In this document: positions 1-64,000 of the stretch, piece by piece
Layout: every line of letters starts with the position of its first letter
Position numbering within the stretch: position 1 is the stretch's first letter
NCBI GenBank assembly: GCA_000092065.1
Contig: CP000582.1
DNA length: 64,000 nucleotides
Reading direction: 5' to 3' (one strand)
Source of the DNA: Ostreococcus lucimarinus
Taxonomy: Eukaryota
The notes under the pieces: model-generated
What the model was told of the DNA's origin: nothing
The model's input: only the letters and a program-made list of their open reading frames with translations
The model's database searches: none
Made by a program: the position numbers and the translations under genes

Positions 1-480
1 ATATAGATTGTCCAGTAAAGTTGAAAGTGAAAGAAATCCTGCCGGCAGCAACGTTTGACACATTCGTTGCACTTTCATATCCGTTTGCAAGTGTAGACTT
101 ATCACGCAAGATTCTTGCGTAGTCCGACGACGTGATGCCGACAAATACTGACTTTGCACATCCATTGACGCAATACTTTTTGTCGAGCAACGATGCGGCA
201 GTGCCAAGCAGAACGCGCTGCTGTGGATCGCAGAGACGAGCTTCCATGCGTGACATATCAAAGGTATTGGCATCAAAATGATATACTTGAGCAATGAATC
301 CACCAAAACTTGGTGGAAGTGCACCGTCTAGGGTATCAAATTTGAATAAATCTATGATCCAACGCTTCTCCAAACCTTGAATCGCATCAAACAACGGAAT
401 CTTGTGAGTTACTGTCGACTGGCTGTGAAAAGTCTTAGCGTAGACTCGCACGTCAATACTATGACGTTTATGTTGGGTAG
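1..480 (-). other. PKS module 6: KS N-terminus (partial; continues beyond the window).
   Basis: Translation ...FDANTFDMSRMEARLCDPQQRVLLGTAASLLDKKYCVNGCAKSVFVGITSSDYARIL...GRISFTFNFTGQSI gives typical KS N-terminal motifs, with no stop before position 1. Confidence 0.7.
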
Positions 481-3400
481 TCAAAGAGCAGGAAGACCTT
501 TGTATGGAAATTTGATTTTGATGCGATTCGGACAACATACATTGGTTTTGTTGCGACAAAAAACGAATTAAAGATCGGAGTGTCGGATGCTCAAATGCTA
601 CTAACTTTGGCACATCAATATGAAGCTTCGATGAAAGTGCATCAGCAAGTTCCAAAGCAAAAGTTGAGTCCACGCCGTTGGTCATGACGCTCTCATCCAA
701 AGAAAATGGTCCATTTCTACATCCCCGTAAATCCGTTAGAACGCGCTGCACCACTGAAGCTACATGTGATTGTACGACATCCACGTGCATAGCTTCCAAA
801 TAGTTGTCGTCACTCACAATCTGAGTTGATGGGTGTTTTACCCTATCAAGGAGATCGTCAAGTAGATCCCATTGCTGTAGGCTATGTTCTGTTTGGTTCA
901 GCAGTACTCTAAATTGTGAGTCATATTTCTGCATGTCCAACTTGACTACCAAAACACCAGGAAGCGCACGAGTCAAATGACATTTTGATATTATACTGCA
1001 AAGCTTATTGGGGCAAATCGAGGTCAGGCCCAAGATGGATGAGTCCCATGTTGCATTTAACGCCATACCAACACTCGCAAATGGCCCCAAGCGGATTGAG
1101 ATAATTTCGCTTCCAAAAGAATGAAACCAAAGTGATAGCTCATCAATGTATGCATTTGACGCTGCATACGATGCCGCTCTCCCAAGACCGAAAACAGCGC
1201 TGATTGACGACAGAAATATGTCTATTTGTCGTGAGTGGGACGGAAAAAGCCAAGGCGTATTGTCTTTTTTAGCTTGTACTGAAGTTGCGACTTTTGGTAC
1301 GAAGACTGCCATCATCTGTGCAGGTGTCAGGTGTTTCACTGGAGTCATCTGAAAGACTCCTGCGGAATGTATAACTGACAGTTTTTTATTTTGATCCTTG
1401 CAGAACCGGGATTTAATGGCTGCTAACTCATCTAAATTGCACACACAAGCTCTCGATATTGTCAGATAGTCATCTTCCGTGGAAAATGTTGGATCCACGT
1501 GAAGCACGCGACTTCGCCCTGTGCGGCCAACAATACAAACATTACAATGCGAATGGCGTTTCAAATTATTTATTAAGTGAGCGGTTATGCCATGAGTTCC
1601 ACCATATGTTAAAACATTATGCGAGCAAGTCCATGCGAACTCACGCTGTCGTCCTTCGCGGAGGGTTGAACGTAAACTTACTTGCGCTAATCGCTGTGTG
1701 AAAATTTTACCAGCCTCAACTCTCATCTTGCACGAACTACAACTCAAAAACGTAAACTTTTCAAATACTGGTTTCGGAGCTAAAGCAACTTGCACATGTG
1801 GATACTCCAAATGCAATGCCTGAATTAAGCTCTCCATGGTCCCGAACGTGCAGGCGGCTTCACTTGCAGGACGTGGCTGCGTGGCCAGGTTGAAACAGGT
1901 TGATGAGCATGATCTTGAGACAATGCTTATCAACGGTAAAAACGTGAACATTGATGCGTAAATTGATGCAAATGTGTACGATGAGTCTTCTACTCTTTGA
2001 TAGGGCACTATGTCACACAAGTCCAGGTTAAAGGCACGCTTTCCAATTCGCGAAGCTTTGAAACTACCAAAATTAATACAATCTGTGCCGTCAATTCGTT
2101 GATGTTTTGCGGCTCCATAAACCCAATTGGCCACGTACTGATGCGTCGGTAATTTAGCACGTCTTCGTATTTGTGATGCACTTTCTTCACACTCTATCAA
2201 GTTATTGGAAGATTGAATTCGAGATTTAGTACGTGTAATTTTCCTATTTGAAACTGTACGATGCGCGCACGTGGTATTCAACAATCTTGAGAACTGAACC
2301 ATGGCGCAAGATATACGCAAAAAATGATGCATACACGACTTTAACAGTTGCTCTTTGACTCCTGTATCGCTAAAAAGTGTGTGTTCCATTGCACGACATG
2401 TAGAAATTGAATTCCGGAAGAACTGACATACGCTGAGGAAGCGCCGGTCGCGTACCTGTGGAGTAACGGTCACGCAGCCTTTACCAGTGTTAACACCATT
2501 CGACCCTACAACTTTAAACACAGAAGTTCTTTCGCAGAGATGTACGACCAAATTATCCTTTACTGCATTATGAGTTGTCAGCACTACTTGTGAAAGCATC
2601 GTCAATCGTTCGTTTGTTGTTATACCAACTACGGAATGTACAGCAAAAAGTAGATCTGACATTCGTGCGATATCATTATCCATATTATTTCTTTGCTTGA
2701 ATGTTAGCCATTGTGACGAATCTAGGTAATAGGCTTTACACTCCACTGTCATGTAATCGTGCAGTAAGTACTTTTCGTCGAGAAGTAGTGGGTTGCCGTC
2801 CATAGGGCGCTTATACAGAGCGCTGTAAACGGTCGCCGATAATATCGCGTGAGCGTTTGTACCTTGAAATGCAAACGAGCTCGTTCCCGTCTTCGCATTT
2901 GCTTTATGCACATGCTGGCACGAAGCAGAAGCAGATCGCGGCACAGCAACGTTTGGCTCTTGAGAGGGATTTATTGACATTGCGTGCCACGCATGTACGT
3001 TGAGTAAGCGCATGTGCATTATGCCAGTGTGTCTTTGCATTTCTACGGCACGTGATGCACTTATGAGCCCCGCCACACCGGCAGCACATTCAGCGTGCCC
3101 CATGTTCGTTTTGATTGCATGCAATCGTAAAGTTTCTGCCTGACCCAAAACAGACATCGCGCCTCCTACTTCTATGGGGTCACCAAGTGGCGTCCCAGTT
3201 CCATGCATTTCAAGGGCCCGCACTTCTAATGGCCGAGTCGAAGCGTTTGCCAGGGCTGATTTGATGACTCTGGTCTGCGATGGTCCATTTGGCGCCGTCA
3301 ACGAGCTCGTTCGACCGTCTTGATTTACTGCGGTCCCACACAGCCACACGCTCTCGCTATTGACATTCGCGGTTGGACTCAGTAATAATGTATCACAGCT

Positions 3401-6400
3401 TTCGGCTCGCACGTAACCATCCGCGGCCGCATCGAGCGTCTTGCAGCGGCCATCAGGCGCTAGCATACCAGCGCGTAGAAACATGGCCGTCGTAGTCTCG
3501 GTGAGGATGAGGTTCACGCCACCCGTTACAGTTGAGTCGCACTCACTCTGAAATACAGATGCCACACCGAGATGGACTGCCACAAGGGACGAGGAGCAGG
3601 CAGTGTCGATACTCATCGCCGGTCCTGTGAGATCGAATGTGAAGCATATCCGTCCAGAAGCGACACTGGAAACGCTCGAAGCGGGCACATCTCTGAAATT
3701 GAGTGGGAATATTAGTCGAAGTGCCCCGTACTCATCGGCACTGACACCAATGAAACAGCCTGTTTGACCATCGATTACACCTTGGTCGTCGTAGATGCAG
3801 CCGAAAGTGCACTTGAGTAACGTCCGTTGTCTTGGATCCATTTGCGCAGTTGTGCGTTCATTGAGGTCGAAAATGTGTGCGTCAAAATTGTTTACATTAT
3901 TCATATGAAATGCAAATGGTGGGTTGCCTGATTCAAAGAAAGAATCGAACCGGCTGTCGACGAGCGTCACTTCGTCGTCGTAGGTTGCAGTAGACATATT
4001 GCCGTAGAAAGACGCAAGTGTGATACTTCTATTGCCCAGATTCTCCGCAGAACTGCCTTCCAATACCCGCAAGCTTTGTCGTGATTGAATTGATGATGAA
4101 CTTGAACTTTGTAAACGGTCTGCAAGATGACGAGCTAGTGATTTTACCGTCGGGTAATCAAAACCGAGTGTATGTGGCAGATTGAGAGACGTCTCTACAG
4201 CCAAGCTCATCGCTAACTGCGACATACCGATAGAATCCAGACCTAACGATGTAAGTGGTGTATTTATTGACTTCTCATCTTGATTGATTCCAGTAATAGA
4301 AGACAAATTTCTGAAAATGAGTCCCTCTAGAGATATAAGATCATCGTGAGTTTCATCTTCGGCCCCAGCTTTGGTGGAATAAATGGTAGCGTCATCTTTC
4401 GATGATAATTCGTGTGAATTAAACCCTGAACCCAGATGCGCTTGATTATGTAGTTTTTGCCCTATCACAGAATAACATGGAGCAGAGAAAATATCGCTCG
4501 AAAGTACGTACAGATTTTTCAAGATATCCAAAGCAAGGTGTGGATTTATTGAGGGCATAAAAGCAGTGTTTGCGGAAATTCTACGCGTATCAATAGCCAT
4601 TCCAACTGCACTCCACGCTCCCCATCGAGTACTCACAATGTTCATGCCTGAAGCCTTCTTATGTGCCGACATCATATCAAGTGTTGCATTCGCAGAGGAA
4701 TAGTTGGCTTGTCCTATAGAACCGAAGACGGCGAGGGAAGAAAATACTATTGAAACAAGCATTGCATGGTGTAAGTGCGTTTTAGAACAAGAGAAAGATC
4801 CCGTCTTTGGAGCAAATGTAGACCTAATGGAATGAGGATTTTGTGAAGCATGCAAAGCGTCTTTCGTTACGCCACTCATGTGGACAATTCCAAAGGTGTT
4901 TGTGTCTCCTTCGTATGGTAATACGGTGGTAGAGGCGCACGAGTCATCTTGCCTAAGTTTTAAACTGATTCGCCAATGGTTAAAGAGTTTTGGTTTTGCG
5001 GACTTTCCACTTCTACATGATACACAAATGCCTAGTACATTGTGGTTGTGTGCTAACCAACCAACGTTCATCACCCCAATGCCACCTGTGCCACCTGTAA
5101 TTCCCCAATACTCGCACCTGTTCGAAATGAAGTGTTCCGATGGTAAGTTGTATCGTAGATGTTTCAGGAACGCAATAATGTTTTGGTTTAGTTCTTCATC
5201 AGATACTGAACACTGAGTGTGGTGATTTGACATTGTGCGAAAGCGTTCGCGTTCAATTCTTTCTTCTGTCTGTGTTCGTACTAGCGAAAGAAGGCAAGAG
5301 TAATGCACGAAGTGCATTTGTGACATCTCTATCCAAATATACTGCGACGAGTTTTGTAGCTGCTCATAGGATGCTGTGCAGAGAATCACATCACCAGCAT
5401 TCAGGCTTGACTTGGACAATTTTGTAGCGACTACCCCTATGAAGGGTATATGTGCAACTTTCGCATTCATTAACATACTTTTGACGCTCGATCCCGATGC
5501 GAATGAACGCTTTATTTCAACGAGAATAGACTGGTTAGAATCGGTTGCCACTTGCATCTTGGGGTACAAGAACTGTTGTTGCACTGATATGCGAAGTTGA
5601 CACGGCATTTTGACCTTCCGAAATGTTGAGTTTGTCACGCGTTTTTGCTTTCCTTCCTCATACATAATGCATCGTAAGACAGCCTCCAAGTGTGAATGTC
5701 CGACACTACTTAGCGCCGGTGATTGAACTTTTACATATTTTGACTGCATGAAGCACATCATGCTGGCAGTCTCCACGCCGAAGAGTGCAGGCCTCGATGG
5801 CCACTCAGGTGCATGGATAGATCTTGAATTTTCGGTTTCGTAGTACACACTGTGAACGAAATCTAGCGCACCGCAAGATTTTCTTTCAGTCGTCATCAAA
5901 CTAGATAAGTGACGCATTCTGATGATTGAAGCAGTGCAACCATGCATGGTCATCATGGCAGAAGTTTTGTTCCCCGCGCTATATAAAATGAACGAAGCAT
6001 GTACTTCTCCTGCAGATGCGGTTTGCATCATGCACTTGGAGTCCATCACATCCATACTATGCGATGCCATGCAGTTTTGTCTTATTGACTCAACAGCTTT
6101 TGGTAGGTATCCTGCAGTTATTGAATAAGTCTGACAGATTTGTAGACATGCATCACAAGTTGCCGACATCGTGAAAGGTGATGGCCGGTGTTGTGAATCA
6201 ACTCTACCTAGTATTTTGCTTTGTTTTTCGCAATGTTTTTTTGTGTATGTATGAACGCGTTGTTGAGTGTGAGTCAGAGACGTCAACGCAAATGAAAATG
6301 TGCAATTAATGGCACTTCCTGCATTCGAAAGTATTCCCGTCCGTTGCCAAATTTTAATTTGTACATTTCCAAAATGTGCTGGTTTTATGAAAACCACATC

Positions 6401-9400
6401 TCGAAGCAAGAGTAATGTTTGGTTTTTCGTAATGTTTTTCATACTCTCTCGCAAAATCTGCGCGAGCAAAGTCCCTGGTAGGCATGTTCTGTTCAAAACT
6501 TGATGGTCAGTGAGGAATTGGTTTTCAACATGGTTGAGCAAAAAAACAGTCTCAAGAACTCTATTGGTTACGTGCGCTCTGAATGGTGCCATGATTTGAA
6601 GACCCCAGCAATCAATTGGAGTGTACATGATGGATTTGCACGCAAGTTGTCGTCTGATTTGAAACTCATCATGTGCTACTGATACAATTGCGTGAGCATT
6701 TGTTCCCTGGAAAGCGAACGAGCTTATCGCCTGTGTCCGTGAAAGAGACTGCATGTTTTCCCTCGTAAATAATGCTAATTGAATTTTCGAGTTCAATGAT
6801 AACACGTCACTCACATGTGCATTTAAATGGCGCAAATGAACGATTGCGATAGCGGCTGATTCTGATAAAGAGTGGACGAGATGGGCAAATGAAGCACAGC
6901 CAGATGCCGGCTCAGCATGACCAGACCTTGATTTAACGGCCTGAGCCATCAATGGAGCATGGCTAACCTTCATCGGCGGTCTGAGGGCCTTGAACGTTGA
7001 TGAGACTTCAATCGGATCGCCAAGGATAGTTCCTGTACCGTGCAATTGTATGGCACCTATGTGATCAACTTCGACAGTTGCGGCGTGTGCAGTCGTTGAA
7101 ATCAATATCACTTGAGCGATTCCATTGGGTGCTGTGAGTGAACTCGTTCGTCCGTCTTGAGCGACAGTGCAAGCCATGAGTACACAGCGCTGTGTATGGG
7201 ATTTACAACGACTGAGTATCTGTAATTCGCAACACTCACCTCTGACATACCCATCTGCATGCATATCTAACACTTTACAACGACCTTCTGCAGATAACAT
7301 ACCCGCCAAGTAGCAAAGATACGAATTCCTGGGACTTATGATATGAACGCCTCCACAAAGCATATCATGCACGGCGTCGAATGTGTTCCGACATCCCAAG
7401 GTTTCCCGGCGAGCGATATACATCGCCACTAGCGCTGAAGAACATGCTGTATCCACGCTGACGGCTGGGCCTTGCATATCAAATATATATGCAAGACGAC
7501 CGGATGCTACGCTGATATGTTGACCGGATGCACTATATGCACAGGAATGCTCGCGTGCGCCTAAGGACACTTCGGGATAAGATGAAATACCAAGCGAGAT
7601 ACCGGTGTAAATGCTGAATAGATGGCTATGGAATAGACGTTGAGAATGTTCCAACAGCAGACGCTGCTGTGGGTCCATGCTGATCGCCTCTGCTTTTCCA
7701 ATTCGGAAACCTTGCCAGTCGAACATCACGATGCTTTCAACGAAGCAGCCCACTTTTAAACGTGGGTCGCTTTCTCCAAGTTCATCCGACAAAATGCGCC
7801 GTGCTGTTGGCATGAGGGCAATACTGTCGCAGTTTGCGACGCCCGCTGCCCCATGTGAAGTTCCAGATGACACAGCAAGCACACACTGAAGGTTGGGTTG
7901 CACAAATGGTGCGTTTTGTGGTGAACGACACAGTGCTTCTATCCCGTGCGCTTCGTCACAGCTGTGTTCAACATTTTGCATTAAATATGTGCACAATTTT
8001 GAAATGGTGGGGAAGTCAAATACCAAAGATGGTGCTACTTGCCTGTCGAAGTGTGTCGATATTTTACTGGCTAACTCAATCGCAGATAAAGAATCCAAGC
8101 CGGCGTCGTGGAGGGGGATATCAGGGTCAACATCGAAACCAATCAATGTGCAAACCATCTTATGAAGTAAACTCAGACAGTCCTGGGTGGTGTGACACCG
8201 CACGCCTGACGTAGTAAACTTTTTCTGACGCTCTAGCGTTGTTTGTTTATCAGCAATTTTCCGAGTGTGCACACTTTGCAAGCCGGTCGTATGTTTCTCA
8301 AGTAGCCAATCAGCCTTCGTCGAGTCACTGGTGAATGCGTTCTGGCATACGACGAGCACTGCGCCACATGATAGAGGTGCATTTTCTATTCTGCGCATGG
8401 TACTTTTCAGCGCAGCGAGGGCAGTCTTTGGGTCCATGAAGCCAACTCCTAGACGCGACATATTTCGTTCTATGTACTTATTACGGATCGCCATTCCGAC
8501 CTTCCCCCAGGCGCCCCATTGAACGCTGCACACAGGGCGACCAGCTGTGTGCTCAAATTGAGCGAGAGTATCCAAGGCAGAATTTGCGCATGAATAATTT
8601 GCCTGTCCTGGTGAACCTATTCGTGCCGTTATGGAAGAAAAGAAAATGGCGCTTAAAAGCGGTTTGCTTGAGTATAGATCAGCGTCAATGGTGAGAACTT
8701 TAGGAGCAAAGACTTCACGAATGCGTGCTGGCGTTTGTCGCAGAAGCAAGGCATCCGATGTACAACCTGCCGCATGCACGAGTCGAATTGAAGAGCACTT
8801 ATCAGTGAGCATGCAGTTATGGTTATGTGTTCGCCAGACATACATGAAACACTCAATGTAAAACGTCCGCTCATGCACGTAAATCTGAGATTTGCCTGAA
8901 CGATTCGGTAACTTGATGCATTGCATCTTCGTACGGATCAGCCTTCCAATGCCCCCGGACCCTCCTATTATCGTAAGTTGCTCTGTTTTTTTACCTTTCT
9001 CGTCACTTAAGCGCAGATATAAGGCTGAAGGTACGGTTTTATCGAAAAATTTGTGTTGATCTACGTATGAGTTTGACGGAACTATATTCTCTTGCACCGC
9101 TACCTTGCAAATTTGATGCAGCTGTTTGGTAGCGTTTGTACAATGAATGAGCTCGATGTGTCGACGCATTAGGCTTGTAAGTAAGGCGATATCGGCTGCA
9201 ACCTGCATCACTGAACATGCTTGTATTTTCCTTGGAACGGGTTCAAAGTCTGCATCTTGACATTCATAGAAAATTGTGATATTCTGGATTTTGCAGGGCG
9301 CTTTGCACGTTAAGCTACTAGCTTTGAACTGGGAATCGAAACCTAAAAGTTTGTCTAAACTCATACTGCAACCTGAGATTGTGTAACTTCCGACTGTTTT

Positions 9401-12400
9401 CACCTTGGAAACAGACTCAAAGATGGAGACACCACAACTAGCAAACCAACGCAATCCCTTGATCGCAATCTTCTGTGATACTGCGTCACCGATTACAGCA
9501 TTGACTGCTATTATGAAGGCTGCGGATGTGTTCGAAAGACTAGCTGCATTGTGATGAAGATCATAGGAACTGATAGAATGCGTGACGACATGCACATTTG
9601 AGCGGAGAAGAGGCGCGATTGTGGGCGAATCGAACTGCTTCATACTTGTATCGCACTTCTTGGATGCATGCTTTATCCTTGCACGACAATGCTCACCTTG
9701 TGAAGTTTCCACTTTGATCGCACCGGTTATGGCGCGGACAGAAACTTCTATACGTTGGTGGTACTGCAAAAGTAATGGCCTCACAATCGCAAGATCTTGA
9801 ACCATTGCAGTGTGTAAATCAAATGTACCGCACGCTTGAGCCATGTAATCTATGTACCCAGCCGCTGGAAATAACGGTTTTCCATGGATGCAATGGTCCG
9901 ACAGCGCTGGTGTCGGCTGATGGAGGCGCGAAACAATCGAATTGTGGCACACTTTTATCGACGCACCCGAGCTGTGCACTGGAGATGCAAACCAGCACTG
10001 ATTGCAGGAGAATAGCTTGGATGCGACACTATTGCAAGAACAGCCAGAATTTCGTGCTGTCGCCGATAATATCGCGTGAGCGTTTGTACCTTGAAATGCA
10101 AACGAGCTCGTTCCCGTCTTCGCATTTGCTTTATGCACATGCTGGCACGAAGCAGAAGCAGATCGCGGCACAGCAACGTTTGGCTCTTGAGAGGGATTTA
10201 TTGACATTGCGTGCCACGCATGTACGTTGAGTAAGCGCATGTGCATTATGCCAGTGTGTCTTTGCATTTCTACGGCACGTGATGCACTTATGAGCCCCGC
10301 CATACCGGCAGCACATTCAGCGTGCCCCATGTTCGTTTTGATTGCATGCAATCGTAAAGTTTCTGCCTGACCCAAAACAGACATCGCGCCTCCTACTTCT
10401 ATGGGGTCACCAAGTGGCGTCCCAGTTCCATGCATTTCAAGGGCCCGCACTTCTAATGGCCGAGTCGAAGCGTTTGCCAGGGCTGATTTGATGACTCTGG
10501 TCTGCGATGGTCCATTTGGCGCCGTCAACGAGCTCGTTCGACCGTCTTGATTTACTGCGGTCCCACACAGCCACACGCTCTCGCTATTGACATTCGCGGT
10601 TGGACTCAGTAATAATGTATCACAGCTTTCGGCTCGCACGTAACCATCCGCGGCCGCATCGAGCGTCTTGCAGCGGCCATCAGGCGCTAGCATACCAGCG
10701 CGTAGAAACATGGCCGTCGTAGTCTCGGTGAGGATGAGGTTCACGCCACCCGTTACAGTTGAGTCGCACTCACTCTGAAATACAGATGCCACACCGAGAT
10801 GGACTGCCACAAGGGACGAGGAGCAGGCAGTGTCGATACTCATCGCCGATCCTGTGAGATCGAATGTGAAGCATATCCGTCCAGAAGCGACACTCAACGC
10901 TTGTGATGTAGCATCTAGTGCACTTGCGGGGACACTTGTGGTTGTGCGCATGACCTCACCATACTCCATCCAAGCGATTCCAATAAACACAGAAGTGTGA
11001 GATATTGTGTATTTCGGTAGACATAGCGAGCTCACGCAGTGTAGTAGCAGACGCTGCTGTGGGTCCATGCTGATCGCCTCTGCTTTTCCAATTCGGAAAC
11101 CTTGCCAGTCGAACATCACGATGCTTTCAACGAAGCAGCCCACTTTTAAACGTGGGTCGCTTTCTCCAAGTTCATCCGACAAAATGCGCCGTGCTGTTGG
11201 CATGAGGGCAATACTGTCGCAGTTTGCGACGCCCGCTGCCCCATGTGAAGTTCCAGATGACACAGCAAGCACACACTGAAGGTTGGGTTGCACAAATGGT
11301 GCGTTTTGTGGTGAACGACACAGTGCTTCTATCCCGTGCGCTTCGTCACAGCTGTGTTCAACATTTTGCATTAAATATGTGCACAATTTTGAAATGGTGG
11401 GGAAGTCAAATACCAAAGATGGTGCTACTTGCCTGTCGAAGTGTGTCGATATTTTACTGGCTAACTCAATCGCAGATAAAGAATCCAAGCCGGCGTCGTG
11501 GAGGGGGATATCAGGGTCAACATCGAAACCAATCAATGTGCAAACCATCTTATGAAGTAAACTCAGACAGTCCTGGGTGGTGTGACACCGCACGCCTGAC
11601 GTAGTAAACTTTTTCTGACGCTCTAGCGTTGTTTGTTTATCAGCAATTTTCCGAGTGTGCACACTTTGCAAGCCGGTCGTATGTTTCTCAAGTAGCCAAT
11701 CAGCCTTCGTCGAGTCACTGGTGAATGCGTTCTGGCATACGACGAGCACTGCGCCACATGATAGAGGTGCATTTTCTATTCTGCGCATGGTACTTTTCAG
11801 CGCAGCGAGGGCAGTCTTTGGGTCCATGAAGCCAACTCCTAGACGCGACATATTTCGTTCTATGTACTTATTACGGATCGCCATTCCGACCTTCCCCCAG
11901 GCGCCCCATTGAACGCTGCACACAGGGCGACCAGCTGTGTGCTCAAATTGAGCGAGAGTATCCAAGGCAGAATTTGCGCATGAATAATTTGCCTGTCCTG
12001 GTGAACCTATTCGTGCCGTTATGGAAGAAAAGAAAATGGCGCTTAAAAGCGGTTTGCTTGAGTATAGATCAGCGTCAATGGTGAGAACTTTAGGAGCAAA
12101 GACTTCACGAATGCGTGCTGGCGTTTGTCGCAGAAGCAAGGCATCCGATGTACAACCTGCCGCATGAATAAAGCATAATGAATCCACAGCGTATCGATTT
12201 ATCTGTATATTAGTGTGTACGTAGGATTGTACAAACGACACAACGCTGTCACTGTACTGATGCTGTCTTAGCATACAGTTTGTTCGTCCAAAGCGACTCA
12301 TTAGTGTATGTGGTGAGCTGTACCTCATTAGGAAAGTACTAGTGAGTTGCCCTGTAGCTCCTGTTCCTCCCATGATGAAGTAAGACCGATTAAGATCGCA

Positions 12401-15400
12401 GGAGGCTATGAATTCACTTTTGTTACGATCGAGCTTGATCTTATGTATTTTGCGATTAGAGCACGCCAACTGTTGAGCAAGAGATTCTTTTAGGCACCGG
12501 TGCAATACATGAAATTTTCTCAGACTTTTGTATTGCGTAAAAGCCTGTAGTAGGATGCTAGAGTGTTGAAACGGCGCATCTTCACCCCGTACAACTAGGG
12601 AAACATTTTCTTTGATGCATTCAGTCTCAGCGCATCGGAACAGTGATGCAAGATACTTGATGGAATTCGTCTCACATAGCTCAACTCGACCTTCCATTTG
12701 CAGCACATAGGCGTGCAATACCATCACCGCATGAGCGACTATTTTTTCACGCATCAGTGATATAAATCGCGCGTGTGCTTGAGTGGTACAAGGTCTTAAG
12801 CTTGTGCTTGGTGAAAATCTTGACACGTACTTGACAATATTGATTCCATTGCTCAAATTATTTTTATGTGGATACCCATTTGCCTTTGTGCGTAGCATTT
12901 TGCATTTCACTTTGAATAACACCACGCAGCCAACCAGATGATTGCCAAGACTCTCACCATGGCTGTCCAATTCAATGTTACAGCGCGTACTTATGCGCCG
13001 CACTGACGTGATCTCAGGAGGAGATGTGCTACAAAACTTTATTATGGTCGGCAGCATCGTCACACACTTTGATACTTTCTGTCCATCTATGACTCCCACA
13101 CTGATCTGCAGAGTCGCGTCAATAATTGAGGGCACATGGCCTGATGTGAAGTTTGTTGATGCAGTCTCAACATGAGCGAGTGCAATGTTCAACCGACGCC
13201 CACTGTCGAAGATCGGGCTCAATGTCTGCGAAGAGAAAACATAAAGTGTGTTGTGTCTATCGCACTTCTTGGATGCATGCTTTATCCTTGCACGACAATG
13301 CTCACCTTGTGAAGTTTCCACTTTGATCGCACCGGTTATGGCGCGGACAGAAACTTCTATACGTTGGTGGTACTGCAAAAGTAATGGCCTCACAATCGCA
13401 AGATCTTGAACCATTGCAGTGTGTAAATCAAATGTACCGCACGCTTGAGCCATGTAATCTATGTACCCAGCCGCTGGAAATAACGGTTTTCCATGGATGC
13501 AATGGTCCGACAGCGCTGGTGTCGGCTGATGGAGGCGCGAAACAATCGAATTGTGGCACACTTTTATCGACGCACCCGAGCTGTGCACTGGAGATGCAAA
13601 CCAGCACTGATTGCAGGAGAATAGCTTGGATGCGACACTATTGCAAGAACAGCCAGAATTTCGTGCTGTCGCCGATAATATCGCGTGAGCGTTTGTACCT
13701 TGAAATGCAAACGAGCTCGTTCCCGTCTTCGCATTTGCTTTATGCACATGCTGGCACGAAGCAGAAGCAGATCGCGGCACAGCAACGTTTGGCTCTTGAG
13801 AGGGATTTATTGACATTGCGTGCCACGCATGTACGTTGAGTAAGCGCATGTGCATTATGCCAGTGTGTCTTTGCATTTCTACGGCACGTGATGCACTTAT
13901 GAGCCCCGCCATACCGGCAGCACATTCAGCGTGCCCCATGTTCGTTTTGATTGCATGCAATCGTAAAGTTTCTGCCTGACCCAAAACAGACATCGCGCCT
14001 CCTACTTCTATGGGGTCACCAAGTGGCGTCCCAGTTCCATGCATTTCAAGGGCCCGCACTTCTAATGGCCGAGTCGAAGCGTTTGCCAGGGCTGATTTGA
14101 TGACTCTGGTCTGCGATGGTCCATTTGGCGCCGTCAACGAGCTCGTTCGACCGTCTTGATTTACTGCGGTCCCACACAGCCACACGCTCTCGCTATTGAC
14201 ATTCGCGGTTGGACTCAGTAATAATGTATCACAGCTTTCGGCTCGCACGTAACCATCCGCGGCCGCATCGAGCGTCTTGCAGCGGCCATCAGGCGCTAGC
14301 ATACCAGCGCGTAGAAACATGGCCGTCGTAGTCTCGGTGAGGATGAGGTTCACGCCACCCGTTACAGTTGAGTCGCACTCACTCTGAAATACAGATGCCA
14401 CACCGAGATGGACTGCCACAAGGGACGAGGAGCAGGCAGTGTCGATACTCATCGCCGATCCTGTGAGATCGAATGTGAAGCATATCCGTCCAGAAGCGAC
14501 ACTCAACGCTTGTGATGTAGCATCTAGTGCACTTGCGGGGACACTTGTGGTTGTGCGCATGACCTCACCATACTCCATCCAAGCGATTCCAATAAACACA
14601 GAAGTGTGAGATATTGTGTATTTCGGTAGACATAGCGAGCTCACGCAGTGTAGTAGCAGACGCTGCTGTGGGTCCATGCTGATCGCCTCTGCTTTTCCAA
14701 TTCGGAAACCTTGCCAGTCGAACATCACGATGCTTTCAACGAAGCAGCCCACTTTTAAACGTGGGTCGCTTTCTCCAAGTTCATCCGACAAAATGCGCCG
14801 TGCTGTTGGCATGAGGGCAATACTGTCGCAGTTTGCGACGCCCGCTGCCCCATGTGAAGTTCCAGATGACACAGCAAGCACACACTGAAGGTTGGGTTGC
14901 ACAAATGGTGCGTTTTGTGGTGAACGACACAGTGCTTCTATCCCGTGCGCTTCGTCACAGCTGTGTTCAACATTTTGCATTAAATATGTGCACAATTTTG
15001 AAATGGTGGGGAAGTCAAATACCAAAGATGGTGCTACTTGCCTGTCGAAGTGTGTCGATATTTTACTGGCTAACTCAATCGCAGATAAAGAATCCAAGCC
15101 GGCGTCGTGGAGGGGGATATCAGGGTCAACATCGAAACCAATCAATGTGCAAACCATCTTATGAAGTAAACTCAGACAGTCCTGGGTGGTGTGACACCGC
15201 ACGCCTGACGTAGTAAACTTTTTCTGACGCTCTAGCGTTGTTTGTTTATCAGCAATTTTCCGAGTGTGCACACTTTGCAAGCCGGTCGTATGTTTCTCAA
15301 GTAGCCAATCAGCCTTCGTCGAGTCACTGGTGAATGCGTTCTGGCATACGACGAGCACTGCGCCACATGATAGAGGTGCATTTTCTATTCTGCGCATGGT

Positions 15401-18400
15401 ACTTTTCAGCGCAGCGAGGGCAGTCTTTGGGTCCATGAAGCCAACTCCTAGACGCGACATATTTCGTTCTATGTACTTATTACGGATCGCCATTCCGACC
15501 TTCCCCCAGGCGCCCCATTGAACGCTGCACACAGGGCGACCAGCTGTGTGCTCAAATTGAGCGAGAGTATCCAAGGCAGAATTTGCGCATGAATAATTTG
15601 CCTGTCCTGGTGAACCTATTCGTGCCGTTATGGAAGAAAAGAAAATGGCGCTTAAAAGCGGTTTGCTTGAGTATAGATCAGCGTCAATGGTGAGAACTTT
15701 AGGAGCAAAGACTTCACGAATGCGTGCTGGCGTTTGTCGCAGAAGCAAGGCATCCGATGTACAACCTGCCGCATGAATAAAGCATAATGAATCCACAGCG
15801 TATCGATTTATCTGTATATTAGTGTGTACGTAGGATTGTACAAACGACACAACGCTGTCACTGTACTGATGCTGTCTTAGCATACAGTTTGTTCGTCCAA
15901 AGCGACTCATTAGTGTATGTGGTGAGCTGTACCTCATTAGGAAAGTACTAGTGAGTTGCCCTGTAGCTCCTGTTCCTCCCATGATGAAGTAAGACCGATT
16001 AAGATCGCAGGAGGCTATGAATTCACTTTTGTTACGATCGAGCTTGATCTTATGTATTTTGCGATTAGAGCACGCCAACTGTTGAGCAAGAGATTCTTTC
16101 AGGCACCGGTGCAATACATGAAATTTTCTCAGACTTTTGTATTGCGTAAAAGCCTGTAGTAGGATGCTAGAGTGTTGAAACGGCGCATCTTCACCCCGTA
16201 CAACTAGGGAAACATTTTCTTTGATGCATTCAGTCTCAGCGCATCGGAACAGTGATGCAAGATACTTGATGGAATTCGTCTCACATAGCTCAACTCGACC
16301 TTCCATTTGCAGCACATAGGCGTGCAATACCATCACCGCATGAGCGACTATTTTTTCACGCATCAGTGATATAAATCGCGCGTGTGCTTGAGTGGTACAA
16401 GGTCTTAAGCTTGTGCTTGGTGAAAATCTTGACACGTACTTGACAATATTGATTCCATTGCTCAAATTATTTTTATGTGGATACCCATTTGCCTTTGTGC
16501 GTAGCATTTTGCATTTCACTTTGAATAACACCACGCAGCCAACCAGATGATTGCCAAGACTCTCACCATGGCTGTCCAATTCAATGTTACAGCGCGTACT
16601 TATGCGCCGCACTGACGTGATCTCAGGAGGAGATGTGCTACAAAACTTTATTATGGTCGGCAGCATCGTCACACACTTTGATACTTTCTGTCCATCTATG
16701 ACTCCCACACTGATCTGCAGAGTCGCGTCAATAATTGAGGGCACATGGCCTGATGTGAAGTTTGTTGATGCAGTCTCAACATGAGCGAGTGCAATGTTCA
16801 ACCGACGCCCACTGTCGAAGATCGGGCTCAATGTCTGCGAAGAGAAAACATAAAGTGTGTTGTGTCTATCGCACTTCTTGGATGCATGCTTTATCCTTGC
16901 ACGACAATGCTCACCTTGTGAAGTTTCCACTTTGATCGCACCGGTTATGGCGCGGACAGAAACTTCTATACGTTGGTGGTACTGCAAAAGTAATGGCCTC
17001 ACAATCGCAAGATCTTGAACCATTGCAGTGTGTAAATCAAATGTACCGCACGCTTGAGCCATGTAATCTATGTACCCAGCCGCTGGAAATAACGGTTTTC
17101 CATGGATGCAATGGTCCGACAGCACTGGTGTCGGCTGATGGAGGCGCGAAACAATCGAATTGTGGCACACTTTTATCGACGCACCCGAGCTGTGCACTGG
17201 AGATGCAAACCAGCACTGATTGCAGGAGAATAGCTTGGATGCGACACTATTGCAAGAACAGCCAGAATTTCGTGCTGTCGCCGATAATATCGCGTGAGCG
17301 TTTGTACCTTGAAATGCAAACGAGCTCGTTCCCGTCTTCGCATTTGCTTTATGCACATGCTGGCACGAAGCAGAAGCAGATCGCGGCACAGCAACGTTTG
17401 GCTCTTGAGAGGGATTTATTGACATTGCGTGCCACGCATGTACGTTGAGTAAGCGCATGTGCATTATGCCAGTGTGTCTTTGCATTTCTACGGCACGTGA
17501 TGCACTTATGAGCCCCGCCATACCGGCAGCACATTCAGCGTGCCCCATGTTCGTTTTGATTGCATGCAATCGTAAAGTTTCTGCCTGACCCAAAACAGAC
17601 ATCGCGCCTCCTACTTCTATGGGGTCACCAAGTGGCGTCCCAGTTCCATGCATTTCAAGGGCCCGCACTTCTAATGGCCGAGTCGAAGCGTTTGCCAGGG
17701 CTGATTTGATGACTCTGGTCTGCGATGGTCCATTTGGCGCCGTCAACGAGCTCGTTCGACCGTCTTGATTTACTGCGGTCCCACACAGCCACACGCTCTC
17801 GCTATTGACATTCGCGGTTGGACTCAGTAATAATGTATCACAGCTTTCGGCTCGCACGTAACCATCCGCGGCCGCATCGAGCGTCTTGCAGCGGCCATCA
17901 GGCGCTAGCATACCAGCGCGTAGAAACATGGCCGTCGTAGTCTCGGTGAGGATGAGGTTCACGCCACCCGTTACAGTTGAGTCGCACTCACTCTGAAATA
18001 CAGATGCCACACCGAGATGGACTGCCACAAGGGACGAGGAGCAGGCAGTGTCGATACTCATCGCCGGTCCTGTGAGATCGAATGTGAAGCATATCCGTCC
18101 AGAAGCGACACTCAACGCTTGTGATGTAGCATCTAGTGCACTTGCGGGGACACTTGTGGTTGTGCGCATGACCTCACCATACTCCATCCAAGCGATTCCA
18201 ATAAACACAGAAGTGTGAGATATTGTGTATTTCGGTAGACATAGCGAGCTCACGCAGTGTAGTAGCAGACGCTGCTGTGGGTCCATGCTGATCGCTTCTG
18301 CTTTTCCAATTCGGAAACCTTGCCAATCAAAGTTCGACACGTTTCTCAGTTTCCACATCGCGCACGACAAGTTTTCATCAAAGTGATAATAATGATCTGT

Positions 18401-20257
18401 TTCGAGAAGCTGTGTCAATTGAGTAGAAACCAGCACGTGTGTTCGCGTAGCTAACAAAAATAGATGATTCTCAGAGTGTTGACGCAATTCGTGTTCAACT
18501 GTCGCGTTCTGTGTCGTCTCCGTAGACTGTCTATATGTTGACTGATCCGTGTTCGTAATAAACGCTGTGATGTCATTGACCGTAGGATAGTCATACAGAA
18601 ATGTTGTCGGTAAGTCAATCTGGAAATACTCACTCATTTCAGCGATTATCACTACTGTCTGTGCTGAAGAAAGTCCCAGTGAATGTATAATCGGCTCATA
18701 CACACATTCAAGTGGAGAAAGTGAATGTGCGCAGCTTTGCAAAGCCTGTAGAACAAGCCATTTATCGTGCTTCTCAACACACTTTTTGGGATGTTTGCCG
18801 GAGAAAGCGCATGTCTGGTTATTTTGATTCGAAGACAGTCGATGTGACGATGGCATTCCAAACAGAAGCACGTCACAAAGAGACGTGACCTGCTCTTTTG
18901 CAATATTGTTATCTTCAACAGTTGGTGCGAGGTCTATATCGCTTCGATATCTTTGTTCGGCAAGCCGAGCACACGGGTACAGTATCGTACCATCGAAAGT
19001 ATCATGCATGTTAGTAACATCTCGTGAATCACTTTTTACGAGTTGGTATGGAGTTCCCGAACAGTTGAAAAAATCCGTCCTCTGTTGAAAGTCTCGCATT
19101 AATGCAAACTTGGAAGCGACTAGCATTTTACCATAATGAAATGGGAGGGTAACAAGTATTGGGCACAGTTTATTGATTTTGGTTTTCGTATCAATCAAGT
19201 CAGTTTGTCTCTCTGCTTCAGCCTCGGCGACGAGAAAAAATATCGAAATACCAGTTGTTGACCCTCCCAGTATGAAACTATCATTATCATTCTCGAGAAG
19301 GAGTCTTATGCGCTCAGCTGGATAAAGCTGTGTATTCAGTCGTTCCACGAATTCAGCCACTTTTGCACGAGTCCATCCACGAAACGCGAACATGTGCACG
19401 CGATTGCAAAGTGACTGATTTCTCAAATCGTTGTCACAAAATACAGTCATATGCCTGACCGTGGACTTTGCCCGAATGGATAACCATAGAAGAAACTTTG
19501 CAATTAATATAGGATACGCCCAGTGCATCCAAGAGTAAGTGAACTTTGCACCAGTCGAAAAAATATTTGAAGAAACTTCCTGTGAGATCCAGCCTTGCGA
19601 GTGCCCGATACTATGGTAGAAAGGTTGAATCTTTCGAAAGAGCAACTTGGAGCTTTTGAGAAACGTACTGAAGTGTACTATGTAGGTCAGTGAAGATGAT
19701 ATCGACGACTCCGCAAATTTATCAATCAATCTTACTTTCATCGGAATTGATTTTGAATAGCATTGTATTCGAATGTGATAGGCATCTGAATTATCGATCG
19801 AGGTTTCATCCAACGCACTGAGACCTTGGCCAGCAAAATTGAATGCATATTCCGTTGACCGTGGCGCAATCTTCGAAACATTATACGAAAAATGCGGTCT
19901 GCGAAGAAGCAGAGATCCATGTCGATAAACTGTTGGATCAAACCGTCTTCTACTCCGCGCCTGTTGAAATAGTTTTGCAGTATGCAAGGTTTCCTCAGGG
20001 CACTTTCCATAACTTTGCATTGAAGCAAAGTAATAGAAGGAGCTCAAATCAACGTCATGATCGAATGCGTCAGTCTGAACACTAAAAAGCTCATCGAAAA
20101 CACCCCAGTACAGCCGATCAAATGCGCTCGTGAAATGATGGGTTATTCTTTTGTGTCCACACCACTGTTCCGACGCCGAGTTGCTCGTGCATAGCTCGAG
20201 GTATGGGAACCCTTGACCCGGGAAATACGTACGCACTGAGACGTTTGGGAGTCGCAT
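1..20257 (-). CDS. Giant type I modular polyketide synthase, partial (C-terminus beyond window start): loading AT-ACP followed by at least 5 KS-KR-ACP modules plus the N-terminus of a sixth KS. No introns or stops found in the stretches translated by hand.
   Basis: Reverse-strand translation read by hand. KS motifs: DTACSSSLVAVHLG (active-site Cys), EMHGTGTPLGDPIE, KTNMGHAECAAGVAGL, SSFAFQGTNAHAIL. KR motifs: YFIMGGTGATGQLTSTFL (Rossmann), GQANYSCANSALDTLAQ plus WGAWGKVGMA (catalytic Tyr). ACP motifs: PLHDAGLDSLSAIEL and NGVDSTFALELADAL. AT motifs: AFNFAGQG and YHSIGHSQG. Frame is continuous 2880->1 (960 codons, no stop), continuous from the loading ACP into KS1, and the 3609-bp repeat is an exact multiple of 3. 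The ORF track lists no minus-strand ORFs here despite this. Confidence 0.85.
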   Translation of the reverse strand, partial: MRLPNVSVRTYFPGQGFPYLELCTSNSASEQWCGHKRITHHFTSAFDRLYWGVFDELFSVQTDAFDHDVDLSSFYYFASMQSYGKCPEETLHTAKLFQQARSRRRFDPTVYRHGSLLLRRPHFSYNVSKIAPRSTEYAFNFAGQGLSALDETSIDNSDAYHIRIQCYSKSIPMKVRLIDKFAESSISSSLTYIVHFSTFLKSSKLLFRKIQPFYHSIGHSQGWISQEVSSNIFSTGAKFTYSWMHWAYPILIAKFLLWLSIRAKSTVRHMTVFCDNDLRNQSLCNRVHMFAFRGWTRAKVAEFVERLNTQLYPAERIRLLLENDNDSFILGGSTTGISIFFLVAEAEAERQTDLIDTKTKINKLCPILVTLPFHYGKMLVASKFALMRDFQQRTDFFNCSGTPYQLVKSDSRDVTNMHDTFDGTILYPCARLAEQRYRSDIDLAPTVEDNNIAKEQVTSLCDVLLFGMPSSHRLSSNQNNQTCAFSGKHPKKCVEKHDKWLVLQALQSCAHSLSPLECVYEPIIHSLGLSSAQTVVIIAEMSEYFQIDLPTTFLYDYPTVNDITAFITNTDQSTYRQSTETTQNATVEHELRQHSENHLFLLATRTHVLVSTQLTQLLETDHYYHFDENLSCAMWKLRNVSNFDWQGFRIGKAEAISMDPQQRLLLHCVSSLCLPKYTISHTSVFIGIAWMEYGEVMRTTTSVPASALDATSQALSVASGRICFTFDLTGPAMSIDTACSSSLVAVHLGVASVFQSECDSTVTGGVNLILTETTTAMFLRAGMLAPDGRCKTLDAAADGYVRAESCDTLLLSPTANVNSESVWLCGTAVNQDGRTSSLTAPNGPSQTRVIKSALANASTRPLEVRALEMHGTGTPLGDPIEVGGAMSVLGQAETLRLHAIKTNMGHAECAAGMAGLISASRAVEMQRHTGIMHMRLLNVHAWHAMSINPSQEPNVAVPRSASASCQHVHKANAKTGTSSFAFQGTNAHAILSATARNSGCSCNSVASKLFSCNQCWFASPVHSSGASIKVCHNSIVSRLHQPTPVLSDHCIHGKPLFPAAGYIDYMAQACGTFDLHTAMVQDLAIVRPLLLQYHQRIEVSVRAITGAIKVETSQGEHCRARIKHASKKCDRHNTLYVFSSQTLSPIFDSGRRLNIALAHVETASTNFTSGHVPSIIDATLQISVGVIDGQKVSKCVTMLPTIIKFCSTSPPEITSVRRISTRCNIELDSHGESLGNHLVGCVVLFKVKCKMLRTKANGYPHKNNLSNGINIVKYVSRFSPSTSLRPCTTQAHARFISLMREKIVAHAVMVLHAYVLQMEGRVELCETNSIKYLASLFRCAETECIKENVSLVVRGEDAPFQHSSILLQAFTQYKSLRKFHVLHRCLKESLAQQLACSNRKIHKIKLDRNKSEFIASCDLNRSYFIMGGTGATGQLTSTFLMRYSSPHTLMSRFGRTNCMLRQHQYSDSVVSFVQSYVHTNIQINRYAVDSLCFIHAAGCTSDALLLRQTPARIREVFAPKVLTIDADLYSSKPLLSAIFFSSITARIGSPGQANYSCANSALDTLAQFEHTAGRPVCSVQWGAWGKVGMAIRNKYIERNMSRLGVGFMDPKTALAALKSTMRRIENAPLSCGAVLVVCQNAFTSDSTKADWLLEKHTTGLQSVHTRKIADKQTTLERQKKFTTSGVRCHTTQDCLSLLHKMVCTLIGFDVDPDIPLHDAGLDSLSAIELASKISTHFDRQVAPSLVFDFPTISKLCTYLMQNVEHSCDEAHGIEALCRSPQNAPFVQPNLQCVLAVSSGTSHGAAGVANCDSIALMPTARRILSDELGESDPRLKVGCFVESIVMFDWQGFRIGKAEAISMDPQQRLLLHCVSSLCLPKYTISHTSVFIGIAWMEYGEVMRTTTSVPASALDATSQALSVASGRICFTFDLTGSAMSIDTACSSSLVAVHLGVASVFQSECDSTVTGGVNLILTETTTAMFLRAGMLAPDGRCKTLDAAADGYVRAESCDTLLLSPTANVNSESVWLCGTAVNQDGRTSSLTAPNGPSQTRVIKSALANASTRPLEVRALEMHGTGTPLGDPIEVGGAMSVLGQAETLRLHAIKTNMGHAECAAGMAGLISASRAVEMQRHTGIMHMRLLNVHAWHAMSINPSQEPNVAVPRSASASCQHVHKANAKTGTSSFAFQGTNAHAILSATARNSGCSCNSVASKLFSCNQCWFASPVHSSGASIKVCHNSIVSRLHQPTPALSDHCIHGKPLFPAAGYIDYMAQACGTFDLHTAMVQDLAIVRPLLLQYHQRIEVSVRAITGAIKVETSQGEHCRARIKHASKKCDRHNTLYVFSSQTLSPIFDSGRRLNIALAHVETASTNFTSGHVPSIIDATLQISVGVIDGQKVSKCVTMLPTIIKFCSTSPPEITSVRRISTRCNIELDSHGESLGNHLVGCVVLFKVKCKMLRTKANGYPHKNNLSNGINIVKYVSRFSPSTSLRPCTTQAHARFISLMREKIVAHAVMVLHAYVLQMEGRVELCETNSIKYLASLFRCAETECIKENVSLVVRGEDAPFQHSSILLQAFTQYKSLRKFHVLHRCLKESLAQQLACSNRKIHKIKLDRNKSEFIASCDLNRSYFIMGGTGATGQLTSTFLMRYSSPHTLMSRFGRTNCMLRQHQYSDSVVSFVQSYVHTNIQINRYAVDSLCFIHAAGCTSDALLLRQTPARIREVFAPKVLTIDADLYSSKPLLSAIFFSSITARIGSPGQANYSCANSALDTLAQFEHTAGRPVCSVQWGAWGKVGMAIRNKYIERNMSRLGVGFMDPKTALAALKSTMRRIENAPLSCGAVLVVCQNAFTSDSTKADWLLEKHTTGLQSVHTRKIADKQTTLERQKKFTTSGVRCHTTQDCLSLLHKMVCTLIGFDVDPDIPLHDAGLDSLSAIELASKISTHFDRQVAPSLVFDFPTISKLCTYLMQNVEHSCDEAHGIEALCRSPQNAPFVQPNLQCVLAVSSGTSHGAAGVANCDSIALMPTARRILSDELGESDPRLKVGCFVESIVMFDWQGFRIGKAEAISMDPQQRLLLHCVSSLCLPKYTISHTSVFIGIAWMEYGEVMRTTTSVPASALDATSQALSVASGRICFTFDLTGSAMSIDTACSSSLVAVHLGVASVFQSECDSTVTGGVNLILTETTTAMFLRAGMLAPDGRCKTLDAAADGYVRAESCDTLLLSPTANVNSESVWLCGTAVNQDGRTSSLTAPNGPSQTRVIKSALANASTRPLEVRALEMHGTGTPLGDPIEVGGAMSVLGQAETLRLHAIKTNMGHAECAAGMAGLISASRAVEMQRHTGIMHMRLLNVHAWHAMSINPSQEPNVAVPRSASASCQHVHKANAKTGTSSFAFQGTNAHAILSATARNSGCSCNSVASKLFSCNQCWFASPVHSSGASIKVCHNSIVSRLHQPTPALSDHCIHGKPLFPAAGYIDYMAQACGTFDLHTAMVQDLAIVRPLLLQYHQRIEVSVRAITGAIKVETSQGEHCRARIKHASKKCDTSMKQFDSPTIAPLLRSNVHVVTHSISSYDLHHNAASLSNTSAAFIIAVNAVIGDAVSQKIAIKGLRWFASCGVSIFESVSKVKTVGSYTISGCSMSLDKLLGFDSQFKASSLTCKAPCKIQNITIFYECQDADFEPVPRKIQACSVMQVAADIALLTSLMRRHIELIHCTNATKQLHQICKVAVQENIVPSNSYVDQHKFFDKTVPSALYLRLSDEKGKKTEQLTIIGGSGGIGRLIRTKMQCIKLPNRSGKSQIYVHERTFYIECFMYVWRTHNHNCMLTDKCSSIRLVHAAGCTSDALLLRQTPARIREVFAPKVLTIDADLYSSKPLLSAIFFSSITARIGSPGQANYSCANSALDTLAQFEHTAGRPVCSVQWGAWGKVGMAIRNKYIERNMSRLGVGFMDPKTALAALKSTMRRIENAPLSCGAVLVVCQNAFTSDSTKADWLLEKHTTGLQSVHTRKIADKQTTLERQKKFTTSGVRCHTTQDCLSLLHKMVCTLIGFDVDPDIPLHDAGLDSLSAIELASKISTHFDRQVAPSLVFDFPTISKLCTYLMQNVEHSCDEAHGIEALCRSPQNAPFVQPNLQCVLAVSSGTSHGAAGVANCDSIALMPTARRILSDELGESDPRLKVGCFVESIVMFDWQGFRIGKAEAISMDPQQRLLLEHSQRLFHSHLFSIYTGISLGISSYPEVSLGAREHSCAYSASGQHISVASGRLAYIFDMQGPAVSVDTACSSALVAMYIARRETLGCRNTFDAVHDMLCGGVHIISPRNSYLCYLAGMLSAEGRCKVLDMHADGYVRGECCELQILSRCKSHTQRCVLMACTVAQDGRTSSLTAPNGIAQVILISTTAHAATVEVDHIGAIQLHGTGTILGDPIEVSSTFKALRPPMKVSHAPLMAQAVKSRSGHAEPASGCASFAHLVHSLSESAAIAIVHLRHLNAHVSDVLSLNSKIQLALFTRENMQSLSRTQAISSFAFQGTNAHAIVSVAHDEFQIRRQLACKSIMYTPIDCWGLQIMAPFRAHVTNRVLETVFLLNHVENQFLTDHQVLNRTCLPGTLLAQILRESMKNITKNQTLLLLRDVVFIKPAHFGNVQIKIWQRTGILSNAGSAINCTFSFALTSLTHTQQRVHTYTKKHCEKQSKILGRVDSQHRPSPFTMSATCDACLQICQTYSITAGYLPKAVESIRQNCMASHSMDVMDSKCMMQTASAGEVHASFILYSAGNKTSAMMTMHGCTASIIRMRHLSSLMTTERKSCGALDFVHSVYYETENSRSIHAPEWPSRPALFGVETASMMCFMQSKYVKVQSPALSSVGHSHLEAVLRCIMYEEGKQKRVTNSTFRKVKMPCQLRISVQQQFLYPKMQVATDSNQSILVEIKRSFASGSSVKSMLMNAKVAHIPFIGVVATKLSKSSLNAGDVILCTASYEQLQNSSQYIWIEMSQMHFVHYSCLLSLVRTQTEERIERERFRTMSNHHTQCSVSDEELNQNIIAFLKHLRYNLPSEHFISNRCEYWGITGGTGGIGVMNVGWLAHNHNVLGICVSCRSGKSAKPKLFNHWRISLKLRQDDSCASTTVLPYEGDTNTFGIVHMSGVTKDALHASQNPHSIRSTFAPKTGSFSCSKTHLHHAMLVSIVFSSLAVFGSIGQANYSSANATLDMMSAHKKASGMNIVSTRWGAWSAVGMAIDTRRISANTAFMPSINPHLALDILKNLYVLSSDIFSAPCYSVIGQKLHNQAHLGSGFNSHELSSKDDATIYSTKAGAEDETHDDLISLEGLIFRNLSSITGINQDEKSINTPLTSLGLDSIGMSQLAMSLAVETSLNLPHTLGFDYPTVKSLARHLADRLQSSSSSSIQSRQSLRVLEGSSAENLGNRSITLASFYGNMSTATYDDEVTLVDSRFDSFFESGNPPFAFHMNNVNNFDAHIFDLNERTTAQMDPRQRTLLKCTFGCIYDDQGVIDGQTGCFIGVSADEYGALRLIFPLNFRDVPASSVSSVASGRICFTFDLTGPAMSIDTACSSSLVAVHLGVASVFQSECDSTVTGGVNLILTETTTAMFLRAGMLAPDGRCKTLDAAADGYVRAESCDTLLLSPTANVNSESVWLCGTAVNQDGRTSSLTAPNGPSQTRVIKSALANASTRPLEVRALEMHGTGTPLGDPIEVGGAMSVLGQAETLRLHAIKTNMGHAECAAGVAGLISASRAVEMQRHTGIMHMRLLNVHAWHAMSINPSQEPNVAVPRSASASCQHVHKANAKTGTSSFAFQGTNAHAILSATVYSALYKRPMDGNPLLLDEKYLLHDYMTVECKAYYLDSSQWLTFKQRNNMDNDIARMSDLLFAVHSVVGITTNERLTMLSQVVLTTHNAVKDNLVVHLCERTSVFKVVGSNGVNTGKGCVTVTPQVRDRRFLSVCQFFRNSISTCRAMEHTLFSDTGVKEQLLKSCMHHFLRISCAMVQFSRLLNTTCAHRTVSNRKITRTKSRIQSSNNLIECEESASQIRRRAKLPTHQYVANWVYGAAKHQRIDGTDCINFGSFKASRIGKRAFNLDLCDIVPYQRVEDSSYTFASIYASMFTFLPLISIVSRSCSSTCFNLATQPRPASEAACTFGTMESLIQALHLEYPHVQVALAPKPVFEKFTFLSCSSCKMRVEAGKIFTQRLAQVSLRSTLREGRQREFAWTCSHNVLTYGGTHGITAHLINNLKRHSHCNVCIVGRTGRSRVLHVDPTFSTEDDYLTISRACVCNLDELAAIKSRFCKDQNKKLSVIHSAGVFQMTPVKHLTPAQMMAVFVPKVATSVQAKKDNTPWLFPSHSRQIDIFLSSISAVFGLGRAASYAASNAYIDELSLWFHSFGSEIISIRLGPFASVGMALNATWDSSILGLTSICPNKLCSIISKCHLTRALPGVLVVKLDMQKYDSQFRVLLNQTEHSLQQWDLLDDLLDRVKHPSTQIVSDDNYLEAMHVDVVQSHVASVVQRVLTDLRGCRNGPFSLDESVMTNGVDSTFALELADALSSKLHIDVPKLVAFEHPTLRSLIRFLSQQNQCMLSESHQNQISIQRSSCSLTTQHKRHSIDVRVYAKTFHSQSTVTHKIPLFDAIQGLEKRWIIDLFKFDTLDGALPPSFGGFIAQVYHFDANTFDMSRMEARLCDPQQRVLLGTAASLLDKKYCVNGCAKSVFVGITSSDYARILRDKSTLANGYESATNVSNVAAGRISFTFNFTGQSI
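540..4050 (-). other. PKS module 5: KS-KR-ACP.
   Basis: KS C-terminal 2/3 (2832-3664) is identical to the array KS, while its N-terminal part is divergent. KR: LSVIHSAGV and GLGRAASYAASNAYID (about 1150-1380). ACP: NGVDSTFALELADALSSKLHIDVPKLVAFEHPTLRSLIRFL (about 540-720). Confidence 0.75.
4150..7990 (-). other. PKS module 4: divergent KS-KR-ACP.
   Basis: Divergent KS: AVSVDTACSSALVA (about 7425-7466), HGTGTILGDPIEV, SSFAFQGTNAHAIV (about 6692-6733). KR: GQANYSSANATLD...RWGAWSAVGMA (about 4690-4760). ACP: SLGLDSIGMSQLAMSLA (about 4200-4250). Confidence 0.65.
8000..11370 (-). other. PKS module 3: KS-KR-ACP, with a mosaic KR.
   Basis: KS Cys about 10826. Region 9645-10316 is identical to the other copies, 8770-9645 is divergent, and 7625-8770 is identical again (KR Tyr about 8595, ACP Ser about 8091). 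Confidence 0.7.
11390..14980 (-). other. PKS module 2: KS-KR-ACP with no AT.
   Basis: KS Cys codon about 14435; KR Rossmann about 15954/12345 (copies); KR Tyr about 11985; ACP Ser about 11481. The gap from KS C-terminus (SSFAFQGTNAHAIL at about 13684) to KR Tyr is about 563 aa, too short to hold an AT plus the KR N-terminal subdomain. Confidence 0.75.
15000..18520 (-). other. PKS module 1: KS-KR-ACP with no AT.
   Basis: KS Cys codon about 18044; KR catalytic Tyr about 15594; ACP Ser about 15090. Sequence identical to modules 2/3 (tandem copy). Confidence 0.75.
18560..18800 (-). other. PKS loading ACP domain.
   Basis: Translation ...YEPIIHSLGLSSAQTVVIIAEMSEYFQIDLPTTFLYDYPTVNDITAFI has ACP-like helix II/III context; LGLSS is the probable phosphopantetheine site (Ser codons about 18665-18670). 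Leads directly in frame into the KS1 N-terminus (...NFDWQGFRIGKAEAISMDPQQRLLLH). Confidence 0.6.
18950..20257 (-). other. PKS loading acyltransferase (AT) domain; candidate start codon at 20257.
   Basis: In-frame stop TAA at 20338-20340, then MRLPNVSVRTYFPGQG... About 150 aa later comes AFNFAGQGLSALDE, and about 73 aa after that GHSQG (plus 19590-19604, minus strand). That spacing is typical of malonyl-CoA:ACP transacylase-type ATs. Start codon uncertain; an upstream exon is possible. Confidence 0.6.
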
Positions 20258-20513
20258 GACCGCCTGTTGATAATCGTAGGAAATTTTTTACACAAGTGAC
20301 GCGATATGGTGCGATGCGATCTGGCGCGCATAGTACGTTTCTGTACTTGTGTAGCATAACGATGTGACAACTGTGCTACTTGATAGGAAATACTTCGGAA
20401 GTACGTAAGCGGGCGAAACTTTTATAGTTCGTGTGTGCCTTAGGAAGCATATTGTCTGCAAGGAAATGATTTAATGTGCTCGTTTTACACTATCTATACC
20501 AAGTAAATGCTAT

Positions 20514-23258
20514 CTAGTCGTAGGTCTTCTTCAGATAGCTGATGATATCGACACTCTCGAATAACGAGATCCCGGTGTTCGGATCTTCAAGATAAGGTAC
20601 TTGAAATATACCGGTGCGATTGAGAAGCAAACTCCTTCTTGGGCTACCGCGTGCACATGGACGAAAAACATAAGAAATTCCCCGCTCGTTCAGAGCTTTT
20701 CGCACTAGAGCGCAAAATGGAGAAGCTTCGTAACCCCAAAAAATCAAAGGCTGCTCACCTGCACGTGAAGTACGCCGATGCGAAGCATCATTGATCTTTG
20801 ACGCTTGAGCGAACCTCTGAAACAATGAGACAAGAGAAGCTGGTTCTTCGCCATCCAGATACTCCTGATAGAGATACTGAATGATGCCGTCAGCACCTTT
20901 CACAGCGATGTCGTCGTTTCGATCATCTCGTAGGAAAGGGACTACTTCAGACCCAAGTTCAACACCCTGTAGAATCGCTAACTCGGAGCTATTCGAACAC
21001 GACGCGGTAGGACACGGTTTGCACAAGTAACTCACGTCACAAATACTCAAAACCTCTCGTACAAGCCGACAGGAGTCGTCATCCTCGACGTCATAAAGTG
21101 TCAGCGTTGGTGGAGCTGGCGTAGCGTCGGCACGTTCTTTGACTGCCTCTCTCAGACGGTGGCTACCAAGCTTGCTGACCTCCAAAAACCGTAGTCCAGC
21201 GCCTCTCACGAAAGCGTACTCTGTAACGTTTTCACGCGCGATGCGTGGGGACCAACCGTGTACAAACAGACCCAAAGCAACTCGAGAGAGCCCTTTCCAA
21301 ACAGCCTCGAGAAGCTCTCCTCGCTGCGACTGTTCGAAGGCAAACATCTTTGGCTCATTAACTTGAAAATTCGCACTGAGTGCTTCAAATGCTACTGCTG
21401 TGTCTTCAAATGTTGCACCTGGGTATTTTAGATCCGCCCGCCACATGCAATGAGCCCCATATGGCACTCTTTCGGGCAGAAGAATTGTTGCTACGGGACC
21501 AGCCTCTACATCTTGTGCATCAATTATGACGCACTCGGTGCGCCCATTAACGTCTGTTGCTGTATAGCTCTCATCATGAACGTACATAACTAACCAGCCA
21601 TCATCTTCATCTACACCTCCTGGTCTTCCAACAAACTGGGCTTCCATACCGTAACGGTTTGGACCATGCTCATAAGTGACCGTCTTCTGCTCTTGCATAT
21701 CAATTTTCACGACTGCGTCAAACTTGAGCTGAGTGGTCGATTCCAACTCTGACAAAAGGACTCGCCCGGCGTAGGCGTACCTGTTTCGCCTTCCAACAAA
21801 TGCGTCGTTGATGCGTGGGGTTTCTAAAGGAATACTAAATAGATATCTTTCTGTGACCTTTCCAGTGACAAGATTTATTCTCCATTCATGAACTTTTGGA
21901 ATCTTGCCAACTCGCACGGCCTCTTTGATCCACTCACTTGAACCGTTAGCGCGCATCGCCTCTTGGAAAAAGCCGTCTTCACGAATTCCAGTAATGACTA
22001 TCAACTGCTCATTCCTTTCATTTTTTTCCTCCCACGAATTGATGAAGTGGTATACCATTTGTGACGAGCTACAATTAAACCAAGTCACGCTTGTTGACTG
22101 TGCATCTCTATTCAACACTCCAAAACGCGCCCGCTTGTCTTCGTTATACTGAAGAGGGTGTTTCCCTAGCAACTGTCGAACAGGCTTGATATCCATGCTG
22201 CCTTCAAAAAGAACCGTAAAATGCTCAGTTACACAGAAATCGTGCATGAAAATGCTACCAACAAACGGGATAGACCAAAGCGAGTTGATGCTCGAGATTG
22301 TACCATCTGGCTTCAACGTACCCACAGAGCAATGTGGCGGTGAGACTGGATTGAAACCAAAGAAAATAAGTTCACCGGTTGACGGTAACACTTTTGGATG
22401 CGCAGTGAAAGGAACGTAAGGAGGTAGTTTGCCATCAAACGTACATGCTGAAATTGTTTCGAGGGTATCTGGATCAAGTTCCCAAGGCGGACAGGTATCC
22501 TGTAGCGCGAACGTCCTACCAGCAAAATGGAGAAGCGCCGTATTTGCACTGTCTTTCATAAACATTCCACCCGTGATGAGGTTGGAAAGTGCATTTGCCA
22601 GAAATGTTCCACCGTCAGCATTCATGAGTGGTCTAAATATGCGTTTTCCGCTTTCAATCTCACGCTTCCAGCTAGACGTCCGAATAAAACGATTTCTAAA
22701 TTTAACTCTGTTGCCAGTGCAAAAGTCTACAGCGTAGATCATACCATCACCCTCGAACCAATGATGCCAGCCTGATCCTAAACCAAAATCTACTTGCCCT
22801 GGACCTGCACCCCAACGCTTGTAGTGATCAACAGCAAACTTTGGATTGGGGCCTACGTACGCGTACTGACCGAGTGGAAAATCGCTTGGAATTTTACCGT
22901 TAATTTTCATCGTCGAAGAATCATCACCAGCTTGCGCATCATAATCGCAACAGGCCGTGACTTCCTGTCCTACCGGATAATAGTTTCCAGAAAGAAAAGC
23001 GGCACCATGTTCGCCGTATTCCACTGGATCTAGAAGTTGATACGACGTAGAAGCGGCGGCAGAAATATAGCCTGTATCCTCATCACTCGAAGGCTGAATT
23101 GAATCTATTTCTTGGATCGTTCTCGTAGACAAATCTGTTTCCGTTTGTACTCGAAGTATAGAGGACACACGCCTTGTCTGCAAACTAAGAAGACAGCTCT
23201 TGCGGCGGTATGTTTTATAGTAGCGCACAGGAGCGTTGTGTGCCGATAGTGAGCCCAT
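20514..23258 (-). CDS. Carotenoid cleavage dioxygenase (RPE65/CCD family) fused at its C-terminus to two GST-N/glutaredoxin-2-like thioredoxin-fold domains; N-terminal transit-peptide-like region.
   Basis: 914-aa ORF in the track. CCD-family features include FDGDGMIYAVDF, multiple conserved His/Glu-containing blades, and a FINSWEE-like segment. C-terminal TLYDVEDDDSCRLVREVL... and LIFWGYEASPFCALVRKALNERGISY...FQVPYLEDPNTGISLFESVDIISYL resemble GST N-terminal/Grx2 folds. Sits 256 bp upstream of the PKS start on the same strand. Confidence 0.7.
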   Translation of the reverse strand: MGSLSAHNAPVRYYKTYRRKSCLLSLQTRRVSSILRVQTETDLSTRTIQEIDSIQPSSDEDTGYISAAASTSYQLLDPVEYGEHGAAFLSGNYYPVGQEVTACCDYDAQAGDDSSTMKINGKIPSDFPLGQYAYVGPNPKFAVDHYKRWGAGPGQVDFGLGSGWHHWFEGDGMIYAVDFCTGNRVKFRNRFIRTSSWKREIESGKRIFRPLMNADGGTFLANALSNLITGGMFMKDSANTALLHFAGRTFALQDTCPPWELDPDTLETISACTFDGKLPPYVPFTAHPKVLPSTGELIFFGFNPVSPPHCSVGTLKPDGTISSINSLWSIPFVGSIFMHDFCVTEHFTVLFEGSMDIKPVRQLLGKHPLQYNEDKRARFGVLNRDAQSTSVTWFNCSSSQMVYHFINSWEEKNERNEQLIVITGIREDGFFQEAMRANGSSEWIKEAVRVGKIPKVHEWRINLVTGKVTERYLFSIPLETPRINDAFVGRRNRYAYAGRVLLSELESTTQLKFDAVVKIDMQEQKTVTYEHGPNRYGMEAQFVGRPGGVDEDDGWLVMYVHDESYTATDVNGRTECVIIDAQDVEAGPVATILLPERVPYGAHCMWRADLKYPGATFEDTAVAFEALSANFQVNEPKMFAFEQSQRGELLEAVWKGLSRVALGLFVHGWSPRIARENVTEYAFVRGAGLRFLEVSKLGSHRLREAVKERADATPAPPTLTLYDVEDDDSCRLVREVLSICDVSYLCKPCPTASCSNSSELAILQGVELGSEVVPFLRDDRNDDIAVKGADGIIQYLYQEYLDGEEPASLVSLFQRFAQASKINDASHRRTSRAGEQPLIFWGYEASPFCALVRKALNERGISYVFRPCARGSPRRSLLLNRTGIFQVPYLEDPNTGISLFESVDIISYLKKTYD

Positions 23259-24016
23259 GTTGCGCTATTACCTGATGCAGGTAGTAGTCGAACGCTGTGG
23301 ACGTTTTTTGCGTGATAATCAGTACACAGAGCAGCCACTATCTTGAGTTGCACGATCCACGTGTTCCAAAGACTTTCGAGAGAGAGTCTGAGCGAACAGG
23401 TTATACCGGATGCTTCGTAGATTGAGGCACCAAATGTTGGATTCTAGCTCAAGCGATACTCTATGGTAGACCGACAAAAAGAGGCCGACAAAAGTGATAA
23501 GATGCAATCAGCCAACACTCACCACTCACCACTCACCACTCACCACTCGGGCTTCGAACGTACCGCGAGTTTGAAGATCCAAGGATGTTTTTACTACGGT
23601 GTCACAAGACGACTGATCACCGTCGCCCACACGACTGCCCGACTTCCACGCGACGTCGTCGTGTGCAAACGTGAACTCGCGCCGTGAGCAAGCCTATCCC
23701 CAGCGATTGGATATCACATCATTTTCGAACAAGCGCACAAGCAGCGATCTATCACTTTTATCTCATCGCCGTATTTAACTTCTACTAAGTATATCATATC
23801 TCGGCACAAAATCTGAATCTTTCCGTCTTTCCAGTCTTTCTTGTTCGTAAACGGACGTGCTTACTAACACGAGCCACGCTACGATACAACCGAACGCGTA
23901 TCCGCGATGCTCCGAATGGTATACTCTAACAAGCACCATACTCTCCGGTAATCGCTTCAAAGCCGCTCCTGACGTGCACCGAGCTCACCGAGCTCACCGA
24001 AGCGGAGCGCGTCAAC
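23259..24016. promoter_or_regulatory. Divergent intergenic region between the CCD-fusion gene and the HAD-like gene; holds short microsatellites.
   Basis: Head-to-head gene starts at 23258 (-) and 24017 (+). (CACCACT)n at 23514-23548; (CACCGAGCT)3 at about 23968-23993. Confidence 0.3.
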
Positions 24017-24862
24017 ATGCGTCCTTGCTCCTCCCAGCCACTTTCGAAACCGCCGTTTGGGAAGGACGGCTTTTCGAAATATTGGACAAAACATCGACCT
24101 TTGAAACTTCCAAAACGTGCTCGGCATGCATGTAGAGTGCTCAGCCCACTGGAGCGCTTAGAAGAACTCGGAACTCGACGTTTTGGTGTCATCTTTGAAC
24201 TTGAAGGTATTATAGTGCCCAGTTGTGCAAAAGCAGACCGAGAAGAGTGGCAACAGATAGCGCGTGAGGAAGGCCTCGAACAACCTGCTGAGTATCAACT
24301 CCGGGCGGCTCTTCGGAAGAAGACAGATCATGCGGTCTCTCGCGTATTCAACTGGGCATCCGAGCCACAGCAAGTGCGGTTCTTGACTCAGCGCAAAAGC
24401 GCACTTTTCTGCAAAAGAACGGAAACCACTGATCACAGAGCCCATGAGCATGTTCTAGCATTTTTGCGGCTACTCGATGGCTTCGACGTGCCCTGTGCTA
24501 TTTATTCTTCACAACTCTCGAGCGAAGAGCTAACAGTTTTGTTGCGTCGTTTGCAACTGACAGGGTACTTCAAGACGGAATCAGTGATAGGTCGTGACGA
24601 CGTACAAAGTGGCTTACCAGACACTGAATACTATTTAGTTGCAGCGCGTGCGCTTTTTCGACCGATCTCCAAATGTATTGTCATAAGTGACCACCACCTC
24701 GCAATCGAAGCTACGACTGAAATAGGAATGAAGTGTGTAATTGTCAATGGCGTCGACTCTACCTGGGAGTTGAGAGGTGCAAACATGGTTGTGCCGTCGT
24801 TAGAGTGGATATCGTTTAGGAACTTACAAAATATTTTTAGCTTAGATGTATACGAAAGTTAG
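24017..24862 (+). CDS. HAD-superfamily hydrolase-like protein (CbbY/phosphatase-like) with an atypical motif I.
   Basis: 281-aa ORF. C-terminal ...CIVISDHHLAIEATTEIGMKCVIVNG matches HAD motifs III/IV. Motif I reads VIFELEGII instead of the usual DxDG. N-terminal region is transit-peptide-like. Confidence 0.45.
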   Translation: MRPCSSQPLSKPPFGKDGFSKYWTKHRPLKLPKRARHACRVLSPLERLEELGTRRFGVIFELEGIIVPSCAKADREEWQQIAREEGLEQPAEYQLRAALRKKTDHAVSRVFNWASEPQQVRFLTQRKSALFCKRTETTDHRAHEHVLAFLRLLDGFDVPCAIYSSQLSSEELTVLLRRLQLTGYFKTESVIGRDDVQSGLPDTEYYLVAARALFRPISKCIVISDHHLAIEATTEIGMKCVIVNGVDSTWELRGANMVVPSLEWISFRNLQNIFSLDVYES

Positions 24863-24885
24863 TGCCCTTGCGAAATATAACACTA

Positions 24886-26647
24886 TCAATCACCCAGCTG
24901 ACGTTTCGCCAGCACCTTCAGTTGGTGTGTATTAGTCGCGAGAGCACGACAACCGTAGCAACATACCTTTGCACCAAGAAGACCAACGTTTGGAGTTTTT
25001 ACGGCGATCAAGGGGAATGAGGCGACGACATTGCGCATGGAGGGATTGCAGTTTTCGAACGCAGTAGTTAGTGAACCATCCATGAGCAGAGGTAAAATCT
25101 TGGGGGGAATACCACCAGCTATGTACACTCCACCGGTTGCGAGAACGCGTAGGGCAGCACTTGAACACTCCGAACCCTGAATAGAGTCAGATGAAGTCAT
25201 ATTGATGGAGCTTATCGCTTACCAGGATTTCAAGAAACATTTTCAAAGTCGTGCGGCAAGTTTTGCAACTATTTGCAAGTGCCCTTGTTGCAATCTTCAG
25301 CAGTGTTCAGCACGATTGTACTTCAAAGATGCTAAAGAAACTTCACCTCCGCGGGTTCTATGTCATCGGGTTTCGTATGAATTGATTTGCAAAGAAACTC
25401 ATAAATCCTCCTTAGTCCTGGACCACTGCAAACTTGCTCTACTTCACAGACCTACGCAGACACTCAGGTACAAACGCAAAGCTTGAAGCGTACTTTTGAA
25501 TTTTCATACCTTGTAATTTTTTGCCCACATATACTTAAGAAGCTACGACATAATCAGCATGGGATAAATATCATTGTCATCATGCGCAAACCTCGATTTG
25601 AACTTCATTTTTTGGTGCAAACGGTGCATGTGAACCCTGAACACGAGTAAGTGAGTCCCTCTTCGAACTTTTTAGAGACGCACTTCAGTTGAAATAATAG
25701 AATACGCTTCATTTGCGTCGTTCCAGATAAGAAAAGCCTCCTTCGAGATAACAGTTGGTATTTTAATATGCGCTGAAAAGGTACAACACTCACCCCTAGA
25801 CCTGTTCCTGGTCCTACGATGGCTATGGGCCCGTGTTGTCTGTAAGATTGTCATGAGATCATTTATGCGACTGTAGCACCGCATCGTACACTGGTTCGAT
25901 GTCATTCAACTTCGCAAGCTGGGACGGGTCTAAGCCTGTGATTCCGTGACCAACCGCGGCAAAGTCGTTCAGAACAGAAACTTTTGGAATATTAAACGAC
26001 TGCTGTACTTGAGCACCGTTCACTTGCCACTTTAAATTTGTCATCTATGACGAAGCTATTTAGACGAAACTGGTTGATACTTAGACTCAATTTACCTCGC
26101 AGCAGTTGTTTTCTACTGGACCCGCAACGGCGAAACAAGAAGAGTCGAAGTGGTCAAGTCCAGAGTCCTGTGAATGCGTAGTGAGCTTACGACGAAAAGA
26201 GCAGTGTGTTGTCGTACGTGACAGAATACATTTAAACATTTGTCAAACGCGTCGAAGGAATTAGTGCTGTACGTCTAATATCGCGGTGTGAGGCAGCGCA
26301 TTACCAATTATACGACTAAAAAGTACCTTCTCGAACAGTAACTCATCGTCGACGCCTTCCATAGATATTGCCCAAGCCTGTTGGTTGACACGTCTTTCTC
26401 AGCGTAAAGCACTTACGAAACGACAAACCTGGAACCGAGCATTCGTGCCACCGATATCAGCTGCGATTATCGTATAGCTCTATTCTATTGGCTTAGTGGC
26501 ATGATTTAAGGGCATATTAAACGTACGTGGCTCATCGTCAACCGTCTACCGGGTTTGTTTGTTTGCGTTCGGTGCGCGAAAGAGACTTGTTTGCAGTTTT
26601 GTAAACGTGAGATGAACTTTCTATGCGTCGACACGTTCGTCCACATG
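24886..26647 (-). CDS. glk: Bacterial-type glucokinase (Glk family), multi-exon span, with an N-terminal presequence exon.
   Basis: Exons translate to IAADIGGTNARFQ (about 26420-26470), CFAVAGPVENNCCE joined to MTNLKWQVNGAQVQQSFNIPKVSVLNDFAAVGHGI (about 25860-26100), IAIVGPGTGLGVS (about 25790-25850), and the C-terminal exon ...LATGGVYIAGGIPPKILPLLMDGSLTTAFE (24886-25200). Predicted first exon MWTNVSTHRKFISRLQNCKQ...LTMSH with a GTACGT donor. Introns about 47-51 nt. Confidence 0.7.
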
Positions 26648-26699
26648 CCGAATTGTCGAAGACGTGCACTTCTGTGAGCGTCGAACGGGTACGCCGCAC

Positions 26700-27740
26700 G
26701 TTTTTGAGCGCGCGGTTTTTTCCGCTAGGCCTGCAGCACTGGGTACAGGAATTTCTGTACCCTTGTACCCTTGTACCTTAAGTTTTGTATGGGCAAACAG
26801 TCTAAAACCAGAGGTTTTGGGTACGTACCAGAAAATTCCTGGTACAGGTCATCTTGAGCCCTCAATATTGTAGCTCGCGCTTCGCGGCGCGAAACGGGGC
26901 GACGGCGGGTGAAATTCACGTCAAGACCGCAAAAAACGCGACGAGCGACGCGCGCGCGAACGCGAGGGCGCGACCGGGGTTTACGAGCGCGGGTTTGCGC
27001 GCGACGTGTTTGAAATTTGAAATGATGATTGAGCAAGCGGCAGACGTCCACGCTCGATGTCGACGTCGAATACCGACGACGCGGGCGCCGCGCCGAGGCG
27101 CGTGGATGACGGTGCGGAAGATAACGCGCTGCGCCCGTGGTGGACGTGCGGCGCGCAGATCCCGTGATAGATGCTGACAGCGATGGTGATGGAATTGGAG
27201 ACGTTGAAATCCTCTCGTCAGACGACGAGAATTTGGATGAGTACGTAAAAGGCCCAGACGAGCTCGTCATGCTACCACGTGTAAACGTTTCGGATCAAAT
27301 GGAAGTACTGCTTCTGGGCAGCCTTGGTGCAAACGTGCCGGTGCGTGATGATGATTCACGTCCCGCTCGGGACAAGACAAAGGAAACTTTTGCACACAAG
27401 GCAGCTTACAAGGTATTAGGACGTCAGGAGAAGGAGCGACGAAGTAAGAGTAGAAAGTTGAATTAATAGATAGACTGTGCGCGCGAAGTGCGTCGGTTCT
27501 CGCGCGGCTCTCGTCGATTCGTCACCTCCGTACCAGCTCGTACCAGCTCGTACCAGCTCGTACCAGACGATTCATACTGTTTACCCATACGACTGGCGCG
27601 TTCGGACATTCGGACAGGTACGTGGGTACGTACCGGGAAATCGCGGGTACGGGATTGCTGCACCACTATTTTCCGCGCAAGCGATCGTGCACCACCTTTG
27701 CTTGACACGATTACATATACGCGTAGCGCGTCACCACACG
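26700..27740. promoter_or_regulatory. CpG-rich, GTAC-repeat-rich island upstream of glk and tRNA-Gly.
   Basis: Tandem motifs (GTACCCTT)x3 at about 26758-26780 and (CGTACCAGCT)x4 at 27528-27568. Scattered GGTACAGG/GGGTACGTACC palindromes. Long CGCG-rich tracts 26880-27180. Confidence 0.4.
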
Positions 27741-27744
27741 CCAT

Positions 27745-27816
27745 GCACCATTAGTCCAACGGTTAGGATATGAGCCTTCCAAGCTCGAGACCCGGGTTCG
27801 ACTCCCGGATGGTGCA
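27745..27816 (+). tRNA. tRNA-Gly (anticodon UCC).
   Basis: GCACCATTAGTCCAACGGTTAGGATATGAGCCTTCCAAGCTCGAGACCCGGGTTCGACTCCCGGATGGTGCA folds as a cloverleaf. 7-bp acceptor stem GCACCAT/ATGGTGC; anticodon loop CTTCCAA; T-loop GGTTCGACTCC. Matches eukaryotic tRNA-Gly-TCC. Confidence 0.9.
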
Positions 27817-27890
27817 CTACTCACCATCGGTGGTTCACGACTCACCAACCTTGAGGGGCACTGACATGCTCAGGGAGGTTATATATTTTA

Positions 27891-30800
27891 GTTGTACTAG
27901 GGATTTCGAAAATAATGTATGAGGGTAAAATAGTGAATTTAATTAACCTCGACGTCTTGTCGCGCCGCTTCGCGCCGCGCGCGCGTCCGGGCGGCGCGGA
28001 GTCTACCGATCTTTCCGCGTATCGTGATATCCGACCGTTTAAGTTTGAATTCTGTGCGTGGGTGTTGACGGAACACGACCGTTGGAGCTCGATGGGCACG
28101 TTAACTTTTGGGCCAGATTCTGTCGCGTATGACGCCCCCTCGCGCGCGCCGAAGCGCGTCTCCGACCGTGTCGACGGCACGGAAAGGTTGTAAGAAGGCT
28201 TCTCAGCGATCTTCAGCCTCGCTGGGAGGAGCAGGGTCAACGACGGCTCCCGCTTGCGACGACGAAGATGGGCGCGCTCAAGTGGCCAAAGATGCTCGTG
28301 AGGTCGCCGTTTCTTTGCTCGCGAACAAACGTCGCCGGGAGGTTTCTGGCCAGGTAATGGCAAAAGTGACAGCTACGACGTTATTCCTCGACACCGTGAG
28401 CTTCAAAACAGAGTTGATAAAACAACACGCGTTCCTGAACCGCGTGAGGAAGCTGCTGAAAGACAAGGATGTGAAGCGAGACGCGCGCGCGTTGGTCACT
28501 GAAGAGTGCGCTTCGACATCAGATCAGTCCGAAAACACTGTGCACGTCACCGCTGATGTCGCACGCACACGCCGTGAAGAGCGGAGCCGAAATCCGCACC
28601 CCTTCTACGTCGAAGTAGTGCATGCATTAAGTCGCGGGGACATCTCGGCGACGCAGGCTGTCCATGAGTTGCAGCAGGTTGGCGTACGAGTCACCAAAGC
28701 GTTTTTGAAACGCGTGTGCACGGCTCAGTCGTTCCGGGATGACATTCCCCATTACTCCGAGTGCGAAGACGGCCGCGGCAGACCAAGTGCACTCAGCAAC
28801 GCATACTTGGACCAGCTCGCAAAAATTGTGAAGCATTACATTCGAGTTGGGATATCACTGAGTCAAGAGACGATTTTGTCGATGGCTAAAAACTTCTATC
28901 GCGACGAGCATCACGCAGATCCTTCTGATAAAACGTTCGGATCCGCGTGGTTCTATCGATTTCTCAATCGCCATGGCATTGACACTTCTCTGTACAATCC
29001 CCAGGATGCCTTGAGACTCAACGCCGCAACGGAGCACAACGTCAGCAATTACTACCAGCGCGTGGCCCAAACAGCAGTCAGTAATGGCTTCGCGACATGG
29101 AATGCCGACTTCGACGCGAACGATAGGAGTAGTGAGATGATCATTTGGAACGAAGAAAAGAAGAGCCGCGTGTTCACGTTCGACGAGGCGAAGGTGATGC
29201 TTGCCTATGAGAAAGGCGTGCGCGGAGTGAGAATGTTGGTCATCAAGGGCGAAGACAACCGCAGATCGGCTGTCACAGCGAACGATGCATTCGCAGCATC
29301 CGTCATGGGATGTAGAAACCTCGCTGGCGAGTCCTTGGCGCCTTACTTTGTGTGCACGACGCAGCCAAATGTCGAAGATGGTTTTGAAATCCCTGGAACT
29401 ATCACCGATACGACGACGGGTGCGTGCCAACAAGCCCAATGGATACGAGGAACGAAGAAGGGTTCATTCGACGGATTCGCATTCGCGACTTGGCTGAAGG
29501 ATCATCTCGCGCCGTGTGTTCCCGATTTGTCGCCGGAGAATCCGGCCATGGTGATTTGTGACGGATGTTATGCTCACACAGTCGACGAGGTGCTTGAGAT
29601 TTGTGCAGCAATGGGGATTCTCATGGTCATTCTGCCGCCTCATTGCACGCATATCCTGCAAGGCGAAGATTTGTACCACTTTGGTGTGTTTAAAGGTGCG
29701 TTTCGCGTCGAGCGTGCTGAAATCGAAGCGATGAAACAACTCGCCGCCGCGTGGTTCATCAAGCTCTTCGAGAACGGCGTCGCTACTTCTTTCGGACAGC
29801 GAGAGTTTTGGTACGCGGTTAAGGAGGCATGGAAAGGCGCTTGGACGAAACAGGCTGTCGAGAAAGGATTTAAAATGCAAGGATTGGTCCCTTTTAATCG
29901 AGCTCCACTCTGGAAAAACTTCCCGAACCATGAACGCAAGGAGCCGCAGCGCTCGACACCGGACAAGGAATCTCAAGTTGAAGCTGCCGAGCGGTGCGTT
30001 GAGCGCATGTCCATACCAGGAGCGCCCGGACTGCGAGTTATCGCACAATCTAGCGACTCGACATTCGATGTGACGTTTGATGGTAGTCCAGAGTCGTTCG
30101 CACGGGCGCCCCTGAACATGATGAAGCTGGACGAAGTGTACAAGAGCCTTGTTGAAAATCCGAGTAACCATAGTATGAACGACGAGCACTTGAACGTTAT
30201 GAAGCAGCTCATTCTCGAAAAGCAAGAAAACATCACAAAGAACATCGTGACGACGACCCGGAAACAGAGAAGTACACGCAGACACGATCGCTATGATGAA
30301 GCGACTGCTCCAGCCATGGCCCGCCTGCTCGCCGCTCGACAGAAGAGAGAGAAAACGAAGAAGAGAACGCACGACGCAGCTCAAGATGGATGCGACGCTC
30401 GGTTCAAGGACAACACGGATGATATTCAATTTCTTGCGGCGCTTCATAAACGCCTGGACGACAACGGATCACTCGAGAAATCTCTTACAAGAGCTGAACT
30501 CATGAAGGTGATGCGCGCGAAGCGAATTCCACTGCCACAAGGACCGACCGCTGATATCTTGAGAGATAAGTTGAAAGAGGTTGACGAGCGGCTCTATGAA
30601 GCAAACATAGAATGTACAAGAGTTGCGAACGCGCGGTGGCCCAAAAGAGCACGTCACGCGTCGTCAGTCGACGATGCAAACGTAAGGTGCGAGGTGAAGT
30701 ACCATCCAAGTGGCGTCCGAGTACAACTTATAACGGACTAAAAGAACACGTGAAAGACTCGAACACACAACCGGGCTGCAAATATCGATAGAAAACACTA

Positions 30801-31142
30801 TTCCCATCATTCGTGCGAGATTTAAGCGCACATCGCATCCGCGCGCCGTCGGTATCGACGCACAAAGTTTGTAATTCTAGACCCTGAGCAACTTGAAAAT
30901 TACCTCATCACCGTTTTCATTATTTTTGATAAAATTAACCTCAAAATTCAAAAATTTCGTCGGAACCTCGACGTCGCGATACTTAACGCGAGACAACGAA
31001 CAATGGCGCGTTGGAAAGCTCTAACGTTTTTACAAAATATATCCGCGAATCAGCGCGATCGGATTCCGCGTCGCGACGCTAGACGCGCGCAAACGCGAAA
31101 ATTAACGTTTTTCATATTTTTTTTCGAAATCACTTTGTACTG
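27891..31142 (+). mobile_element. pogo/Tigger-like (Tc1/mariner superfamily) DNA transposon, about 3.25 kb, with imperfect TIRs and flanking TA.
   Basis: Left end GTTGTACTAGGGATTTCGAAAATAATGTATGA (27891-). Reverse complement of the right end is CAGTACAAAGTGATTTCGAAAAAAAATATGAAA (-31142). They share the GTAC...GATTTCGAAAA..AT.TATGA core. TA dinucleotide immediately outside both ends (27889-27890 and 31143-31144). Contains the transposase ORF below. Confidence 0.6.
28108..30741 (+). CDS. pogo/Tigger-type DDE transposase (CENP-B/HTH N-terminal region plus DDE_1 endonuclease domain), 877 aa, apparently intact.
   Basis: HTH_Tnp_Tc5-like segment ILSMAKNFYRDEHHADPSDKTFGSAWFYRFLNRHGID. DDE_1 signature MVICDGCYAHTVDEV...ILPPHCTHILQGEDLYHFGVFK. 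Long uninterrupted ORF. Confidence 0.75.
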   Translation: MGQILSRMTPPRARRSASPTVSTARKGCKKASQRSSASLGGAGSTTAPACDDEDGRAQVAKDAREVAVSLLANKRRREVSGQVMAKVTATTLFLDTVSFKTELIKQHAFLNRVRKLLKDKDVKRDARALVTEECASTSDQSENTVHVTADVARTRREERSRNPHPFYVEVVHALSRGDISATQAVHELQQVGVRVTKAFLKRVCTAQSFRDDIPHYSECEDGRGRPSALSNAYLDQLAKIVKHYIRVGISLSQETILSMAKNFYRDEHHADPSDKTFGSAWFYRFLNRHGIDTSLYNPQDALRLNAATEHNVSNYYQRVAQTAVSNGFATWNADFDANDRSSEMIIWNEEKKSRVFTFDEAKVMLAYEKGVRGVRMLVIKGEDNRRSAVTANDAFAASVMGCRNLAGESLAPYFVCTTQPNVEDGFEIPGTITDTTTGACQQAQWIRGTKKGSFDGFAFATWLKDHLAPCVPDLSPENPAMVICDGCYAHTVDEVLEICAAMGILMVILPPHCTHILQGEDLYHFGVFKGAFRVERAEIEAMKQLAAAWFIKLFENGVATSFGQREFWYAVKEAWKGAWTKQAVEKGFKMQGLVPFNRAPLWKNFPNHERKEPQRSTPDKESQVEAAERCVERMSIPGAPGLRVIAQSSDSTFDVTFDGSPESFARAPLNMMKLDEVYKSLVENPSNHSMNDEHLNVMKQLILEKQENITKNIVTTTRKQRSTRRHDRYDEATAPAMARLLAARQKREKTKKRTHDAAQDGCDARFKDNTDDIQFLAALHKRLDDNGSLEKSLTRAELMKVMRAKRIPLPQGPTADILRDKLKEVDERLYEANIECTRVANARWPKRARHASSVDDANVRCEVKYHPSGVRVQLITD

Positions 31143-31227
31143 TACTCTTTTCGTACAGCTTAGATAACACCGTGCGTCTAAGGCTACACGTTCGAAGAAT
31201 CAGCCACACACAATTCTAAACTTCGTT

Positions 31228-33168
31228 TTAATCTCGACTTGGTCCTGCTTCGCACACCCTGTACTCCTCCACGAGATTCTCAACGGCTTCCTGACTATCA
31301 GCAAATTCTCCCAAGTCCTGATACCATTGTAACTCTCATCAACTAATCGAGGAAACGCGACTCACCGAAAATAAATCAAACTGTTCATACTGATCGAGGA
31401 ATGCCCGACGCCTTATTAGCTTATCGTACTGCTCCAAACTTCGTGAGAACCAGTGACGTATGCTGGTGTGAAAGGTGTCAGCAGGACGACGCAAAGAGCT
31501 GCATTATAGCTCACCTTGTGTGATTTGCGAGCATGAGTCCGTTCAGACTTGCCGTTTTCGCGATATACGGAGAACTCCTCGCTAAAGCAACTTGATAGTT
31601 GACAGGTGCCCAAGTGATAAAATTTGCCAGTTTCCGTTCTCGTATACGCTGTAAGCTTTTGTGTATCTGTTTTGATGTGAGTGTACAAGTGCGGAACACC
31701 TTGGAATATGAATACCTGCATGGGTTCAATATTTCCTTGAACGATGTTCAAAATGGATATGAATTTGCCCTAAAGTTGGCTTTAAGCAAAAGAAAGGCGG
31801 GAAGCACGGAAAGGGATGGACCTCTTTGACACCTGTGCCCGCATACGAGGAACACATCACATTTTTGCTTTGTAGGAGTCTTCGCATGACATCAAGGGTA
31901 GAAGTTTTGCGTGTACTGTACAATAAATACATGAGAACATATGAATATTGAAGTTGTGCCGCATGGACCTGCTTTCCGTTGCGGAAACACCAGCGAGAGG
32001 TGTAAGCCCAGCCATGAGAAAATTGCACCGTGGAATGGGAATCAGGGACTGTTTCAAACCAGTTTAGAAAAGGACATTAAAGTCCCACGAACTTACCGCT
32101 ATGAGACCAACAAGATCGTTGTTCATGTAACCAGGATATCTGAGAGTTGTGGTACTCGCTGCCATGACCTTCGATACGAGAGAGTTTGTATGGGAGAAAT
32201 CAGGCGAGGCAACATGGAGGTGGTCCATTGCGATTCGATTCAAAGCCGCGTTATCTAAAACAACTACACAATCCGCGTGGTTTGTTAGACGTTTCAGAGT
32301 CAAGAGAGAGTTATACGGCTGTACAACGACATCTTTACTACGACGTGAGCAGCAACAAAATAATAAAGCCTTCCGTGCTTACCACTTGACTCGCTTTGAT
32401 TTGGGAAAACACTGTACGTTTGCAGAAGTTTTTTCCCATACCGATCGCTCAAAGCCTAGTTATCATGTGAGAATGCATTCGCTACGCGATTCACGACAAC
32501 CCACCTCCAATAGATATGATCCCATACCAGACCCAGTCCCGCCAGCTATCGAGTGGCAAATAACAAAACCCGCAAGACTATCGCTACCGTCGACCTCTCG
32601 ATCGATCATTTCCATTAACTCCTCCTAATACACGTGAGTTTGCTTGCAGGATGGCAACATTTTCCAACTTACATGAACAGCCTCAGCTTGCGTGTACCCG
32701 TTTGCCCAATTATTTCCCGCACCCCCCCCGTGTGCAGATGTAAAAAAGTTTTCAGTATTGAATAGAGAACGCTGTGTTGAAGTTTGAATAGAGTTGATGA
32801 CACGCGGTTCAAGATCAAGTAACTATTCAAGTTTTAATGACGTCGGTATATCCCTCACATAGCATCCTTACCAGCGCTCTTGGTACATAATGTTCATCAT
32901 CTGCTTGGTAGAAGAAAACATCCTTCCGATCGGAGAACATATTTACAGAGGCCCCATCGATGCGACACGTGCCATCCATTGATATCCCATGCTCAGTGCA
33001 TAACTTGCAAGAAATTAGACACCACTTACACCAAAACTGAGCAAACGAACCTGGTTCCAAAACTCTGTGCCAACTTGGTTGCCACACTGACCTATCTGTA
33101 TCGTCACGATCTCTCTAAATGTGGTTTAAAAAGCTTGTGCGAATACTTGAGGCAGACTCACCGCGGCA
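31228..33168 (-). CDS. TUBG: Gamma-tubulin, multi-exon (at least 8 exons; span given).
   Basis: Exons translate to MPR|[21 protein letters not shown]|[11 protein letters not shown]...[19 protein letters not shown], ...[122 protein letters not shown], ...[37 protein letters not shown]...*. Start ATG at 33168-33166; stop TAA at 31228-31230. Confidence 0.85.
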
Positions 33169-33526
33169 TGATCTGCTGAAAGTAAAACTGTGCGGCACCG
33201 TGAGCGCCAAGCGCGAACGCGAGTGACCGTGCAGTCGAATTTTTAAACGGTTTTGTGTTTTTTTGACAGCTCTAACTACATTTTCCGCCATTGGTACAGT
33301 AATATCTACAATACGACCAGCAGAATTGTTGCGACCCGCGCAACTTGCGCGCGGACTTGCACAACAACGCAAGGACAGGAACTTTCGGAGGGCATATATG
33401 AGTTCGCCGTAAGCACTGGAAATACGCAAGTAGAAATCATCGTGAGCATCGTCTTCCAACTGTGAACTTCCATCCGTGATCAAACTTACGCTGTTTGAGT
33501 TTACTTCTCCTACCTCCAGTTAAAAA

Positions 33527-35276
33527 ATGACGCCGACCTTCGCATCTTTAGCTCTTCGTGGATGCTTTCTCTGGGCAAAGATGCAGGTCAACGATCGCGT
33601 AACATACTCCAGGCAGTGTTCAACAGTGCTGTGCACGAACCGTAAGGCTCAGCGCACGAATGTGTTGCCTGGTGGTTCCGGGAGACTTTCGCAGGTGCTG
33701 AGAGCCTCTCGCTTTGTTGAGTCGACGGCCGCTCATCGAAACTCTGGTTTCTCACAACATTCCGGATTCATCGACGATTTCAGAAAAATCCCCAACCTTT
33801 CGCGAAGTCTTTTTGGCTTCATGCGACCTCATACAATTTATGGAACACTGGTACTTTTGAGTTGTTTGGTCTTGTCAAACTTGATTGTTTCCGTAGATAA
33901 GCATAGTATCGATCAGTCTCATGGCCGCCTCAGTAGATTCATCGCCATACAACACTTTACTTTGGAAGCTCTGGCAGGTGCTTTTTACATCATTTTGCCT
34001 CCCAACACTGTATGTAAGTTTTCGTAGGTGATATTTTGTGCGTTGGCGATGAATGTCACTATTGTGGGGCTCAATCAAATATACGACAAGAAGATGGACA
34101 AGGTTCAAACGTGAAGTATTTTCATCGAAAAGACCTCACTATTATCATAGATCAATAAACCTTATTTGCCACTCGTGTCAGGCGGCTTTACAACAGACAC
34201 AGCACTAACAACCATCGCTGTATGCTGTTCGAGTTCTGTCATCTGCGGTAAGGTTTTGGATTTCCGAAATGAAGCTTGTAAATCTTCGTTTTAGGAACGT
34301 TGACACAATCTTTCCACCTTTTGACTACTCTTGTTTTGAGGTATTTGATCGATCCACCTCATGACACTGGCACATTTAACGCGTGAAATAGTTTGTTACT
34401 CGGAGTTATCTACTCTACAGACTTTAAGTTACTTCGCTGGAAGGTATACTCGTCGCTTGCAAAAATACGACAAAATCTGAGTTCGTTAGCGGATTCCTGC
34501 GCTTGCAATTGTGTGCATTCTCAGCGTGAGGGCTATCCTAGTGCAGTGGGGTTTCTTCGGGCACTTCATGTCGTGCGTGGAACAATTTTTGACGTCCTTT
34601 CCTGATAATCCCTGTTTAGGTCAAGTTATATTCCTTATTGGGCAATGCCAGAAAATTTGGCCTTTTCGATACTTTTTATGAGCGTTTACTCCGTAGTGAT
34701 TGCGTTGTTGAAGGTAATAGATCTACAACTATTCCTATCTTTCACTTACGTTAAATAGGATACCCCAGATTTGGTTGGTGATTCGCAATCTGGAATGCGA
34801 ACGCTGGCAGTGCGACTCGGCGTGAGTTTAATGTACAATTATCATCTCTTGTCTCAACGTTCAAAAGGTTAAACCAGTCTTGAGGCTGTGCTGTTTGCTC
34901 TTGTTTTTGGCTTATTCAAGGTATTGCACTTCAAATTGAACGAGTGTTATCAGCTTATTATCCCTTCAATGGACAGTGGGATTTTAGTCGGACTTAGCCG
35001 TTCAGATTCGTGTATTCAAATGATTGTGTTGGTGCGTCAATTAGTTTTCAAATGCATCCGTTCTTAAAGTGTTTGGCACCGAAGACCTTGGGGCATTCGC
35101 TTTCCCTTATTCTGATTTTCATCAAATATTCGAAAACGGAGCATGCGTCATCGAGTTCACTTTACTCATTTTACATGTTCATCTGGAAGGTAATTTTGAC
35201 ATGGTTCTTATGTATTGATGCTTCCCAATCCGTGTAGATGTTCTACTGTGAATACTTCATGCTACCCTTCCTTTGA
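33527..35276 (+). CDS. UbiA-family aromatic prenyltransferase (homogentisate phytyl/solanesyl-transferase type, VTE2/HST-like) with a plastid transit peptide; about 10 exons.
   Basis: Exon 1 contains ...MRPHTIYGTLVLLSCLVLSNLIV (UbiA N-terminal motif). Downstream exons: VIFCALAMNVTIVGLNQIYDKKMDK (about 34027-34107), INKPYLPLVSGGFTTDTALTTIAV (about 34110-34200), DTPDLVGDSQSGMRTLAVRLG (about 34763-34825), ...YSFYMFIWK, and final exon MFYCEYFMLPFL* ending at 35276. Confidence 0.75.
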
Positions 35277-35472
35277 CGTGACGCCACTGACTCGTGAAAG
35301 TTTGGCGGCTTCCGAAGGCAAGTTTAGGAGAGGTTATATTTATGCTCGATCGCTCAATTCACATAGAGGCAAAAGTAGTCCGAACAGAGATCAGGGACAA
35401 CGTGTTACATTTTGTAGACTAAACTATTGTCGATCCGTCCACAGTGTCAAAAGGTGCACGCGATGATTTCTC

Positions 35473-36267
35473 CTACTTTTCAGTGTTCAGACCGGCTATG
35501 CCTGCAGCGATACGCTCCTCTCGTCTCGCGATTTTACGAGTTCTAACAGACTTGTTTTTCGCTCTTCGTGCCTCAAACTGGTCGGCTAAGGACTTCTCTC
35601 TGGCCTTCTCTGCCTTGGCCTTGTGGATGGCTTCCATCAAGACCCGCTTGTTCTTGAACACATTCCCCTTACATTTGAGGTACATGGAGTGGTACATGTG
35701 CTTATCGATTTTCTTCGCATCTCTGTACTTTGACAATAGTCTGCGCAGCACTCGGTGGCGACGAAGCCAAAGTACTTTGGTGGGAAGTCTGGCCTCGCGA
35801 GTACCGCGTCTTTTACCGTAACCGGTGTGTCGGCCTAGTCGCTTGGCGGCCTGCTCTCTCTTTGTACGAGCGCGCGAGTGAATCTATAATGACAACATAT
35901 TTGTAGGTCAGTACAGGCGTTCTTAGCCAAAGGGACGCGGTCACGCAACGACTCGCACAACGTACCTTCGTAGGTTTTCGGATCACGAAACCATCTTTCA
36001 CGAGTTTACGGATGTTTTGTCGCGAGTTTGCAGCTGCGATCTCGTTGACCTAAGAAGCGCAAAATTAAATGGGTTAGAGTGTTTGCTCCCCAGGGCGTCG
36101 TAATGCGGGATGTATAGTACACGTGGACGTATACGTGATCGTGTACAGATCCTACAGATCGGGTTGGAGGCTGTTTCGCGCACCTCGTTAGGGTCCATCC
36201 AGATCTTGCGTGCACCGCAATTCAACACGGATGCGGCGAGGCGTTTTTGCAACTTTAATGAGACCAT
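35473..36267 (-). CDS. RPL19: 60S ribosomal protein L19e, 3 exons.
   Basis: Exon 1 (36188-36267) [28 protein letters not shown]. Exon 2 (35966-36051) [28 protein letters not shown]. Exon 3 (35473-35883) [27 protein letters not shown]...[41 protein letters not shown]...*. GT-AG introns of 136 and 82 nt. Confidence 0.9.
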
Positions 36268-36624
36268 GGTACAAGATTTTGCTTCGTAGCTTGATCGGCG
36301 AACGGCACGCTATGCCGAACTTTAGGGTTTGTCCGTGTCACAGCTGCGACGACGGTGCGACGGCTAGGCGCACTCCTCTGGACTACACTTTTTATGTCCG
36401 AAGTGTGGTATCATTTCTCGTGTCGATGAAAACATACTATATAGCTACTATAACCTATATAGCAACCAATGTGGTACCATACCGTAGTATGACATCATAT
36501 CATACAATATCAGTAAATCACCTAAAAATTACGGACGCACCGGTCGGTCCCCAAATGTCGCCGGGCTGTCGCAGACCCTGCTTGGGATGCAGAATAGCAT
36601 TCATTCGACGACAGTCGTCGGCGT
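36268..36624. promoter_or_regulatory. Putative bidirectional promoter between RPL19 (-) and the DEAD-box helicase (+).
   Basis: Head-to-head arrangement of start codons at 36267 and about 36625. Confidence 0.3.
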
Positions 36625-38010
36625 TTGTTTCTTCTTCACGAATATTTCGTCTCTTTTCGCACACGCGGCATGCGTGCTTTCGTGAGCGGCGAGAAGCTAA
36701 GGAAACGAAATGGGCACGACATGAACGGCGAATGTCCACGACAAATTACACCAGTTTCACCTCTTGATCATCGTCTTTACGCTACTCTTGCGCGTGGTCA
36801 GCTTCATTCTCTTTTACCGGTACAGAAGCAGACGCTATCGCGCGCTCTTGCGGGGAGCTTCGAGAGGGACTTGTGTGTCACAGCTCCTACCGGGAGCGGT
36901 AAAACTCTCTCCTATTTGCTACCTGTGTTACAGATACTTTCAAAGCGAGTATCGAAAGCCGAAACAGTGTGCCTGATTCTTGTACCGAGTGGCGATCTTT
37001 CCGCACAGGTATGCGTCGCCGCTAGTGAACTCTGCAAAGCATTGCACGTACAGATTTCTATTGTTGGGAAAAGTCGCAATACAACCAATTCAACTAAACT
37101 AGTGAACAAGCGATATCGACGGCTATTGGCTCAAAATAGACAGCGTATGTATCAGTGTTGTATCACGCGCCAGTTTGCGCGACATAATTCGCTGGATGTG
37201 CCTTCACAAATACTTGTAGCGTCTCCTGGAAGGTTTGCTGCACATCGGACGAGTATTCTCAAGAAATTGAAATTGTTAGTCATCGATGAGGCGGACAGAA
37301 TGCTTCAACAATCATATCAAAACTGGCTCGTTACGCTGGACTATGAAATGTGTGCGCGAACACGTCAGTGTCGGCGTCTCACTGTGGGTGAACGAAACTC
37401 TGAAAGACTGCAACTTATATTTTGTTCAGCAACATTGCAAAGTTCGTGTCTACAAAGGGTTGGAGCTTTCGCACTTGATCGAATCAATGCTTATGATAGT
37501 GTCTGTCCACTTTTGCCTATTACGCTGTCTGAGTATGCGATTGTTGCGGAACACACTGATAAGTTTGATGCTCTTGTCTCGCTACTTGAATTTTTCAAGG
37601 GTGAAAAAGTTATTGTCTTCTCTGCCTCGGTATATCGTGCTAGACATATACTACAGCGGTTGAATAAATTAGAAAATTTGCCCTGTTTCGAGTATAGCAG
37701 TGACGCAAACCTTCGAAGACGAGCATCTACGCTTCAAAACTTCCAGCGCTGCCAGGGAGGTGTCCTTGTTGCTTCAGATGCCGCTGCACGAGGTTTACAC
37801 ATCGATGCAGTATCGGCTGTGATATCTTTTGACGCTCCTGAGCATTTCGAGACGTATCTGCATCGAGCTGGAAGAACGGCGAGGGCAGGCAAAACGGGCA
37901 AATGTATCACGATTTGTTCGACAGCACGTGAAGCACAAACTTTCATAAAACGAGTTCAGCGCCATGTCCCAATACTCCTTTCAACAGAGCTTCAAGGCTC
38001 GACTATTTAG
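36625..38010 (+). CDS. DEAD-box ATP-dependent RNA helicase.
   Basis: Motifs Q/I TAPTGSGKTLSYLLP, Ia LVPSGDLSAQV, II VIDEADRML, III FCSAT, VI HRAGRTARAGKTG. Exact start Met uncertain (MRAFV or MNGECP). Confidence 0.8.
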   Translation: MFLLHEYFVSFRTRGMRAFVSGEKLRKRNGHDMNGECPRQITPVSPLDHRLYATLARGQLHSLLPVQKQTLSRALAGSFERDLCVTAPTGSGKTLSYLLPVLQILSKRVSKAETVCLILVPSGDLSAQVCVAASELCKALHVQISIVGKSRNTTNSTKLVNKRYRRLLAQNRQRMYQCCITRQFARHNSLDVPSQILVASPGRFAAHRTSILKKLKLLVIDEADRMLQQSYQNWLVTLDYEMCARTRQCRRLTVGERNSERLQLIFCSATLQSSCLQRVGAFALDRINAYDSVCPLLPITLSEYAIVAEHTDKFDALVSLLEFFKGEKVIVFSASVYRARHILQRLNKLENLPCFEYSSDANLRRRASTLQNFQRCQGGVLVASDAAARGLHIDAVSAVISFDAPEHFETYLHRAGRTARAGKTGKCITICSTAREAQTFIKRVQRHVPILLSTELQGSTI

Positions 38011-39175
38011 ATTTCTTAGTCGTACTACCGTCAGTACAAATTGTGAAATAGTTGCGTCTTTTATTGTTTTACTCGAAATTCATATTTCACGAAAAGCTTC
38101 CTAGACTTGTACTCCGTGGGCACGCATTGCAGCACCTGGCTATTTATCGTGACCATCGAGCCTCGTGCTCAGACTTCAACAAAGCCACATTTATCTTAAC
38201 CGTCGAGCCTCACGCTCAGATTCCATCAACGTCAATATGTCGCCTAGATCGATAGACTTAGAAACAAGTTATGAAGCTTGTATTTTTGTTCACGTACCTT
38301 CTCGCACCGGGCCCTTCACATTTCGCATAATCTGTCTATTTTGGTCGTCTAAGAATTTAACACGAACCTGTGTCACCTAACACGGAAATCAGATATAACG
38401 CTCGACGTATAAACTACTGTATTACCTGGCCACGAGAGCCCGTACGACCGATGACCTTCATCACGATTGCTCTACCGAAGAAGTAAGTTTAGGGTTTCTA
38501 GGAATCAAACAACCAAGCGGGCGCGTTGTACAGACACGACGCAAGTAATGCGTTAGAAATAGAACTCACTTTTTTATGACGTCCTGTTTGTATGATCAAA
38601 GTTGCTGATAGTCAGTATCTACGTTTCGTCACGCCGGAGCACGCCAGGTCGCGCACGTTTCCGGGAGGAAGATTTCGGTGGGTTTCAGCGTGCGGTCGTC
38701 GCTTCACGCGCGTCACGTACCATTTTGCGTGACGGTTCTGACCACAGATGGCTGTTTAAAAACGATGAAAGCGAAGCGCAAGCTGTCTCGAGACAGCAGC
38801 TTCGGTATGACGCAGGCAAGGCTGCAAGTAGCACGATCCCGCTGACGGCTTGTAATTTCTTACCTACGTTCGCATTTTTTAACCAAATCGAACTCATATA
38901 CGCATTTATATTATATTATATGGTCTACTAGTACTGTACATCTAAAAAGACTTCACGGACAGATGCCGACGGGCACAGTGCTGCGCAAGCTAAAGCTAGC
39001 CAACAGTCCGCTACGTTTCCAAGCAAAGACTACGTAAAATGCCTCGCACAAACGAGATTGGGAGTTAGCTACAATAGCTACAATGTTTGGGCGTGCACGC
39101 TAACAAATTGCTTTGAGCCAACTGTTCTAAACTTGAAAGAGTAGAAAAAAAGAGTAGAGACACGAACGAGCGAGG

Positions 39176-39814
39176 ATGAAACGGCCGCCCCTCAGCACGC
39201 TCTTGGTGAATGTCCTACACAAGACACACCCGTTATTGGCTCTTCTGGAAGTCGGGTACAGACTCGAGAACATTGATTGCGACTTCATTTACGAACACAC
39301 CAGTATTGTATACTGCACGCTTCGCCTCCACACACTCAATGCGGACCTATCAACGCAACGCCTGAAGAAAGCTTCAAGCGTTCTGGCGAATGTGGTTGTT
39401 CTATGTCTCGTCGACTCAGAGGACAGCTTTCAAGCGTTGATCTCGTTAAATAGAGTTTGTGCAGCATCGAATTGTGTTCTTGTTTGTGTGTACACTTTAA
39501 GGGAGGCAATCAGCTACATTCACGCGTTGTGTGCTGCAACAGCCAGGAAGGATACTAGTACTACAATGATCAGTGATGTGTGCTCCATTCTCTCTTCTAT
39601 TCGCGGCATAAATAAACTTGATGTTCATGCTTTGTGCCATAATTACTGTTCATTTTCTGATTTGTGCAAATCGAATGCGCGGAGCTTATCTGATTGCCCT
39701 GGTGTCGGCGCAACGAAAGCACAAATTTTGAGACAAGCTCTCCAGAAGCCCATTATGATCGATCATGATCCCTCACTCAACTCAAGTAGAGAAAAGCCAC
39801 GACTATGTACCTGA
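39176..39814 (+). CDS. ERCC1: ERCC1/RAD10-family DNA excision-repair protein (central nuclease-like domain plus C-terminal HhH).
   Basis: LLVNVLHKTHPLLALLEVGYRLENIDCDFIYEHTSIVYCTLRLH...VVLCLVDSEDSFQALISLNRVCAASNCVLVCVYTLREAISYI matches the ERCC1 central domain. LSDCPGVGATKAQILRQAL matches the ERCC1 HhH motif. Confidence 0.7.
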   Translation: MKRPPLSTLLVNVLHKTHPLLALLEVGYRLENIDCDFIYEHTSIVYCTLRLHTLNADLSTQRLKKASSVLANVVVLCLVDSEDSFQALISLNRVCAASNCVLVCVYTLREAISYIHALCAATARKDTSTTMISDVCSILSSIRGINKLDVHALCHNYCSFSDLCKSNARSLSDCPGVGATKAQILRQALQKPIMIDHDPSLNSSREKPRLCT

Positions 39815-41663
39815 CTCCAGATGTGATTGGCACGCCACCGTGCGTCAGATAACTTCTGAAAGCGACGAAATCTCCACACTTTGGTCGAACAATGAACTCA
39901 TGCTCCGGGAAAATCGTACCGCCACCTTTGTATTGTATAGGATCATTTAGAGAAAGAGTTATGGAGAAGTGACCTTGATCGGTGTGTACTGGTAGCTGAC
40001 ACTGTCCATCACTGGCATCGTATTTTACTATGAATGCATCGTGAACCCTAAGATTCGTGTCACCATCGACTCTGAAACGTTCTTGAATGAAGGGACCTAT
40101 GATTTGCCCGAAGATCAAATTCCACTCTCGCAAGACAGAGGGAATTTCGTGTATAGGCAAATCAGTTGTGGCTACAGATTTGTGACGATCTGTGTCCCAG
40201 CCTCCTCTATTTGTTGCATGAGCTTCGGCGGTTTTAATCCAGCTAGAACAAGCTGATGGTGATATTGCACTATTTGTTGTCAAATAAATTTCATCAATTG
40301 AAATAGTCTGAAAAGACACATAGTATTCGGGACATTTTCTACATAAATACGCTGCGTATGAAACATCTTTGTTGAATTGTTTCGATAGCCATAGATGAGC
40401 TTTGTCAACCTTAAAAGCGAGTTGCCAGATACTGTGGGCAAGTTTCCATTTGCCTTGACTAAGGAGCGTCACACCATACGCATGAAGCACATCTGTGTCG
40501 TGTGGATTGTGAAGAAGTGTGCAGTGAAATAAGAGCTCTGCCTCTGAGTATCGCCCCTCTTCCTGCGCTTGAAGAGCCAATTGCTTCATTTGTTCGGGCG
40601 AAACTCTACCAAAATCTTCTCGTTCCCACGAACAACGCGAGCAAACGCAAACTTTACCAAGCTGCCTCAACAGTGAGGCATCTCTGGCACTTACACTAGA
40701 ATGAAGAGGTATAGTTGTCAAAGAGATCGGCTCCATCTGATCAATTTCTCTGAGCGCTATATATCCATATTTCACCTGTGAAAGGGTTGAATTAGCTTCA
40801 ACTTGCACACTTGGATTGCAGCTGTGTTGGAATTTGGTCAGAATTGGTGCCAACAAAAAACCGCAGTAATCTGGCAATTTATTCATAATTGCACAATGGT
40901 ATGAAACTTTCGGATGAATATCAAACTTTGAGCCGTAATGAGCTAATGCAGGATGAGTATCACCATTTTGGGAAGGAGATTGGCGTGTCGGTGGAATTGT
41001 TGTCTTCTCTGTACCAATAGCTACAGCAAACCGCTGAATGGAAGCCACTATATCTGCGTACATCTCAAAGTCTAAAAGCTCGGCAAATCGTGTTTTTGTC
41101 TCTAGATCAAATCTATTATTCAAATGTGCTTTCAATAAGTCCCATGCATCTGCTATTTGATGTTCTAAAATACACGCTCGTCGCACAAACTCATAGAAGT
41201 CCGTACACTCCCAGTTGGCGCGTGCAGCAAGTTCGGACCACTTATGACGCGGATCGAATTGCTCCGACCAACTCAATTGTATTTTTGATACGCTCGTTTC
41301 ACACTCTGACATTGCTGATAAAAGTTGAGCAAGCACCTTAGCAGCAAAAGTGAAACTTTCGCTCGACCTTCGGCAATACTCGTAGAATTCCAACATTGGT
41401 TCACTTCTATTTGAGCATAAAATTGAATGCCAGCCTAATTCCCGCATCGCATGCGGTGCACAATCTCGTCTACAGAAGATATCTCCACAGTCACACCTAA
41501 TGAAACTTGCCTTATCATCGTCGCAGTTACCGAAAAGACGCAAACAGTTTCCGCAAGTTTGCCGCGAACTGTTTTTTTGTAGAAGGAGAAAATTCGTAGA
41601 CGAGTCAACTTTGTGAAAGTCACCTTTGCTCATCTTCCGATGATGTCTGCTGTCCATGTTCAT
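39777..41663 (-). CDS. Fusion protein: MYND zinc finger plus SET-domain (SMYD-like) lysine methyltransferase at the N-terminus, with a C-terminal 2OG-Fe(II) oxygenase (prolyl-4-hydroxylase-like) domain.
   Basis: N-terminal Cys cluster CGNCLRLFGNC...CDCGDIFCRRDC (MYND-like). SET motif KFQHSCNPSVQVE (NHSCxPN). C-terminal HTDQGHFSITLSLND...GGGTIFPEHE...YLTHGGVPITSGVRYIVVAF (HxD...H 2OG-FeII facial triad). 3' end overlaps ERCC1 3' end by 38 bp (39777-39814). Confidence 0.6.
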   Translation of the reverse strand: MNMDSRHHRKMSKGDFHKVDSSTNFLLLQKNSSRQTCGNCLRLFGNCDDDKASFIRCDCGDIFCRRDCAPHAMRELGWHSILCSNRSEPMLEFYEYCRRSSESFTFAAKVLAQLLSAMSECETSVSKIQLSWSEQFDPRHKWSELAARANWECTDFYEFVRRACILEHQIADAWDLLKAHLNNRFDLETKTRFAELLDFEMYADIVASIQRFAVAIGTEKTTIPPTRQSPSQNGDTHPALAHYGSKFDIHPKVSYHCAIMNKLPDYCGFLLAPILTKFQHSCNPSVQVEANSTLSQVKYGYIALREIDQMEPISLTTIPLHSSVSARDASLLRQLGKVCVCSRCSWEREDFGRVSPEQMKQLALQAQEEGRYSEAELLFHCTLLHNPHDTDVLHAYGVTLLSQGKWKLAHSIWQLAFKVDKAHLWLSKQFNKDVSYAAYLCRKCPEYYVSFQTISIDEIYLTTNSAISPSACSSWIKTAEAHATNRGGWDTDRHKSVATTDLPIHEIPSVLREWNLIFGQIIGPFIQERFRVDGDTNLRVHDAFIVKYDASDGQCQLPVHTDQGHFSITLSLNDPIQYKGGGTIFPEHEFIVRPKCGDFVAFRSYLTHGGVPITSGVRYIVVAFLYLS

Positions 41664-41832
41664 ACTTCAAACGTTTCTTAGCTGCAAGACGTCACGTGGC
41701 GGCACCTTGCAGCCGCCGCCCCGCTCGGGTCGTCGCAAGTTCACTCGCGCGCATTTATTGTCATACTGTAACGGGTGTTCACTTTATTTAACGCGTTAAG
41801 TATCACTTGCCATGCGATGGTCTAAAAAAAAA

Positions 41833-41905
41833 TGGCGACACCGCGGATCGAACGCGGGACCTTTAGATCTTCAGTCTAACGCTCTCCCAACTGAGCTATG
41901 TCACC
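41833..41905 (-). tRNA. tRNA-Phe (anticodon GAA).
   Basis: Minus-strand sequence GGTGACATAGCTCAGTTGGGAGAGCGTTAGACTGAAGATCTAAAGGTCCCGCGTTCGATCCGCGGTGTCGCCA. Acceptor GGTGACA/TGTCGCC; anticodon loop CTGAAGA; T-loop TTCGATC. Close to canonical eukaryotic tRNA-Phe. Confidence 0.9.
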
Positions 41906-42180
41906 GACTGAGCTCGAGGCATACTCGAGTAAGAGGTCTCCCGCTTTCCTCGCTTTCGCAAGGCGCGTTCCCGTACGACAACGGATTTTCGACTCAATAT
42001 ATTTCCTCTAACGAGTGGCATCATCGGCCGACGGCCGTTGGGAAGATGATGCCGTCAGTACTAAAGAATCTAGTGCTTTAGTGCTTATGTGGAAAACTGC
42101 TTACGATCGTCTGAAGAGACTGCCTCTTCCCGGTAGGGCTTTATTCTTTTTTTTATTCTGGTATTGACCGTCACACTGAT

Positions 42181-45100
42181 TCACGATGAAGTGAGTTCGA
42201 CTGTGTCACGCGAAAATCGCAATTCTTGAAAAACATCACTTGGGTTTTCGTTTCCTCCAACTCCTGCGATGACAAAAGTAAAAGTGAAACGCTTCCGAGC
42301 AGGTGCAAGAAATTCAGAGTGCACACATGGAAACCAACTGCAGTCTCCTCCTAAACCCATTTGGAATGTATCTAAATGTACGTGAATACTGTCACTTCGC
42401 TGAAGATCGTGCTGGTGGTTGGCTCGCGCCAGTTCAGCGTCAGAGAAATTTGACGCATTGAAATTGAAATTCTCCTTGCTCGTGAACAAGCACTTATTTC
42501 CGCTTGCGGAAGATTCTAAAGCCAGCCAGCGCACTTCTTGGCGAGCACCATTATCACTTGGTACTATATATGGAACATGAAGATCGTCAACAGTTGCGGA
42601 GTGGCGACCCAGAAACGCAGAGGACTTTCTATCTAAATAATTTTCATGTGGACCAAGTCCAAGCCACTCAACTTGTTGCATGGTTGCTCGACATTGCATC
42701 AGAACTCCAATTCGAGGAAGAGGTGGTAAATGAGGTGATAAATCGAATGTGCAAGTAACATTTAGATGACCAGACGCCAAGACCGTGTAATGAGAGCAAA
42801 GACGACATACAGTTTTCTTTTGAGCAGTTCGAAGCACAAGCTTACTAGCACAATGAAATCTTCCGAAGTTGTCTACGAAAGTTTCGACAGCTTCTTCGTG
42901 CTCATGCAAAGTATCCAGTCCTGCTTTGGCCCATCGCTCGGCAAAAGAAAAAATCCAACCACCACTGTCATTGTCTGTTGGAGCTCGCCATAAACTCGCT
43001 ATCGGGCCTGATTGAATCAACATTTCGCCGCGAAATTGAAACTTCAATAATCTACCGGAAGCTGCATTGAAAACATATGTGCTGTCTTGCGAAGTGACCC
43101 AAATCGCATCACTCAAATGCTCTATATGAATTGCAGCTTCACTGTTCAAGCTTCCCGGAACAGGGACTTTTTGTTGCGGCAACATAAGCTGACACTTTGC
43201 AATACTCACACCTTCAGGTATCCAAGACTGATGTTTGATGAACGAAGCCGATACGTCAATCCACCATTCTCCAAACACAAACTGCTTCCTCTGGACAAGC
43301 TGCGCGAGAGATGATAGTGATGGGAATAACTGGGACCATTCGTAAGAAGTTTCTGCTCCCGGTTGAATGTGAAGTTTGCTAAATTGGCCTTTCTTAAGTA
43401 TGAAGCCACTATCGAGAATCACGCACCAGTCGAACTTCATACACTCGAGATTTGTAAAGTGATATCGATTTTCAACGATAATCTTATCTCCTTGTGCGCG
43501 TATCATCGTAGGTTGTTGGAGATACTTCACTTCTTCCATGGCAGGATGAGGCGAACGGTCTGGGAAGACCAACCCGTTGATACAAAACTGCTTATCGTTT
43601 GGTGAATCTCCAAAATCTCCGCCATAGCCCCAATGAATTCGCCCATTTGTTGAACAGTTTAATCCTTGATCGATAAGGTCCCATATGAACCCTCCTTGCG
43701 CACTACGGTTGCTCCGAAACACTTCCCAATATTTGGCGAGACCACCATTGCTATTTCCCATGGCATGAGAATACTCACACAAAATGACTGGTCGATCATC
43801 CATCTGTGATGCAAGATCTTGGCAAATCTTAGGTGTTGCATACATGGGACAAATAATATCGGTGCACTTTGTCTTGAAGCCACCACCTTCATATTGAATT
43901 GGACGGGTTTTGTCATTTTGTTTTACCCATGAATACATAGCAAAGTGAGCGCCGCCACAACCTGACTCATTGCCAAGTGACCAAATAATGATAGAGCAAT
44001 GATTTTTGTCGCGTTGTACCATGCGTGATACTCTGGACATGTATGCATTTCTCCATACAGGATCATTTGCTAGATATGGCGTCGAATGTAAGCCAAACTC
44101 AAACCCATGTGTCTCAATATTGGCCTCATCAATAACGTACAATCCGTATTCATCACACAACTCATAAAACCTCGGATGATTCGGATAATGTGAAGTGCGC
44201 ACTGCGTTGAAATTGTTACGTTTCATCAGCAAAATGTCCTCTATCATGAGCTTCTCCGATACCGCCTTTCCCTCTACAGGGCAGTGTTCATGTCTATTTA
44301 CTCCTTGAAAAGTGATTCGTTTTTCGTTCACTAATAGTTGTTTGTTGAAAATCTGGACAGTTCGAAAGCCTACTCTGCACCCTTCGCAGTCTAAACACTC
44401 TCCAGATTCACTCTCCAAAATAATGGCAAGTAGATAAAGCGTTGGACGCTCAGACGACCATTCTGCCACGTTGCTTATGTTGAAGCATACATTTGCATAT
44501 TGCCTAACTTCCTCTATGTTTTTTTCTTGCGTTGTACCAAAATCAGGTGAATAGTGTTGGATAAGAAACTTGTCCGTAGTTCCAGTAGATATTTCACGTA
44601 AGGAAGAATCAAAAAGACGAACACGAAGACGTTTATTGTCATTGTTGAAGTACGCATTGGCGGTGTCACAAATTTCAATCCCAACTCGAAGCTCCCATGT
44701 GCCTGACTGCCAATCACAACACTCTGTCTGCACGGAGTAATCGCAGATATGTGACGCTCTTTTACGATACAAATAAACATCTCTGAATATTCCACTGAGC
44801 CACCATTGATCTTGATCCTCTAAGTAACTACCATCGCACCATCGATAAACGCGGACCACCACCAAGTTAGTCCCGCTTTGCAAAGAATCTGATACGTCGA
44901 ATTCGGCGGTCATTTTGCTATCTTGAGAGTAACCGACAAGTTGACCATTGATCCATATATGAAACGCTGCATCGACCCCCTCAAACACGATGAAAGTCCT
45001 TTCATATGATTCATTCCAGTCCATATCTAGCTGGAAGGTTCGCCTGTACAGGCCCGTCGGATTTGTCGCGTGCACGCAGTTTTCACACAGAACACCAGCA

Positions 45101-45462
45101 TCAATACCTAGCTTAATAGACGTACGCGCGACTGGTGGATGCAATGGAAAAGGATATTGAAAGTTTGTGTAAATAGGTCGATCCCATCCTTTGCATTGCC
45201 AATTTGCAGGGACTGGAATCTCTGCCCAGAACGTGTCTGAGAAGTTTGACAGTGTAAATTCATCAGATATGGCGCGTGGATTCTTCAGAAGCTTGAACTT
45301 CCACGTGCCATTCAGGTTCTGAACGTTGGCTAAATTAATTCTCTCATTCCAGAGGCCTCCACCTTTCCAGAAAGATATACATTCGTCCACAGTTCTGAAA
45401 GAATATAAGGTGCAGTGACTTGGCCTAGGCATATTTAGCACACATATAGAAACAGTCGACAC
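42181..45462 (-). CDS. GH2 beta-galactosidase (LacZ-type), a single 1093-aa exon.
   Basis: GH2 signatures NAVRTSHYPNHPRFYELCDEYGLYVIDEANIETHGF, acid/base WSLGNESG, nucleophile region ILCEYSHAMGNS, YLEDQDQWWLSGIFRDVYLY, and a C-terminal Bgal_small_N-like region. No introns, although neighbouring genes are intron-rich. Confidence 0.85.
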   Translation of the reverse strand: MSTVSICVLNMPRPSHCTLYSFRTVDECISFWKGGGLWNERINLANVQNLNGTWKFKLLKNPRAISDEFTLSNFSDTFWAEIPVPANWQCKGWDRPIYTNFQYPFPLHPPVARTSIKLGIDAGVLCENCVHATNPTGLYRRTFQLDMDWNESYERTFIVFEGVDAAFHIWINGQLVGYSQDSKMTAEFDVSDSLQSGTNLVVVRVYRWCDGSYLEDQDQWWLSGIFRDVYLYRKRASHICDYSVQTECCDWQSGTWELRVGIEICDTANAYFNNDNKRLRVRLFDSSLREISTGTTDKFLIQHYSPDFGTTQEKNIEEVRQYANVCFNISNVAEWSSERPTLYLLAIILESESGECLDCEGCRVGFRTVQIFNKQLLVNEKRITFQGVNRHEHCPVEGKAVSEKLMIEDILLMKRNNFNAVRTSHYPNHPRFYELCDEYGLYVIDEANIETHGFEFGLHSTPYLANDPVWRNAYMSRVSRMVQRDKNHCSIIIWSLGNESGCGGAHFAMYSWVKQNDKTRPIQYEGGGFKTKCTDIICPMYATPKICQDLASQMDDRPVILCEYSHAMGNSNGGLAKYWEVFRSNRSAQGGFIWDLIDQGLNCSTNGRIHWGYGGDFGDSPNDKQFCINGLVFPDRSPHPAMEEVKYLQQPTMIRAQGDKIIVENRYHFTNLECMKFDWCVILDSGFILKKGQFSKLHIQPGAETSYEWSQLFPSLSSLAQLVQRKQFVFGEWWIDVSASFIKHQSWIPEGVSIAKCQLMLPQQKVPVPGSLNSEAAIHIEHLSDAIWVTSQDSTYVFNAASGRLLKFQFRGEMLIQSGPIASLWRAPTDNDSGGWIFSFAERWAKAGLDTLHEHEEAVETFVDNFGRFHCASKLVLRTAQKKTVCRLCSHYTVLASGHLNVTCTFDLSPHLPPLPRIGVLMQCRATMQQVEWLGLGPHENYLDRKSSAFLGRHSATVDDLHVPYIVPSDNGARQEVRWLALESSASGNKCLFTSKENFNFNASNFSDAELARANHQHDLQRSDSIHVHLDTFQMGLGGDCSWFPCVHSEFLAPARKRFTFTFVIAGVGGNENPSDVFQELRFSRDTVELTSS

Positions 45463-47129
45463 GACCTACCTTCGATCACGACCAACAATAGATGCGTTCT
45501 CCCAGTCGGCGATTTCGGCCGACGATAAAGGCTCGTCTACCTATTTTTCGTGTGATTGCATTTCAATTAGTTGTATGCGACACGTACTGAAACCAGTTGC
45601 TCCTGAACGCAACTGTCGAAAAAGGTTGCGTAGGAACACTCCCCGATTCTGAGTATAATTGATAGCACGCGCGATGTGCGAAAAGTCCAGCTTTCGTAAA
45701 AGTTGATTATTCCCTGGAGACTAAAGCAACGAAACACGAAGCTTGCAAAGAGGTTCCAAAAGTACATTTTGGAATGCGCGTAGCGCTACGACAGCTGTTT
45801 GCTATGACCGCTGTTTCCGTCGAAGGATTACGTGTAGGTCGATTTCAAGACTTATGATATGTCGTACGCGTGACGCGTTCGCGAACACGCGTCGTCACTT
45901 GTGGGGGAGTGTTGCAGAGGGTACGACGCACTACCGAACTGGGCCTGACAACGCTTCTTTAAGTCTCCCAGGGTGCTGGAAAAATTTATATATCGCACCT
46001 TTAGAGAGTACCTACACACATGACGAGTCATGAACCGTGGATATATACGTATTTTACACCGTTTAGTGCCATCTACAATAGAGTATTCCTACCTTGGTGA
46101 AAAGTAGTAGTAGTATGTTGGTATGATACCTTTGCTGAAGGTCCTTCAGTGAAGGACCTTCAGACAAAGTTAGTTGAATACGGAGAAGACCGGCTCGCGG
46201 CGGACAGAATACACGACGTGCAACGAGAGCTTCGATACTGTCTTGTGATAGCAACCCAACTGAAATCAAGCGGAAGTATCGTCTGATTACGCAGCGATGC
46301 CCCGAACCGAAACTGGCAACGTTCGTCTTCTTGCACGTGTCCGACGGGGCGAGTCAGGGTCACCAGCGTACTTTTGATATCAGGGTGCTCCACAGCACAT
46401 CATAAGCATCAAATTCAAAATTAGTTGCTACCCAATTGAATCCTCTGTGGTCATCTACGATGCCGACTGAAGACCGCGGTGGACTTTCTGGCCCAACAGT
46501 ACTCAAGTTTCTTCGCACGACCAGTCTAGTAGCTTTTAAGTTGTGGGCACCAGGTATAGAAAGTATTCCAGTCGAAACACTATCTTTCTCAGACTCAACA
46601 TAGGACCATTCAAGTTAGTGCTGTGCAAGGACCTACTGCGCTCAGTACAAATGGCGCTCGTGAAAACACGCTCAGTGCAAAAAAATATATTATGTGACAA
46701 CTCAAGTTGTACTACTCCAGTACCCCTCTTAAGCAGAGTGTTTCACGGTGTATCAACTAGCATAATATGGAGGCTTCAATTAAATGTTGAGGTATGACAT
46801 TGGTACAGTCAATTCCTCCTTCATTTGGATTCAGATTACTCTTTTAGCTCCTCGGTTTATGTGTTCGCTTTTTACTCCCTGGAACATTCAGAACCTTGCA
46901 GTTCTACAATCTCCTTTTCAAGTTGACGTGCGGGTACGTCAAAACAGCAGTCTGGTGCGTTATTAACACTCTTCTTTCGTCATGGTTTGAACGATTCTTA
47001 CATACATAGGGATATACGAACCGCGAAATGCATATCGGAGTTGAAGGTGCCTCGTTGCTTTTCCCATACTATATTCAATATTCATGACAAGATTTAGGAA
47101 TGCTGGGACTCTCGCCATAGCAAGGCCGC

Positions 47130-48648
47130 AAATTTGACAAAAAGGACATTGTTAAAATTATCAGGTTTCTACTTGAAGGTACTTTCACTTTGCAAGATGC
47201 ACTTGGTGGCTAAAAGTAGCCTAGGTAGCGCAAGTTTTTGCCACGAAAGCAGATCTACTACCAAAAGAATACGTTCACGCGCTCAGCTGCGTTCTTGATG
47301 ATTGCGCTCCGATGCCCGTCGGTGAGGTCAAGAGAGTGGTAGAGCGAGAATTAGGCGCTCCAATATCGAAGATTTTTCATCGATTTGACTTGCAACCGAT
47401 CGGCTCAGCCACTATTGCTCAAGTCCACCGCGCAGTCTTGCAAGACGGTCGACATGTCGCTGTAAAAGTACAAAATACTCGAAACAAAAAGCTGATGCGA
47501 TTTGATTTACGCAACATGCTTTTTGTTTCTCGGTTACTGGATCGACTTCGAGTATATCTTCCGTTCGATCATACAAGCATTTTAGTAGAATATTCCACAC
47601 AGGTACGCACAATACACCTGCAAGTATTAATGTTCAACTTAACGTCACCCAGGTACCTCTGGAATTTGATTTTAATAGGGAGAGACGCATGTTGAGCGTC
47701 CTAGGTCGTCGTATTAGCTCTAATCATAAAGTTCGTGTTCCAGCACCGATCGATGGACTCTGCACTGCTCAAGTGTTGACTATGACTTTGATTGAAGGCA
47801 AACCTTTAGCAACTTTTACGTCAGTCAGCTCAAAGAAAAATGTGGAGGGCAATCTTGATTATCTTAGAGACAATTTGAGGGAATTACTAGCAAGCTTTGG
47901 ATTTCAAATCTTGAACTTAGGTGTTTTTCACAGTGATCCCCATCCGGGCAATATTTTACTAAGAGATTTTCGAGACATTGCGCTGATAGATTTTGGTCAG
48001 GTGAAAATATTATCTGATGAAACACGAGTGCTGTTTGCGCATCTTGTCGTATCATTGTACGAAGAGTCGGATCAATTGTACGCAATATTAAAAACACTCA
48101 AAGTTGAGTTTACAATAAATGATCCAAAATTGATAAGGACCATAGCTTCAATTCTGTTTGATACACGCATGGATATACCCGAAGCACTCGTATCCCCACT
48201 AGATTCTGAATTTCCAGCGGAACTACGCAGTGTGAGAATAAATGTGATACCCACGGAGGTTTTCATGATTATTCGTATCATTGCTATATTTCGAGGCATC
48301 TTTTCAGCTTTGGATATCGATTTACATGCGAGGAAACTTTGGGTCAGCAGTGCACGACAAACAATTCTCGATTCCGAGCGTGTATATAACTTCAATATTC
48401 TAGCGACACCAAGAAATGAAGTGAACATCGTTGATCAGCTGAAGCATTTTAGTGCTTGGCTTGCCCTTCATGGCTTGCCTCACCAGAGGGAGTATATGAT
48501 GGCTTTTGCGAAGTTACATGTGTTTTGTATCAAAGATTTACGGAAACTTGCCGCAGAGAACGAGCGATCAGCACTTGATGCCGTATTCGCAAACTTCTCG
48601 GAACAGGATAGAAGCCGTTGTCTAAAACTTTGCTATGAGCATTCATGA
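47130..48648 (+). CDS. ABC1/ADCK (UbiB-family) atypical kinase, multi-exon (start approximate).
   Basis: Exons: ...KRTLLKLSGFYLK | VAQVFATKADLLPKEYVHALSCVLDDCAPMPVGEVKRVVERELGAPISKIFHRFDLQPIGSATIAQVHRAVLQDGRHVAVKVQ...LVEYSTQ | (50-nt intron 47606-47655) | VPLEFDFNRERRMLSVLG...HSDPHPGNILL...IALIDFGQVKIL. Confidence 0.7.
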
Positions 48649-49090
48649 AAGCGAATATCATAGTTCAACCTGTGTCTTCGTCGAGTACCAGGAGCACTTA
48701 TTCAACTTATTCAACCAAATTTTGGATTAACGTGAATCCCGACCGGGATACTTTAAAATAGTAATTACATTTTATTAGATCTTAAAAATCTCTCAATGCA
48801 GCAAATTTTCAGTTCAGGTGCCTGTGAATGTTTAATAAATAAAATAACACACGGGCGTGCCGTTCCTCAACACCCCCGCCAGTCGCCAGACACGCACATA
48901 TACCGAACTGATTCGAGCCGTCGAATGGTCACGTAAAGCACGCATATTGCAGAGTCCTACCGTTGTTCAACTTTTAACTAGAGTTCGCGATGGGTAAGTC
49001 CATCGCTCACGCCAGTCACTCCCACTTCAACTCATACATTTTTGTTACAATACAGGCATTAAGGAGGGTCTCTCCGAACTTTGGGATGAC

Positions 49091-50794
49091 TTGATGTCTT
49101 ATCGGACACTTAAGGTGGTCAAAATAAGCGATAGGCGCCTGGCCTATGTTCACAAGACGCTCATGGTGACGATTCTTGTGTACGCTCTCGTTTCAGTCAT
49201 CGGGGCCCACACGTACATGCTCAAGGAAAAGCCACGAGCATACATGTCTACCATATTCAATGATACAGTGAGAGATTTGAATCTCGCTGATAGTGCAATG
49301 CTCAATCAAATTTATTGCAACGCGTCATATTCGGACTTCGCTGGAGACTCACTTGTACCGGAAGGTTCATATTTAAATAACAGTTGCGTCACTCATATAC
49401 CGACAGCACAAATGGTTGAAACTGATGAGGTGGCTACGTTCATCGCGACGCATTTGAAGTCGAGAATGTTTACAAGATCGTGTGCAGATGCTTTGACCCA
49501 GGTCGGTTGCAGCATATCATATCAAACAGATGTTAATCAGTTCCCACTTGATCCAGACAACTTAATCCTGCAAATCCGGCCGCGTTTTGTTACGAGTTGG
49601 GGGTATAACGGCTATCCCGAATCGGTTGCTGTATTTGATCACACGTCGACAGCATTTCGAACATTTTACTCTAACGATGCGAATAACTCGGCGAAATTCC
49701 CGATTATGTACCTTCATGAGATCCTGCGATTAGCTGGTATCGAGCTGGACGAAAGAAACGAGATTGAAGTTTCGTCCGCTTTCGCCACGAATTTTCCCAT
49801 TTATCGGCTGACGGGCGTGCGATTGAGTGTTGACTTGACTTTTAGTAACTTTCGTCCGATGTCGCACTTCAAACCGTTCGATTTCAGTGCTGAAGCAGAT
49901 ATGAATATTCAACTGAGCAGTGAGGGAAGCTTTGTCACAAGCGTAGACATGGTGCATTTCTCCGGACCAGCATCAGATATCTCTGCAAGTGGAACTGTGA
50001 TGCAGTACAGAGGAGTGCAATTGGAGTATGGTGCAAAGGGTCTGATGGGCAAAGCTGACTTCTACACAGCAATGATGGCAATAATGAGCTGCTTCATTAT
50101 GGTCTCTGTCGCGACAACGGTTGTTGATATTATCGGTGCTTTTATCTACGATTCTTTCAAAGACGATAAAATAGAAGATGACGGTGAGCGACAGCATTTA
50201 GAGCACATGATTCTAAACTTGGAGACCGTTGGCGTGCCTTTCGGACACGACGACTTACAAATTCTACCAAATGTATCCATGAAGGAGTTCCTTCAGTTGC
50301 TTCAACGTGACATCGTCAAATTGAACGCTCTGGCGCACCACATGAGTCGTGATTTGGCAGCAGCAGGAGTAAATCAGCACACGGTATCAATCCAACAACC
50401 AACCAAGCATGCAAGTATGCCGAAGTATAAATGTAAACTTGTCGCACCCGATAGAACAGACGTTTACCTCACCGGTGGGCCTCAAACAATTGGACGTGGG
50501 CACGGTGGTTGTGAATCAAAGCGCATTTCACATAAGCAGCTAAGTATTATAGCGAATATTCAAACCGGCGTGGCTTTGGTGAAAGGTCTGCACACGAAGA
50601 ATGTGTCTGGTGTCGCTTTAGCCGGTGGTGCATGGCAGACGCTCGGCGCAAATGATGAAGTTGAGCTGGAGGCAGGTGATATGATAGCATTAATATTAGA
50701 CCAGAACGAAGAGGAGACAAGCGCAGAGGGTGTTTTCATTTACGCTGTCGAGAAATTCGAGGAAATAACGAGTAAGAGCTGGTTTAGTCTTTGA
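49091..50794 (+). CDS. P2X-receptor-like ATP-gated channel homologue with a C-terminal FHA-like extension.
   Basis: TM1-like region YRTLKVVKISDRRLAYVHKTLMVTILVYALVSVIGAHTYMLKEK. Cys-rich ectodomain with an NFR motif (FSNFRPM). Pre-TM2/TM2 GAKGLMGKADFYTAMMAIMSCFIMVSVATTVVDIIGAFIY resembles the P2X GTGGKFDIIPT...LCDII region. The C-terminal 150 aa (IGRGHGG...ISHKQLSI...GDMIAL) is FHA-like. Confidence 0.55.
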   Translation: MMSYRTLKVVKISDRRLAYVHKTLMVTILVYALVSVIGAHTYMLKEKPRAYMSTIFNDTVRDLNLADSAMLNQIYCNASYSDFAGDSLVPEGSYLNNSCVTHIPTAQMVETDEVATFIATHLKSRMFTRSCADALTQVGCSISYQTDVNQFPLDPDNLILQIRPRFVTSWGYNGYPESVAVFDHTSTAFRTFYSNDANNSAKFPIMYLHEILRLAGIELDERNEIEVSSAFATNFPIYRLTGVRLSVDLTFSNFRPMSHFKPFDFSAEADMNIQLSSEGSFVTSVDMVHFSGPASDISASGTVMQYRGVQLEYGAKGLMGKADFYTAMMAIMSCFIMVSVATTVVDIIGAFIYDSFKDDKIEDDGERQHLEHMILNLETVGVPFGHDDLQILPNVSMKEFLQLLQRDIVKLNALAHHMSRDLAAAGVNQHTVSIQQPTKHASMPKYKCKLVAPDRTDVYLTGGPQTIGRGHGGCESKRISHKQLSIIANIQTGVALVKGLHTKNVSGVALAGGAWQTLGANDEVELEAGDMIALILDQNEEETSAEGVFIYAVEKFEEITSKSWFSL

Positions 50795-51062
50795 AAGACG
50801 AGACATTTTGCAAGAATGCAGGAGCGAAGCGTGAAAAAGATCCAGGCAACGACCACACCTACTAACCGATGTCCTTGAGAAGTTTTCCATAGTAAACAAA
50901 TTTCCACTGTGTCTGCTTGTAATGTAACCACCTATCTTCAAATAGGGAAAGATTTCTTTGAGACGTCTCTCCATTCATGGGAACTAGTGTTGCGAAAAAT
51001 AAAGCTGCCTTCGGGAATACTTAATAGGCGATTGCGTCTTTAATAGTTCGAGTGCAAGCAGC

Positions 51063-52606
51063 TTACCTCGAGCCATGTGAGTGCCTCGCACATTTGAGCC
51101 TCATAAAATAGTCCTGCAGAGGTGTTAATCTAATCCTAACTACAAGCAGAAATAGAACACCTTCAACGTTCATTTCTGAATTCTTTTCCGCCTGGTACTC
51201 TTGCAAAAATGATAGCAAACTTTCATCGTAGAAGGAGTTCGTAGTTCGAAACAATTTCATTGTATCGAATCCACGATAATTTGGGCCGGCTAAATCAATG
51301 TCGATCAACTTTAGTGAAACGAAGGTATGAGGTGTAAGTAAGTGACTTCAACGTGAAGTTTATGGTGTACCTTGAAGTTTCGGTCCTGTTGGTAGATTAC
51401 GTTCGATGGCTTCAGGTCACCGTGACAGAAACAGATAGGTAAGTGAACGCTCTGGATATTTTGTGAGATACTATTGAATTTTGGACACTCATATACACGC
51501 CTTGAAGAAAGATTCCACTTTGAACACTTCATCCTCTAATTCCTAAAGCAATGTCAACTTGTCAACTTGAGCGACCACCAACTGGTACTTTGCGCTTTGC
51601 GCCGCACCTTGACCCCAACACCAGCGATCATGCCCCCCTTTGAAAATCTTAGTCTCATTAACATCCGGGGATTTCGACACTACCTCAAGTGGTCGCAACT
51701 GCATCAGCATTTGATGAAACCATTTCCATATGAGTGCCCGCTCACGTCCTTCACAAGTCAGGGGAAGTAAAGGTTTCAAGATCTCAAATGATTCACCCTC
51801 TACGTGCACTGAGTGCAGCCTACTTATTCTACGATATTGTGACAAAAGATTTAACATTCTTGTTCAAAGATTCGAGAGTGTGCTTACAATTTAGCAGTTG
51901 ACTTGCAGAACGAAAGTTCCTTCATATCTTCTTCTCGGAGAACTCGGCCATCCAAGTACTCAGTAACGATGATATCATCGGCGTGTGAAATATAATGCGG
52001 ACAAATGCCACGTTCTGCCAAAGTTTTATGCATCTCGATGCAACTGCGCGCTCTTGAGACAGTTGAAATGTACTGTGTACTTCACGCCTACCTCAGTAAG
52101 TCACAGCGCAGTTTTGACAACTTGCTGTACTTTTTTACTACAAAGGTTTCGCCTCCACATGAGACCTTGTGCAGATGTGAATTTTAGTTTTTAAATAATG
52201 TAGCGCCGTTTCGTATCGGATACCTTGAAAACTTGGTTGCAGAAGCCTTCTGTGAACTGTGCGCACTCGAGTCTAACAGAAAAAGTTTAGGTATTGAGAA
52301 TATCCAAGATCGGCGGCGGATATGAGTAACTTACTTCACCGAATGCTTGTAATTTAAAATACTTTTGATGGCGTCAACATCTTCCACACTTAGTGATGTT
52401 GCTACTTTTTTCGAGAAAGCAGTTGCGCTTGGACTCCGTCGAGTTTGTCGAACTTTGCAATAACTTGGTCGTTCCGGTCGGGAAAGGACGAAAGCATGCA
52501 TCACCCTCTCATGCAGGGGTATCAAGCATATCTTAACTTGCTCTAGTAGAGAGAAGCAAGTGCGAAACGCGTCGGCCTGTCCTGGGCATAGCCGGTCTCC
52601 CGGCAA
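51063..52606 (-). CDS. Choline/ethanolamine kinase, multi-exon span.
   Basis: Exon 51311-51532 has ...LPICFCHGDLKPSNVIYQ (Brenner phosphotransferase motif). Exon 51063-51308 has IDIDLAGPNYRGFD (choline kinase motif). Further upstream exons at 51543-51857 and about 52331-52606. Confidence 0.6.
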
Positions 52607-53154
52607 ACTGCTGAATTGTGAAAAATAGCAATAGTGGCAAATTGTACTTACTAGTCCTGTATTGTACTTGTGTGACTATCTATATAAATCCGCGAAATAT
52701 AGCACAGTTATGAAAATCTATTCGCAACATCGAGAACTCGAGAAGCATGTCCGTTCGTTTGAAAAATTCGAACTTAGCTGCATCGACGGCTCGTCAGTAC
52801 GAAGCCTGAACAAGGTCTGCGTACAGCCATTGAAGGCAGCACCTCGACCTCGACACAGAGGAAGAAAACAAGAGAGAAAGGATATAGACACAGAGACACA
52901 GACAGAGATGTCAACACGTCCGACGTTTACATACGAAGTGCGTACCCATTTCTCGCGTTCTGCAAGCTCAGGCGTATGACTCCCCGGTAGGAAACGGATT
53001 TCATATCACAAGATATACTGGTCGAAATAACACCACATTTTTTACGCGAGGTAAGCATATTTCCGTCCGGATTACTTCATTACGTTAACAGCGAACGACG
53101 TTTTCTGCATACAGCGCGATCAACTTGTAACTGCTGAGGTAAGGTTCGCGAAAA

Positions 53155-53165
53155 GAGTGAGAGAG

Positions 53166-53213
<48 letters not shown>
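53155..53213. repeat. (GA)n/(TC)n dinucleotide microsatellite.
   Basis: About 25 uninterrupted GA repeats are visible in the sequence. Confidence 0.95.
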
Positions 53214-53214
<1 letters not shown>

Positions 53215-53935
53215 AGACTGACGCGTTCAATGCAGTACGGACCGTTTAGACCAAACGTACCAGTTGTTGTACCACTTTGGGTGGCACTCGCCTTGAAACA
53301 AAGTGGTAGTTGTACCATCGAGTTGGATGACTGGTTTAAACTAGAGAATATATTGGCAACTCAAGAGAGAGAAAAGACAGATGCGAAGCAACTTCAGGTT
53401 TCGTCTCTACACTAGATTCTATCGCACAAGCTAAGCTACTCGCAGATTTTGCCGCGATGTTATGTCGAACAGGCACGTACAGTTTCAAAGTATTGGTTAG
53501 AGGATATGCCGCAGCAAAGTGGGATGGCATCCAGTTTAGTAAGTTCGAGTACGCCTGATTGTGGCGGCTATCTTACTTTTAAGCAGGAGGATATCTTGTC
53601 ACTTAGAAAACAAAAATTGCGACAAAGCTTTCGTAAGCTAGAACAGAAGCTAGAAGACATAGACGGACTGGTAGGTGGCCCTGAACACACAACAGAGAGA
53701 CTTCTCACGCTAACATACAGGGCTTTCTCTCACTACAACCGGAGATATCAAATCTTGAACTAACGCTAATAAGGTGCTTTAGCTGCGCATCTATGGAAAT
53801 GAGCACGGCGATGTTTTCAAATTGGTGTGAGCGGCTTCGTAGGAACAATCATCTGTCAAGCCCAAGTGCTGGTAATTGAATCTGCACAATGTTATGAGCA
53901 CGAAAGCTTTGAGAGTGATACAAAATTGTAACTCA

Positions 53936-54504
53936 CTTTTTCCATCTTCGAAAACTCCCATTCCTTGTTCTGAGAAAATGTAAGCGTTGTGATAAGAAAA
54001 TAAAGCTCACGTACACAAAGTGGACAGTTGCTACGCGTCCGAAGCCATTTCGAAATACAGTCCAGATGGAAAACATGTCCACAGTTGCCCCAAGCAATGC
54101 TCAGACCTTCGTCTGATGAAGCAGAAGGGTTTGCTTGATATTCTATACTAGCTTCATGTAGGCTGTTCCTACAGATAGCACATGTATCTGTACAGATGGA
54201 CCAAGACCAAACAGCAACAGCTGACCACTACTTTCTTGTGAGCGACTTCTTTCCCGATCTTAACAGCACTTACCTTTTTCAACTGAAATGTCTGGTCCAC
54301 ATTTGTATGCGACATGTCCACCACCGCCGCAGCGAGACTTTCGTTCGTTGGATACGTTCTGACGTATTGCGCGTTCGTCGGCGCACGAAAATCGCAGCGC
54401 GCGGTCCTTTTTTGCGGTACACTGACAGACATCACGACTGTTTTTTTGTACAATCTCTGCCGCTGCCGCTTCGGTAAACGCAAATATTTTAGCCTATCAA
54501 GCAC
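53936..54504 (-). CDS. RBX1/ROC1-like RING-H2 protein (model uncertain).
   Basis: One exon gives ...EYQANPSASSDEGLSIAWGNCGHVFHLDCISKWLRTRSNCPLC, then a 45-nt intron, then NKEWEFSKM. That matches RBX1 [52 protein letters not shown]. Upstream ORF has AAAVVDMSHTNVDQTFQLKK... resembling the RBX1 N-terminus. The first zinc-site residues could not be modelled cleanly. Confidence 0.4.
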
Positions 54505-54624
54505 ACACCGATTGCTGAGTTGTACAAAAAGCTAAAATCGAGGAAATTCGATTGACCGGCGTTCCGACGGCGACGTAGGGCGCCTGTCGAAAGGCCGTAT
54601 CACATTTGGCATACTACTCAGAAC

Positions 54625-55994
54625 ATGTTCAACGCGAAGAACGGTTTTTCTGAGGCACACGTGAGGGGATGTCAGACCAAACGACTCACCAAACAGAACT
54701 ACGCCGAACTTTCTCGATGTGACACGTTGGAAGACATCAAGACGTACTTGGTATGCACTCTAAGTTGCGCTGAAAGTTAGCGATTGACAATAAACAGCAA
54801 ACGATGAGTGATTATTCAGAATATGTTCGTGATCTTCAAGCGCCAGTGAGACCGGTTGACATTATTGAATGCTGCAGAAAGAGACAGATCGCAGAGTTTA
54901 ATATTTGCTGTCAGCAGGTTTGTAACGTATCTTATTCCTGAAGATAGCCAACAATTGCCATAGGCTTCTTCCCCTTTGTCCAATTTTTTGGAGTATTTGA
55001 CGTACGGATACATGATCGATAATCTTGTGTTGGCTTTAAATGGCATGCTTCGTGGACGTACCACAGAGGTACGCAGTCAATTTTTCAACGAAAACCTGTC
55101 TCAACTGCTGTAGGCAATACTTGAGAAGTGTAGCCCCATTGGTTTTTTCGATTCTTTATCCGCGGTTGTCGTGTCGAGTAGTGTCCAGTGAGTTCTCCTT
55201 CATTTTGACAAACAAGCTCAGATGATTGTAGTACTGTGTAGAGAACTCTACAGACTAGCTCTCGTGGATACACCGCTTGCCTCTTATTTCAGTAGCTCGA
55301 TTAAGGCAGAAGATCTGGATGAGTTAAATATTGAGCTCATACGGAACGTCCTATACAAGGTAAAGTTCCGGTTGCATTTTGACGAAGTGACGCCTGAGGT
55401 CTGCTCTAGGAATATTTGCAAGATTTCATGGTTTTCTGCAACAAAATGGATCAAAACACACGTCAATTGATGGAGGTAACGCAAATGACACCACTAAATG
55501 ACGGGCATTTTGATCAGTACTCCTACCAGAAACTACTTAGCATGGAGGCCGATCGGCACGCGATAAGAATCACACTGAACTCTTTCGGAACAGAGCTTTC
55601 CAAGGCTGATCGAAGAAATCTTTATACGAATTTTGGCACCATGTACCCCGATGGCTTCGCGCGTCTTGCGAATTGTGAAACGGTAGATGAAGTGAAACGC
55701 ATACTAGTAGCTTATCCAGAATTCAGAGAGTTGACGAAAAGTGATGATCCCCACTACATTGACAGGGTACGCAGTCTCTTTTTTTGTATCACAAGACTTA
55801 ACGATTTGCAGGGACTACGCGTTCTCGAACTGGAAGCATGTGGACAAGCACTCGATGAGCAATTCAATTTCGCTATCTTTTATGCTTTCGTAAAGTTTCA
55901 GGAGAACGAAATAAACAACCTGATGTGGCTCACTGAGTGTGTTGCTCAAAGGCAAAAAAGTAGTCTAGGCGAGGGCATTGTCTACATACAATAG
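54625..55994 (+). CDS. V-type proton ATPase subunit d (V0 d/AC39), multi-exon.
   Basis: Exon 1 [42 protein letters not shown] (54625-54750), GTATGC donor. C-terminal exon ...[32 protein letters not shown]...YIQ* (ends 55994). Confidence 0.8.
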
Positions 55995-56097
55995 CGATCC
56001 AAGGAAGTTAAAAGAACGATGCGACGGGTCTGAAAATTAATCTCTCGTTGAATAGTTTCATTATAAACTCAAGATTGTAAATTTAATGTGATGCGTC

Positions 56098-57616
56098 TCA
56101 GTCCGTTTCGTAACCGAACACAGATGAAAAGACATCAATAACTCGAGAGCCTTCATCAATAGTCGCCATTGGATCCTTACGGAGCCTGTGACGCAGGCAG
56201 AGCGACACTACCGAATAAACGTCTTCGTCGGTCACTACCTTGGAACCTCGGAAGGCTGCAGCTGCACGTGATGCGCGAGTCGTCACGAGATCACCACGGA
56301 GGCCATCGACGTCAAGCTCAGCGCAGACTTGGGAAATTTTCAGTCGGATTTCCATGGGAACCTCAACCTCCGGTAACAAGGCGCGCGCCCGAGTCACCTG
56401 GTCTATGATTTCGTCCTGCTTTGCCTTGTATCCCGCGCGGAACGACTTCGGATCCGTGTCAAATGCAGTCCGCTCTTCGACAACCTTGACCCGCTCTTCT
56501 GGCAGTTTCACAGTCTTGATTTGTGCATGCATGCCGAAGCGATCTAAAAGCTGGGGTCGCAGTTCGCCTTCTTCTGGGTTACCGGAACCAATGAGGATGA
56601 AACGAGCCGGGTGACATATACTGATTCCCTCGCGCTCCACTGTATTCCAGCCCGACGCTGCCGAATCAAGCAAAACATCAACAAGGTGGTCGTCTAGTAA
56701 GTTGACTTCATCAACATACAGTATTCCGCGATTCGCCTTGGCGAGGAGACCAGGTTCGAAGGCTTTCGTCCCCTCAGTTAACGCTTTCTCGATATCGATC
56801 GTCCCGCATACGCGATCCTCAGTTGCACCCAAGGGTAAGTCAACCATATTGATAGGAACGAAGGAAGTCTCGAGCGGTTGCTTGGCCCGATATGCCGATA
56901 AAACGTCGGGAGACATCAAGTTCGGATCCGTAGGGCTACTCATAAACGGATCATCTTTCACGATTTCGATGTATGGAAGTAAATCAGTCAACGAACGGAC
57001 TGTCGTCGACTTCCCAGTCCCACGATCGCCCATCACCATGATGCCGCCGATATTCGGATCGATGATGTTCATCAGCGCTGCGAACTTCATCTCTTCTTGG
57101 CCAATGATAGCGCAGAAGGGATATACAGGTCTAGCGGTACTATCCTCCACCTCGGAATCGTTGGAAACTACGTCAAGAGTGAGTAAGTCAATATTCTATG
57201 CCGACACTACAGGGTCTCTTACCGGCTTTAGGGCGAAGTGTCTGCTGCACGCGGCAGCCACGCGTGCCTTGAATGTTCCTGAAAACAAATTGAGAAAAAT
57301 TTCGAAGATCAGTTCGAAACGGGGCGTACTTATATCCCCGGCTCCATCTACAGAGCGCTGTACCGTAGAAGAAAACCGTCAGTCGCCCGAGTTCTGTCGA
57401 TAAGGTTGCGAGCGATGTGTTCGCGTGTCCGCTTGTGCGAAAAGAACGCAATGGGAAAGCCTCACGCGTGACGATCTAACGAACAAAAAAATGAGGATGC
57501 TTGAGTGAAACAAATATCGCGTCAAACTCGCACGTGACGAGAAAACTTCGCGTGCAGGCACGTGTCTCACCGTTTACGTGTTGATGACTGTATGAAACAG
57601 CGGCGGACATCGACAT
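56098..57616 (-). CDS. chlI: Magnesium chelatase ATPase subunit I (ChlI), nuclear-encoded with transit-peptide exons.
   Basis: Main exon 56098-57167: ...ARPVYPFCAIIGQEEMKFAALMNIIDPNIGGIMVMGDRGTGKSTTVRSL... (AAA+ Walker A, full-length ChlI). Proposed upstream exons: 57616-57578 (MSMSAAVSYSHQH, GTAAAC donor) and 57475-57364 (IVTREAFPLRSFRTSGHANTSLATLSTELGRLTVFFY); the latter joins in phase to VSNDSEVEDSTARPVYPF. Confidence 0.75.
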
Positions 57617-58101
57617 GTTGAACTCGCTCGTCTGTTTAAATAATATCCGAATAATTATTCACGATGGTACACGATCTAATCACCCGTGGGCACAACGTGT
57701 GCGCGTGCGTCAGTGCGGCAAGTACAAGTATCGAATGTGACGTGAGCTAAGCTGAGGAAGCGGATAACGATGAAAACATTCGGTTCTATATCATGGTGTA
57801 TTAATGATGTTTCATAAACGCGCACATACTTAACAGCGTGTATTGCATATATCAGTATCTCCACGGTTTATTGTGGGTCTGGCGCGTGCGTTGACGTCTT
57901 CGAGGAAACGACAGCTTTCGCTGAACTTGCAACGCGCGTCAAAACGCTCACGCGAATACTCAGCCACAGTTCCTTCGTCCGTCGTTTGACGCGACAGCTG
58001 TTTCTCAGGTTCAACATCCTGCACTTCTTGCATCAACTCAACAAGGTTGGCTGCATACTCGCCGAACTCTTCGCGACAGGATCCCCGAGTTATTTTTCAC
58101 A

Positions 58102-58996
58102 ATGCAAGCTCGATCTTTATACCGTTTCAAGACGCAGCACTCTAGGTACGCTATAGGTGTAGTTTTCGTCGTTCGAGCATACGGTCGTGAGCGGTGCACC
58201 CCTTTTGTTGGCAAATTAAAGGCGGCACACGCGTGAAACCCTACAGGGGAAGTACTAACGGCTCTTTTTTGTTTTCGCTCCCAGTGGCGTTGGATCATCA
58301 TCTGCGCGCATAGATCGCTCAAAGCACCAAGGCTTACAGACTCGAGTTAAAGCAGGGCTTTATGTCAGCAACCAACAGGGCAAGGGTCCATCGCCTATTG
58401 TGCTGGAAAGGTTTCAAAGCGTTGCCAGCCAACTCATGTCGCAGCGTATTATTCGACTCGGCGGTGCAGTAGATGACGATAGCTGCAACTTAATCGTAGC
58501 TCAACTTCTTTGGTTAGATGCTGCAGATCCCACGAAAGACATTACACTGTACGTAAATTCACCTGGGGGCTCCGTTACAGCAGGAATGGCGGTGTTTGAT
58601 ACAATGCGACATATTCGTCCCAACGTTTCTACGGTTTGTGTGGGTCTTGCGGCATCTATGGGTGCGTTTCTTCTTGCTTCTGGTCATCCGGGCAAAAGAT
58701 ACAGCCTTCCGAACAGTAGGATCATGATTCACCAACCTCTTGGTGGTGCACAAGGTCAAGCCGCAGATATTGAGATACAAGCTAACGAAATCATGCATCA
58801 TAAGTCAACGCTGAACGGCTACCTCGCTGAATTTACCAAGAAACCACTTGAGACGGTGATGGAAGATACCGATCGAGACTTTTTCATGTCGGCTAAGGAA
58901 GCCGTTGAGTATGGCCTTATAGACGCTATCATTGAGCACCCCACAGACGTGGCTGTCAAGGCTTCGGGCATACCTATGTATGCGTCTGGACTGTAA
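58102..58996 (+). CDS. clpP: ATP-dependent Clp protease proteolytic subunit (ClpP), 2 exons, with an N-terminal presequence.
   Basis: Exon 1 58102-58145 [14 protein letters not shown]. Intron 58146-58284 (GTACGC donor, TACTAAC branch, poly-pyrimidine plus CAG acceptor). Exon 2 58285-58996 ...[30 protein letters not shown]...[19 protein letters not shown]...AASMGAFLL...IMIHQPLGG (Ser-His-Asp triad present). Confidence 0.8.
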
Positions 58997-59497
58997 GACG
59001 ACTGCTTCGTCTCGTTTTCCATTGTAAAAGTGACTCTGGTTATAATGTATGAGTCGGCGTGTAGAAGAAAAGCGATTATCCGACGACACGTCATTTTTCA
59101 TGTTGTTCCAGCGAGAGGTAAAAATACATCGCACCAGAACGCACCTCGTCTATGTTGGACGTTCCTTAGCGACAATTTGTTATGAACACCAACCAACGAA
59201 TCCTCAGATTTGCAAACATCTCGCGGCATGCGACACGACAACCTCTACACTCAAGGTTTGCGTGGCAATCAGCCTCACTTGGGCTAGAGTTCCAGTCTCG
59301 AACGGTAAGGTTGGTGTACACTACGGCCGAAGCTTGGCGAGTTTTAGGGAGCTTCAGATAGGTCGTAGACTTCATGTGATGATTGTTTTGAAATTTAATC
59401 TTCTGTCAATATTAAAAGCCGTGAGAGAGGGACTCGACGGGCTCTTAAAGCTGCACATGGCGCTCGCTCATTGTCCGAGCTCATAAGGACTATCAGC

Positions 59498-59826
59498 TTA
59501 CAACGAGAGCCCACTGTCATCGTCCTTGCCACCAGCTACAATGGAAGCATCTTGCTTACCAGCGATAAAGTAGAGGCCAAAGATGGCGAGCGGAACGGTC
59601 GCCAAAATGATGCCCAAGGCGCCGTCGTTGATGCCGAGAGGCAAGCCAGTACCGTCACCGTTCAGTCGATCGTCAACCTACGGCGTTCAAGTTGAAGGAT
59701 AATACGTGTGAAAGGAATCATATCAATACTTACGATCGCGAGCGCCGGAAGTACATTAACCATAGAAGAGAGCGCAAAGGAGCCAGCAACTCGTTTACCC
59801 ATTTCTTGCGGTGCAGTCGCGCTCAT
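59498..59826 (-). CDS. psbW: Photosystem II reaction centre W protein (PsbW), 2 exons.
   Basis: Exon 1 59734-59826 MSATAPQEMGKRVAGSFALSSMVNVLPALAI (thylakoid-transfer-like). 56-nt intron (GTAAGT...CCGTAG). Exon 2 59498-59677 VDDRLNGDGTGLPLGINDGALGIILATVPLAIFGLYFIAGKQDASIVAGGKDDDSGLSL* matches the PsbW mature region (EGTGLPFGLSNN...DEDEDSGLSL). An upstream targeting exon is possible. Confidence 0.7.
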
Positions 59827-60655
59827 AGTGACCACTGTGCGGCCAAGTCAGTATGGTAGATGTCAAAAAGTCCGCGCGAAGAAAAGTACGAAACACACAA
59901 CGTATGCAAATGGATATTTTTCGACGCACCTGATCGCTTGGTAGTGGCATTTTGCTTCTTGACTGTCGGTGGGAAAACGACTTGTCAGTTCTGGTTATAG
60001 CGCGCTTAACAACGCGATCGTATCTTTTCGCAGACAGCGCACACGTACCAGATCGTCGCTGCACGACGTTGCACGGCGTGGAAATCACAGACGAGATAGT
60101 AAACATGTTATTCGTGAACTTTTACACACGATGGCTTGCGCGGGTACGAAGTGGTGTCGTCGGCGATCACCAGCGTCGTATCGCGTACAGATATGCGATT
60201 ATGTTTATGAGTCTCTTTAATTTTTATTACCTAATAGCCTCATCAGTATATGAACCGTAACGGCTCTTTGTTGTTGCGAACGTACGCGTATATTGTACCG
60301 AATTTCTCATAGACGACCGATAGCTCCTGAGCTCTCAGATCTCGTCTAGATCGAGCGCTATCCTATGTTTGATCCTTAGACAAGCGTCGAGAACGGTGAA
60401 CATCACTGTACGCGTCGGCGCCTCCTGTCAAAGTGAAATCATGTTCACATTGAATACTCGAACTACATGCGTTGAACGAAGGTAAGATTGGTGCATCGCC
60501 CCTGGAAACCCAGCCTCTTTTTTGTACTCGATGTTCGTAGCGCGTGACGACGGAACTCACACTCGACTCGAAACCGCACGCGTGCGGTCATGCAATCCAG
60601 AAACGGCAAAATGGTTAGATCCCGAATTATTTTTAAACAACGATGAGGGAGATTT

Positions 60656-62071
60656 TTGGCGCAGTGTTTGCTTGCTGCCTTCGTGATGCACGAAAAGACT
60701 AACGTTATCCTCCCCGAGAACAGCCTGAGCGCGAAGTTGCACGAACCTAAGCTGTCGCGTTCGCGCACGACGGCGCGTGTGACGCCACGAAATGTGGTCA
60801 CAGCGTCTGGTGCCCCTTTAACTGATCGGAAATTGCGTGTCGCTGTCATCGGTGGTGGTCCTGCCGGTGCTTGCGCCGCTGAAACTCTGGCGAAGGGTGG
60901 ATGCGAGACCTTCCTGATCGAGCGCAAGATGGACAACTGCAAGCCCTGTGGTGGCGCCATCCCGCTGTGCATGGTTGGTGAATTCGACTTGCCGGAAGAA
61001 ATCATCGACCGTAAGGTCACTAAAATGAAGATGATCTCGCCTTCGAACCGTGCCGTGGATGTCGGACAAACTCTGAACGACAAGGAGTACATCGGTATGT
61101 GCCGTCGAGAAGTCATGGATGACTTCCTGCGCAAACGCGCGAAGAGCCTAGGCGCGAACCTTGTCAACGGTCTTTTCATGAAAATCGAAGATCCCGGCCA
61201 AGGAAACGGCCCTATCATGGTCCAGTACAACGATTACGAAGAAGAAAGCAAGACTGGCGTTCCCAAAACGCTTGAGGTTGACGTCGTCATCGGCGCGGAT
61301 GGTGCCAACTCTCGCGTTGCCAAGTGCATCGACGCAGGTGAATATGACTACGCCATCGCCTTCCAGGAACGCATTAAGATTCCGGATGCAAAGATGGAGT
61401 ACTATAAAGACCTTGCTGAAATGTACGTAGGCGACGACGTGTCGCCAGATTTTTACGGTTGGGTTTTCCCGAAGTACGATCACGTTGCGGTTGGGACTGG
61501 TACGGTTGTGAACAAGACTGCCATTAAGCAATATCAGACTGCCATGCGCAACAGAGCCGAGGAAAAGTGCGAGGGTGGTAAAATTATCCGTGTGGAGGCG
61601 CACCCGATCCCGGAACATCCGAGACCGAACAGAGTGAAAGGTCGTGTCGCGTTGGTTGGAGATGCAGCAGGCTACGTCACGAAGTGCAGTGGCGAAGGTA
61701 TTTACTTCGCGGCCAAGTCAGGTCGTATGGCAGCCGAGGCCGTTGTCGAACAATCGATGAATGGAACGAAGGAAATTGGCGAGACCGATCTTCGTGTTTA
61801 CCTTGACAAGTGGGATCGCAAGTACTGGGCGACGTACAAGGTTCTTGACATTTTGCAGAAAGTCTTCTACCGCTCTAATCCGGCGCGTGAAGCCTTCGTT
61901 GAAATGTGCGCGGATGAGTACGTGCAGAAGATGACTTTCGATTCCTACCTGTACAAAACTGTTGTGCCGGGCAATCCGTTGGACGATGCGAAGCTCCTCG
62001 CCAATACTGTTGCCTCACTGATGCGCTCGAACGCTCTTCGCATCGCGTCAAAAAGTGGCATCGCCGCCTAA
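60656..62071 (+). CDS. chlP: Geranylgeranyl diphosphate reductase (ChlP) with an N-terminal transit peptide.
   Basis: 471-aa ORF. RVAVIGGGPAGACAAETLAKGGCETFLIERKMDNCKPCGGAIPLCMV (FAD-binding GxGxxG), ...VALVGDAAGYVTKCSGEGIYFAAKSG, with a C-terminus typical of ChlP. N-terminal 60 aa is S/T/R-rich. Confidence 0.85.
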   Translation: MAQCLLAAFVMHEKTNVILPENSLSAKLHEPKLSRSRTTARVTPRNVVTASGAPLTDRKLRVAVIGGGPAGACAAETLAKGGCETFLIERKMDNCKPCGGAIPLCMVGEFDLPEEIIDRKVTKMKMISPSNRAVDVGQTLNDKEYIGMCRREVMDDFLRKRAKSLGANLVNGLFMKIEDPGQGNGPIMVQYNDYEEESKTGVPKTLEVDVVIGADGANSRVAKCIDAGEYDYAIAFQERIKIPDAKMEYYKDLAEMYVGDDVSPDFYGWVFPKYDHVAVGTGTVVNKTAIKQYQTAMRNRAEEKCEGGKIIRVEAHPIPEHPRPNRVKGRVALVGDAAGYVTKCSGEGIYFAAKSGRMAAEAVVEQSMNGTKEIGETDLRVYLDKWDRKYWATYKVLDILQKVFYRSNPAREAFVEMCADEYVQKMTFDSYLYKTVVPGNPLDDAKLLANTVASLMRSNALRIASKSGIAA

Positions 62072-62268
62072 GATGCGATCAGTTTAATTCTTTACGATCA
62101 ATTTCGAAGCAAATTAGTAGCGCTACTTTACAAAACAACTGTTATTGTTATCCACGATCTACGTAAGACACTGTTCGCCTCGCGATGCTTGATATAGGCA
62201 ACTAACACACACTGACGTGTTGCGCTTTCTTACACTCACACCCCACCGAATTGCCGTCAATCGTCTGC

Positions 62269-64000
62269 TCACCAAGCGAGAAGATTGATGAATACCGAAC
62301 CTTTCCAACCCTCTGGGTTGCGTACACCGTCCCGACACAGTTGCTTCACAGCTTTTAAACACAGTTCTTTGCTCGCAGTTGAGATGTCTCGATGTCCTTT
62401 CTCAAGCCGTCGAAGACTCAAGAGGGTGCTCAGACGAAAAACGGTTGAACTAGCCAGTTGCTTCAGGAACTCAACCCGATACTTCGTCTCACGCTCGTTC
62501 CTAGACTCGCATCTGTACATTAACCCAACGTGATTTTCGACGATAATACGGTCTACGAGGAACTCTCGCAACTGCTCTCGTACGTCATGACTGACTGAGT
62601 TCGGGTTGTCGTCTGCGAGCAGTTCGTAAATGGCACCGTGAAGCAGAAAAAGTGCACGCAGATAGGGTGCCGGCATACTCAGCCACTTGAATTGCTTGAT
62701 GCGAGTGCGTAGCAAACGAACAAATTCGTGCTTTGACTCTCCGTGTACATATGCACTGCGCATCGCTTTGCAGGCGAGTTGCACTGTAGAATCTGCACTT
62801 TTAACTTGCAAAGATTTCAACGTTGTCGCTATGGAAGCGAGTAGTTCAATCAACGGAATGCACTCTTGTAACGATTTATTTTGCTCGAACTCGAACCACT
62901 CCTTTTGTATCCATATGAGGAAGTCAGCGCACAAGATACTCGCTACTGGATTCTTGAGCACTACTTCTTCGGCAGTACCAGAAGCCAATTTAGAATGGAA
63001 TATATCTACGAAAAACAAACAAAGCTGGACATAATTTGTACATCGTATGGTATGCTCTACACTTGATATCATCATCTGTTTACTTCGTTTCAGATCGTCC
63101 CAAGCTGAGAATAAAAATTGGTTGACAACAGGAGCCGACAGGTTCGTCAATAAGCCGACCTGCCAAGGTTGGAGTTCTGATGTAGAAGATGTAGAAGGGA
63201 TCAAAATACCGCAGGCGCGCGACATATAGTGTGTTTCGATTGGATTTCCTCTAAGAAGCCTTTCAGACTCTGCGTATTCGCTATGCTTAACGTAAACACC
63301 ACTGAACCCCCCCCGCACAGCGCCCTTCACAGCCTTTGAAATGCCGAATTTACTCAACTTTCGCGACCATTGTGCAGATTTGGCGCTATGAGTTCCCATA
63401 TTCAGGTGTGTACTGGTATTGGAATCATTTTCATGAAAGCAGAGGATCAAAGCGAAGATTTCAACAAGAAGAGGAAGGTCATTGTTTATTGGAGAAACAC
63501 ATGCATCCTGAATTACTGCGGAAAGAACCTCCATAAACTGACACTTGAGTAGCAGTCGAAAAAGTTCATGGCGCACGTTACTGCTCTTAGAACCAACGAG
63601 ACTGTGCGAACGCGCTATGAGTAGTAAGTTCCGTACGAGCGTGAATGTTAACTGTAGAATTTTAGTCAATGTTTCGCCATTTTCCAGGTTGCCAGTTTCC
63701 AACTTCCCAAGTGCTTCAGAGACCAATAACATCAACTTGGGGAATATACAGGCGTGATCCAATAGGACACGGAGCGTGGAATTCAGAGCTTGATTTTGTG
63801 CTATAAAATTCGTACTTTCTTTTTCAGGTGGAAGTGTTAAGAAGACAAGAAGTTTCACCACAAGAAAGGACGTCGACAGCTCGCCACAGTGTGTTCCAAG
63901 AAGCGGCAATAAGTCTTTCCCCAGCACGTTCCACGCAATTAGCTGAAGGAAGACACCCCTTTCGCTAGAATCTTTTTGTAGGAAGCGTGTAATGTCCTGG
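62269..64000 (-). CDS. Timeless (TIM/Tof1) homologue, N-terminal part; its N-terminus lies beyond the window end.
   Basis: ORF continues open past 64000. ...ITRFLQKDSSERGVFLQLIAWNVLGKDLLPLLGTHCGELSTSFLVVKLLVFLTLP aligns with metazoan TIMELESS [56 protein letters not shown]. Confidence 0.55.
   Translation of the reverse strand, partial: QDITRFLQKDSSERGVFLQLIAWNVLGKDLLPLLGTHCGELSTSFLVVKLLVFLTLPPEKESTNFIAQNQALNSTLRVLLDHACIFPKLMLLVSEALGKLETGNLENGETLTKILQLTFTLVRNLLLIARSHSLVGSKSSNVRHELFRLLLKCQFMEVLSAVIQDACVSPINNDLPLLVEIFALILCFHENDSNTSTHLNMGTHSAKSAQWSRKLSKFGISKAVKGAVRGGFSGVYVKHSEYAESERLLRGNPIETHYMSRACGILIPSTSSTSELQPWQVGLLTNLSAPVVNQFLFSAWDDLKRSKQMMISSVEHTIRCTNYVQLCLFFVDIFHSKLASGTAEEVVLKNPVASILCADFLIWIQKEWFEFEQNKSLQECIPLIELLASIATTLKSLQVKSADSTVQLACKAMRSAYVHGESKHEFVRLLRTRIKQFKWLSMPAPYLRALFLLHGAIYELLADDNPNSVSHDVREQLREFLVDRIIVENHVGLMYRCESRNERETKYRVEFLKQLASSTVFRLSTLLSLRRLEKGHRDISTASKELCLKAVKQLCRDGVRNPEGWKGSVFINLLAW

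Follow-up and report, generated by a model that had tools for sequence, protein, structure and literature searches.

The 5′ part of the giant AT-less polyketide synthase gene OluPKS3 of Ostreococcus lucimarinus: dehydratase domains in the first modules and a conserved N-terminal region with weak AT-like features

Introduction

AT-less modules, in which the reductive domains directly follow the KS domain, are known from bacterial trans-AT polyketide synthases (PKSs), and modules without an AT are also found in giant type I PKSs of algae. In Mamiellales, including Ostreococcus lucimarinus CCE9901, giant type I PKS genes are a conserved and structurally variable feature of the low-GC region BOC1 on chromosome 2 (bioRxiv 10.1101/2025.04.21.649811), and natural PKS deletions have been reported in O. 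tauri. The closest described system is OluPKS3 of O. lucimarinus itself (JGI protein 30000), which was classed as noniterative and trans-AT in the sections of Shelest et al. (2015, PMC4661987) that deal with this protein. The domain order given there (supplementary Table S2) is ACP-(KS-DH-KR-ACP)x3-(KS-KR-ACP)x2-KS-ACP-C-…-KS-P-loop, with 14 KS domains; the full architecture holds additional DH domains as well as an ER and a C domain. In the same sections modules 1–3 are presented as a module duplication, and the active-site motif of KS4 is given as DTACSSA. A free-standing AT serving such PKSs has been inferred in the literature. The O. lucimarinus protein XP_001416378.1, annotated as "polyketide synthase", has 18,193 aa and 1,995 kDa (PMC6681478).

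Giant algal PKSs matter because their products are not known, because they may have ecological roles and because a toxin precedent exists in the PKZILLAs. PKZILLA-1 and PKZILLA-2 of Prymnesium parvum are likewise giant algal enzymes of the trans-AT type with KS-(DH)-KR-ACP modules; they reach 3.2–4.7 MDa, their genes contain introns, they have many KS0 bimodules and they were matched to a polyether toxin (10.1101/2024.01.29.577497). OluPKS3 differs from them in that it is encoded by one ORF, has a size of ~2 MDa and has had no product assigned to it; toxicity is not known from Ostreococcus. Another giant type I PKS of a green alga is PKS1 of Chlamydomonas reinhardtii (~80 kb; Heimerl et al., 2018, in the brief account given in 10.1101/2024.01.29.577497); a zygospore wall maturation phenotype is described for it there, whereas none is known for OluPKS3, and algal class and module composition differ. 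Nearer relatives are OtaPKS1/4 of O. tauri, MicPKS2 of Micromonas and the Bathycoccus PKS, which, according to the relevant sections of PMC4661987 and bioRxiv 10.1101/2025.04.21.649811, share with OluPKS3 the low-GC outlier location and the MDa size. By the same sections, the PKSs of the Mamiellales BOC1 have AT-less KS-(DH)-KR-ACP modules and module duplications in common; the number and order of their modules vary strongly by species and strain.

The locus analysed here shares with OluPKS3, as portrayed in the sections of PMC4661987 cited above, the organism, the flanking genes, the order of the first five modules, the duplication of modules 1–3, the DTACSSA motif of KS4 and the lack of AT domains in the modules. 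Both the gene and its organisation, with AT-less modules and an internal duplication of modules, are therefore already annotated and published, and the novelty implied by an earlier, sequence-only reading of this DNA (the original prediction) does not hold: the gene is in RefSeq, and the sections mentioned had covered architecture, AT-less nature and duplication in 2015. Details that go beyond that published account are the decay of single domains, with DH3 truncated, the DH of module 4 reduced to a remnant and KR5 degenerate, as well as a mosaic of gene conversion at the DNA level and the hint of an AT relic at the N-terminus. The published domain listing has nothing ahead of ACP0, whereas we describe at this place a conserved 520-aa region with weak AT-like features; this N-terminal domain is the sole thread of the present analysis with some novelty.

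Results and Discussion

A single open frame covers the 5′ part of OluPKS3

Six-frame scanning of the 64-kb stretch of O. lucimarinus DNA analysed in this work (the window) showed that one frame of the minus strand stays free of stops over 6,762 codons (2..20287); its first ATG is located at 20257, and it runs off the start of the window. Since the second-longest open frame within the window has only 1,094 codons, at a GC content of about 46%, a frame of this length is not due to chance. The original prediction had proposed a continuous minus-strand frame, and neither stops nor frameshifts were found across the 6,762 codons. It had also remarked that the list of open reading frames supplied with the sequence has no entry here, which is correct even though the frame itself is open, because ORFs running off the end of the source were left out of that list. 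The extension of the gene past position 1, also anticipated, was confirmed on a 360-kb JGI metagenome contig (Ga0494219_00130, hereafter L001), where a PKS of 16,671 residues is called with a start that lies 288 codons into the frame. The L001 frame thus implies a protein of ~16,959 aa (288 + 16,671) as one ORF, a length that does not match the 18,193 aa of XP_001416378.1.

We are highly confident that positions 2..20257 of the minus strand represent the initial ~40% of OluPKS3, a giant type I PKS of O. lucimarinus CCE9901 built from multiple AT-less modules. The product of the upstream neighbour is an exact match to XP_001416379.1 / ABO94672.1 of this strain, and, since the number XP_001416378.1 adjoins the first of these accessions, we infer that the PKS gene corresponds to XP_001416378.1, with which organism, annotation and architecture also agree. 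It is best placed in the low-GC outlier region on chromosome 2. The proposal that an algal nuclear genome here encodes a giant type I PKS of many modules in one ORF is borne out. Among database proteins, the best matches of the PKS were from Bathycoccus and uncultured relatives, and the flanking genes recur on >100 marine metagenome assemblies, those from TARA included.

Domain order and catalytic motifs

The features of the locus are collected in Table 1. Pfam searches detected the KS domains with E-values of 5e-128 (ketoacyl-synt) and 7e-85 (Ketoacyl-synt_C). The active-site Cys lies at aa 749, 1952, 3155, 4282 and 5564, and this residue, the His of HGTGT and the second His (K(T/S)xxGH) are kept in all five complete KS domains. 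The catalytic Tyr of the KR domains was located at aa 1565, 2768, 3898, 5196 and 6374, and the one ORF contains six PP-binding domains, ACP0 and five module ACPs, whose motifs follow the pattern G(L/V)(D/S)S. The protein is a modular type I PKS, with Cys-His-His KS domains, one ACP per module and collinear repeats on one polypeptide. KS, KR and ACP motifs had been predicted to recur at least five times, and both Pfam and the motif search returned five of each; a sixth KS running off the window, equally foreseen, begins at about aa 6635 and has ~128 residues inside the window.

Table 1. Features of the PKS locus (nucleotide positions in the window; aa, residue of the PKS counted from the ATG at 20257)
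Feature	Position	Strand	Evidence and remarks
OluPKS3, N-terminal 6,752 codons	2..20257	-	Pfam KS, KS_C, KR, PP-binding, PKS_DH_N
N-terminal 520-aa region	18698..20257	-	GHSQG at nt 19592-19606; AT-aligned core 18854-19855
ACP0, loading carrier protein	18566..18685	-	Pfam PP-binding 27.4 bits, E = 4.2e-6; GLSS replaces GxDS
KS1	17285..18538	-	Cys aa 749, HGTGT, KTNMGH
DH1	16604..17215	-	His motif DHCIHGKPLFP (aa 1059), Asp motif IIDATLQ (aa 1185-1191); C-terminal half compact
KR1	15488..15994	-	Pfam KR; GGTGATG; Asp at LDD position (TSD); Tyr 1565
ACP1	14969..15190	-	GLDSL
Module 2, KS2-DH2-KR2-ACP2	11360..14929	-	3,609-nt tandem duplicate of module 1
Module 3, KS3-DH3(truncated)-KR3-ACP3	7970..11320	-	DH3 part nt 9593-9997
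Module 4, KS4-(DH remnant)-KR4-ACP4	4112..7939	-	DTACSSA, KSRSGH; DH-like remnant 5996-6607 (DHQVLN)
Module 5, KS5-KR5-ACP5	545..4093	-	no DH signal; KR5 GGTHGITA
KS6 start, cut by window edge	2..385	-	ketoacyl-synt E = 1e-15, profile positions 32-168
Carotenoid cleavage dioxygenase (RPE65) fused to GST_N	20514..23258	-	Pfam; not part of the PKS

The data are best explained by the architecture [520-aa N-terminal domain]-ACP0-(KS-DH-KR-ACP)x2-(KS-truncated DH-KR-ACP)-(KS-DH remnant-KR-ACP)-(KS-KR-ACP)-KS6…. The modules had been called trans-AT-like because a distance of about 563 aa between each KS and the next KR Tyr seemed too short for an integrated AT. This value holds for modules 1, 2 and 5 (564, 564 and 558 aa) and fails for module 3 (491 aa) and module 4 (661 aa); the spacing is occupied by DH and KR structural regions. 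The absence of an AT from the extension modules itself stands, as neither Pfam nor a custom AT HMM placed one inside any module: Acyl_transf_1 gave zero Pfam matches across the 6,752 aa, and the custom HMM, run with filters off, found no AT in any of the six frames of the 64-kb window.

Dehydratase domains in modules 1–3

At a gathering score of 27, the Pfam family PKS_DH_N matched modules 1–3 with 38.6–38.7 bits; the score was 25.9 bits in module 4, and nothing was found in module 5, which has a 456-aa interdomain region without any Pfam family. When scored with custom DH profiles, of which two were made from homologous sequences, module 4 reached 17.3 bits and module 5 gave −0.4 and −1.6 bits. 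The sequence HCIHGKPLFP is present at aa 1059, 2262 and 3465 in modules 1–3, and the full His motif of modules 1–2 reads LSDHCIHGKPLFP. In these two modules, 'VPSIIDATLQ…MLPT' was aligned by the custom profiles to the Asp motif 'hPAllDaaLq…vPf'; the IIDATLQ motif is absent from modules 3–5. An alignment of 18 DH sequences showed H35, D163 and Q167 to be nearly invariant. DH3 keeps only about 135 N-terminal aa (HMM positions 1-143 or 5-146 align) and diverges thereafter, and the remnant in module 4 carries the motif DHQVLNRTCLP.

An AF2 model of the DH1 region contained a hot-dog fold at residues 7–116 with pLDDT values of 80–94. When the DH model was compared with the PDB by Foldseek, each of the top 42 matches was a FAS/PKS dehydratase, a DH-like pyran synthase or a modifying region holding one of these, with the DH domain of human FAS as the best match (E = 8e-6). 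The C-terminal half of the DH is compact and had pLDDT <50 in the model. Since no recognisable GYxYGPxF motif was found in DH1 and DH2 and the C-terminal hot-dog was poorly modelled, dehydration by these two domains is a prediction from sequence and model.

An Asp at the LDD position is the signature of B-type KRs, which normally precede dehydration. This Asp is present in KR1–4, as TSD or TKD, and absent from KR5, whose glycine-rich motif (GGTHGITA) is degenerate.

The original prediction had assigned only a KR to every module. This does not agree with PKS_DH_N scores above the gathering score in modules 1–3 nor with the structural matches of the AF2 model to FAS/PKS dehydratases; for modules 1–2, a KR-only domain content was refuted by the DH domains. 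The poly-beta-hydroxy (1,3-polyol) chain deduced from KR-only modules fails with it, since modules 1–3 carry DH domains and modules 1–2 have both the His and the Asp motif. The product should accordingly be no pure polyol, which corrects the predicted chemistry of the first modules. The further connection drawn with polyether or polyol toxins is speculative.

In its complete form, the earlier proposal placed modules of nothing but KS, KR and ACP behind a loading AT-ACP, to make a 1,3-polyol chain in a novel synthase for a toxin or a polyol lipid. The fivefold occurrence of KS, KR and ACP, the absence of AT from the modules, the lack of a convincing DH in modules 4–5, and GHSQG and other AT-like landmarks at the N-terminus with their weak collinear hhalign match (see below) are all compatible with it. 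We nevertheless regard it as very unlikely, given that PKS_DH_N exceeds its gathering score in three modules, two of them with both catalytic motifs, that the structural matches are PKS/FAS DH domains, that the published full architecture, in the sections of PMC4661987 concerned, includes more DH domains together with an ER and a C domain, that no curated profile backs the AT call, and that the gene is not new.

OluPKS3 is itself a published member of the AT-less algal lines and probably works like the others, namely the Mamiellales BOC1 PKSs, Chlamydomonas PKS1 and the PKZILLAs. In the mechanism that we propose, a starter would be placed on ACP0, and each KS would then condense a malonyl unit, which an AT outside the modules would deliver to the ACP of the module. 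In modules 1–2, the KR, with its Asp typical of the B type, would reduce the beta-keto group and the DH would dehydrate the product, giving alpha,beta-enoyl intermediates. Modules 3–5 would most likely end at the beta-hydroxy stage; module 5 possibly ends at the beta-keto stage, its NADPH motif being degenerate.

Module repeats and integrity of the gene

A blastn comparison, by which the module repeat was set because its period is above the limit of Tandem Repeats Finder, showed that positions 9649-14722 and 13258-18331 are 99.88% identical (6 mismatches in 5,074 nt) with a period of 3,609 nt. A segment of 1,121 nt, comprising the C-terminal half of the KR and the ACP, is 100% identical in modules 1–3, and an 836-nt KS core is 99.8–99.9% identical among KS1, KS2, KS3 and KS5. 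At the protein level, with the module boundaries set in this analysis, identity to module 1 is 95.4% for module 2, 76% for module 3 and 42% for module 5. Near-identical patches inside diverged modules, as seen among modules 1–3 and in KS5, indicate that the modules arose by recent tandem duplication and still undergo gene conversion, as judged from the pattern of identity.

Stretches of 1.1–5 kb at 99.9–100% identity between modules could also arise from an assembly artefact (repeat expansion or a mis-join), or the gene might be a decaying pseudogene. Two metagenome contigs, L002 and L003, would fit such an explanation, as they lack 6,999 nt corresponding to modules 2 and 3 and jump across the 1,121-nt repeat, and so would the disagreement in ORF length between the reference and the metagenome contig. 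However, the frame runs over 6,762 codons without a stop or frameshift, the catalytic residues of all KS, KR and ACP domains are kept, and the variants between strains leave the frame open. The independent contig L001 is moreover collinear with the first 10 kb at 99.97% identity, reproducing modules 1–2 and part of module 3, and the shorter contigs (~21-24 kb) join exactly across the perfect 1,121-nt repeat, as a repeat collapse predicts. An artefact or a pseudogene is therefore extremely unlikely, and we retain tandem duplication with gene conversion as the explanation of the near-identical modules. The shorter form in L002 and L003 reflects either a repeat collapse or real variation in copy number.

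Genes flanking the PKS

The upstream neighbour of the PKS, an RPE65-GST_N fusion gene (Table 1), lies on the same strand, 257 nt away from the start of the PKS. The other ORFs of the flank encode a HAD hydrolase, a pogo/Tc5 transposase, a DEAD helicase, a GH2 beta-galactosidase, an ABC1 kinase (spliced), RPL19e, V-ATPase d, a ChlI-like AAA protein, ClpP, a geranylgeranyl reductase and TIMELESS; one flanking protein besides the fusion is an exact match to XP_001416137.1 of O. lucimarinus CCE9901. The neighbours of the PKS are housekeeping genes and form no biosynthetic cluster. A bacterial origin or contamination of the sequence was ruled out by the eukaryotic neighbours, the exact O. lucimarinus proteins and the spliced ABC1 kinase. 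Unlike bacterial trans-AT PKSs, OluPKS3 has no MT domains and no adjoining AT or tailoring genes: neither a discrete trans-AT nor tailoring genes were found in the 44-kb flank.

A conserved N-terminal region with weak AT-like features

The 520 aa ahead of ACP0 contain the motifs FPGQG, FAGQG and GHSQG at aa 22, 152 and 228, and were taken in the original prediction, together with ACP0, as a loading AT-ACP. The GQG and GHSQG motifs and ACP0 are indeed present; the AT part of the call is matched by no curated profile. Neither this region nor its homolog P0177 (see below) had a Pfam or NCBIfam match at E<=10, comparison of the region with PDB sequences gave noise only, and an HMM of 70 cis-AT domains, run with filters off, scored it at −1.8 bits.

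Word-indexed homolog searches with the single sequence or a three-sequence profile returned nothing. An exhaustive search among 1.84 billion representatives gave P0177 as the sole homolog (39% identity over 390 aa). P0177 keeps GHSQGWISQEV, LLLRRP, S(I/L)RA, GGS and VTLPFH; both GQG motifs are lost in it. A scan of metagenome loci for the region recovered only the same or near-identical Ostreococcus loci, and the region was seen only in Ostreococcus-like sequences. When compared with L012, a 94%-identical Ostreococcus variant, it showed 38 synonymous and 26 nonsynonymous differences in 420 codons. By these comparisons, the N-terminal region is coding, conserved and under purifying selection. 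A natural disruption of the region was also considered and rejected, as the frame is intact in four of four contigs and the differing starts in L001 and L002 come from the gene caller.

In order to compare the region with ATs, we aligned its three-sequence profile to an AT alignment with hhalign; a FabD sequence served as seed in this AT comparison. One collinear alignment of 262 columns was obtained (score 26.2, P = 0.013, probability 3.4%), in which FAGQG, GHSQG, an Arg, 'MFAFRG', 'NDNDSFILGGS' and 'PFH' land on AT landmarks. None of 120 column shuffles reached this score (14.6±2.3, maximum 23.3), and control profiles of KS, KR and DH scored 16.0–18.4. The distance between Ser and His is 154 aa, ~45 longer than the about 109 aa of FabD. 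An AF2 model from a two-sequence alignment had a mean pLDDT of 31.6 and was confident only for a beta-alpha-beta-beta-alpha unit at residues 288-350.

On this sequence basis, we tentatively suggest that the N-terminal region may be a relic or highly diverged AT-like domain. A possible alternative, which we likewise hold at low confidence, is that it represents a genuine, highly divergent cis acyltransferase that loads ACP0 or even all module ACPs. Such an enzyme would be consistent with the conservation of GHSQGWISQEV, of an Arg ~42 residues downstream and of TLPFH in a homolog with 39% identity, with the beta-alpha-beta-beta-alpha unit (288-350), which is also conserved in P0177, with landmarks collinear with those of FabD and PKS ATs at a score well above that of the shuffled profiles, with the purifying selection on the region and with its place directly ahead of an ACP, as in a loading didomain. 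Against it stand the lack of a match at E<=10 in Pfam Acyl_transf_1, NCBIfam and PDB sequences, the negative score of the unfiltered AT HMM, the low hhalign probability, the disappearance of both GQG (oxyanion) motifs from the homolog, the long Ser-to-His spacing and the low pLDDT of the model. More doubtful still is that a cryptic, extremely diverged AT, unlisted in the published OluPKS3 architecture, has been kept in cis. If this were true, an algal megasynthase regarded as 'trans-AT' would retain its own loading, or general, AT and would represent a surviving intermediate stage of the displacement of AT domains that has been proposed for algal evolution.

With respect to the homolog of the AT-like region, the P0177 domain seemingly ends at a stop codon located just ahead of the ACP position, which hints that the N-terminal domain can also occur free-standing.

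Near-identical DNA patches and module number in the polyketide synthase

The modules of the giant polyketide synthase (PKS) OluPKS3 share two sets of near-identical DNA patches (see table), outside which the host modules are only 42–82% identical at the protein level. As judged from sequence, such a mosaic of near-identical patches in diverged modules is typical of what ongoing gene conversion between modules would produce. In two independent metagenome contigs (L002 and L003), the 1,121-nt perfect repeat bridges modules 1 and 4 directly, leaving out the 6,999 nt that comprise modules 2 and 3 (window 8777–15775). This absence reflects either a collapse of the assemblies or natural variation in module copy number.

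The inferred RefSeq counterpart of OluPKS3, XP_001416378.1, has 18,193 aa (PMC6681478), and the single PKS ORF implied by the metagenome contig Ga0494219_00130 amounts to 288 + 16,671 = 16,959 aa. The two lengths are thus about 1,234 aa apart, roughly one module, a gap that could stem from the gene model or from the number of modules.

The N-terminal region ahead of the first carrier protein, ACP0, had a single distant homolog, P0177, encoded on contig L009. A stop codon closes P0177 at the position where O. lucimarinus reads on into ACP0, and the contig runs just 42 nt beyond this stop codon. With so little sequence after the stop, P0177 could be a free-standing protein, or an intron or frameshift could follow.

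Genes and other features around the synthase

A carotenoid cleavage dioxygenase with a C-terminal GST_N fusion lies on the same strand as the PKS, 257 nt upstream of its start. The ORF of a pogo/Tc5-type transposase falls within a local GC peak (52–54% vs about 46% in the surroundings), and several metagenome contigs carry it at the same place. Strong opposite AT skews were observed at window 30001–32000 (+0.118) and 34001–36000 (−0.166), in a stretch where long ORFs are scarce; at the corresponding metagenome loci, small tubulin- and glucokinase-like fragments were called. The genes behind these fragments are therefore probably intron-rich, and a C-terminal fragment of RPL19e lies in the same stretch. 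The division of an ABC1 kinase domain over two overlapping frames implies an intron or a frameshift.

Features of the window and of contig L009
Feature	Location	Strand	Remarks
1,121-nt repeat, 3 copies	window 7656–8776, 11046–12166, 14655–15775		100% DNA identity
836-nt repeat, 4 copies	window 2832–3667, 10059–10894, 13668–14503, 17277–18112		99.8–99.9% DNA identity
P0177	L009 136–1683		only distant homolog of the PKS N-terminal region
Carotenoid cleavage dioxygenase (RPE65) + C-terminal GST_N fusion	window 20514–23258	−	
tRNA-Gly(TCC)	window 27745–27817	+	
pogo/Tc5-type transposase ORF	window 28108–30741	+	877 codons; HTH_Tnp_Tc5 + DDE_1
RPL19e C-terminal fragment	window 35476–35883	−	
tRNA-Phe(GAA)	window 41833–41905	−	
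ABC1 kinase domain, two overlapping open frames	window 47225–47692 and 47689–48648	+	profile positions 2–92 and 123–235
(AG)29 microsatellite	window 53154–53211

Follow-up and report, generated by a model that had tools for sequence, protein, structure and literature searches.

The 64,000-nt stretch of Ostreococcus lucimarinus CCE9901 chromosome 2 analysed here (the window) contains part of a giant polyketide synthase (PKS) gene, OluPKS3 (XP_001416378.1; polyketide synthase, 18,193 aa), whose first modules are nearly identical in nucleotide sequence. Is this repeat real, or was it made by the assembly, and if it is real, how did it arise? An earlier note, written from the letters of the sequence, had read modules 1-3 as an in-frame tandem duplication with mosaic outer copies and had attributed it to recent module amplification accompanied by gene conversion. 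We mapped the repeat at the nucleotide level and compared it with independent metagenome contigs. The tandem repeat of near-identical modules in OluPKS3 is confirmed as real.

The OluPKS3 gene and its domains

OluPKS3 is located in the low-GC part of the chromosome and is encoded on the minus strand, a correction to the earlier note. Its frame is free of stops from 20287 to 2 (6762 codons) and passes the left end of the window; the adjoining ORF, 20514-23258, is exactly XP_001416379.1. The order of domains in the window is a loading region with an ACP, three KS-DH-KR-ACP modules and two further modules, in agreement with Table S2 of Shelest et al. (2015, PMC4661987). Each of modules 1-5 matches the Pfam families ketoacyl-synt (N and C), PKS_DH_N, KR and PP-binding, the composition of a modular type I PKS. 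Module 4 comprises KS4, a degenerate DH-like region, KR4 and ACP4. The catalytic motifs of KS, DH, KR and ACP are all intact in modules 1-3, the chimeric module 3 included. Pfam searches found no Acyl_transf_1 domain in the 6762 aa (E<=0.001) or in the N-terminal 644 aa (E<=1), and no free-standing AT was found among the other ORFs of the window that were examined. Judged by its predicted domains, OluPKS3 is an AT-less (trans-AT-type) modular type I PKS; Shelest et al. assign it to the trans-AT class.

The N-terminal region (U in Table 1) has PP-binding as its sole Pfam match (aa 525-567). It is 35-42% identical, from residue 7 onward, to its orthologues P0046 and P0243. We considered its first 500 aa as a candidate divergent acyltransferase, on the basis of GQG, GHSQG and PFH motifs. 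This was not supported: there was no Pfam or PDB sequence match, GQG is not kept in the orthologue, the AF2 model of the region has a pLDDT of 32, and hhalign against an AT-containing PKS aligned the KS only. A homologue search with the loading region and module 1 returned no near-identical protein, the best match being 42% identical. A protein search with module 3 returned none longer than 7,892 aa, and OluPKS3 itself was absent from the matches. Long PKS fragments from metagenomes measured 4169 and 4349 aa. There is no transposon within the module array; the nearest is a Tc5/DDE element 8 kb upstream.

Table 1. Features of the OluPKS3 array in the window
Feature	Position	Strand	Description
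OluPKS3 5' part	2..20257	-	6752 codons from ATG 20257; giant type I PKS
Region U	18326..20257	-	~500 aa without recognised domain, then loading ACP (~18557-18685)
Copy 1 (module 1)	14717..18325	-	3609 nt; self-blastn, Pfam, motifs intact
Module 1 domains		-	KS 18316-17480; DH N-part 17149-16949; KR 15994-15503; ACP 15166-14981
Copy 1 sub-segments		-	a 18325-16867; b 16866-15776; c 15775-14717
Copy 2 (module 2)	11108..14716	-	3609 nt; 4 differences from copy 1
Copy 3 segment a	9649..11107	-	KS3 and N-terminal half of DH3; no difference from copy 2 over 1459 nt
Segment b'	8777..9648	-	Module-3-specific: C-terminal half of DH, linker, N-terminal half of KR
Copy 3 segment c and first 62 nt of KS4	7656..8776	-	C-terminal half of KR, ACP3, linker
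Unique stretch	3668..7655	-	Remainder of module 4 and N-terminal 71 codons of KS5
KS5 patch	2832..3667	-	KS5 core, SVASGR motif to GTNAHAILSAT; 836 nt
Unique stretch	2..2831	-	Remainder of module 5 (KR5, ACP5) and KS6 start from ~271

A nucleotide map of the repeat

Repeats were mapped by blastn of positions 1-21000 of the window against themselves, and identities between modules were taken from a codon alignment. Positions 9649-14716 match 13258-18325 over 5068 nt with 4 mismatches and no gaps, at an offset of exactly 3609 nt (1203 codons). The end of copy 3 with the first 62 nt of KS4 (7656-8776) is 100% identical over 1121 nt to 11046-12166 and 14655-15775 (12166-11046 and 15775-14655 in the direction of transcription), at offsets of 3390 and 6999 nt. 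All repeat offsets in OluPKS3 are multiples of 3 and the frame stays open. The description of modules 1-3 as near-identical, tandem and in frame is confirmed, with the corrections given below. The copies stand head to tail at a constant in-frame period (3609 = 3 x 1203) and the array has short homologous sequences at its two ends, as is characteristic of a tandem duplication: a terminal partial copy, made up of the unit's first 62 nt, lies at 7717-7656, the start of KS4. The differences between copies 1 and 2 fall at unit offsets 29, 258, 1201 and 2225, and two are synonymous and two non-synonymous. The first copy has A at offset 29, where G is found in the internal and terminal copies.

A period of exactly 3609 nt had been proposed for modules 1-3. 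This is correct for copies 1 and 2 and for the first 1459 nt of copy 3, but module 3 as a whole measures 3390 nt, because segment b' is 219 nt shorter than the 1091-nt segment b that stands in its place in copies 1 and 2. The identity of b' to b is 0.3-0.5, and b' retains the DAVSQ and GGSGGIG motifs. Neither b nor b' has a relative at E<=1e-3 among 245 collected proteins (blastp). Scans of a metagenome contig collection with b' and with the KS4 core also gave no match, in a collection from which the contigs compared below are evidently absent. Further along the gene, the KS5 patch matches 10059-10894, 13668-14503 and 17277-18112 over 836 nt with one or two mismatches (blastn): one difference from KS1 (835/836) and two from KS2 and KS3. 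The sequence on both sides of the patch is diverged (identity 0.37-0.5), as in a gene-conversion tract.

The mosaic with sharp breakpoints that the earlier note described is real as far as its blocks are concerned, while their limits needed revision. Alignment of the copies, which it had suggested for mapping conversion tracts, placed the block ends at 18325, 9649/9648, 8777/8776, 7656/7655, 3667 and 2832. The breakpoints previously placed at 18316, 9645, 8770 and 3664 were off by 3-9 nt and that at 7625 by 31 nt, and 9645-10316 is not a separate block, since identity is unbroken from 9649 to 18325. Outside the repeat blocks the identity between modules is 0.2-0.5 by codon alignment and the transitions take place within 1-3 nt; the identity of the blocks is therefore not due to chance. 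Synonymous sites are also identical between copies, so selection alone is insufficient to explain the identity, and purifying selection as its source was ruled out on this ground. For GC-biased conversion the signal was too faint to be of use: GC3 is somewhat raised in the homogenised blocks (0.46-0.51, against 0.40-0.44 in unique sequence), but not in segment b, which is duplicated too. The blocks end at the KS N-terminal FD motif, DPQQRLL, SVASGR, GTNAH and the KR HAAG motif. Five of the six ends are thus at strongly conserved motifs, and the a|b' end (after KKCD, in the DH) is not at a recognisable one.

Reality and origin of the array

An independent 360-kb metagenome contig from another sample (L005) is colinear with positions 24000-10514 of the window and reads U-abc-abc-a, as the window does. 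This independent check of the number of units (two full abc units and a mosaic third) reaches 10514 only. Over this interval L005 differs from the window at three positions, all of which are among the 10 copy-distinguishing positions (chance ~4e-10), a pattern that read misassignment would also give. When both are counted from the same start codon (ATG), the protein called on L005 falls ~1,234 aa short of the reference protein. Many independent contigs show the U|a junction; L005 has a|b, b|c and c|a, a second contig (L009) has a|b' and b'|c, and two others (L006 and L007) have c|M4 and M4|KS5 patch. L006, L007 and L009 derive from the JGI samples 3300048828, 3300020177 and 3300028132. Since every type of junction is present in some independent contig, we conclude that the array is not an assembly artefact.

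The earlier note had itself raised the possibility that duplicated or chimeric joins produced the identical blocks, and a mis-resolved repeat in the source assembly would have the same effect. An artefact of either kind now appears highly improbable, although the assemblies do differ in their path through the repeat. L006 and L007, which represent two samples and two haplotypes, read U-abc-M4 and so pass from one abc unit into module 4 without 6999 nt, and L009 reads U-a-b'-c. The copy 1 variants 18067 C and 17124 T are also missing from five wild contigs, which could reflect misassigned reads. Collapse by the assembler, however, predicts just such paths, and those of L006, L007 and L009 are mutually contradictory, as when a graph is walked through a repeat. 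The array is reproduced in L005 through more than two copies, with each junction supported elsewhere; the copies have variants of their own and the frame is open over 20 kb. Short-read contigs end 17-120 codons inside the repeat, as a true multi-copy repeat predicts.

We consider it likely that this already described feature of OluPKS3 was formed by in-frame amplification through unequal homologous exchange, together with non-reciprocal transfer into diverged modules; we infer the recombination mechanism and its direction from the anatomy of the repeat. The first extension module (KS-DH-KR-ACP) would have been amplified in frame by exchange at the conserved 5' ends of adjacent KS domains (the FDWQGFRIGKAEAISMDPQQRLL stretch), the outcome being U-abc-abc-ab'c-(62 nt)-M4. 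Unequal crossing-over between KS N-termini would have left its trace in the 62-nt start of the unit that lies inside KS4, at the end of the array. By non-reciprocal transfer, through gene conversion or template switching, parts of the unit would have entered diverged modules, for example the KS5 core, and the unrelated sequence on both sides of the KS5 patch is the signature of such transfer. In module 3, parts a and c may have been transferred or, equivalently, b' may have been placed into a copy. The location of block ends at motifs fits exchange that resolves in short conserved stretches and the survival of in-register chimeras only. Two full units and a partial unit, the 62-nt terminal copy and the KS5 patch support the combination of module amplification and conversion-like patches proposed previously. 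Divergence between copies (4/3609) can be compared with that between strains in the unique flank (5/5675, L007). The copies are ~0.1% apart, about the same as strains in single-copy flank, and the last exchange was therefore very recent; exchange is probably still under way.

Recent amplification is not fully separable from a history in which conversion has maintained the uniformity of an older array. If modules 1-3 and KS5 were ancient paralogues in which selected blocks had been kept identical by long concerted evolution, the patchy blocks (the KS5 core; a and c of module 3) would be accounted for, since they look like conversion and not like duplication, and so would the different spread of copy-distinguishing sites between strains. 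The same homogenisation of KS cores is seen in a Bathycoccus prasinos PKS (CAL6305119.1), in which two cores are identical at 210 of 211 aa and begin at the same ASGR motif, and bacterial PKSs offer well-documented cases of concerted evolution (PMC4256081, PMC2569948). Against such an old array, the identity of the full 3609-nt units extends through segment b too, which bears no sign of a conversion hot spot. In addition, the O. tauri counterpart, OtaPKS4, has one KS-DH-KR-ACP module (PMC4661987), only one KS is present in a syntenic relative (L014), and flanks of 30-50% identity would demand very long and very precisely bounded conversion. Great age of the array is thus quite unlikely. The low identity of the patch flanks (30-50%) is also too low for ordinary homologous pairing, and a process other than classical gene conversion may have acted there. 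Template switching during replication, or illegitimate recombination at a few motif bases, followed by selection for in-register chimeras, would explain, for the patches only, why identity drops from 100% to the random level over 1-3 nt, without a gradient, and why blocks flanked by sequence of 0.2-0.5 identity end at short conserved motifs. Conversion between once-similar paralogues whose flanks diverged later predicts the same, however; the a|b' end inside the DH is at no recognisable conserved motif, and the shuffled variants suggest conversion among the near-identical copies themselves. This origin of the patches is conceivable, if rather doubtful, and for the array as a whole we retain amplification by unequal exchange.

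Consequences and comparison with known systems

By PKS colinearity, each added KS-DH-KR-ACP module would contribute one C2 unit and a double bond; three such modules would give a triene stretch, and a change in copy number would be expected to alter chain length. It is possible, and we suggest it tentatively, that wild O. lucimarinus carries OluPKS3 alleles differing in the number of first extension modules, with copy-distinguishing variants moving between copies. These would be a three-module allele (window, L005), a one-module allele, U-abc-M4 (L006, L007), and perhaps U-ab'c (L009). If this is true, an abundant ocean picoalga shifts polyketide chain length by ongoing unequal exchange that is directly visible in metagenomes, and the polymorphism in module number would be a handle for linking OluPKS3 to a metabolite. 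The gene, which lies in a low-GC compartment that evolves fast in a picoalga abundant worldwide, presents a clean eukaryotic case of assembly-line enzymes gaining modules and swapping domain cores with the frame intact. Exchange points at conserved motifs are of the kind that PKS engineers seek as safe splice sites.

Bacterial PKSs have made the general process familiar, and the main point is not new. Shelest, Heimerl, Fichtner and Sasso (2015, BMC Genomics 16:1015, PMC4661987) reported for the same gene a similarity of 89-98% among modules 1-3 (98-100% for KS and ACP) and a clustering of KS1-3 with KS5, and concluded that the evolution of algal PKSs is driven by recent duplication of modules. 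Their study was made at the protein and module level, to which the present analysis adds a nucleotide map and the comparison of metagenome contigs. With the duplication published in 2015, the nucleotide-level map alone is new (the 3609-nt unit, its 4 variants, the block ends, b' and the 62-nt copy).

The mycolactone PKS genes mlsA1, mlsA2 and mlsB of Mycobacterium ulcerans and relatives (Pidot et al. 2008, PMC2569948) are likewise mosaics of domains, in which identity stops short of whole modules and homogenisation by recombination or gene conversion was inferred; strains differ by one module. That locus is bacterial, plasmid-borne, cis-AT and homogeneous throughout, whereas OluPKS3 is eukaryotic, nuclear and AT-less and, within the part seen, is homogenised in modules 1-3 and KS5 only. 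For mycolactone, unlike OluPKS3, the product and the structural effects of module loss are known. GRINS (Nivina et al. 2021, PMC8256042) are duplicated regions of >500 bp and >80% identity within one PKS that are tied to gene conversion. The OluPKS3 repeats have this length and identity, but membership was rejected on a mean absolute GC/TA skew of 0.06-0.13 versus the required >0.15, a comparison in which the GRINS authors' window size may differ; the skew of the repeat blocks is no higher than that of the unique module 4 or of the whole ORF (100-150-nt windows).

The giant PKS genes of the Mamiellales BOC1 (bioRxiv 10.1101/2025.04.21.649811) belong to the same clade and chromosomal compartment. 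They differ in length and in their number of modules from species to species and from one O. tauri strain to another, and even within a re-sequenced laboratory culture. That study emphasises MULE transposons and large rearrangements in O. tauri, whereas the change in OluPKS3 is a clean tandem array that keeps the frame. Medema et al. (2014, PMC4256081) found that concerted evolution homogenises sets of domains and that synthases grow by repeated duplication of the N-terminal-most module. The unit amplified in OluPKS3, the first extension module, follows the same pattern; their evidence is phylogenetic and from prokaryotes, and that from OluPKS3 is a breakpoint map at the nucleotide level.

Anatomy of the gene and map of the repeat

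The sole long open frame within positions 1-20300 lies on the minus strand, where 6762 codons are stop-free from 20287 to 2 and the frame continues past the left end of the window. Pfam searches of this frame identified an ACP near the N-terminus, followed by recurring KS, DH, KR and ACP domains; no acyltransferase domain was found in it. The conserved DPQQR motif served as the anchor for the order of the modules, and the resulting domain order is that of OluPKS3 (JGI protein 30000; Table S2 of Shelest et al. 2015). The neighbouring ORF is identical to XP_001416379.1 of Ostreococcus lucimarinus CCE9901, and further ORFs of the window group with proteins of this species. The adjoining accession, XP_001416378.1, denotes an 18,193-aa polyketide synthase (PMC6681478). 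With a GC content of ~46%, the window includes nuclear genes for ChlI and ChlP and genes split into small exons, and its features agree with the extra non-coding DNA, short introns and transposable elements described for O. lucimarinus chromosome 2 (PMC2367439). Both chlorophyll-related ORFs were recognized by eye from translations. No transit peptide is encoded at the start of the ChlI ORF, which makes a further exon upstream likely, as would be typical of the short-intron genes on this chromosome.

Features of the window; contents of U, the modules and KS6 are from the DPQQR-anchored order and Pfam
Feature	Position	Strand	Length	Content
Loading region U	18326-20257	minus	~640 aa	with ACP
N-terminal part of U	18728-20257	minus	~500 aa	
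Module 1 (copy 1)	18325-14717	minus		KS-DH-KR-ACP
Module 2 (copy 2)	14716-11108	minus		KS-DH-KR-ACP
Module 3 (copy 3)	11107-7656	minus		KS-DH-KR-ACP; span includes 62 nt of KS4
Segment a of repeat unit			1459 nt	KS, N-terminal half of DH
Segment b of repeat unit			1091 nt	C-terminal half of DH, linker, N-terminal half of KR
Segment c of repeat unit			1059 nt	C-terminal half of KR, ACP, linker
Segment b'	8777-9648	minus		middle of module 3
Module 4		minus		KS, degenerate DH-like stretch, KR, ACP
Module 5	272-3880	minus	1203 aa	KS-KR-ACP
KS5 patch	2832-3667	minus		KS core
KS6	left window end	minus		start only
Antisense ORFs	9775-10230, 13384-13839, 16993-17448	plus	151 aa each	
Neighbouring ORF	20514-23258	minus	914 aa	XP_001416379.1
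Transposase ORF	28108-30741 (flanks 27900-31130)	plus		HTH_Tnp_Tc5, DDE_1
Indel	31136-31379		244 nt	
ChlI ORF	56098-57150	minus		magnesium chelatase subunit
ChlP ORF	60656-62071	plus		geranylgeranyl reductase

The repeat was mapped by blastn of the region against itself. Positions 9649-14716 align with 13258-18325 over 5068 nt with 4 mismatches and no gaps, at an offset of exactly 3609 nt. The stretch 7656-8776 is 100% identical to 11046-12166 and 14655-15775 (offsets 3390 and 6999), and between the KS5 patch and each of the three KS cores there are 1-2 mismatches. Every offset is divisible by three. The array thus has the structure U-abc-abc-ab'c; next come the initial 62 nt of a, beyond which KS4 is unique. 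Copies 1 and 2 differ at four sites (two synonymous, two non-synonymous), the a and c parts of copy 3 show 0 differences from copy 2, and the KS5 patch differs from KS1 at a single site. When the five modules are aligned by codon, identity outside the repeat blocks is 0.2-0.5, and at all six block ends the sequence passes from identical to unrelated within 1-3 nt. An earlier note had claimed an in-frame tandem duplication of modules with mosaic identity blocks, and both self-blastn and the codon alignment bear this out in substance. Its sharp-ended blocks exist, but most of its breakpoints were 3-9 nt off, and 7625 should read 7656; its 3609-nt period is the exact offset over 9649-18325, but module 3 as a whole departs from it, since b' is 219 nt shorter than b.

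Module 5 also measures exactly 1203 aa between the same KS anchors, and its identity to module 1 is only 30-50% beyond the KS core; the equal length may have arisen by chance or be left over from an older shared ancestry. The three plus-strand ORFs, identical and 3609 nt apart, were rejected as genes and regarded as antisense by-products of the repeat. GC at third codon positions is 0.49 in a, 0.46 in c and 0.51 in the KS5 patch, against 0.40-0.44 in unique parts; in the duplicated segment b it is not raised (0.44). The raised values hint weakly at GC-biased conversion, or may just reflect KS composition.

Independent assemblies and module number

An exact look-up of the flanking 914-aa protein located it in 151 blocks of public assemblies. 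One of these, L005, part of a 360-kb JGI metagenome contig, is colinear with window positions 24000-10514, a span of U-abc-abc plus 594 nt of the third a; the alignment is gap-free, with three differences. Contig L009 contains the a|b' and b'|c junctions, and contigs L006 and L007 contain the c|KS4 junction and the start of the KS5 patch, so each junction of the window occurs in at least one independent assembly. With this corroboration, the artefact that the earlier note had considered, in which the identical blocks are created by assembly, is highly improbable. Most short-read contigs, like L008, L011, L012 and L013, stop 17-120 codons inside the repeat. L011 and L012 end 127 and 141 nt past 18067, the site where KS5 differs from KS1-3; these distances look like k-mer lengths (the L012 record is named k141_...). 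Contigs should end at the repeat edge or past 18067 if those populations carry both the repeat and the KS5 patch.

The number of modules in wild populations is less straightforward. L006 and L007, which are distinct haplotypes from distinct samples, both run from one abc unit directly into module 4 and lack 6999 nt of the window, exactly two modules; L009 takes a third route, U-a-b'. Exchange of module 1 with module 3 in their c segments would yield the L006/L007 form, and so would the shortest route across a collapsed repeat graph. No more than one of the three routes can represent a single real structure, and a repeat graph permits every one of them, so collapse by the assembler is the simpler explanation of L006, L007 and L009. 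That real structural alleles of module number occur in nature seems rather unlikely to us, and it is the sole reading that, if true, would raise the interest of the finding. The PKS gene of L005 (JGI 3300047157 Ga0494219_00130, from L005:13866) has a called product of 16,671 aa that starts 288 codons after the ATG at 20257. Counted from the window ATG it has 16,959 aa, and the reference XP_001416378.1 is 1,234 aa longer. This shortfall comes near the 1,203 aa of one module without equalling it, and may reflect either differing gene models or a change farther along the gene.

The ORF for a Tc5/pogo-type transposase is strain-variable in its presence: contig L010 (NCBI GCA_014466335.1) has 1.35 kb of other sequence in place of 27901-31128, L007 has an inverted fragment at this site, and called products in other contigs range from 711 to 870 aa. 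The 244-nt indel distinguishes otherwise near-identical strains, as the segment is missing from L005. A contig of a related picoalga (L014:2849-9715; JGI 3300035157 Ga0373644_0000640; GC 0.47) has an RPE65-GST fusion gene and then a PKS, in the gene order of the window. This PKS consists of the loading region and one KS only (1018 aa, 58% identical to KS1-3) and is followed by unrelated genes, one of them a Toc75 homologue, which means that the lineage of this picoalga has a drastically shortened or decayed PKS locus.

Exchange between copies and origin of the array

All three differences between L005 and the window over 24000-10514 fall on the ten copy-distinguishing positions (chance ~4e-10). 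Copy 1 of L005, L006 and L009 has the alleles of window copies 2 and 3, as do L011 and L012 at 18067, the only one of two sites that they reach; window copy 1 has C there, in common with KS5. Movement of these variants between copies from strain to strain and misassignment of reads in one assembly both fit. Inter-copy divergence (4/3609) equals strain divergence in the unique flank (5/5675, L007 against the window), which makes the last homogenising event about as young as within-species variation.

The array starts at a conserved N-terminal KS motif, with FD encoded just upstream in both sequences with synonymous differences, and ends with an extra 62 nt of the KS N-terminal stretch within KS4. 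At offset 29 the internal and terminal 62-nt copies have G in common, and the first copy has A. This (hX)n-h layout is the classical footprint of unequal crossing-over, which here probably took place between two short homologous stretches h at the beginnings of KS1 and KS4. Unrelated sequence borders the KS5 core, and segments a and c of module 3, on one or both sides; such patches need non-reciprocal transfer, which would have produced all three. Strongly conserved motifs (FDWQG, DPQQRLL, SVASGR, GTNAH(AILSAT) and KR HAAG) coincide with or adjoin five of the six block ends; the sixth, after KKCD inside the DH, has no strongly conserved motif. With patch flanks only 30-50% identical, ordinary homologous conversion is hard to picture. 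Template switching guided by the motifs, with later selection of in-register chimeras, is a serious alternative for the patches. Module amplification with conversion-like transfer, as proposed in the earlier note, is supported as the best interpretation.

Predicted function and known systems

The catalytic motifs of modules 1-3 are intact (KS Cys-His-His; DH HxxxGxxxxP and DxxxQ; KR Rossmann motif and Tyr; ACP Ser), and the chimeric DH and KR of module 3 keep theirs. Since the frame is also open throughout, the modules are probably functional. Under the colinearity rule of modular PKSs, three consecutive KS-DH-KR-ACP modules yield three C2 units and three double bonds, and modules 1-3 would be predicted to add and leave the same. 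The N-terminal ~500 aa match no Pfam family or PDB sequence and gave a poorly folded model (pLDDT 32); in orthologues they show 35-42% conservation, and a IGHSQGWISQEV stretch is invariant. This stretch resembles a GxSxG nucleophile motif, and the region could be a candidate for an unrecognised loading or acyl-transfer domain.

KS1-3 and KS5 of OluPKS3 have been reported to cluster, with recent module duplication as a main route of algal PKS evolution (Shelest et al. 2015). Large differences in PKS length and module number are described among Mamiellales, down to strains of O. tauri and even one culture that was sequenced again (2025-26 preprint, bioRxiv 10.1101/2025.04.21.649811). Module duplication is thus already known for OluPKS3 itself, and as a general process it is firmly established. 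The present analysis adds an exact map of the blocks, the recognition of b' as a foreign segment, the terminal 62-nt copy, the placement of block ends at conserved motifs and a comparison with metagenome contigs. Membership in GRINS was rejected, as nucleotide skews in the repeat are no higher than in unique parts of the PKS gene. The closest well-studied analogue is the mycolactone PKS, in which domains of one type are >98.5% identical, modules are mosaic and strains are one module apart (PMC2569948); growth by N-terminal module duplication and concerted evolution are described for bacterial synthases (PMC4256081). In Bathycoccus prasinos CAL6305119.1, the KS cores at aa 106-316 and 735-945 are identical at 210/211 aa between unrelated flanks, and the identity starts at ASGR, the same motif as in the KS5 patch, which suggests that KS-core homogenisation is recurrent in Mamiellales PKSs.

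What the first reader, a model, noticed from the sequence alone, without database searches (positions are those of the whole stretch)
20258..23258. Carotenoid-cleavage dioxygenase fused to tandem GST-N/glutaredoxin-like domains, immediately upstream of the PKS on the same strand
A 914-aa single-exon ORF combines a transit-peptide-like N-terminus, a full RPE65/CCD domain and two C-terminal thioredoxin-fold (GST N-terminal/Grx2-like) domains. Only a 256-bp gap separates its stop (20514) from the PKS start (20257) on the same strand. A redox-partner domain fused to a CCD is unusual, and the tight tandem arrangement suggests co-regulation with the PKS.
Basis: partly seen in the sequence, partly recalled or inferred. 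Interest (0 to 1): 0.6.

Follow-up and report, generated by a model that had tools for sequence, protein, structure and literature searches.

The report
Carotenoid dioxygenase fused to GST2N protein
This is a real, single-exon gene of the tiny marine green alga Ostreococcus lucimarinus that joins a carotenoid-cleaving enzyme to a complete two-domain glutathione-binding protein of unknown function; the fusion is already flagged in public genome annotations but has not been studied in any paper I found.

Summary
ORF 20514..23258(-) encodes 914 aa: a disordered targeting-like N-terminus, a full RPE65/CCD domain with all four Fe-ligand His, and two thioredoxin-fold domains. A giant KS-DH-KR-ACP PKS starts 256 bp downstream on the same strand.

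It is not new. The protein is identical to O. lucimarinus XP_001416379.1, "Carotenoid dioxygenase plastidic fusion protein, putative". The Micromonas pusilla ortholog is named "epoxycarotenoid cleavage enzyme fused with transferase". The fusion is shared by Ostreococcus, Bathycoccus and Micromonas, and MMETSP transcripts carry it as one ORF.

What I add: the C-terminal ~280 aa is a whole copy of the orphan GST2N class (two GST-N domains, no C-domain), which is free-standing in plants, other algae and cyanobacteria. In the fusions, domain 1 has lost its CPFC/ES glutathione site, and here its first Cys too. Domain 2 (EASPFC...QVP...FES, serine-type) is the most conserved part of the protein. This argues for a glutathione-binding module rather than a dithiol redox partner.

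PKS adjacency holds only in part of Ostreococcus. The gap is of ordinary length, and giant PKSs are a known feature of this low-GC outlier region. Co-regulation is unsupported.

The parts
23028..23258 (-). aa 1-77: targeting-peptide-like N-terminus (probable plastid transit peptide)
   Evidence: pLDDT <30 for aa 1-72. First 40 aa are 15% Ser, 7.5% Thr, 15% Arg, 0% Asp. Pairwise identity in the family is 15.6%. GenBank's name says 'plastidic'. Localisation itself was not tested.
21438..23027 (-). aa 78-607: carotenoid cleavage dioxygenase (RPE65-family) seven-bladed propeller domain
   Evidence: Pfam RPE65 361 bits. Best solved relatives are plant CCD1 9luz (E 1e-55), Synechocystis ACO and maize VP14. 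Foldseek TM-score normalised to the target is 0.75-0.85. Family pairwise identity is 60.8%.
22761..22763 (-). His166, Fe ligand 1 (WHHWFEGDGM motif)
   Evidence: Invariant in A1 and A3. Codon checked.
22398..22400 (-). His287, Fe ligand 2 (TAHPK motif)
   Evidence: Invariant.
22242..22244 (-). His339, Fe ligand 3 (MHDF motif)
   Evidence: Invariant.
21450..21452 (-). His603, Fe ligand 4 (PYGAH motif)
   Evidence: Present in 31 of 31 fusion proteins.
21354..21437 (-). aa 608-635: unconserved spacer joining the CCD to the GST2N module
   Evidence: 14% pairwise identity. Low pLDDT for aa 621-630.
21111..21353 (-). aa 636-716: GST2N 'pre-domain' (hydrophobic helix 643-658, beta-hairpin, helix 699-711)
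   Evidence: Shared with free-standing eukaryotic GST2N proteins. 45.6% pairwise identity. Secondary structure.
20859..21110 (-). aa 717-800: GST2N domain 1, a thioredoxin fold with a degenerate active site
   Evidence: Pfam GST_N_3 only 18.4 bits. Trx fold in both models. The CPFC and ES motifs of free-standing relatives are replaced by DDSC and GA.
21069..21080 (-). DDSC (aa 727-730): remnant of the CPFC dithiol motif
20751..20858 (-). aa 801-836: inter-domain linker
   Evidence: 34.5% pairwise identity. Low pLDDT for aa 820-830.
20517..20750 (-). aa 837-914: GST2N domain 2, a thioredoxin fold with a complete serine-type glutathione site
   Evidence: GST_N_3 55.6 bits. E[AVP]SPFC / QVP / [FY]ES kept in 31 of 31 fusions; in the free-standing forms Ser and Phe of SPF are kept and the motif Cys varies. 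This is the most conserved region, at 70.2% pairwise identity.
20712..20729 (-). EASPFC (aa 844-849): active-site motif of domain 2
20258..20513 (.). 256-bp intergenic gap between the fusion gene's stop and the PKS ATG
   Evidence: Comparable gaps are 261, 232 and 153 bp in relatives, and 88 bp to an unrelated kinase gene in L010.
2..20257 (-). Neighbour, not part of the fusion: giant modular type I PKS, cut off by the window edge (over 6,750 aa here)
   Evidence: Stop-free frame. KS, DH, KR and ACP repeated, no AT hit. Probably OluPKS3, inferred from the published module-duplication description (PMC4661987).

Best explanation
This is the nuclear gene for Ostreococcus lucimarinus XP_001416379.1, a probably plastid-targeted bifunctional protein that arose once in an ancestor of the Mamiellales.

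Shown:
- The N-terminal part is a catalytically competent carotenoid/apocarotenoid cleavage dioxygenase. It has the 4-His Fe(II) centre and conserved second-shell Glu residues.
- The C-terminal ~280 aa is a complete copy of a GST2N-class protein: a pre-domain plus two GST-N thioredoxin folds, with no GST C-domain.
- Within that module, domain 1 has lost its ancestral CPFC/ES glutathione-dithiol site and now looks structural.
- Domain 2 keeps every canonical G-site element: Ser846 at the helix alpha-1 N-terminus, the cis-Pro 'QVP', and 'FES'. It is under the strongest constraint in the whole protein.

Inferred mechanism:
- The CCD cleaves a plastid carotenoid double bond with O2, giving polyene aldehydes or ketones.
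- Domain 2 holds glutathione as a thiolate next to it. It then carries out a glutathione-dependent step on the CCD's substrate or electrophilic product, such as thiol-catalysed isomerisation, (endo)peroxide reduction or transient adduct formation. Alternatively it couples CCD activity to the stromal glutathione state.
- By Rosetta-stone logic, free-standing GST2N proteins of plants and cyanobacteria would work in the same pathway.

The PKS downstream is a neighbour by descent in the low-GC outlier region of chromosome 2, not a demonstrated functional partner.

The confidence given (0.5) is for the statement as a whole. The identity and architecture part stands at about 0.95. The specific 'glutathione-dependent step on substrate or product' part stands at about 0.35.
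For: Identity: exact match to XP_001416379.1 / ABO94672.1.

CCD competence: RPE65 at 361 bits. H166, H287, H339 and H603 are kept in 31 of 31 fusions; E200 and E539 are invariant and E410 is at least 90% conserved. The fold matches CCD1, VP14 and ACO with TM-score (target-normalised) 0.75-0.85.

GST2N identity: aa 621-914 aligns over 95-98% of its length to free-standing 313-350 aa proteins of Chlorella, grasses, Carpinus, Elaeis, Chloropicon and the diatom Seminavis (87% to a 500-aa Chara protein), and over 66% to ~230 aa bacterial and cyanobacterial ones. These show the 'two Trx domains, CPFC in one, no C-domain' signature, which Lallement 2014 (PMC4138524) and PMC5000609 define as 2-GST_N / GST2N.

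Fold: the module models as one compact unit, pLDDT 87 and pTM 0.87.

Motif decay and conservation. Per-region identity: domain 2 70%, CCD 61%, domain 1 47%.

Single origin: among the 150 best of 868 relatives, only the three fusion-family representatives exceed 800 aa. Named members come from O. tauri, Bathycoccus prasinos and Micromonas pusilla.

One transcript: MMETSP complete ORFs of 919 aa.

Domain 2's nearest solved folds are Ser/Tyr-type GST N-domains: GSTFuA, maize GST I, Ure2p, epsilon and zeta.
Against: - No biochemical data exist for this protein or for any GST2N protein. PMC5000609 lists the class function as 'N/A'.
- Koschmieder et al. 2022 (PMC9035014) found no enzymatic or non-enzymatic glutathionylation of beta-apocarotenoids in Arabidopsis. 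This counts against simple conjugation of CCD products.
- GST2N lacks the GST C-domain that normally forms the hydrophobic H-site.
- Bacterial GST2N genes show no recurrent neighbour and no carotenoid genes nearby.
- The CCD's substrate and cleavage position cannot be read from 27-30% identity to CCD1, NCED or ACO.
- I could not inspect model coordinates, so the contact between the CCD tunnel and domain 2 is untested.
- Plastid targeting is inferred from composition and disorder only.
Confidence: 0.5

Rival explanations
1. Redox-partner or regulatory model. The GST2N module acts as a glutaredoxin-like thiol switch. It keeps the CCD iron or cysteines reduced, or turns the CCD on and off by (de)glutathionylation according to stromal redox state.
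For: - Free-standing GST2N proteins carry a CPFC dithiol site.
- Some relatives are fused to a CP12 domain, a known thioredoxin-regulated scaffold (PF02672 in P0187, P0194, P0207 and others).
- The longer (997-1153 aa) subgroup of the fusions keeps CGxC or CGxS in domain 1.
- Cys849 and Cys868 of domain 2 are invariant in all 31 fusions but variable in free-standing forms.
- The plastid 'glutaredoxin' AT5G03880 is co-expressed with plastoglobule genes (10.1101/2021.02.05.430006). Its identity with GST2N rests on my memory only.
Against: - In this protein and the whole 902-943 aa subgroup, the nucleophilic first Cys of domain 1 is gone (DDSC here).
- The glutathione-anchoring ES pair of domain 1 is missing in 31 of 31 fusions.
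- Domain 2 has Ser, not Cys, at the nucleophile position.
- The CCD catalytic cycle needs no external electrons (established knowledge).
Confidence: 0.25
2. Biosynthetic-cluster model. The CCD-GST2N gene and the downstream giant PKS are co-regulated and act in one pathway, for example with an apocarotenoid-derived starter unit or tailoring of the polyketide.
For: - Same strand, with a 256-bp gap.
- The arrangement is retained in a 93%-identical relative, in O. tauri and in a 62%-identical lineage, although the PKS N-terminus has diverged to 27-36% identity.
Against: - The fusion is far older than the adjacency. There is no PKS next to it in L004/L005, L006/L007, L008, L009 (~52% identity, Bathycoccus-like), L010 or M. 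pusilla L012.
- Gaps of 88-261 bp are ordinary in these genomes.
- Giant PKSs are a general, structurally unstable feature of the BOC1 outlier region (10.1101/2025.04.21.649811).
- Eukaryotic adjacency is weak evidence of co-function.
- No carotenoid link is mentioned in either PKS paper.
Confidence: 0.07
3. Ligandin or membrane-tether model. The GST2N module has no chemistry of its own. It anchors the CCD to thylakoid or plastoglobule lipid, or binds and delivers the hydrophobic carotenoid.
For: - The conserved hydrophobic helix 643-658 (LLEAVWKGLSRVALGLFVHGW) of the pre-domain is shared with free-standing eukaryotic GST2N proteins.
- GSTs are known ligandins, and human GSTP1 binds zeaxanthin (my own knowledge, not checked here).
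- CCDs act at membrane surfaces (established knowledge).
Against: The strongest conservation falls on the glutathione-site residues of domain 2 (SPFC, QVP, FES), not only on hydrophobic surfaces. A pure tether would not need these residues.
Confidence: 0.15

Closest known systems
Plant CCD1 / NCED (VP14) and cyanobacterial ACO: carotenoid cleavage dioxygenases of the RPE65 family
   Same: Full-length RPE65 domain, four His iron ligands in the canonical motifs, second-shell Glu residues and the seven-bladed propeller fold.
   Different: - Only 24-30% identity, so it cannot be assigned to any plant CCD class.
- A family-specific insertion of about 20 aa (HYKRWGxGPGQ...) lies before the first His motif.
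- It carries a ~300-aa C-terminal GST2N module that no characterised CCD has.
GST2N (2-GST_N) class of the GST superfamily: free-standing plastid and cyanobacterial proteins with two GST-N domains
   Same: Colinear over pre-domain, domain 1, linker and domain 2 (95-98% coverage, 30-40% identity). Same serine-type SPF motif, QVP and FES in domain 2.
   Different: - Fused behind a CCD rather than free-standing.
- Domain 1 has lost the class-defining CPFC motif and its ES pair.
- Cys849 and Cys868 are fixed in the fusions only.
Orthologous annotated fusions: M. pusilla XP_003056575.1 ('epoxycarotenoid cleavage enzyme fused with transferase'), O. tauri XP_003074820.2, B. prasinos CAL6311430.1
   Same: Same architecture and the same invariant residues. 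46-66% identical over nearly the full length.
   Different: - The Micromonas-type proteins are longer (about 1000-1150 aa) and keep CGxC or CGxS in domain 1.
- The M. pusilla gene does not translate straight through, so it probably has an intron.
- Only some Ostreococcus copies sit next to the PKS.
mPGES-2 and Grx2-type CPFC GST/glutaredoxins
   Same: Thioredoxin-fold G-site architecture. The ancestral CPFC motif of GST2N domain 1 is the same as that of mPGES-2 (PMC4138524).
   Different: No GST C-domain. In this protein the CPFC is destroyed. No significant sequence match to any solved mPGES-2 or Grx2.

Membership tests
Carotenoid cleavage dioxygenase (RPE65 family, PF03055) | Full-length match to the family profile above the curated threshold | tested here: met
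   361 bits against a cutoff of 27; profile positions 13-468 of 469.
Carotenoid cleavage dioxygenase (RPE65 family, PF03055) | Four conserved His that ligate Fe(II) | tested here: met
   H166, H287, H339 and H603 lie in the WHHWFEGDGM, TAHPK, MHDF and PYGAH motifs. They are conserved in 31 of 31 fusions and align with plant CCD1 and NCED3.
Carotenoid cleavage dioxygenase (RPE65 family, PF03055) | Three second-shell Glu residues that hydrogen-bond the His ligands | tested here: met
   E200 and E539 are invariant and E410 is at least 90% conserved in A1. Their assignment as the second-shell residues is by motif position, not by structure.
Carotenoid cleavage dioxygenase (RPE65 family, PF03055) | Seven-bladed beta-propeller fold | tested here: met
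   Foldseek against PDB: CCD1, VP14, ACO and LSD at TM-score (target-normalised) 0.75-0.85, E down to 5e-35.
Carotenoid cleavage dioxygenase (RPE65 family, PF03055) | Oxidative cleavage of a carotenoid or apocarotenoid double bond (as opposed to stilbene or isoeugenol substrates) | not testable with these tools
   Needs an enzyme assay. The nearest characterised relatives are carotenoid enzymes, but at 27-30% identity.
GST2N / 2-GST_N class | Two tandem GST N-terminal (thioredoxin-fold) domains | tested here: met
   Two beta-alpha-beta-alpha-beta-beta-alpha units at 719-800 and 838-913. Pfam GST_N_3 reports two stretches.
GST2N / 2-GST_N class | No GST C-terminal helical domain | tested here: met
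   The protein ends at the last helix of domain 2. No GST_C hit at E up to 10.
GST2N / 2-GST_N class | [quoted passage not shown] | tested here: not met
   Domain 1 reads DDSC here. Within the fusion family it is CGxC or CGxS in the long subgroup and lacks the first Cys in the short subgroup. Homology to the class is unambiguous, so this is a derived, degenerate member rather than a typical one.
GST2N / 2-GST_N class | End-to-end sequence homology with recognised class members | tested here: met
   E 1e-33 to 1e-43 with 87-98% coverage to plant and algal 'GST N-terminal domain-containing' proteins (313-350 aa; Chara 500 aa). The size matches the 336-338 aa B. oleracea GST2N proteins. Equivalence with Arabidopsis AT5G03880 was not tested.
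Glutaredoxin (dithiol oxidoreductase) | CxxC or CxxS active site with an N-terminal nucleophilic Cys | tested here: not met
   Domain 1 has DDSC and domain 2 has SPFC; neither has Cys at the nucleophile position. Pfam Glutaredoxin scores 13.7-17 bits, below the 22.9 cutoff.
Biosynthetic gene cluster with the adjacent PKS | Adjacency conserved wherever both genes exist, or co-expression | tested here: not met
   Adjacency holds in only 4 of 10 lineages examined. Co-expression is not testable here.

The most novel reading that the evidence does not exclude
The fusion is a Rosetta stone for the orphan GST2N class. GST2N proteins, which are conserved from cyanobacteria to land plants and have no assigned function, would be glutathione-dependent partners of carotenoid cleavage or turnover in plastids. 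They might act on oxidised carotenoids or on the reactive apocarotenal products. In Mamiellales this partnership became a single polypeptide in which only the serine-type domain 2 is still needed.
Probability: 0.25. Interest if true: 0.6.

Novelty: already known. Interest (0 to 1): 0.33.

Why it matters
As a sequence feature it is already catalogued. The same protein is in GenBank and UniProt and is named a fusion, and the neighbouring PKS is published.

Its remaining value is as a lead. GST2N is a universally conserved but functionally blank GST class of oxygenic phototrophs. How plastids handle carotenoid breakdown products is still unsettled. A natural CCD-GST2N fusion, in which the glutathione site of one domain is the most constrained part of the protein, gives a concrete hypothesis that can be tested cheaply: one recombinant protein and a few point mutants. 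It also warns against reading gene adjacency in compact picoeukaryote genomes as operon-like co-regulation.

Tried and rejected
- The ORF listing did not show the PKS because the frame runs off the window edge. I recovered it with a stop-to-stop scan.
- Rfam and tRNA scans of the window found only tRNA-Gly and tRNA-Phe, nothing near the gene.
- The sequence search of the C-terminal module against PDB gave only marginal single-domain GST hits (E at least 0.09). Foldseek also found no two-domain match (TM-score normalised to the query at most 0.27). No GST2N structure is solved.
- The AFDB50 fold library, which could have linked the module to a named Arabidopsis protein, was unavailable. The AT5G03880 = GST2N link therefore remains my recollection only.
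- Model coordinates are not exposed in the sandbox. I could not measure the CCD-GST2N interface or the Cys849-Cys868 distance.
- Operon context of three bacterial GST2N genes showed no recurrent partner.
- Literature searches for a description of the CCD-GST fusion found none. They found only the class definition of GST2N and the PKS and outlier-chromosome papers.
- The idea that the first ~520 aa of the PKS is a diverged acyltransferase, from FPGQG/GHSQG-like motifs seen in the and 22 alignments, got no HMM or PDB support. Only a loading ACP at aa 525-567 was found.
- I considered simple GSH conjugation of apocarotenals as the main mechanism and down-weighted it because of PMC9035014.
- I considered an assembly or annotation artefact joining two genes and rejected it. 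The join is conserved across three genera (Ostreococcus, Bathycoccus, Micromonas), many metagenome contigs and MMETSP transcripts.


Full report
**1. What is in the sequence.**

The reported ORF is exactly there: 20514..23258 on the minus strand, ATG start, 914 aa. Pfam gives a full-length RPE65/carotenoid-oxygenase domain (aa 116-607, 361 bits) and GST_N_3 with two stretches.

Scanned separately, the last domain (aa 842-913) scores 55.6 bits. The upstream one scores only 18.4 bits, below the 22-bit cutoff. On Pfam evidence alone the 'tandem' claim would therefore be shaky.

The PKS did not appear in the ORF list because its frame runs off the left edge of the window. A stop-to-stop scan shows an open frame of 6,762 aa from 20287 down to base 2, with an ATG at 20257. 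It contains repeated KS, DH, KR and ACP domains and has no AT hit. The gap between the stop at 20514 and that ATG is 256 bp.

**2. Identity and provenance.**

The 914-aa sequence is an exact match to Ostreococcus lucimarinus CCE9901 XP_001416379.1 / ABO94672.1 / UniProt A4RT45. The depositors named it 'Carotenoid dioxygenase plastidic fusion protein, putative'.

The window has about 46% GC and contains a Tc5/DDE transposase. It therefore lies in the low-GC 'BOC1' outlier region of chromosome 2. Giant, structurally unstable type I PKS genes are a published hallmark of that region (10.1101/2025.04.21.649811). Shelest et al. 2015 list three PKSs for O. lucimarinus and describe near-identical duplicated modules in OluPKS3 (PMC4661987). 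This matches the 3,609-bp repeat I see at 9649 to about 18295, with only three mismatches.

**3. The fusion is real, old and confined to one clade.**

About 34 protein clusters share the RPE65 + GST_N_3 architecture at 42-93% identity, most with over 90% coverage. Named members:
- O. tauri: XP_003074820.2.
- O. mediterraneus and Ostreococcus sp. RCC789: MMETSP transcripts marked 'type:complete', 919 aa. The two halves are therefore transcribed as one ORF.
- Bathycoccus prasinos: CAL6311430.1.
- Micromonas pusilla CCMP1545: XP_003056575.1, annotated 'epoxycarotenoid cleavage enzyme fused with transferase'.

The fusion thus predates the split of Bathycoccaceae and Mamiellaceae, and two annotation teams had already noticed it.

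An exhaustive HMMER search of 1.84 billion representatives with the C-terminal module found 868 relatives. Among the best 150, only the three representatives of this family exceed 800 aa. All others are 79-569 aa. Fusion to a CCD therefore appears to have happened once.

**4. The CCD half.**

In a 31-sequence alignment of the fusion family, H166, H287, H339 and H603 are invariant and sit in the canonical WHHWFEGDGM, TAHPK, MHDF and PYGAH motifs. E200 and E539 are invariant and E410 is nearly so.

The best solved relatives are:
- plant CCD1 (9luz, E 1e-55, 27-30% identity),
- Synechocystis ACO,
- maize VP14.

The AlphaFold2 model (mean pLDDT 80) superposes on these at TM-score (target-normalised) 0.75-0.85. 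A family-specific insertion of about 20 aa precedes the first His motif. Nothing argues against an active dioxygenase. Substrate and cleavage position cannot be inferred at this distance.

**5. The N-terminus.**

Residues 1-72 are disordered in the model. They are rich in Ser, Thr and Arg, with no Asp in the first 40 aa, and are essentially unconserved at 15.6% pairwise identity. This fits a chloroplast transit peptide, as the GenBank name asserts. I did not test localisation.

**6. The C-terminal half is a complete GST2N protein.**

Searched alone, aa 621-914 matches free-standing 313-350 aa 'GST N-terminal domain-containing' proteins over 95-98% of its length. These come from Chlorella, grasses, Carpinus, Elaeis, Chloropicon and a diatom; a 500-aa Chara protein matches over 87%. 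It also matches ~230 aa cyanobacterial and bacterial proteins over 66% of its length. Some relatives carry a CP12 domain.

[quoted passage not shown] That is the definition of the '2-GST_N' / GST2N class (Lallement et al. 2014, PMC4138524; PMC5000609; PMC13495499). No function is assigned to the class.

The module models as one compact unit (pLDDT 87, pTM 0.87), with two canonical beta-alpha-beta-alpha-beta-beta-alpha folds plus a helix/hairpin pre-domain. This settles the doubt left by the weak Pfam score of domain 1.

No solved structure covers the two-domain arrangement. Only single GST N-domains align: GSTFuA, maize GST I, Ure2p, epsilon, zeta and Grx3.

**7. What changed on fusion.**

Free-standing GST2N proteins have the following:
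- Domain 1: YEFE[G/A/S]CPFCRKVRE ... FPY..DPNTG..YES.
- Domain 2: YE[A/G]SPF[C/V/S]..VRE ... FQVPYLEDPNTG..FES.

In all 31 fusion proteins the ES pair of domain 1 is gone. The CPFC has become CGxC or CGxS in the longer (997-1153 aa) subgroup, which includes the Micromonas pusilla cluster. In the 902-943 aa subgroup, which includes Ostreococcus, Bathycoccus and this window, it has lost its first Cys (DDSC here).

Domain 2 is untouched: E[A/V/P]SPFC, QVP and [F/Y]ES are kept in 31 of 31, and Cys849 and Cys868 are additionally fixed. Domain 2 is the most conserved region of the protein:

| Region | Mean pairwise identity |
|---|---|
| Domain 2 | 70% |
| CCD core | 61% |
| Domain 1 | 47% |
| Spacer between the halves | 14% |

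The serine-type motif resembles conjugating or isomerising GSTs rather than glutaredoxins (my reading of the motif; class knowledge from PMC4138524 and PMC5000609).

**8. How it most likely works.**

Shown: an intact CCD is covalently tied to an intact, strongly constrained glutathione-type site, and the ancestral dithiol site is decaying.

Inferred: domain 2 binds glutathione. It either performs a thiol-dependent step on the CCD's substrate or on its electrophilic polyene-carbonyl product (isomerisation, peroxide or endoperoxide reduction, or a transient adduct), or it couples the enzyme to the glutathione pool.

I put about 0.35 on the specific 'GSH-dependent step on substrate or product' reading and about 0.95 on the architecture and identity.

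Against simple conjugation: Koschmieder et al. 2022 found no glutathionylation of beta-apocarotenoids in Arabidopsis (PMC9035014). GST2N also lacks an H-site domain.

Rivals:
- A thiol-switch or redox role (0.25). It is helped by the CP12-fused relatives and the fixed Cys849/Cys868. It is hurt by the loss of every nucleophilic Cys here.
- A ligandin or membrane-tether role (0.15).
- A pathway link to the PKS (0.07).

**9. The PKS neighbourhood.**

| Lineage / locus | Identity to the window protein | PKS directly downstream on the same strand? |
|---|---|---|
| O. lucimarinus (window) | 100% | yes |
| L001 | 93% (PKS N-terminus 90% identical) | yes |
| O. tauri, L011 | 66% (orthologous ORF starts about 150 bp after the stop; 36% identity, E 7e-123) | yes |
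| L002/L003 | 62% (27% identity, E 2e-53) | yes |
| L008 | 60% | no (tblastn finds nothing in the 1.1 kb available) |
| L009 (Bathycoccus-like, unnamed) | 52% | no |
| L004/L005 | 49% | no; kinase + 2OG oxygenase |
| L010 | 46% | no; kinase + 2OG oxygenase |
| L006/L007 | 46% | no |
| M. pusilla, L012 | ~44% (cluster of P0023) | no |

The adjacency is therefore a lineage-specific arrangement within Ostreococcus, younger than the fusion. Its gap (153-261 bp) is in the normal range for these genomes; the gap to an unrelated kinase in L010 is 88 bp. This does not exclude co-expression, but it gives no positive evidence for it.

**10. Verdict.**

Its two interpretive steps, 'redox partner' and 'co-regulated with the PKS', are not supported.

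The feature is already known at the database level, and the PKS is published. The biology of the fusion is unexplored. My incremental findings are:
- the identification of the partner as a whole GST2N protein;
- the asymmetric decay of domain 1 against the hyper-conservation of domain 2;
- the apparently single origin of the fusion in Mamiellales;
- the limited extent of the PKS synteny.

I score interest at 0.33: ordinary as a discovery, but a good handle on an orphan protein class.

Noticed in passing
window 9649-18295 (- strand PKS): There are about 2.4 tandem copies of a 3,609-bp unit (one 1,203-aa PKS module), with only three mismatches between successive copies. Further partial copies lie at 2832-3621 and 7656-8776, at offsets of 7,227 and 3,390 bp. 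This is consistent with the published OluPKS3 module duplications. Identity this high could also reflect recent gene conversion or assembly collapse or expansion.
   Followed up: partly
window 18695-20257 (-), PKS aa 1-~520: The first ~520 aa of the PKS match no Pfam family and no PDB sequence. Only a loading ACP follows, at aa 525-567. The region is conserved in relatives (90%, 36% and 27% identity) and contains FPGQG- and GHSQG-like motifs reminiscent of acyltransferases, but no HMM supports that reading.
   Followed up: partly
L011:1-1888 (O. tauri chromosome 2, upstream of the fusion gene): A gene with an 11,265-aa product ends with a Sulfotransfer_3 domain (105.6 bits). It is probably another giant PKS with a terminal sulfotransferase, about 8 kb upstream of the O. 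tauri CCD-GST2N gene. I did not check the rest of that gene.
   Followed up: no
window 28108-30741 (+): An 877-aa ORF carries Tc5-transposase HTH and DDE_1 endonuclease domains, so a pogo/Tc5-type DNA transposon is present. This is notable because the 2025 preprint describes O. lucimarinus outlier regions as largely free of transposable elements.
   Followed up: no
window 42181-45462 (-): A 1,093-aa intact LacZ-type GH2 beta-galactosidase has all five domains (345-bit TIM barrel). It sits next to tRNA-Phe at 41833-41905. This is an unusual enzyme for a picoalga and a possible horizontal acquisition. I did not examine it.
   Followed up: no
window 47689-48648 (+), 56098-57150 (-), 60656-62071 (+), 62269-63927 (-): These ORFs show an ABC1-kinase fragment, a ChlI-like Mg-chelatase AAA+ domain, a geranylgeranyl-reductase-like FAD enzyme and a TIMELESS domain. 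The ABC1 and TIMELESS ORFs match only part of their profiles, which suggests small introns splitting the genes, as reported for BOC1. TIMELESS and ABC1 also flank the fusion gene in the distant locus L004, hinting at ancient loose synteny.
   Followed up: partly
proteins P0187, P0194, P0207, P0211, P0219, P0242, P0254, P0255, P0261, P0281, P0286: A second kind of GST2N fusion exists: free-standing GST2N proteins of about 335-457 aa with a C-terminal CP12 domain (PF02672). One comes from the red alga Agarophyton. This links the class to thioredoxin-regulated Calvin-cycle control.
   Followed up: no
L012:10001-13250 (Micromonas pusilla CCMP1545): The M. pusilla ortholog does not translate straight from the locus: 3,250 nt encode 1,054 aa. 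It probably contains a short intron, unlike the intron-less Ostreococcus copies.
   Followed up: no
window 39777-41663 (-) and 49091-50794 (+): Two long ORFs (628 and 567 aa) have no Pfam match at E up to 1e-4.
   Followed up: no
cluster of P0023: A EukProt entry attributed to the pelagophyte Pelagococcus subviridis (P0531, 1,004 aa) falls in the same 90%-identity cluster as the Micromonas pusilla protein. Most likely this is Micromonas contamination of that dataset.
   Followed up: no

Follow-up and report, generated by a model that had tools for sequence, protein, structure and literature searches.

Mamiellales such as Ostreococcus have some of the smallest and most compact genomes among free-living eukaryotes, and their transposons are concentrated in two "outlier" chromosomes. 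In one broad survey, Chlorophyta yielded no Tc1/mariner elements (PMC7325037). A second survey listed only one green alga with pogo elements, and one with Fot-like elements, and gave 29-56 residues as the spacing between the last two Asp of the DDD triad in the pogo superfamily (PMC7386202). In O. tauri, the 'DDE superfamily endonuclease' genes ostta19g00165 and ostta02g00275, which lie on both outlier chromosomes, were proposed to mediate rearrangements (Yau et al. 2016, PMC5082852). EDTA also flagged Tc1/Mariner-class elements in Mamiellales outlier regions, with CCE9901 among the genomes surveyed (bioRxiv 10.1101/2025.04.21.649811).

The pogo-group element described here lies on chromosome 2 of Ostreococcus lucimarinus CCE9901, in its low-GC "outlier" part, within a 64-kb window (the whole stretch of DNA that was analysed). 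The proteins encoded in its flanks are identical to CCE9901 proteins. It combines DDE_1 and HTH_Tnp_Tc5 domains, a DDD triad, terminal inverted repeats (TIRs), TA flanks and an RNase-H-like fold, and is very probably an autonomous transposon of the pogo superfamily (IS630-Tc1-mariner group). This kind of transposon is itself known and its biology is ordinary; the element is a new family member, unannotated in the reference genome. The sequence-only reading had recognized an apparently intact pogo-type DNA transposon with TIRs and TA flanks between tRNA-Gly and the gamma-tubulin 3' end, and this was upheld. Its limits at 27891/31142, however, were 5-6 bp too far out: the sequence shared with other copies begins at 27895/27897 and stops at 31137/31139, and we therefore defined the element proper by these homology limits (Table 1). 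The two neighbours had been correctly named; the gaps from the tRNA end to the left TA and from the right TA to the gamma-tubulin stop are 77 and 88 nt. The GC content of the element is 52 %, as compared to 44-47 % in the surrounding DNA, and no further copy or fragment of it was found in the remainder of the window.

Table 1. Features of the element and its immediate neighbours (positions in the window)
Feature	Position	Strand	Details
tRNA-Gly (anticodon UCC)	27745..27817	+	ARAGORN; upstream neighbour, outside the element
Left TA, presumed target-site duplication	27895..27896	.	copies diverge upstream of TA/CTAGGG
Element proper	27897..31137	+	3,241 bp; homology limits against the 99.6 % copy (L001/L021) and subfamily copies
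5' terminal inverted repeat	27897..27922	+	CTAGGGATTTCGAAAATAATGTATGA; 26 bp, imperfect
Transposase gene	28129..30741	+	870 aa from the first ATG, intron-free, stop included
HTH_Tnp_Tc5 DNA-binding domain	28834..28986	+	aa 236-286, Pfam
Catalytic core	29182..29670	+	D352 (29182-84), D478 (29560-62), D514 (29668-70) = DD35D
C-terminal extension	29929..30738	+	aa 601-870; conserved; aa 760-835 confidently helical
3' terminal inverted repeat	31112..31137	-	reverse complement = CAAAGTGATTTCGAAAAAAAATATGA; 26 bp, imperfect
Right TA, presumed target-site duplication	31138..31139	.	TA follows the 3' end at 11 sites with the junction read
Gamma-tubulin stop codon	31228..31230	-	intron-rich gene; convergent downstream neighbour; translation, exon ORFs, Pfam Tubulin

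The two ends form an ungapped inverted pair of 17 nt with 88 % identity (27899-27915 / 31118-31134). When the termini were aligned, as the earlier reading had proposed, they matched better than chance: the gapped alignment scored 26, whereas random window pairs scored 13.7 +/- 2.3 and reached this value in only 0.13 % of cases. The 11-mer GATTTCGAAAA occurs exactly twice in the 64 kb, once at each end in inverted orientation, against 0.11 occurrences expected. A looser inverted similarity reaches ~100 nt inward at the 5' TIR. The same termini were found again in more than 20 other copies: the 5' end CTAGGG(A/T)TT(T/C)CG is kept in three subfamilies, while the 3' end reads CACGTGATTCCGG and CTTGTGATTTCGAAAAAAG in the other subfamilies. 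TA ends 15 of the 16 distinct left flanks, and lies on either side at all 11 sites where both junctions were read; the left flank of one subfamily-3 site has CG in its place. A flanking TA agrees with the target-site duplication of the pogo superfamily, which is TA or else TAA/TAAA. Thus, the inverted ends and TA flanks of the earlier reading are real, but the TAs it had chosen (27889-90/31143-44) give way to those at 27895-96/31138-39, and the 'GTAC' it had noted at both ends is one flank base, the TA and a terminal C or G, rather than wholly TIR. The insertion flanks have in common only a short AT-rich palindromic preference, about T-A-S-[TA]-S-T-A, of the kind usual for Tc1/mariner/pogo elements.

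The transposase reading frame is present as first described, but not at its full length: the 877-aa version (28108-30741, +) requires a bacterial TTG start. In Pfam searches with the window protein, HTH_Tnp_Tc5 (PF03221), placed upstream of the catalytic domain, scored 39.7 bits (cut-off 22.2) and DDE_1 (PF03184) 34.9 bits (cut-off 22). The latter domain was detected in 32 of 36 relatives with 17-80 % identity. All of these relatives have D352 and D514, and at least 90 % of them D478; within the close family all three residues are invariant. The Pfam score and the conserved triad support the claim of an intact DDE_1 domain, although the third catalytic residue is not the Glu of LQGED, as first read, but Asp, D514, by the alignment of the relatives. 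The CENP-B/HTH assignment of the N-terminal part holds for HTH_Tnp_Tc5; CENP-B_N and HTH_psq were not detected in the window protein, even at E<=10. HTH_psq appeared in just one of the 36 relatives (E 0.002), as did DDE_3. For a first helix-turn-helix, Pfam gave no match in aa 1-235 of two subfamilies at E<=10. The helical segment at aa 136-201 in the structural model, upstream of HTH_Tnp_Tc5, may be the candidate for it. No Pfam match was obtained for the C-terminal extension at E<=10 either, and a SAP-like helix-loop-helix considered there (LTRAELMKVMRAKRIPLPQGPTADILRDKLKEV) found no support at this threshold. Between subfamilies, dN/dS ranged from 0.11 to 0.38 across each of the three parts of the protein; the transposase, including the C-terminal extension, is by this measure under purifying selection between subfamilies.

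We used an AF2 model built from 36 diverse sequences, in which the catalytic core has a pLDDT of 85-97 and the helices of the HTH region 88-95. An earlier model from 18 close sequences was discarded, as its pLDDT was 50 and its fold search meaningless. The best PDB fold matches (Foldseek) were Mos1 transpososomes (E 6e-5, probability 1.0), with an alignment of ~455 columns to full-length Mos1; the catalytic domain of Sleeping Beauty and the transposase domain of SETMAR matched as well. The core is RNase-H-like, and the fold agrees with that of solved ITm transposases, which have a bipartite helix-turn-helix N-terminus. A PDB sequence search with the window protein gave no significant match, CENP-B included. 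Word-indexed homologue searches with one protein and two profiles stayed inside the close family, and the distant relatives, all unnamed, came from an exhaustive HMMER search.

A search for additional copies, which the sequence-only reading had proposed, recovered them from other loci, and they share the termini and TA flanks of the element. They are known from metagenome contigs, where assembly through repeats can be chimeric. At a second locus (L001, L021-L026), a 99.6 % identical copy with 2 aa differences is bordered by TA at each end and lies between different flanks. A further ~17 sites, almost all TA-flanked, are occupied by two sister subfamilies (81 % and 62 % aa): an identical 827-aa transposase, with 81 % aa identity to the window protein, recurs in ~10 different flanks, and an identical 857-aa transposase (62 % aa) in 7. 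A frameshifted subfamily was found in at least 4 contexts, and in the 1.4-kb internal-deletion derivative L013 only the C-terminal part remains as an ORF, which encodes 227 aa. Family transcripts, including a complete 869-aa cluster member, are present in culture transcriptomes. Prasinovirus or other viral carriage was considered and rejected, as no relatives were found in IMG/VR. That wild populations carry near-identical copies at other positions shows that the family moved recently.

From knowledge of the family, the 870-aa transposase would bind the 26-bp imperfect TIRs via its N-terminal helix-turn-helix region and pair both ends of the element. The RNase-H-like DD35D centre (D352, D478, D514) would then excise the element and join it into a TA, which would become duplicated on insertion. 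At the window site the insertion is harmless, because it is located in a spacer of ~170 bp between the tRNA gene and the gamma-tubulin 3' end. For the window copy we infer TA duplication and excision, because neither an empty-site nor a footprint allele was recovered, and we infer that this copy is still able to move.

In at least 8 independent assemblies the element occupies the window locus in the same orientation, with 99.3-100 % identity. Searches of metagenome contigs for an empty site found none: a gapped junction pattern allowing 0-14 nt between the flanks matched nothing, a left-flank pattern brought up only two contigs of the locus that were already known, and among ~30 contigs of the locus reached via flanking ORFs none was empty. 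A footprint allele was likewise not recovered among the contigs searched. These observations, together with ends that agree at only ~19 of 26 positions and with two 1-nt shifts, would fit a mobile family whose window copy is fixed in the CCE9901-type haplotype, perhaps silenced or with ends that are poor substrates. We regard this as a doubtful but serious possibility. Against it, the copy at the second locus bears the same imperfect end pair, so that they were competent not long ago; one and the same variant is found at the window TA in either orientation; and an end-adjacent deletion suggests transposase activity at this site.

The polymorphism of the locus takes several forms. Other strains carry the element inverted at the same TA as the window copy. 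In one strain, a 1.4-kb derivative of a different subfamily occupies this TA behind a 6-nt footprint-like insert, and in one strain a 244-bp deletion starts at the 3' end of the element and removes the last gamma-tubulin exon. Breakpoints of structural variants coincide with the element ends. Flipping by recombination between the inverted ends was rejected for the inverted allele, in which the outermost 3'-end bases lie beside the left flank, because an exchange inside the 11-nt core would leave the 5' outer bases in place.

The repeated use of one TA, and the deletion next to the element end, hint at a contribution of the family to making the big outlier chromosome structurally hypervariable. 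A stronger proposal is that the TA between tRNA-Gly and gamma-tubulin is a recurrent landing and flipping site, and that the family actively remodels the non-recombining, mating-type-like low-GC region of chromosome 2; we consider this unlikely on present evidence. The two orientations, the derivative of another subfamily, the 244-bp deletion and the breakpoints at the element ends are all consistent with this proposal. If the proposal is true, it would give a handle on how the outlier chromosome turns hypervariable. The 99.6 % copy, whose position also agrees with the proposal, lies in what appears to be the opposite haplotype of this region, which is rearranged and has diverged by ~20 %. Should this haplotype be the MT+ allele, a shared young transposon would imply recent co-residence of both mating types in one cell, and thereby give direct evidence of ongoing sex in the wild.

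The presence of three different elements or orientations in the same TA beside a tRNA gene could also reflect dedicated targeting of tRNA genes or of the window site, as in Ty3 and Dictyostelium TRE, with a functional role for the 77-nt position. This is very improbable: none of the 24 other loci with family members has a tRNA gene within its sequenced flanks, so that neither a fixed distance to tRNA genes, as for Ty3 and TRE, nor proximity as such recurs there, and the tRNA beside the window copy is incidental. Moreover, the flanks have merely the short palindromic preference, and neutral TA sites are few in a compact genome of ~60 % GC; re-use of a TA can therefore stem from target preference and selection.

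That the many insertion sites and orientations are artefacts of metagenome assembly across a repeat is extremely improbable. Many copy-bearing contigs are indeed 3.2-4 kb long and stop just beyond the element, L023 carries a hybrid 3' end, and L046 passes from the first 233 nt of the element straight into a peroxidase gene. On the other hand, the junctions were read directly within a few tens of bases of unique flank, and the two ends have only 11 nt in common, far under assembly k-mers. The left junction of the inverted allele, TA/CAAGTG, with the outermost bases of the 3' end, was found in two independent assemblies of different sources, and the second locus in at least 6 assemblies, of which two extend far into the flank at either end. 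A domesticated single-copy host gene derived from pogo and kept for a cellular function (like CENP-B, TIGD or fission-yeast Abp1), a caveat of the sequence-only reading, would account for the intact ORF, the purifying selection extending to the 270-aa C-terminal extension, the presence of the element in most recovered haplotypes of the window locus and the empty allele not being seen in the locus contigs searched, yet it is almost certainly wrong, given the near-identical copies with unrelated flanks at many loci, the conserved TA-flanked ends, the frameshifted and deleted copies elsewhere, the inverted element or other subfamily at this locus in other strains, and a catalytic triad that is wholly intact, whereas it is degraded in many TIGD genes (PMC7386202 table). 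Host genes of this kind, which also include POGZ and Cbh, are single-copy and syntenic across species and lack TIRs and target duplications, unlike the ORF here.

An intact, transcribed and recently mobile pogo element with defined ends supplies an annotation missing from the reference genome. With such a marker, the dynamics of strains and haplotypes can be followed in metagenomes, and a transformable model picoalga gains a candidate transposon tool of its own.

The O. tauri genes ostta19g00165 and ostta02g00275, from a sister species, are transposase-like; their name is a Pfam description common to DDE_1 and other DDE families, and no O. tauri accession was among the relatives found by our homologue searches. 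The Tc1/Mariner-class elements of bioRxiv 10.1101/2025.04.21.649811 belong to the same broad class and the same compartment (BOC1) as the window element. That work is a class-level survey, with an O. tauri element of ~1 kb as its example, as opposed to the 3.2-kb family here; its text does not describe this family, its ends or its population polymorphism.

The best structural matches, Mos1, Sleeping Beauty and SETMAR (4u7b, 5hoo, 3hot, 5cr4, 3f2k, 3k9k), have the same DNA-binding and catalytic architecture, and presumably cut-and-paste transposition with TA duplication is also common to them and the element. However, they are only 9-13 % identical to the window protein in sequence, are ~340 aa long, lack both the N-terminal extension of 130 aa and the C-terminal one of 270 aa, and have DD34D or DD34E and other Pfam families. 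The DD35D triad and DDE_1 domain set the element apart from Tc1/mariner sensu stricto, which has DD34E/DD34D with DDE_3 or Transposase_1.

With Tigger/pogoR and CENP-B the element has the superfamily in common (HTH_Tnp_Tc5 with DDE_1, a DDD triad and a TA target), and the Tigger range of DD29-36D includes its DD35D (PMC7386202). Nevertheless, the CENP-B_N/psq first helix-turn-helix that is characteristic of Tigger/pogoR was not detectable at E<=10, and a fold match to CENP-B (1hlv) was non-significant (E 4.5) and concerned the poor first model only. The Tigger-like/CENP-B label of the sequence-only reading is therefore not supported.

By description, the Fot-like or Passer types match DD35D better than Tigger. 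They resemble the element in DDE_1, a single detectable HTH_Tnp_Tc5, DD35D, TA and short TIRs (Gao et al. 2020, PMC7386202); its 26-bp ends are of Pogo TIR type 1 (40 bp or less), and its 3.2 kb and 870 aa fall inside the published ranges of 1.2-5.2 kb and 300-977 aa. Ostreococcus is absent from the accessible part of the supplementary files of that survey. The element differs from these types in that the closest relatives found outside its own family are unnamed and just 17-27 % identical, and in its long conserved C-terminal extension without a known domain. Its inverted ends start with CTAGGG / CAAAGTG; the usual start in Tigger and pogo is CAG.

The stretch between the tRNA-Gly gene and the 3′ end of the gamma-tubulin gene contains a single long plus-strand ORF (window 27.9–31.1 kb). 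This ORF with its Pfam domains, the inverted ends and both neighbours had been noticed in the sequence-only reading and were all found. The length of 877 residues ascribed to the ORF is reached if a TTG start is allowed, but translation from the first ATG gives 870. The ends form an ungapped inverted pair of 17 nt (27899–27915 and 31118–31134, 88% identity). Their gapped end-to-end alignment scores 26, as compared to 13.7 ± 2.3 for random pairs of window segments, only 0.13% of which reach that value. The 11-mer GATTTCGAAAA occurs twice in the 64-kb window, where 0.11 occurrences are expected, and the two are the inverted element ends. The 26-bp ends read CTAGGGATTTCGAAAATAATGTATGA and, as the reverse complement of the other end, CAAAGTGATTTCGAAAAAAAATATGA; weaker inverted similarity extends inward for about 100 nt.

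In every comparison with other copies, similarity begins with CTAGGG immediately after a TA and stops at a G immediately before a TA, and these boundaries therefore define the element proper. The inverted, TA-flanked ends proposed earlier at 27891 and 31142 thus hold, but the true limits lie 5–6 bp further inside, and the "GTAC" thought to be shared by both ends is made up of a single base of flank, the TA and the terminal C or G. The 5′ end CTAGGG(A/T)TT(T/C)CG is common to subfamily 1, to which the window element belongs, and its sister subfamilies 2 and 3; the subfamily 3′ ends are CAAAGTGATTTCG, CACGTGATTCCGG and CTTGTGATTTCG. TA is present on both sides at all 11 sites with both junctions read, and precedes the element in 15 of 16 distinct left flanks, the exception being a subfamily-3 site with CG. 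The insertion flanks show a weak palindromic preference, approximately T-A-S-[TA]-S-T-A.

Positions of the element, its neighbours and related structures (window coordinates unless a contig is named)
Feature	Position	Strand or orientation	Size	Remark
Transposase ORF, TTG start allowed	28108–30741	+	877 aa	
Transposase ORF, first ATG	28129–30741	+	870 aa	
Element proper	27897–31137		3,241 bp	similarity limits against other copies
Flanking TA pair	27895–96 and 31138–39			limits from other copies
tRNA-Gly(UCC)	27745–27817			
Gamma-tubulin stop codon	31228–31230	minus		gene intron-rich
Inverted element	L014 13892–14521; L020 9937–11720	inverted		same TA as window 27895–96; left junction read
Subfamily-3 derivative	L013 8725–10101	reverse	1.37 kb	same site as window 27895–31139
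Promoter-like or MITE-like module	45973–46080; L031 2383–2487, 4088–4188; L013 9982–10082		~105 nt	82–85% identity

In the protein, Pfam recognizes HTH_Tnp_Tc5 (39.7 bits, cut-off 22.2) and DDE_1 (34.9 bits, cut-off 22). The N-terminal helix-turn-helix expected from the sequence is thereby recovered, but the CENP-B_N domain expected with it was not detected in aa 1–235 even at E≤10, nor were psq and Brk domains. Within DDE_1, it is the Asp of "QGED" rather than the Glu that completes the catalytic triad. D352, D478 and D514 are invariant within the close family. An exhaustive HMMER search of 1.84 billion representatives returned 1,671 relatives at E≤1e-3, of which 40 reach E≤1e-30, the full-length distant ones being unnamed and 17–27% identical. 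Across 36 such sequences, D352, E353, G479, H483, P504, Q511 and D514 are invariant, and D478 is kept in at least 90%. Given the conservation of D352, D478 and D514, the triad is DD35D.

A first structure prediction, from 18 close sequences, had a pLDDT of 50, and its fold search gave no meaningful matches. The second, from the 36-sequence alignment, reached 75 overall and 85–97 in the core. Its top PDB matches were Mos1 mariner transpososomes (E 6e-5, probability 1.0, ~455 aligned columns), along with the Sleeping Beauty catalytic domain and the SETMAR transposase domain; retroviral integrases came next. The 270-aa C-terminal extension is conserved and constrained despite having no Pfam match at E≤10: dN/dS between subfamilies is 0.11–0.20 for HTH2 and DDE, 0.17–0.33 for the C-terminal part and 0.27–0.38 for the N-terminal part. 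Subfamilies 1 and 2 differ from each other in a strongly mosaic pattern, dS being 1.7 across the first 230 codons and 0.15 across the last 270 (window 28129–28830 versus 29929–30738, compared with contig L003), which suggests recombination between the two.

All 29 close relatives of the window protein are full length, with identities of 100, 83, 82 and so on down to 62%. At a second locus (contigs L001 and L021–L026), in completely different flanks between an RPL24e-side region and the gene of a U3-associated protein, lies a copy that matches the window element at 99.6% over 3.26 kb; two non-synonymous changes in 2,610 nt separate the pair. In subfamily 2, the very same 827-aa protein (81% identity with that of the window) recurs in about ten different flanks, and in subfamily 3 the very same 857-aa protein (62%) in seven. 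The search for additional copies was positive, yielding elements at other loci with the same ends and TA flanks. A frameshifted subfamily (L057–L061), with ORFs of 192, 373, 318 and 98 aa, is 91% identical to the window protein across aa 474–736. It occurs in at least four gene contexts, with neighbours including Asn synthase/HSP70, Clp protease/TRM13, MCM and adaptin, and thus defective copies also spread or persist. A complete 869-aa member of the 90% cluster is present in culture transcriptomes (MMETSP), as are further members of the family, including one from Ostreococcus sp. RCC789; no relatives were found in viral contigs. That the ORF is a domesticated host gene is contradicted by direct observations, namely the near-identical copies in different flanks, the defective copies and the polymorphism of the locus.

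To sample this locus in other strains, we used the flanking ORFs and recovered about 30 contigs, of six kinds. Most of them carry the element as in the window, at 99.3–100% identity. In two independent assemblies, L014 and L020, the left flank is followed by TA and CAAGTGATTTCGAAAAAAAA..., which is the 3′ end of the element; the element is therefore inverted at the very same TA. An assembly artefact as the source of the copies and orientations is contradicted by this junction being read in both. The inverted element is 98.6–99% identical to that of L036, where the same variant lies forward with a normal right junction. Because the left flank is followed directly by the outermost bases of the 3′ end, a flip by recombination within the shared 11-nt core was ruled out. 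The inverted allele is most simply explained by excision and re-insertion, or by an independent insertion.

The same site is occupied differently in L013 (NCBI assembly GCA_014466335.1). There, TTAGTTG-TA-CGAG-TA precedes a reversed subfamily-3 derivative that ends in ...ATCACTTTG-TA-CTGTAC, its last 9 nt, ATCACTTTG, being equal to the 3′ tip of the window element. The extra TACGAG resembles an excision footprint. Behind a new 5′ module, the derivative keeps the subfamily-3 3′ end and an ORF of 227 aa. In this ORF, 14 new N-terminal residues precede the last 213 residues of the subfamily-3 transposase (99% identity), the only part of that protein still encoded. L031 and L037 share the final 204 and 105 nt of the L013 structure, respectively; L037 ends there, and in L031 the shared part is joined to different left neighbours, glycosyltransferase genes.

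In L032 (4429–4440) and L039, from a 360-kb JGI contig, window 31136–31379 is missing. With its start 2 nt inside the element's 3′ end, the 244-bp deletion takes out the TA on the right, the spacer and the last exon of gamma-tubulin; it looks like the scar of an aborted or one-ended excision. L046 (1–1041) matches the window up to 28127, so that it takes in 233 nt at the 5′ end of the element before entering a peroxidase gene; it would be either a structural variant whose breakpoint falls within the element or a chimeric assembly. Pattern scans found no empty or footprint-only allele of the locus.

The spacer region around the element is structurally hypervariable. In some haplotypes the match to the window breaks off at 27668, ahead of the tRNA gene, or immediately to the left of gamma-tubulin. 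Unrelated genes take over in L019 (9692–11934), L031 (1–3996) and one further contig: a 328-aa ORF without Pfam match, a mannosyltransferase, an epimerase and a Glyco_H_20C_C protein. A tandem 10-mer, GTACCAGCTC, is present in ~3.5 copies at 27530–27565, 180 nt upstream of tRNA-Gly, and the array differs in L019. The ~105-nt module, with TATA-like TTTATATAA (GGAAAAATTTATATA...CCTACACACA...), lies upstream of ORFs in other contigs (a mannosyltransferase gene, a truncated transposase ORF) and may be a mobile promoter-like module or a MITE. Targeting of tRNA genes is contradicted by their absence from the sequenced flanks of all 24 other loci carrying family members, and the tRNA-Gly neighbour is therefore incidental.

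The GC content of the window (43–52%) and its gamma-tubulin gene, interrupted by many short introns, are typical of the low-GC BOC1 compartment, described as intron- and transposon-rich (10.1101/2025.04.21.649811; PMC5082852). Three flanking ORFs exactly match proteins of Ostreococcus lucimarinus CCE9901 (ABO94672.1, ABO94429.1 and others). The transposase is absent from the NCBI and UniRef protein sets, which do include neighbouring genes from the same record; only metagenome and transcriptome sources carry its sequence, and thus the element appears unannotated in the reference. Elsewhere in the window, one uninterrupted minus-strand ORF of at least 6,752 aa (1–20257) extends beyond the first base of the window. 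It encodes a modular type I polyketide synthase in which KS-DH-KR-ACP modules recur, with nearly identical internal repeats of ~3.6 kb (e.g. 11046–14716, 9649–11107, 7018–8776). A second tRNA gene, tRNA-Phe(GAA), lies on the minus strand at 41833–41905, between lysyl-hydroxylase-fusion and beta-galactosidase genes.

The second-locus contig L021 shares a geranylgeranyl-reductase-like gene with the window (13488–14613, 98% identical to 60714–61839). Its Mg-chelatase ChlI gene (618–2173) is only 77–80% identical to window 56092–57135 and inverted, and extra genes lie between the two. By these alignments, L021 appears to represent a haplotype of this chromosome region that has diverged and been rearranged, and would fit the opposite mating type of the haplotypes described for chromosome 2 (PMC8557840). 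The location of this second copy, the re-use and flipping of one TA and the end-adjacent deletion are the most interesting loose ends.

The outlier regions of Mamiellales genomes are known for their enrichment in transposons, including those of the Tc1/Mariner class (10.1101/2025.04.21.649811), and a possible role in rearrangement has been discussed for "DDE superfamily endonuclease" genes of O. tauri (PMC5082852). One survey recorded no Tc1/mariner elements in Chlorophyta (PMC7325037), and another reported pogo (Fot-like) from one green alga (PMC7386202); Ostreococcus is not mentioned in the accessible supplementary files of that second survey. Our literature search found no published account of the family, of its termini or of how it behaves in populations; what is new is the family, a further member of a known superfamily. 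An autonomous cut-and-paste transposon of the pogo superfamily is indicated by the anatomy, fold, triad and TA flanks, by the multiple near-identical copies and the defective derivatives, and by transcripts and purifying selection. The superfamily is defined by DDE_1 with HTH_Tnp_Tc5, a DD29–56D triad, TA duplication and inverted ends of ≤40 bp (PMC7386202). By analogy with that family, the transposase would bind, excise and integrate the element, and it is plausible that the window copy can still move. Tigger/pogoR carry CENP-B_N, whereas the window transposase has no detectable one; compared by description, its DD35D triad and single detectable HTH_Tnp_Tc5 match Fot-like/Passer (PMC7386202) better than Tigger/pogoR.
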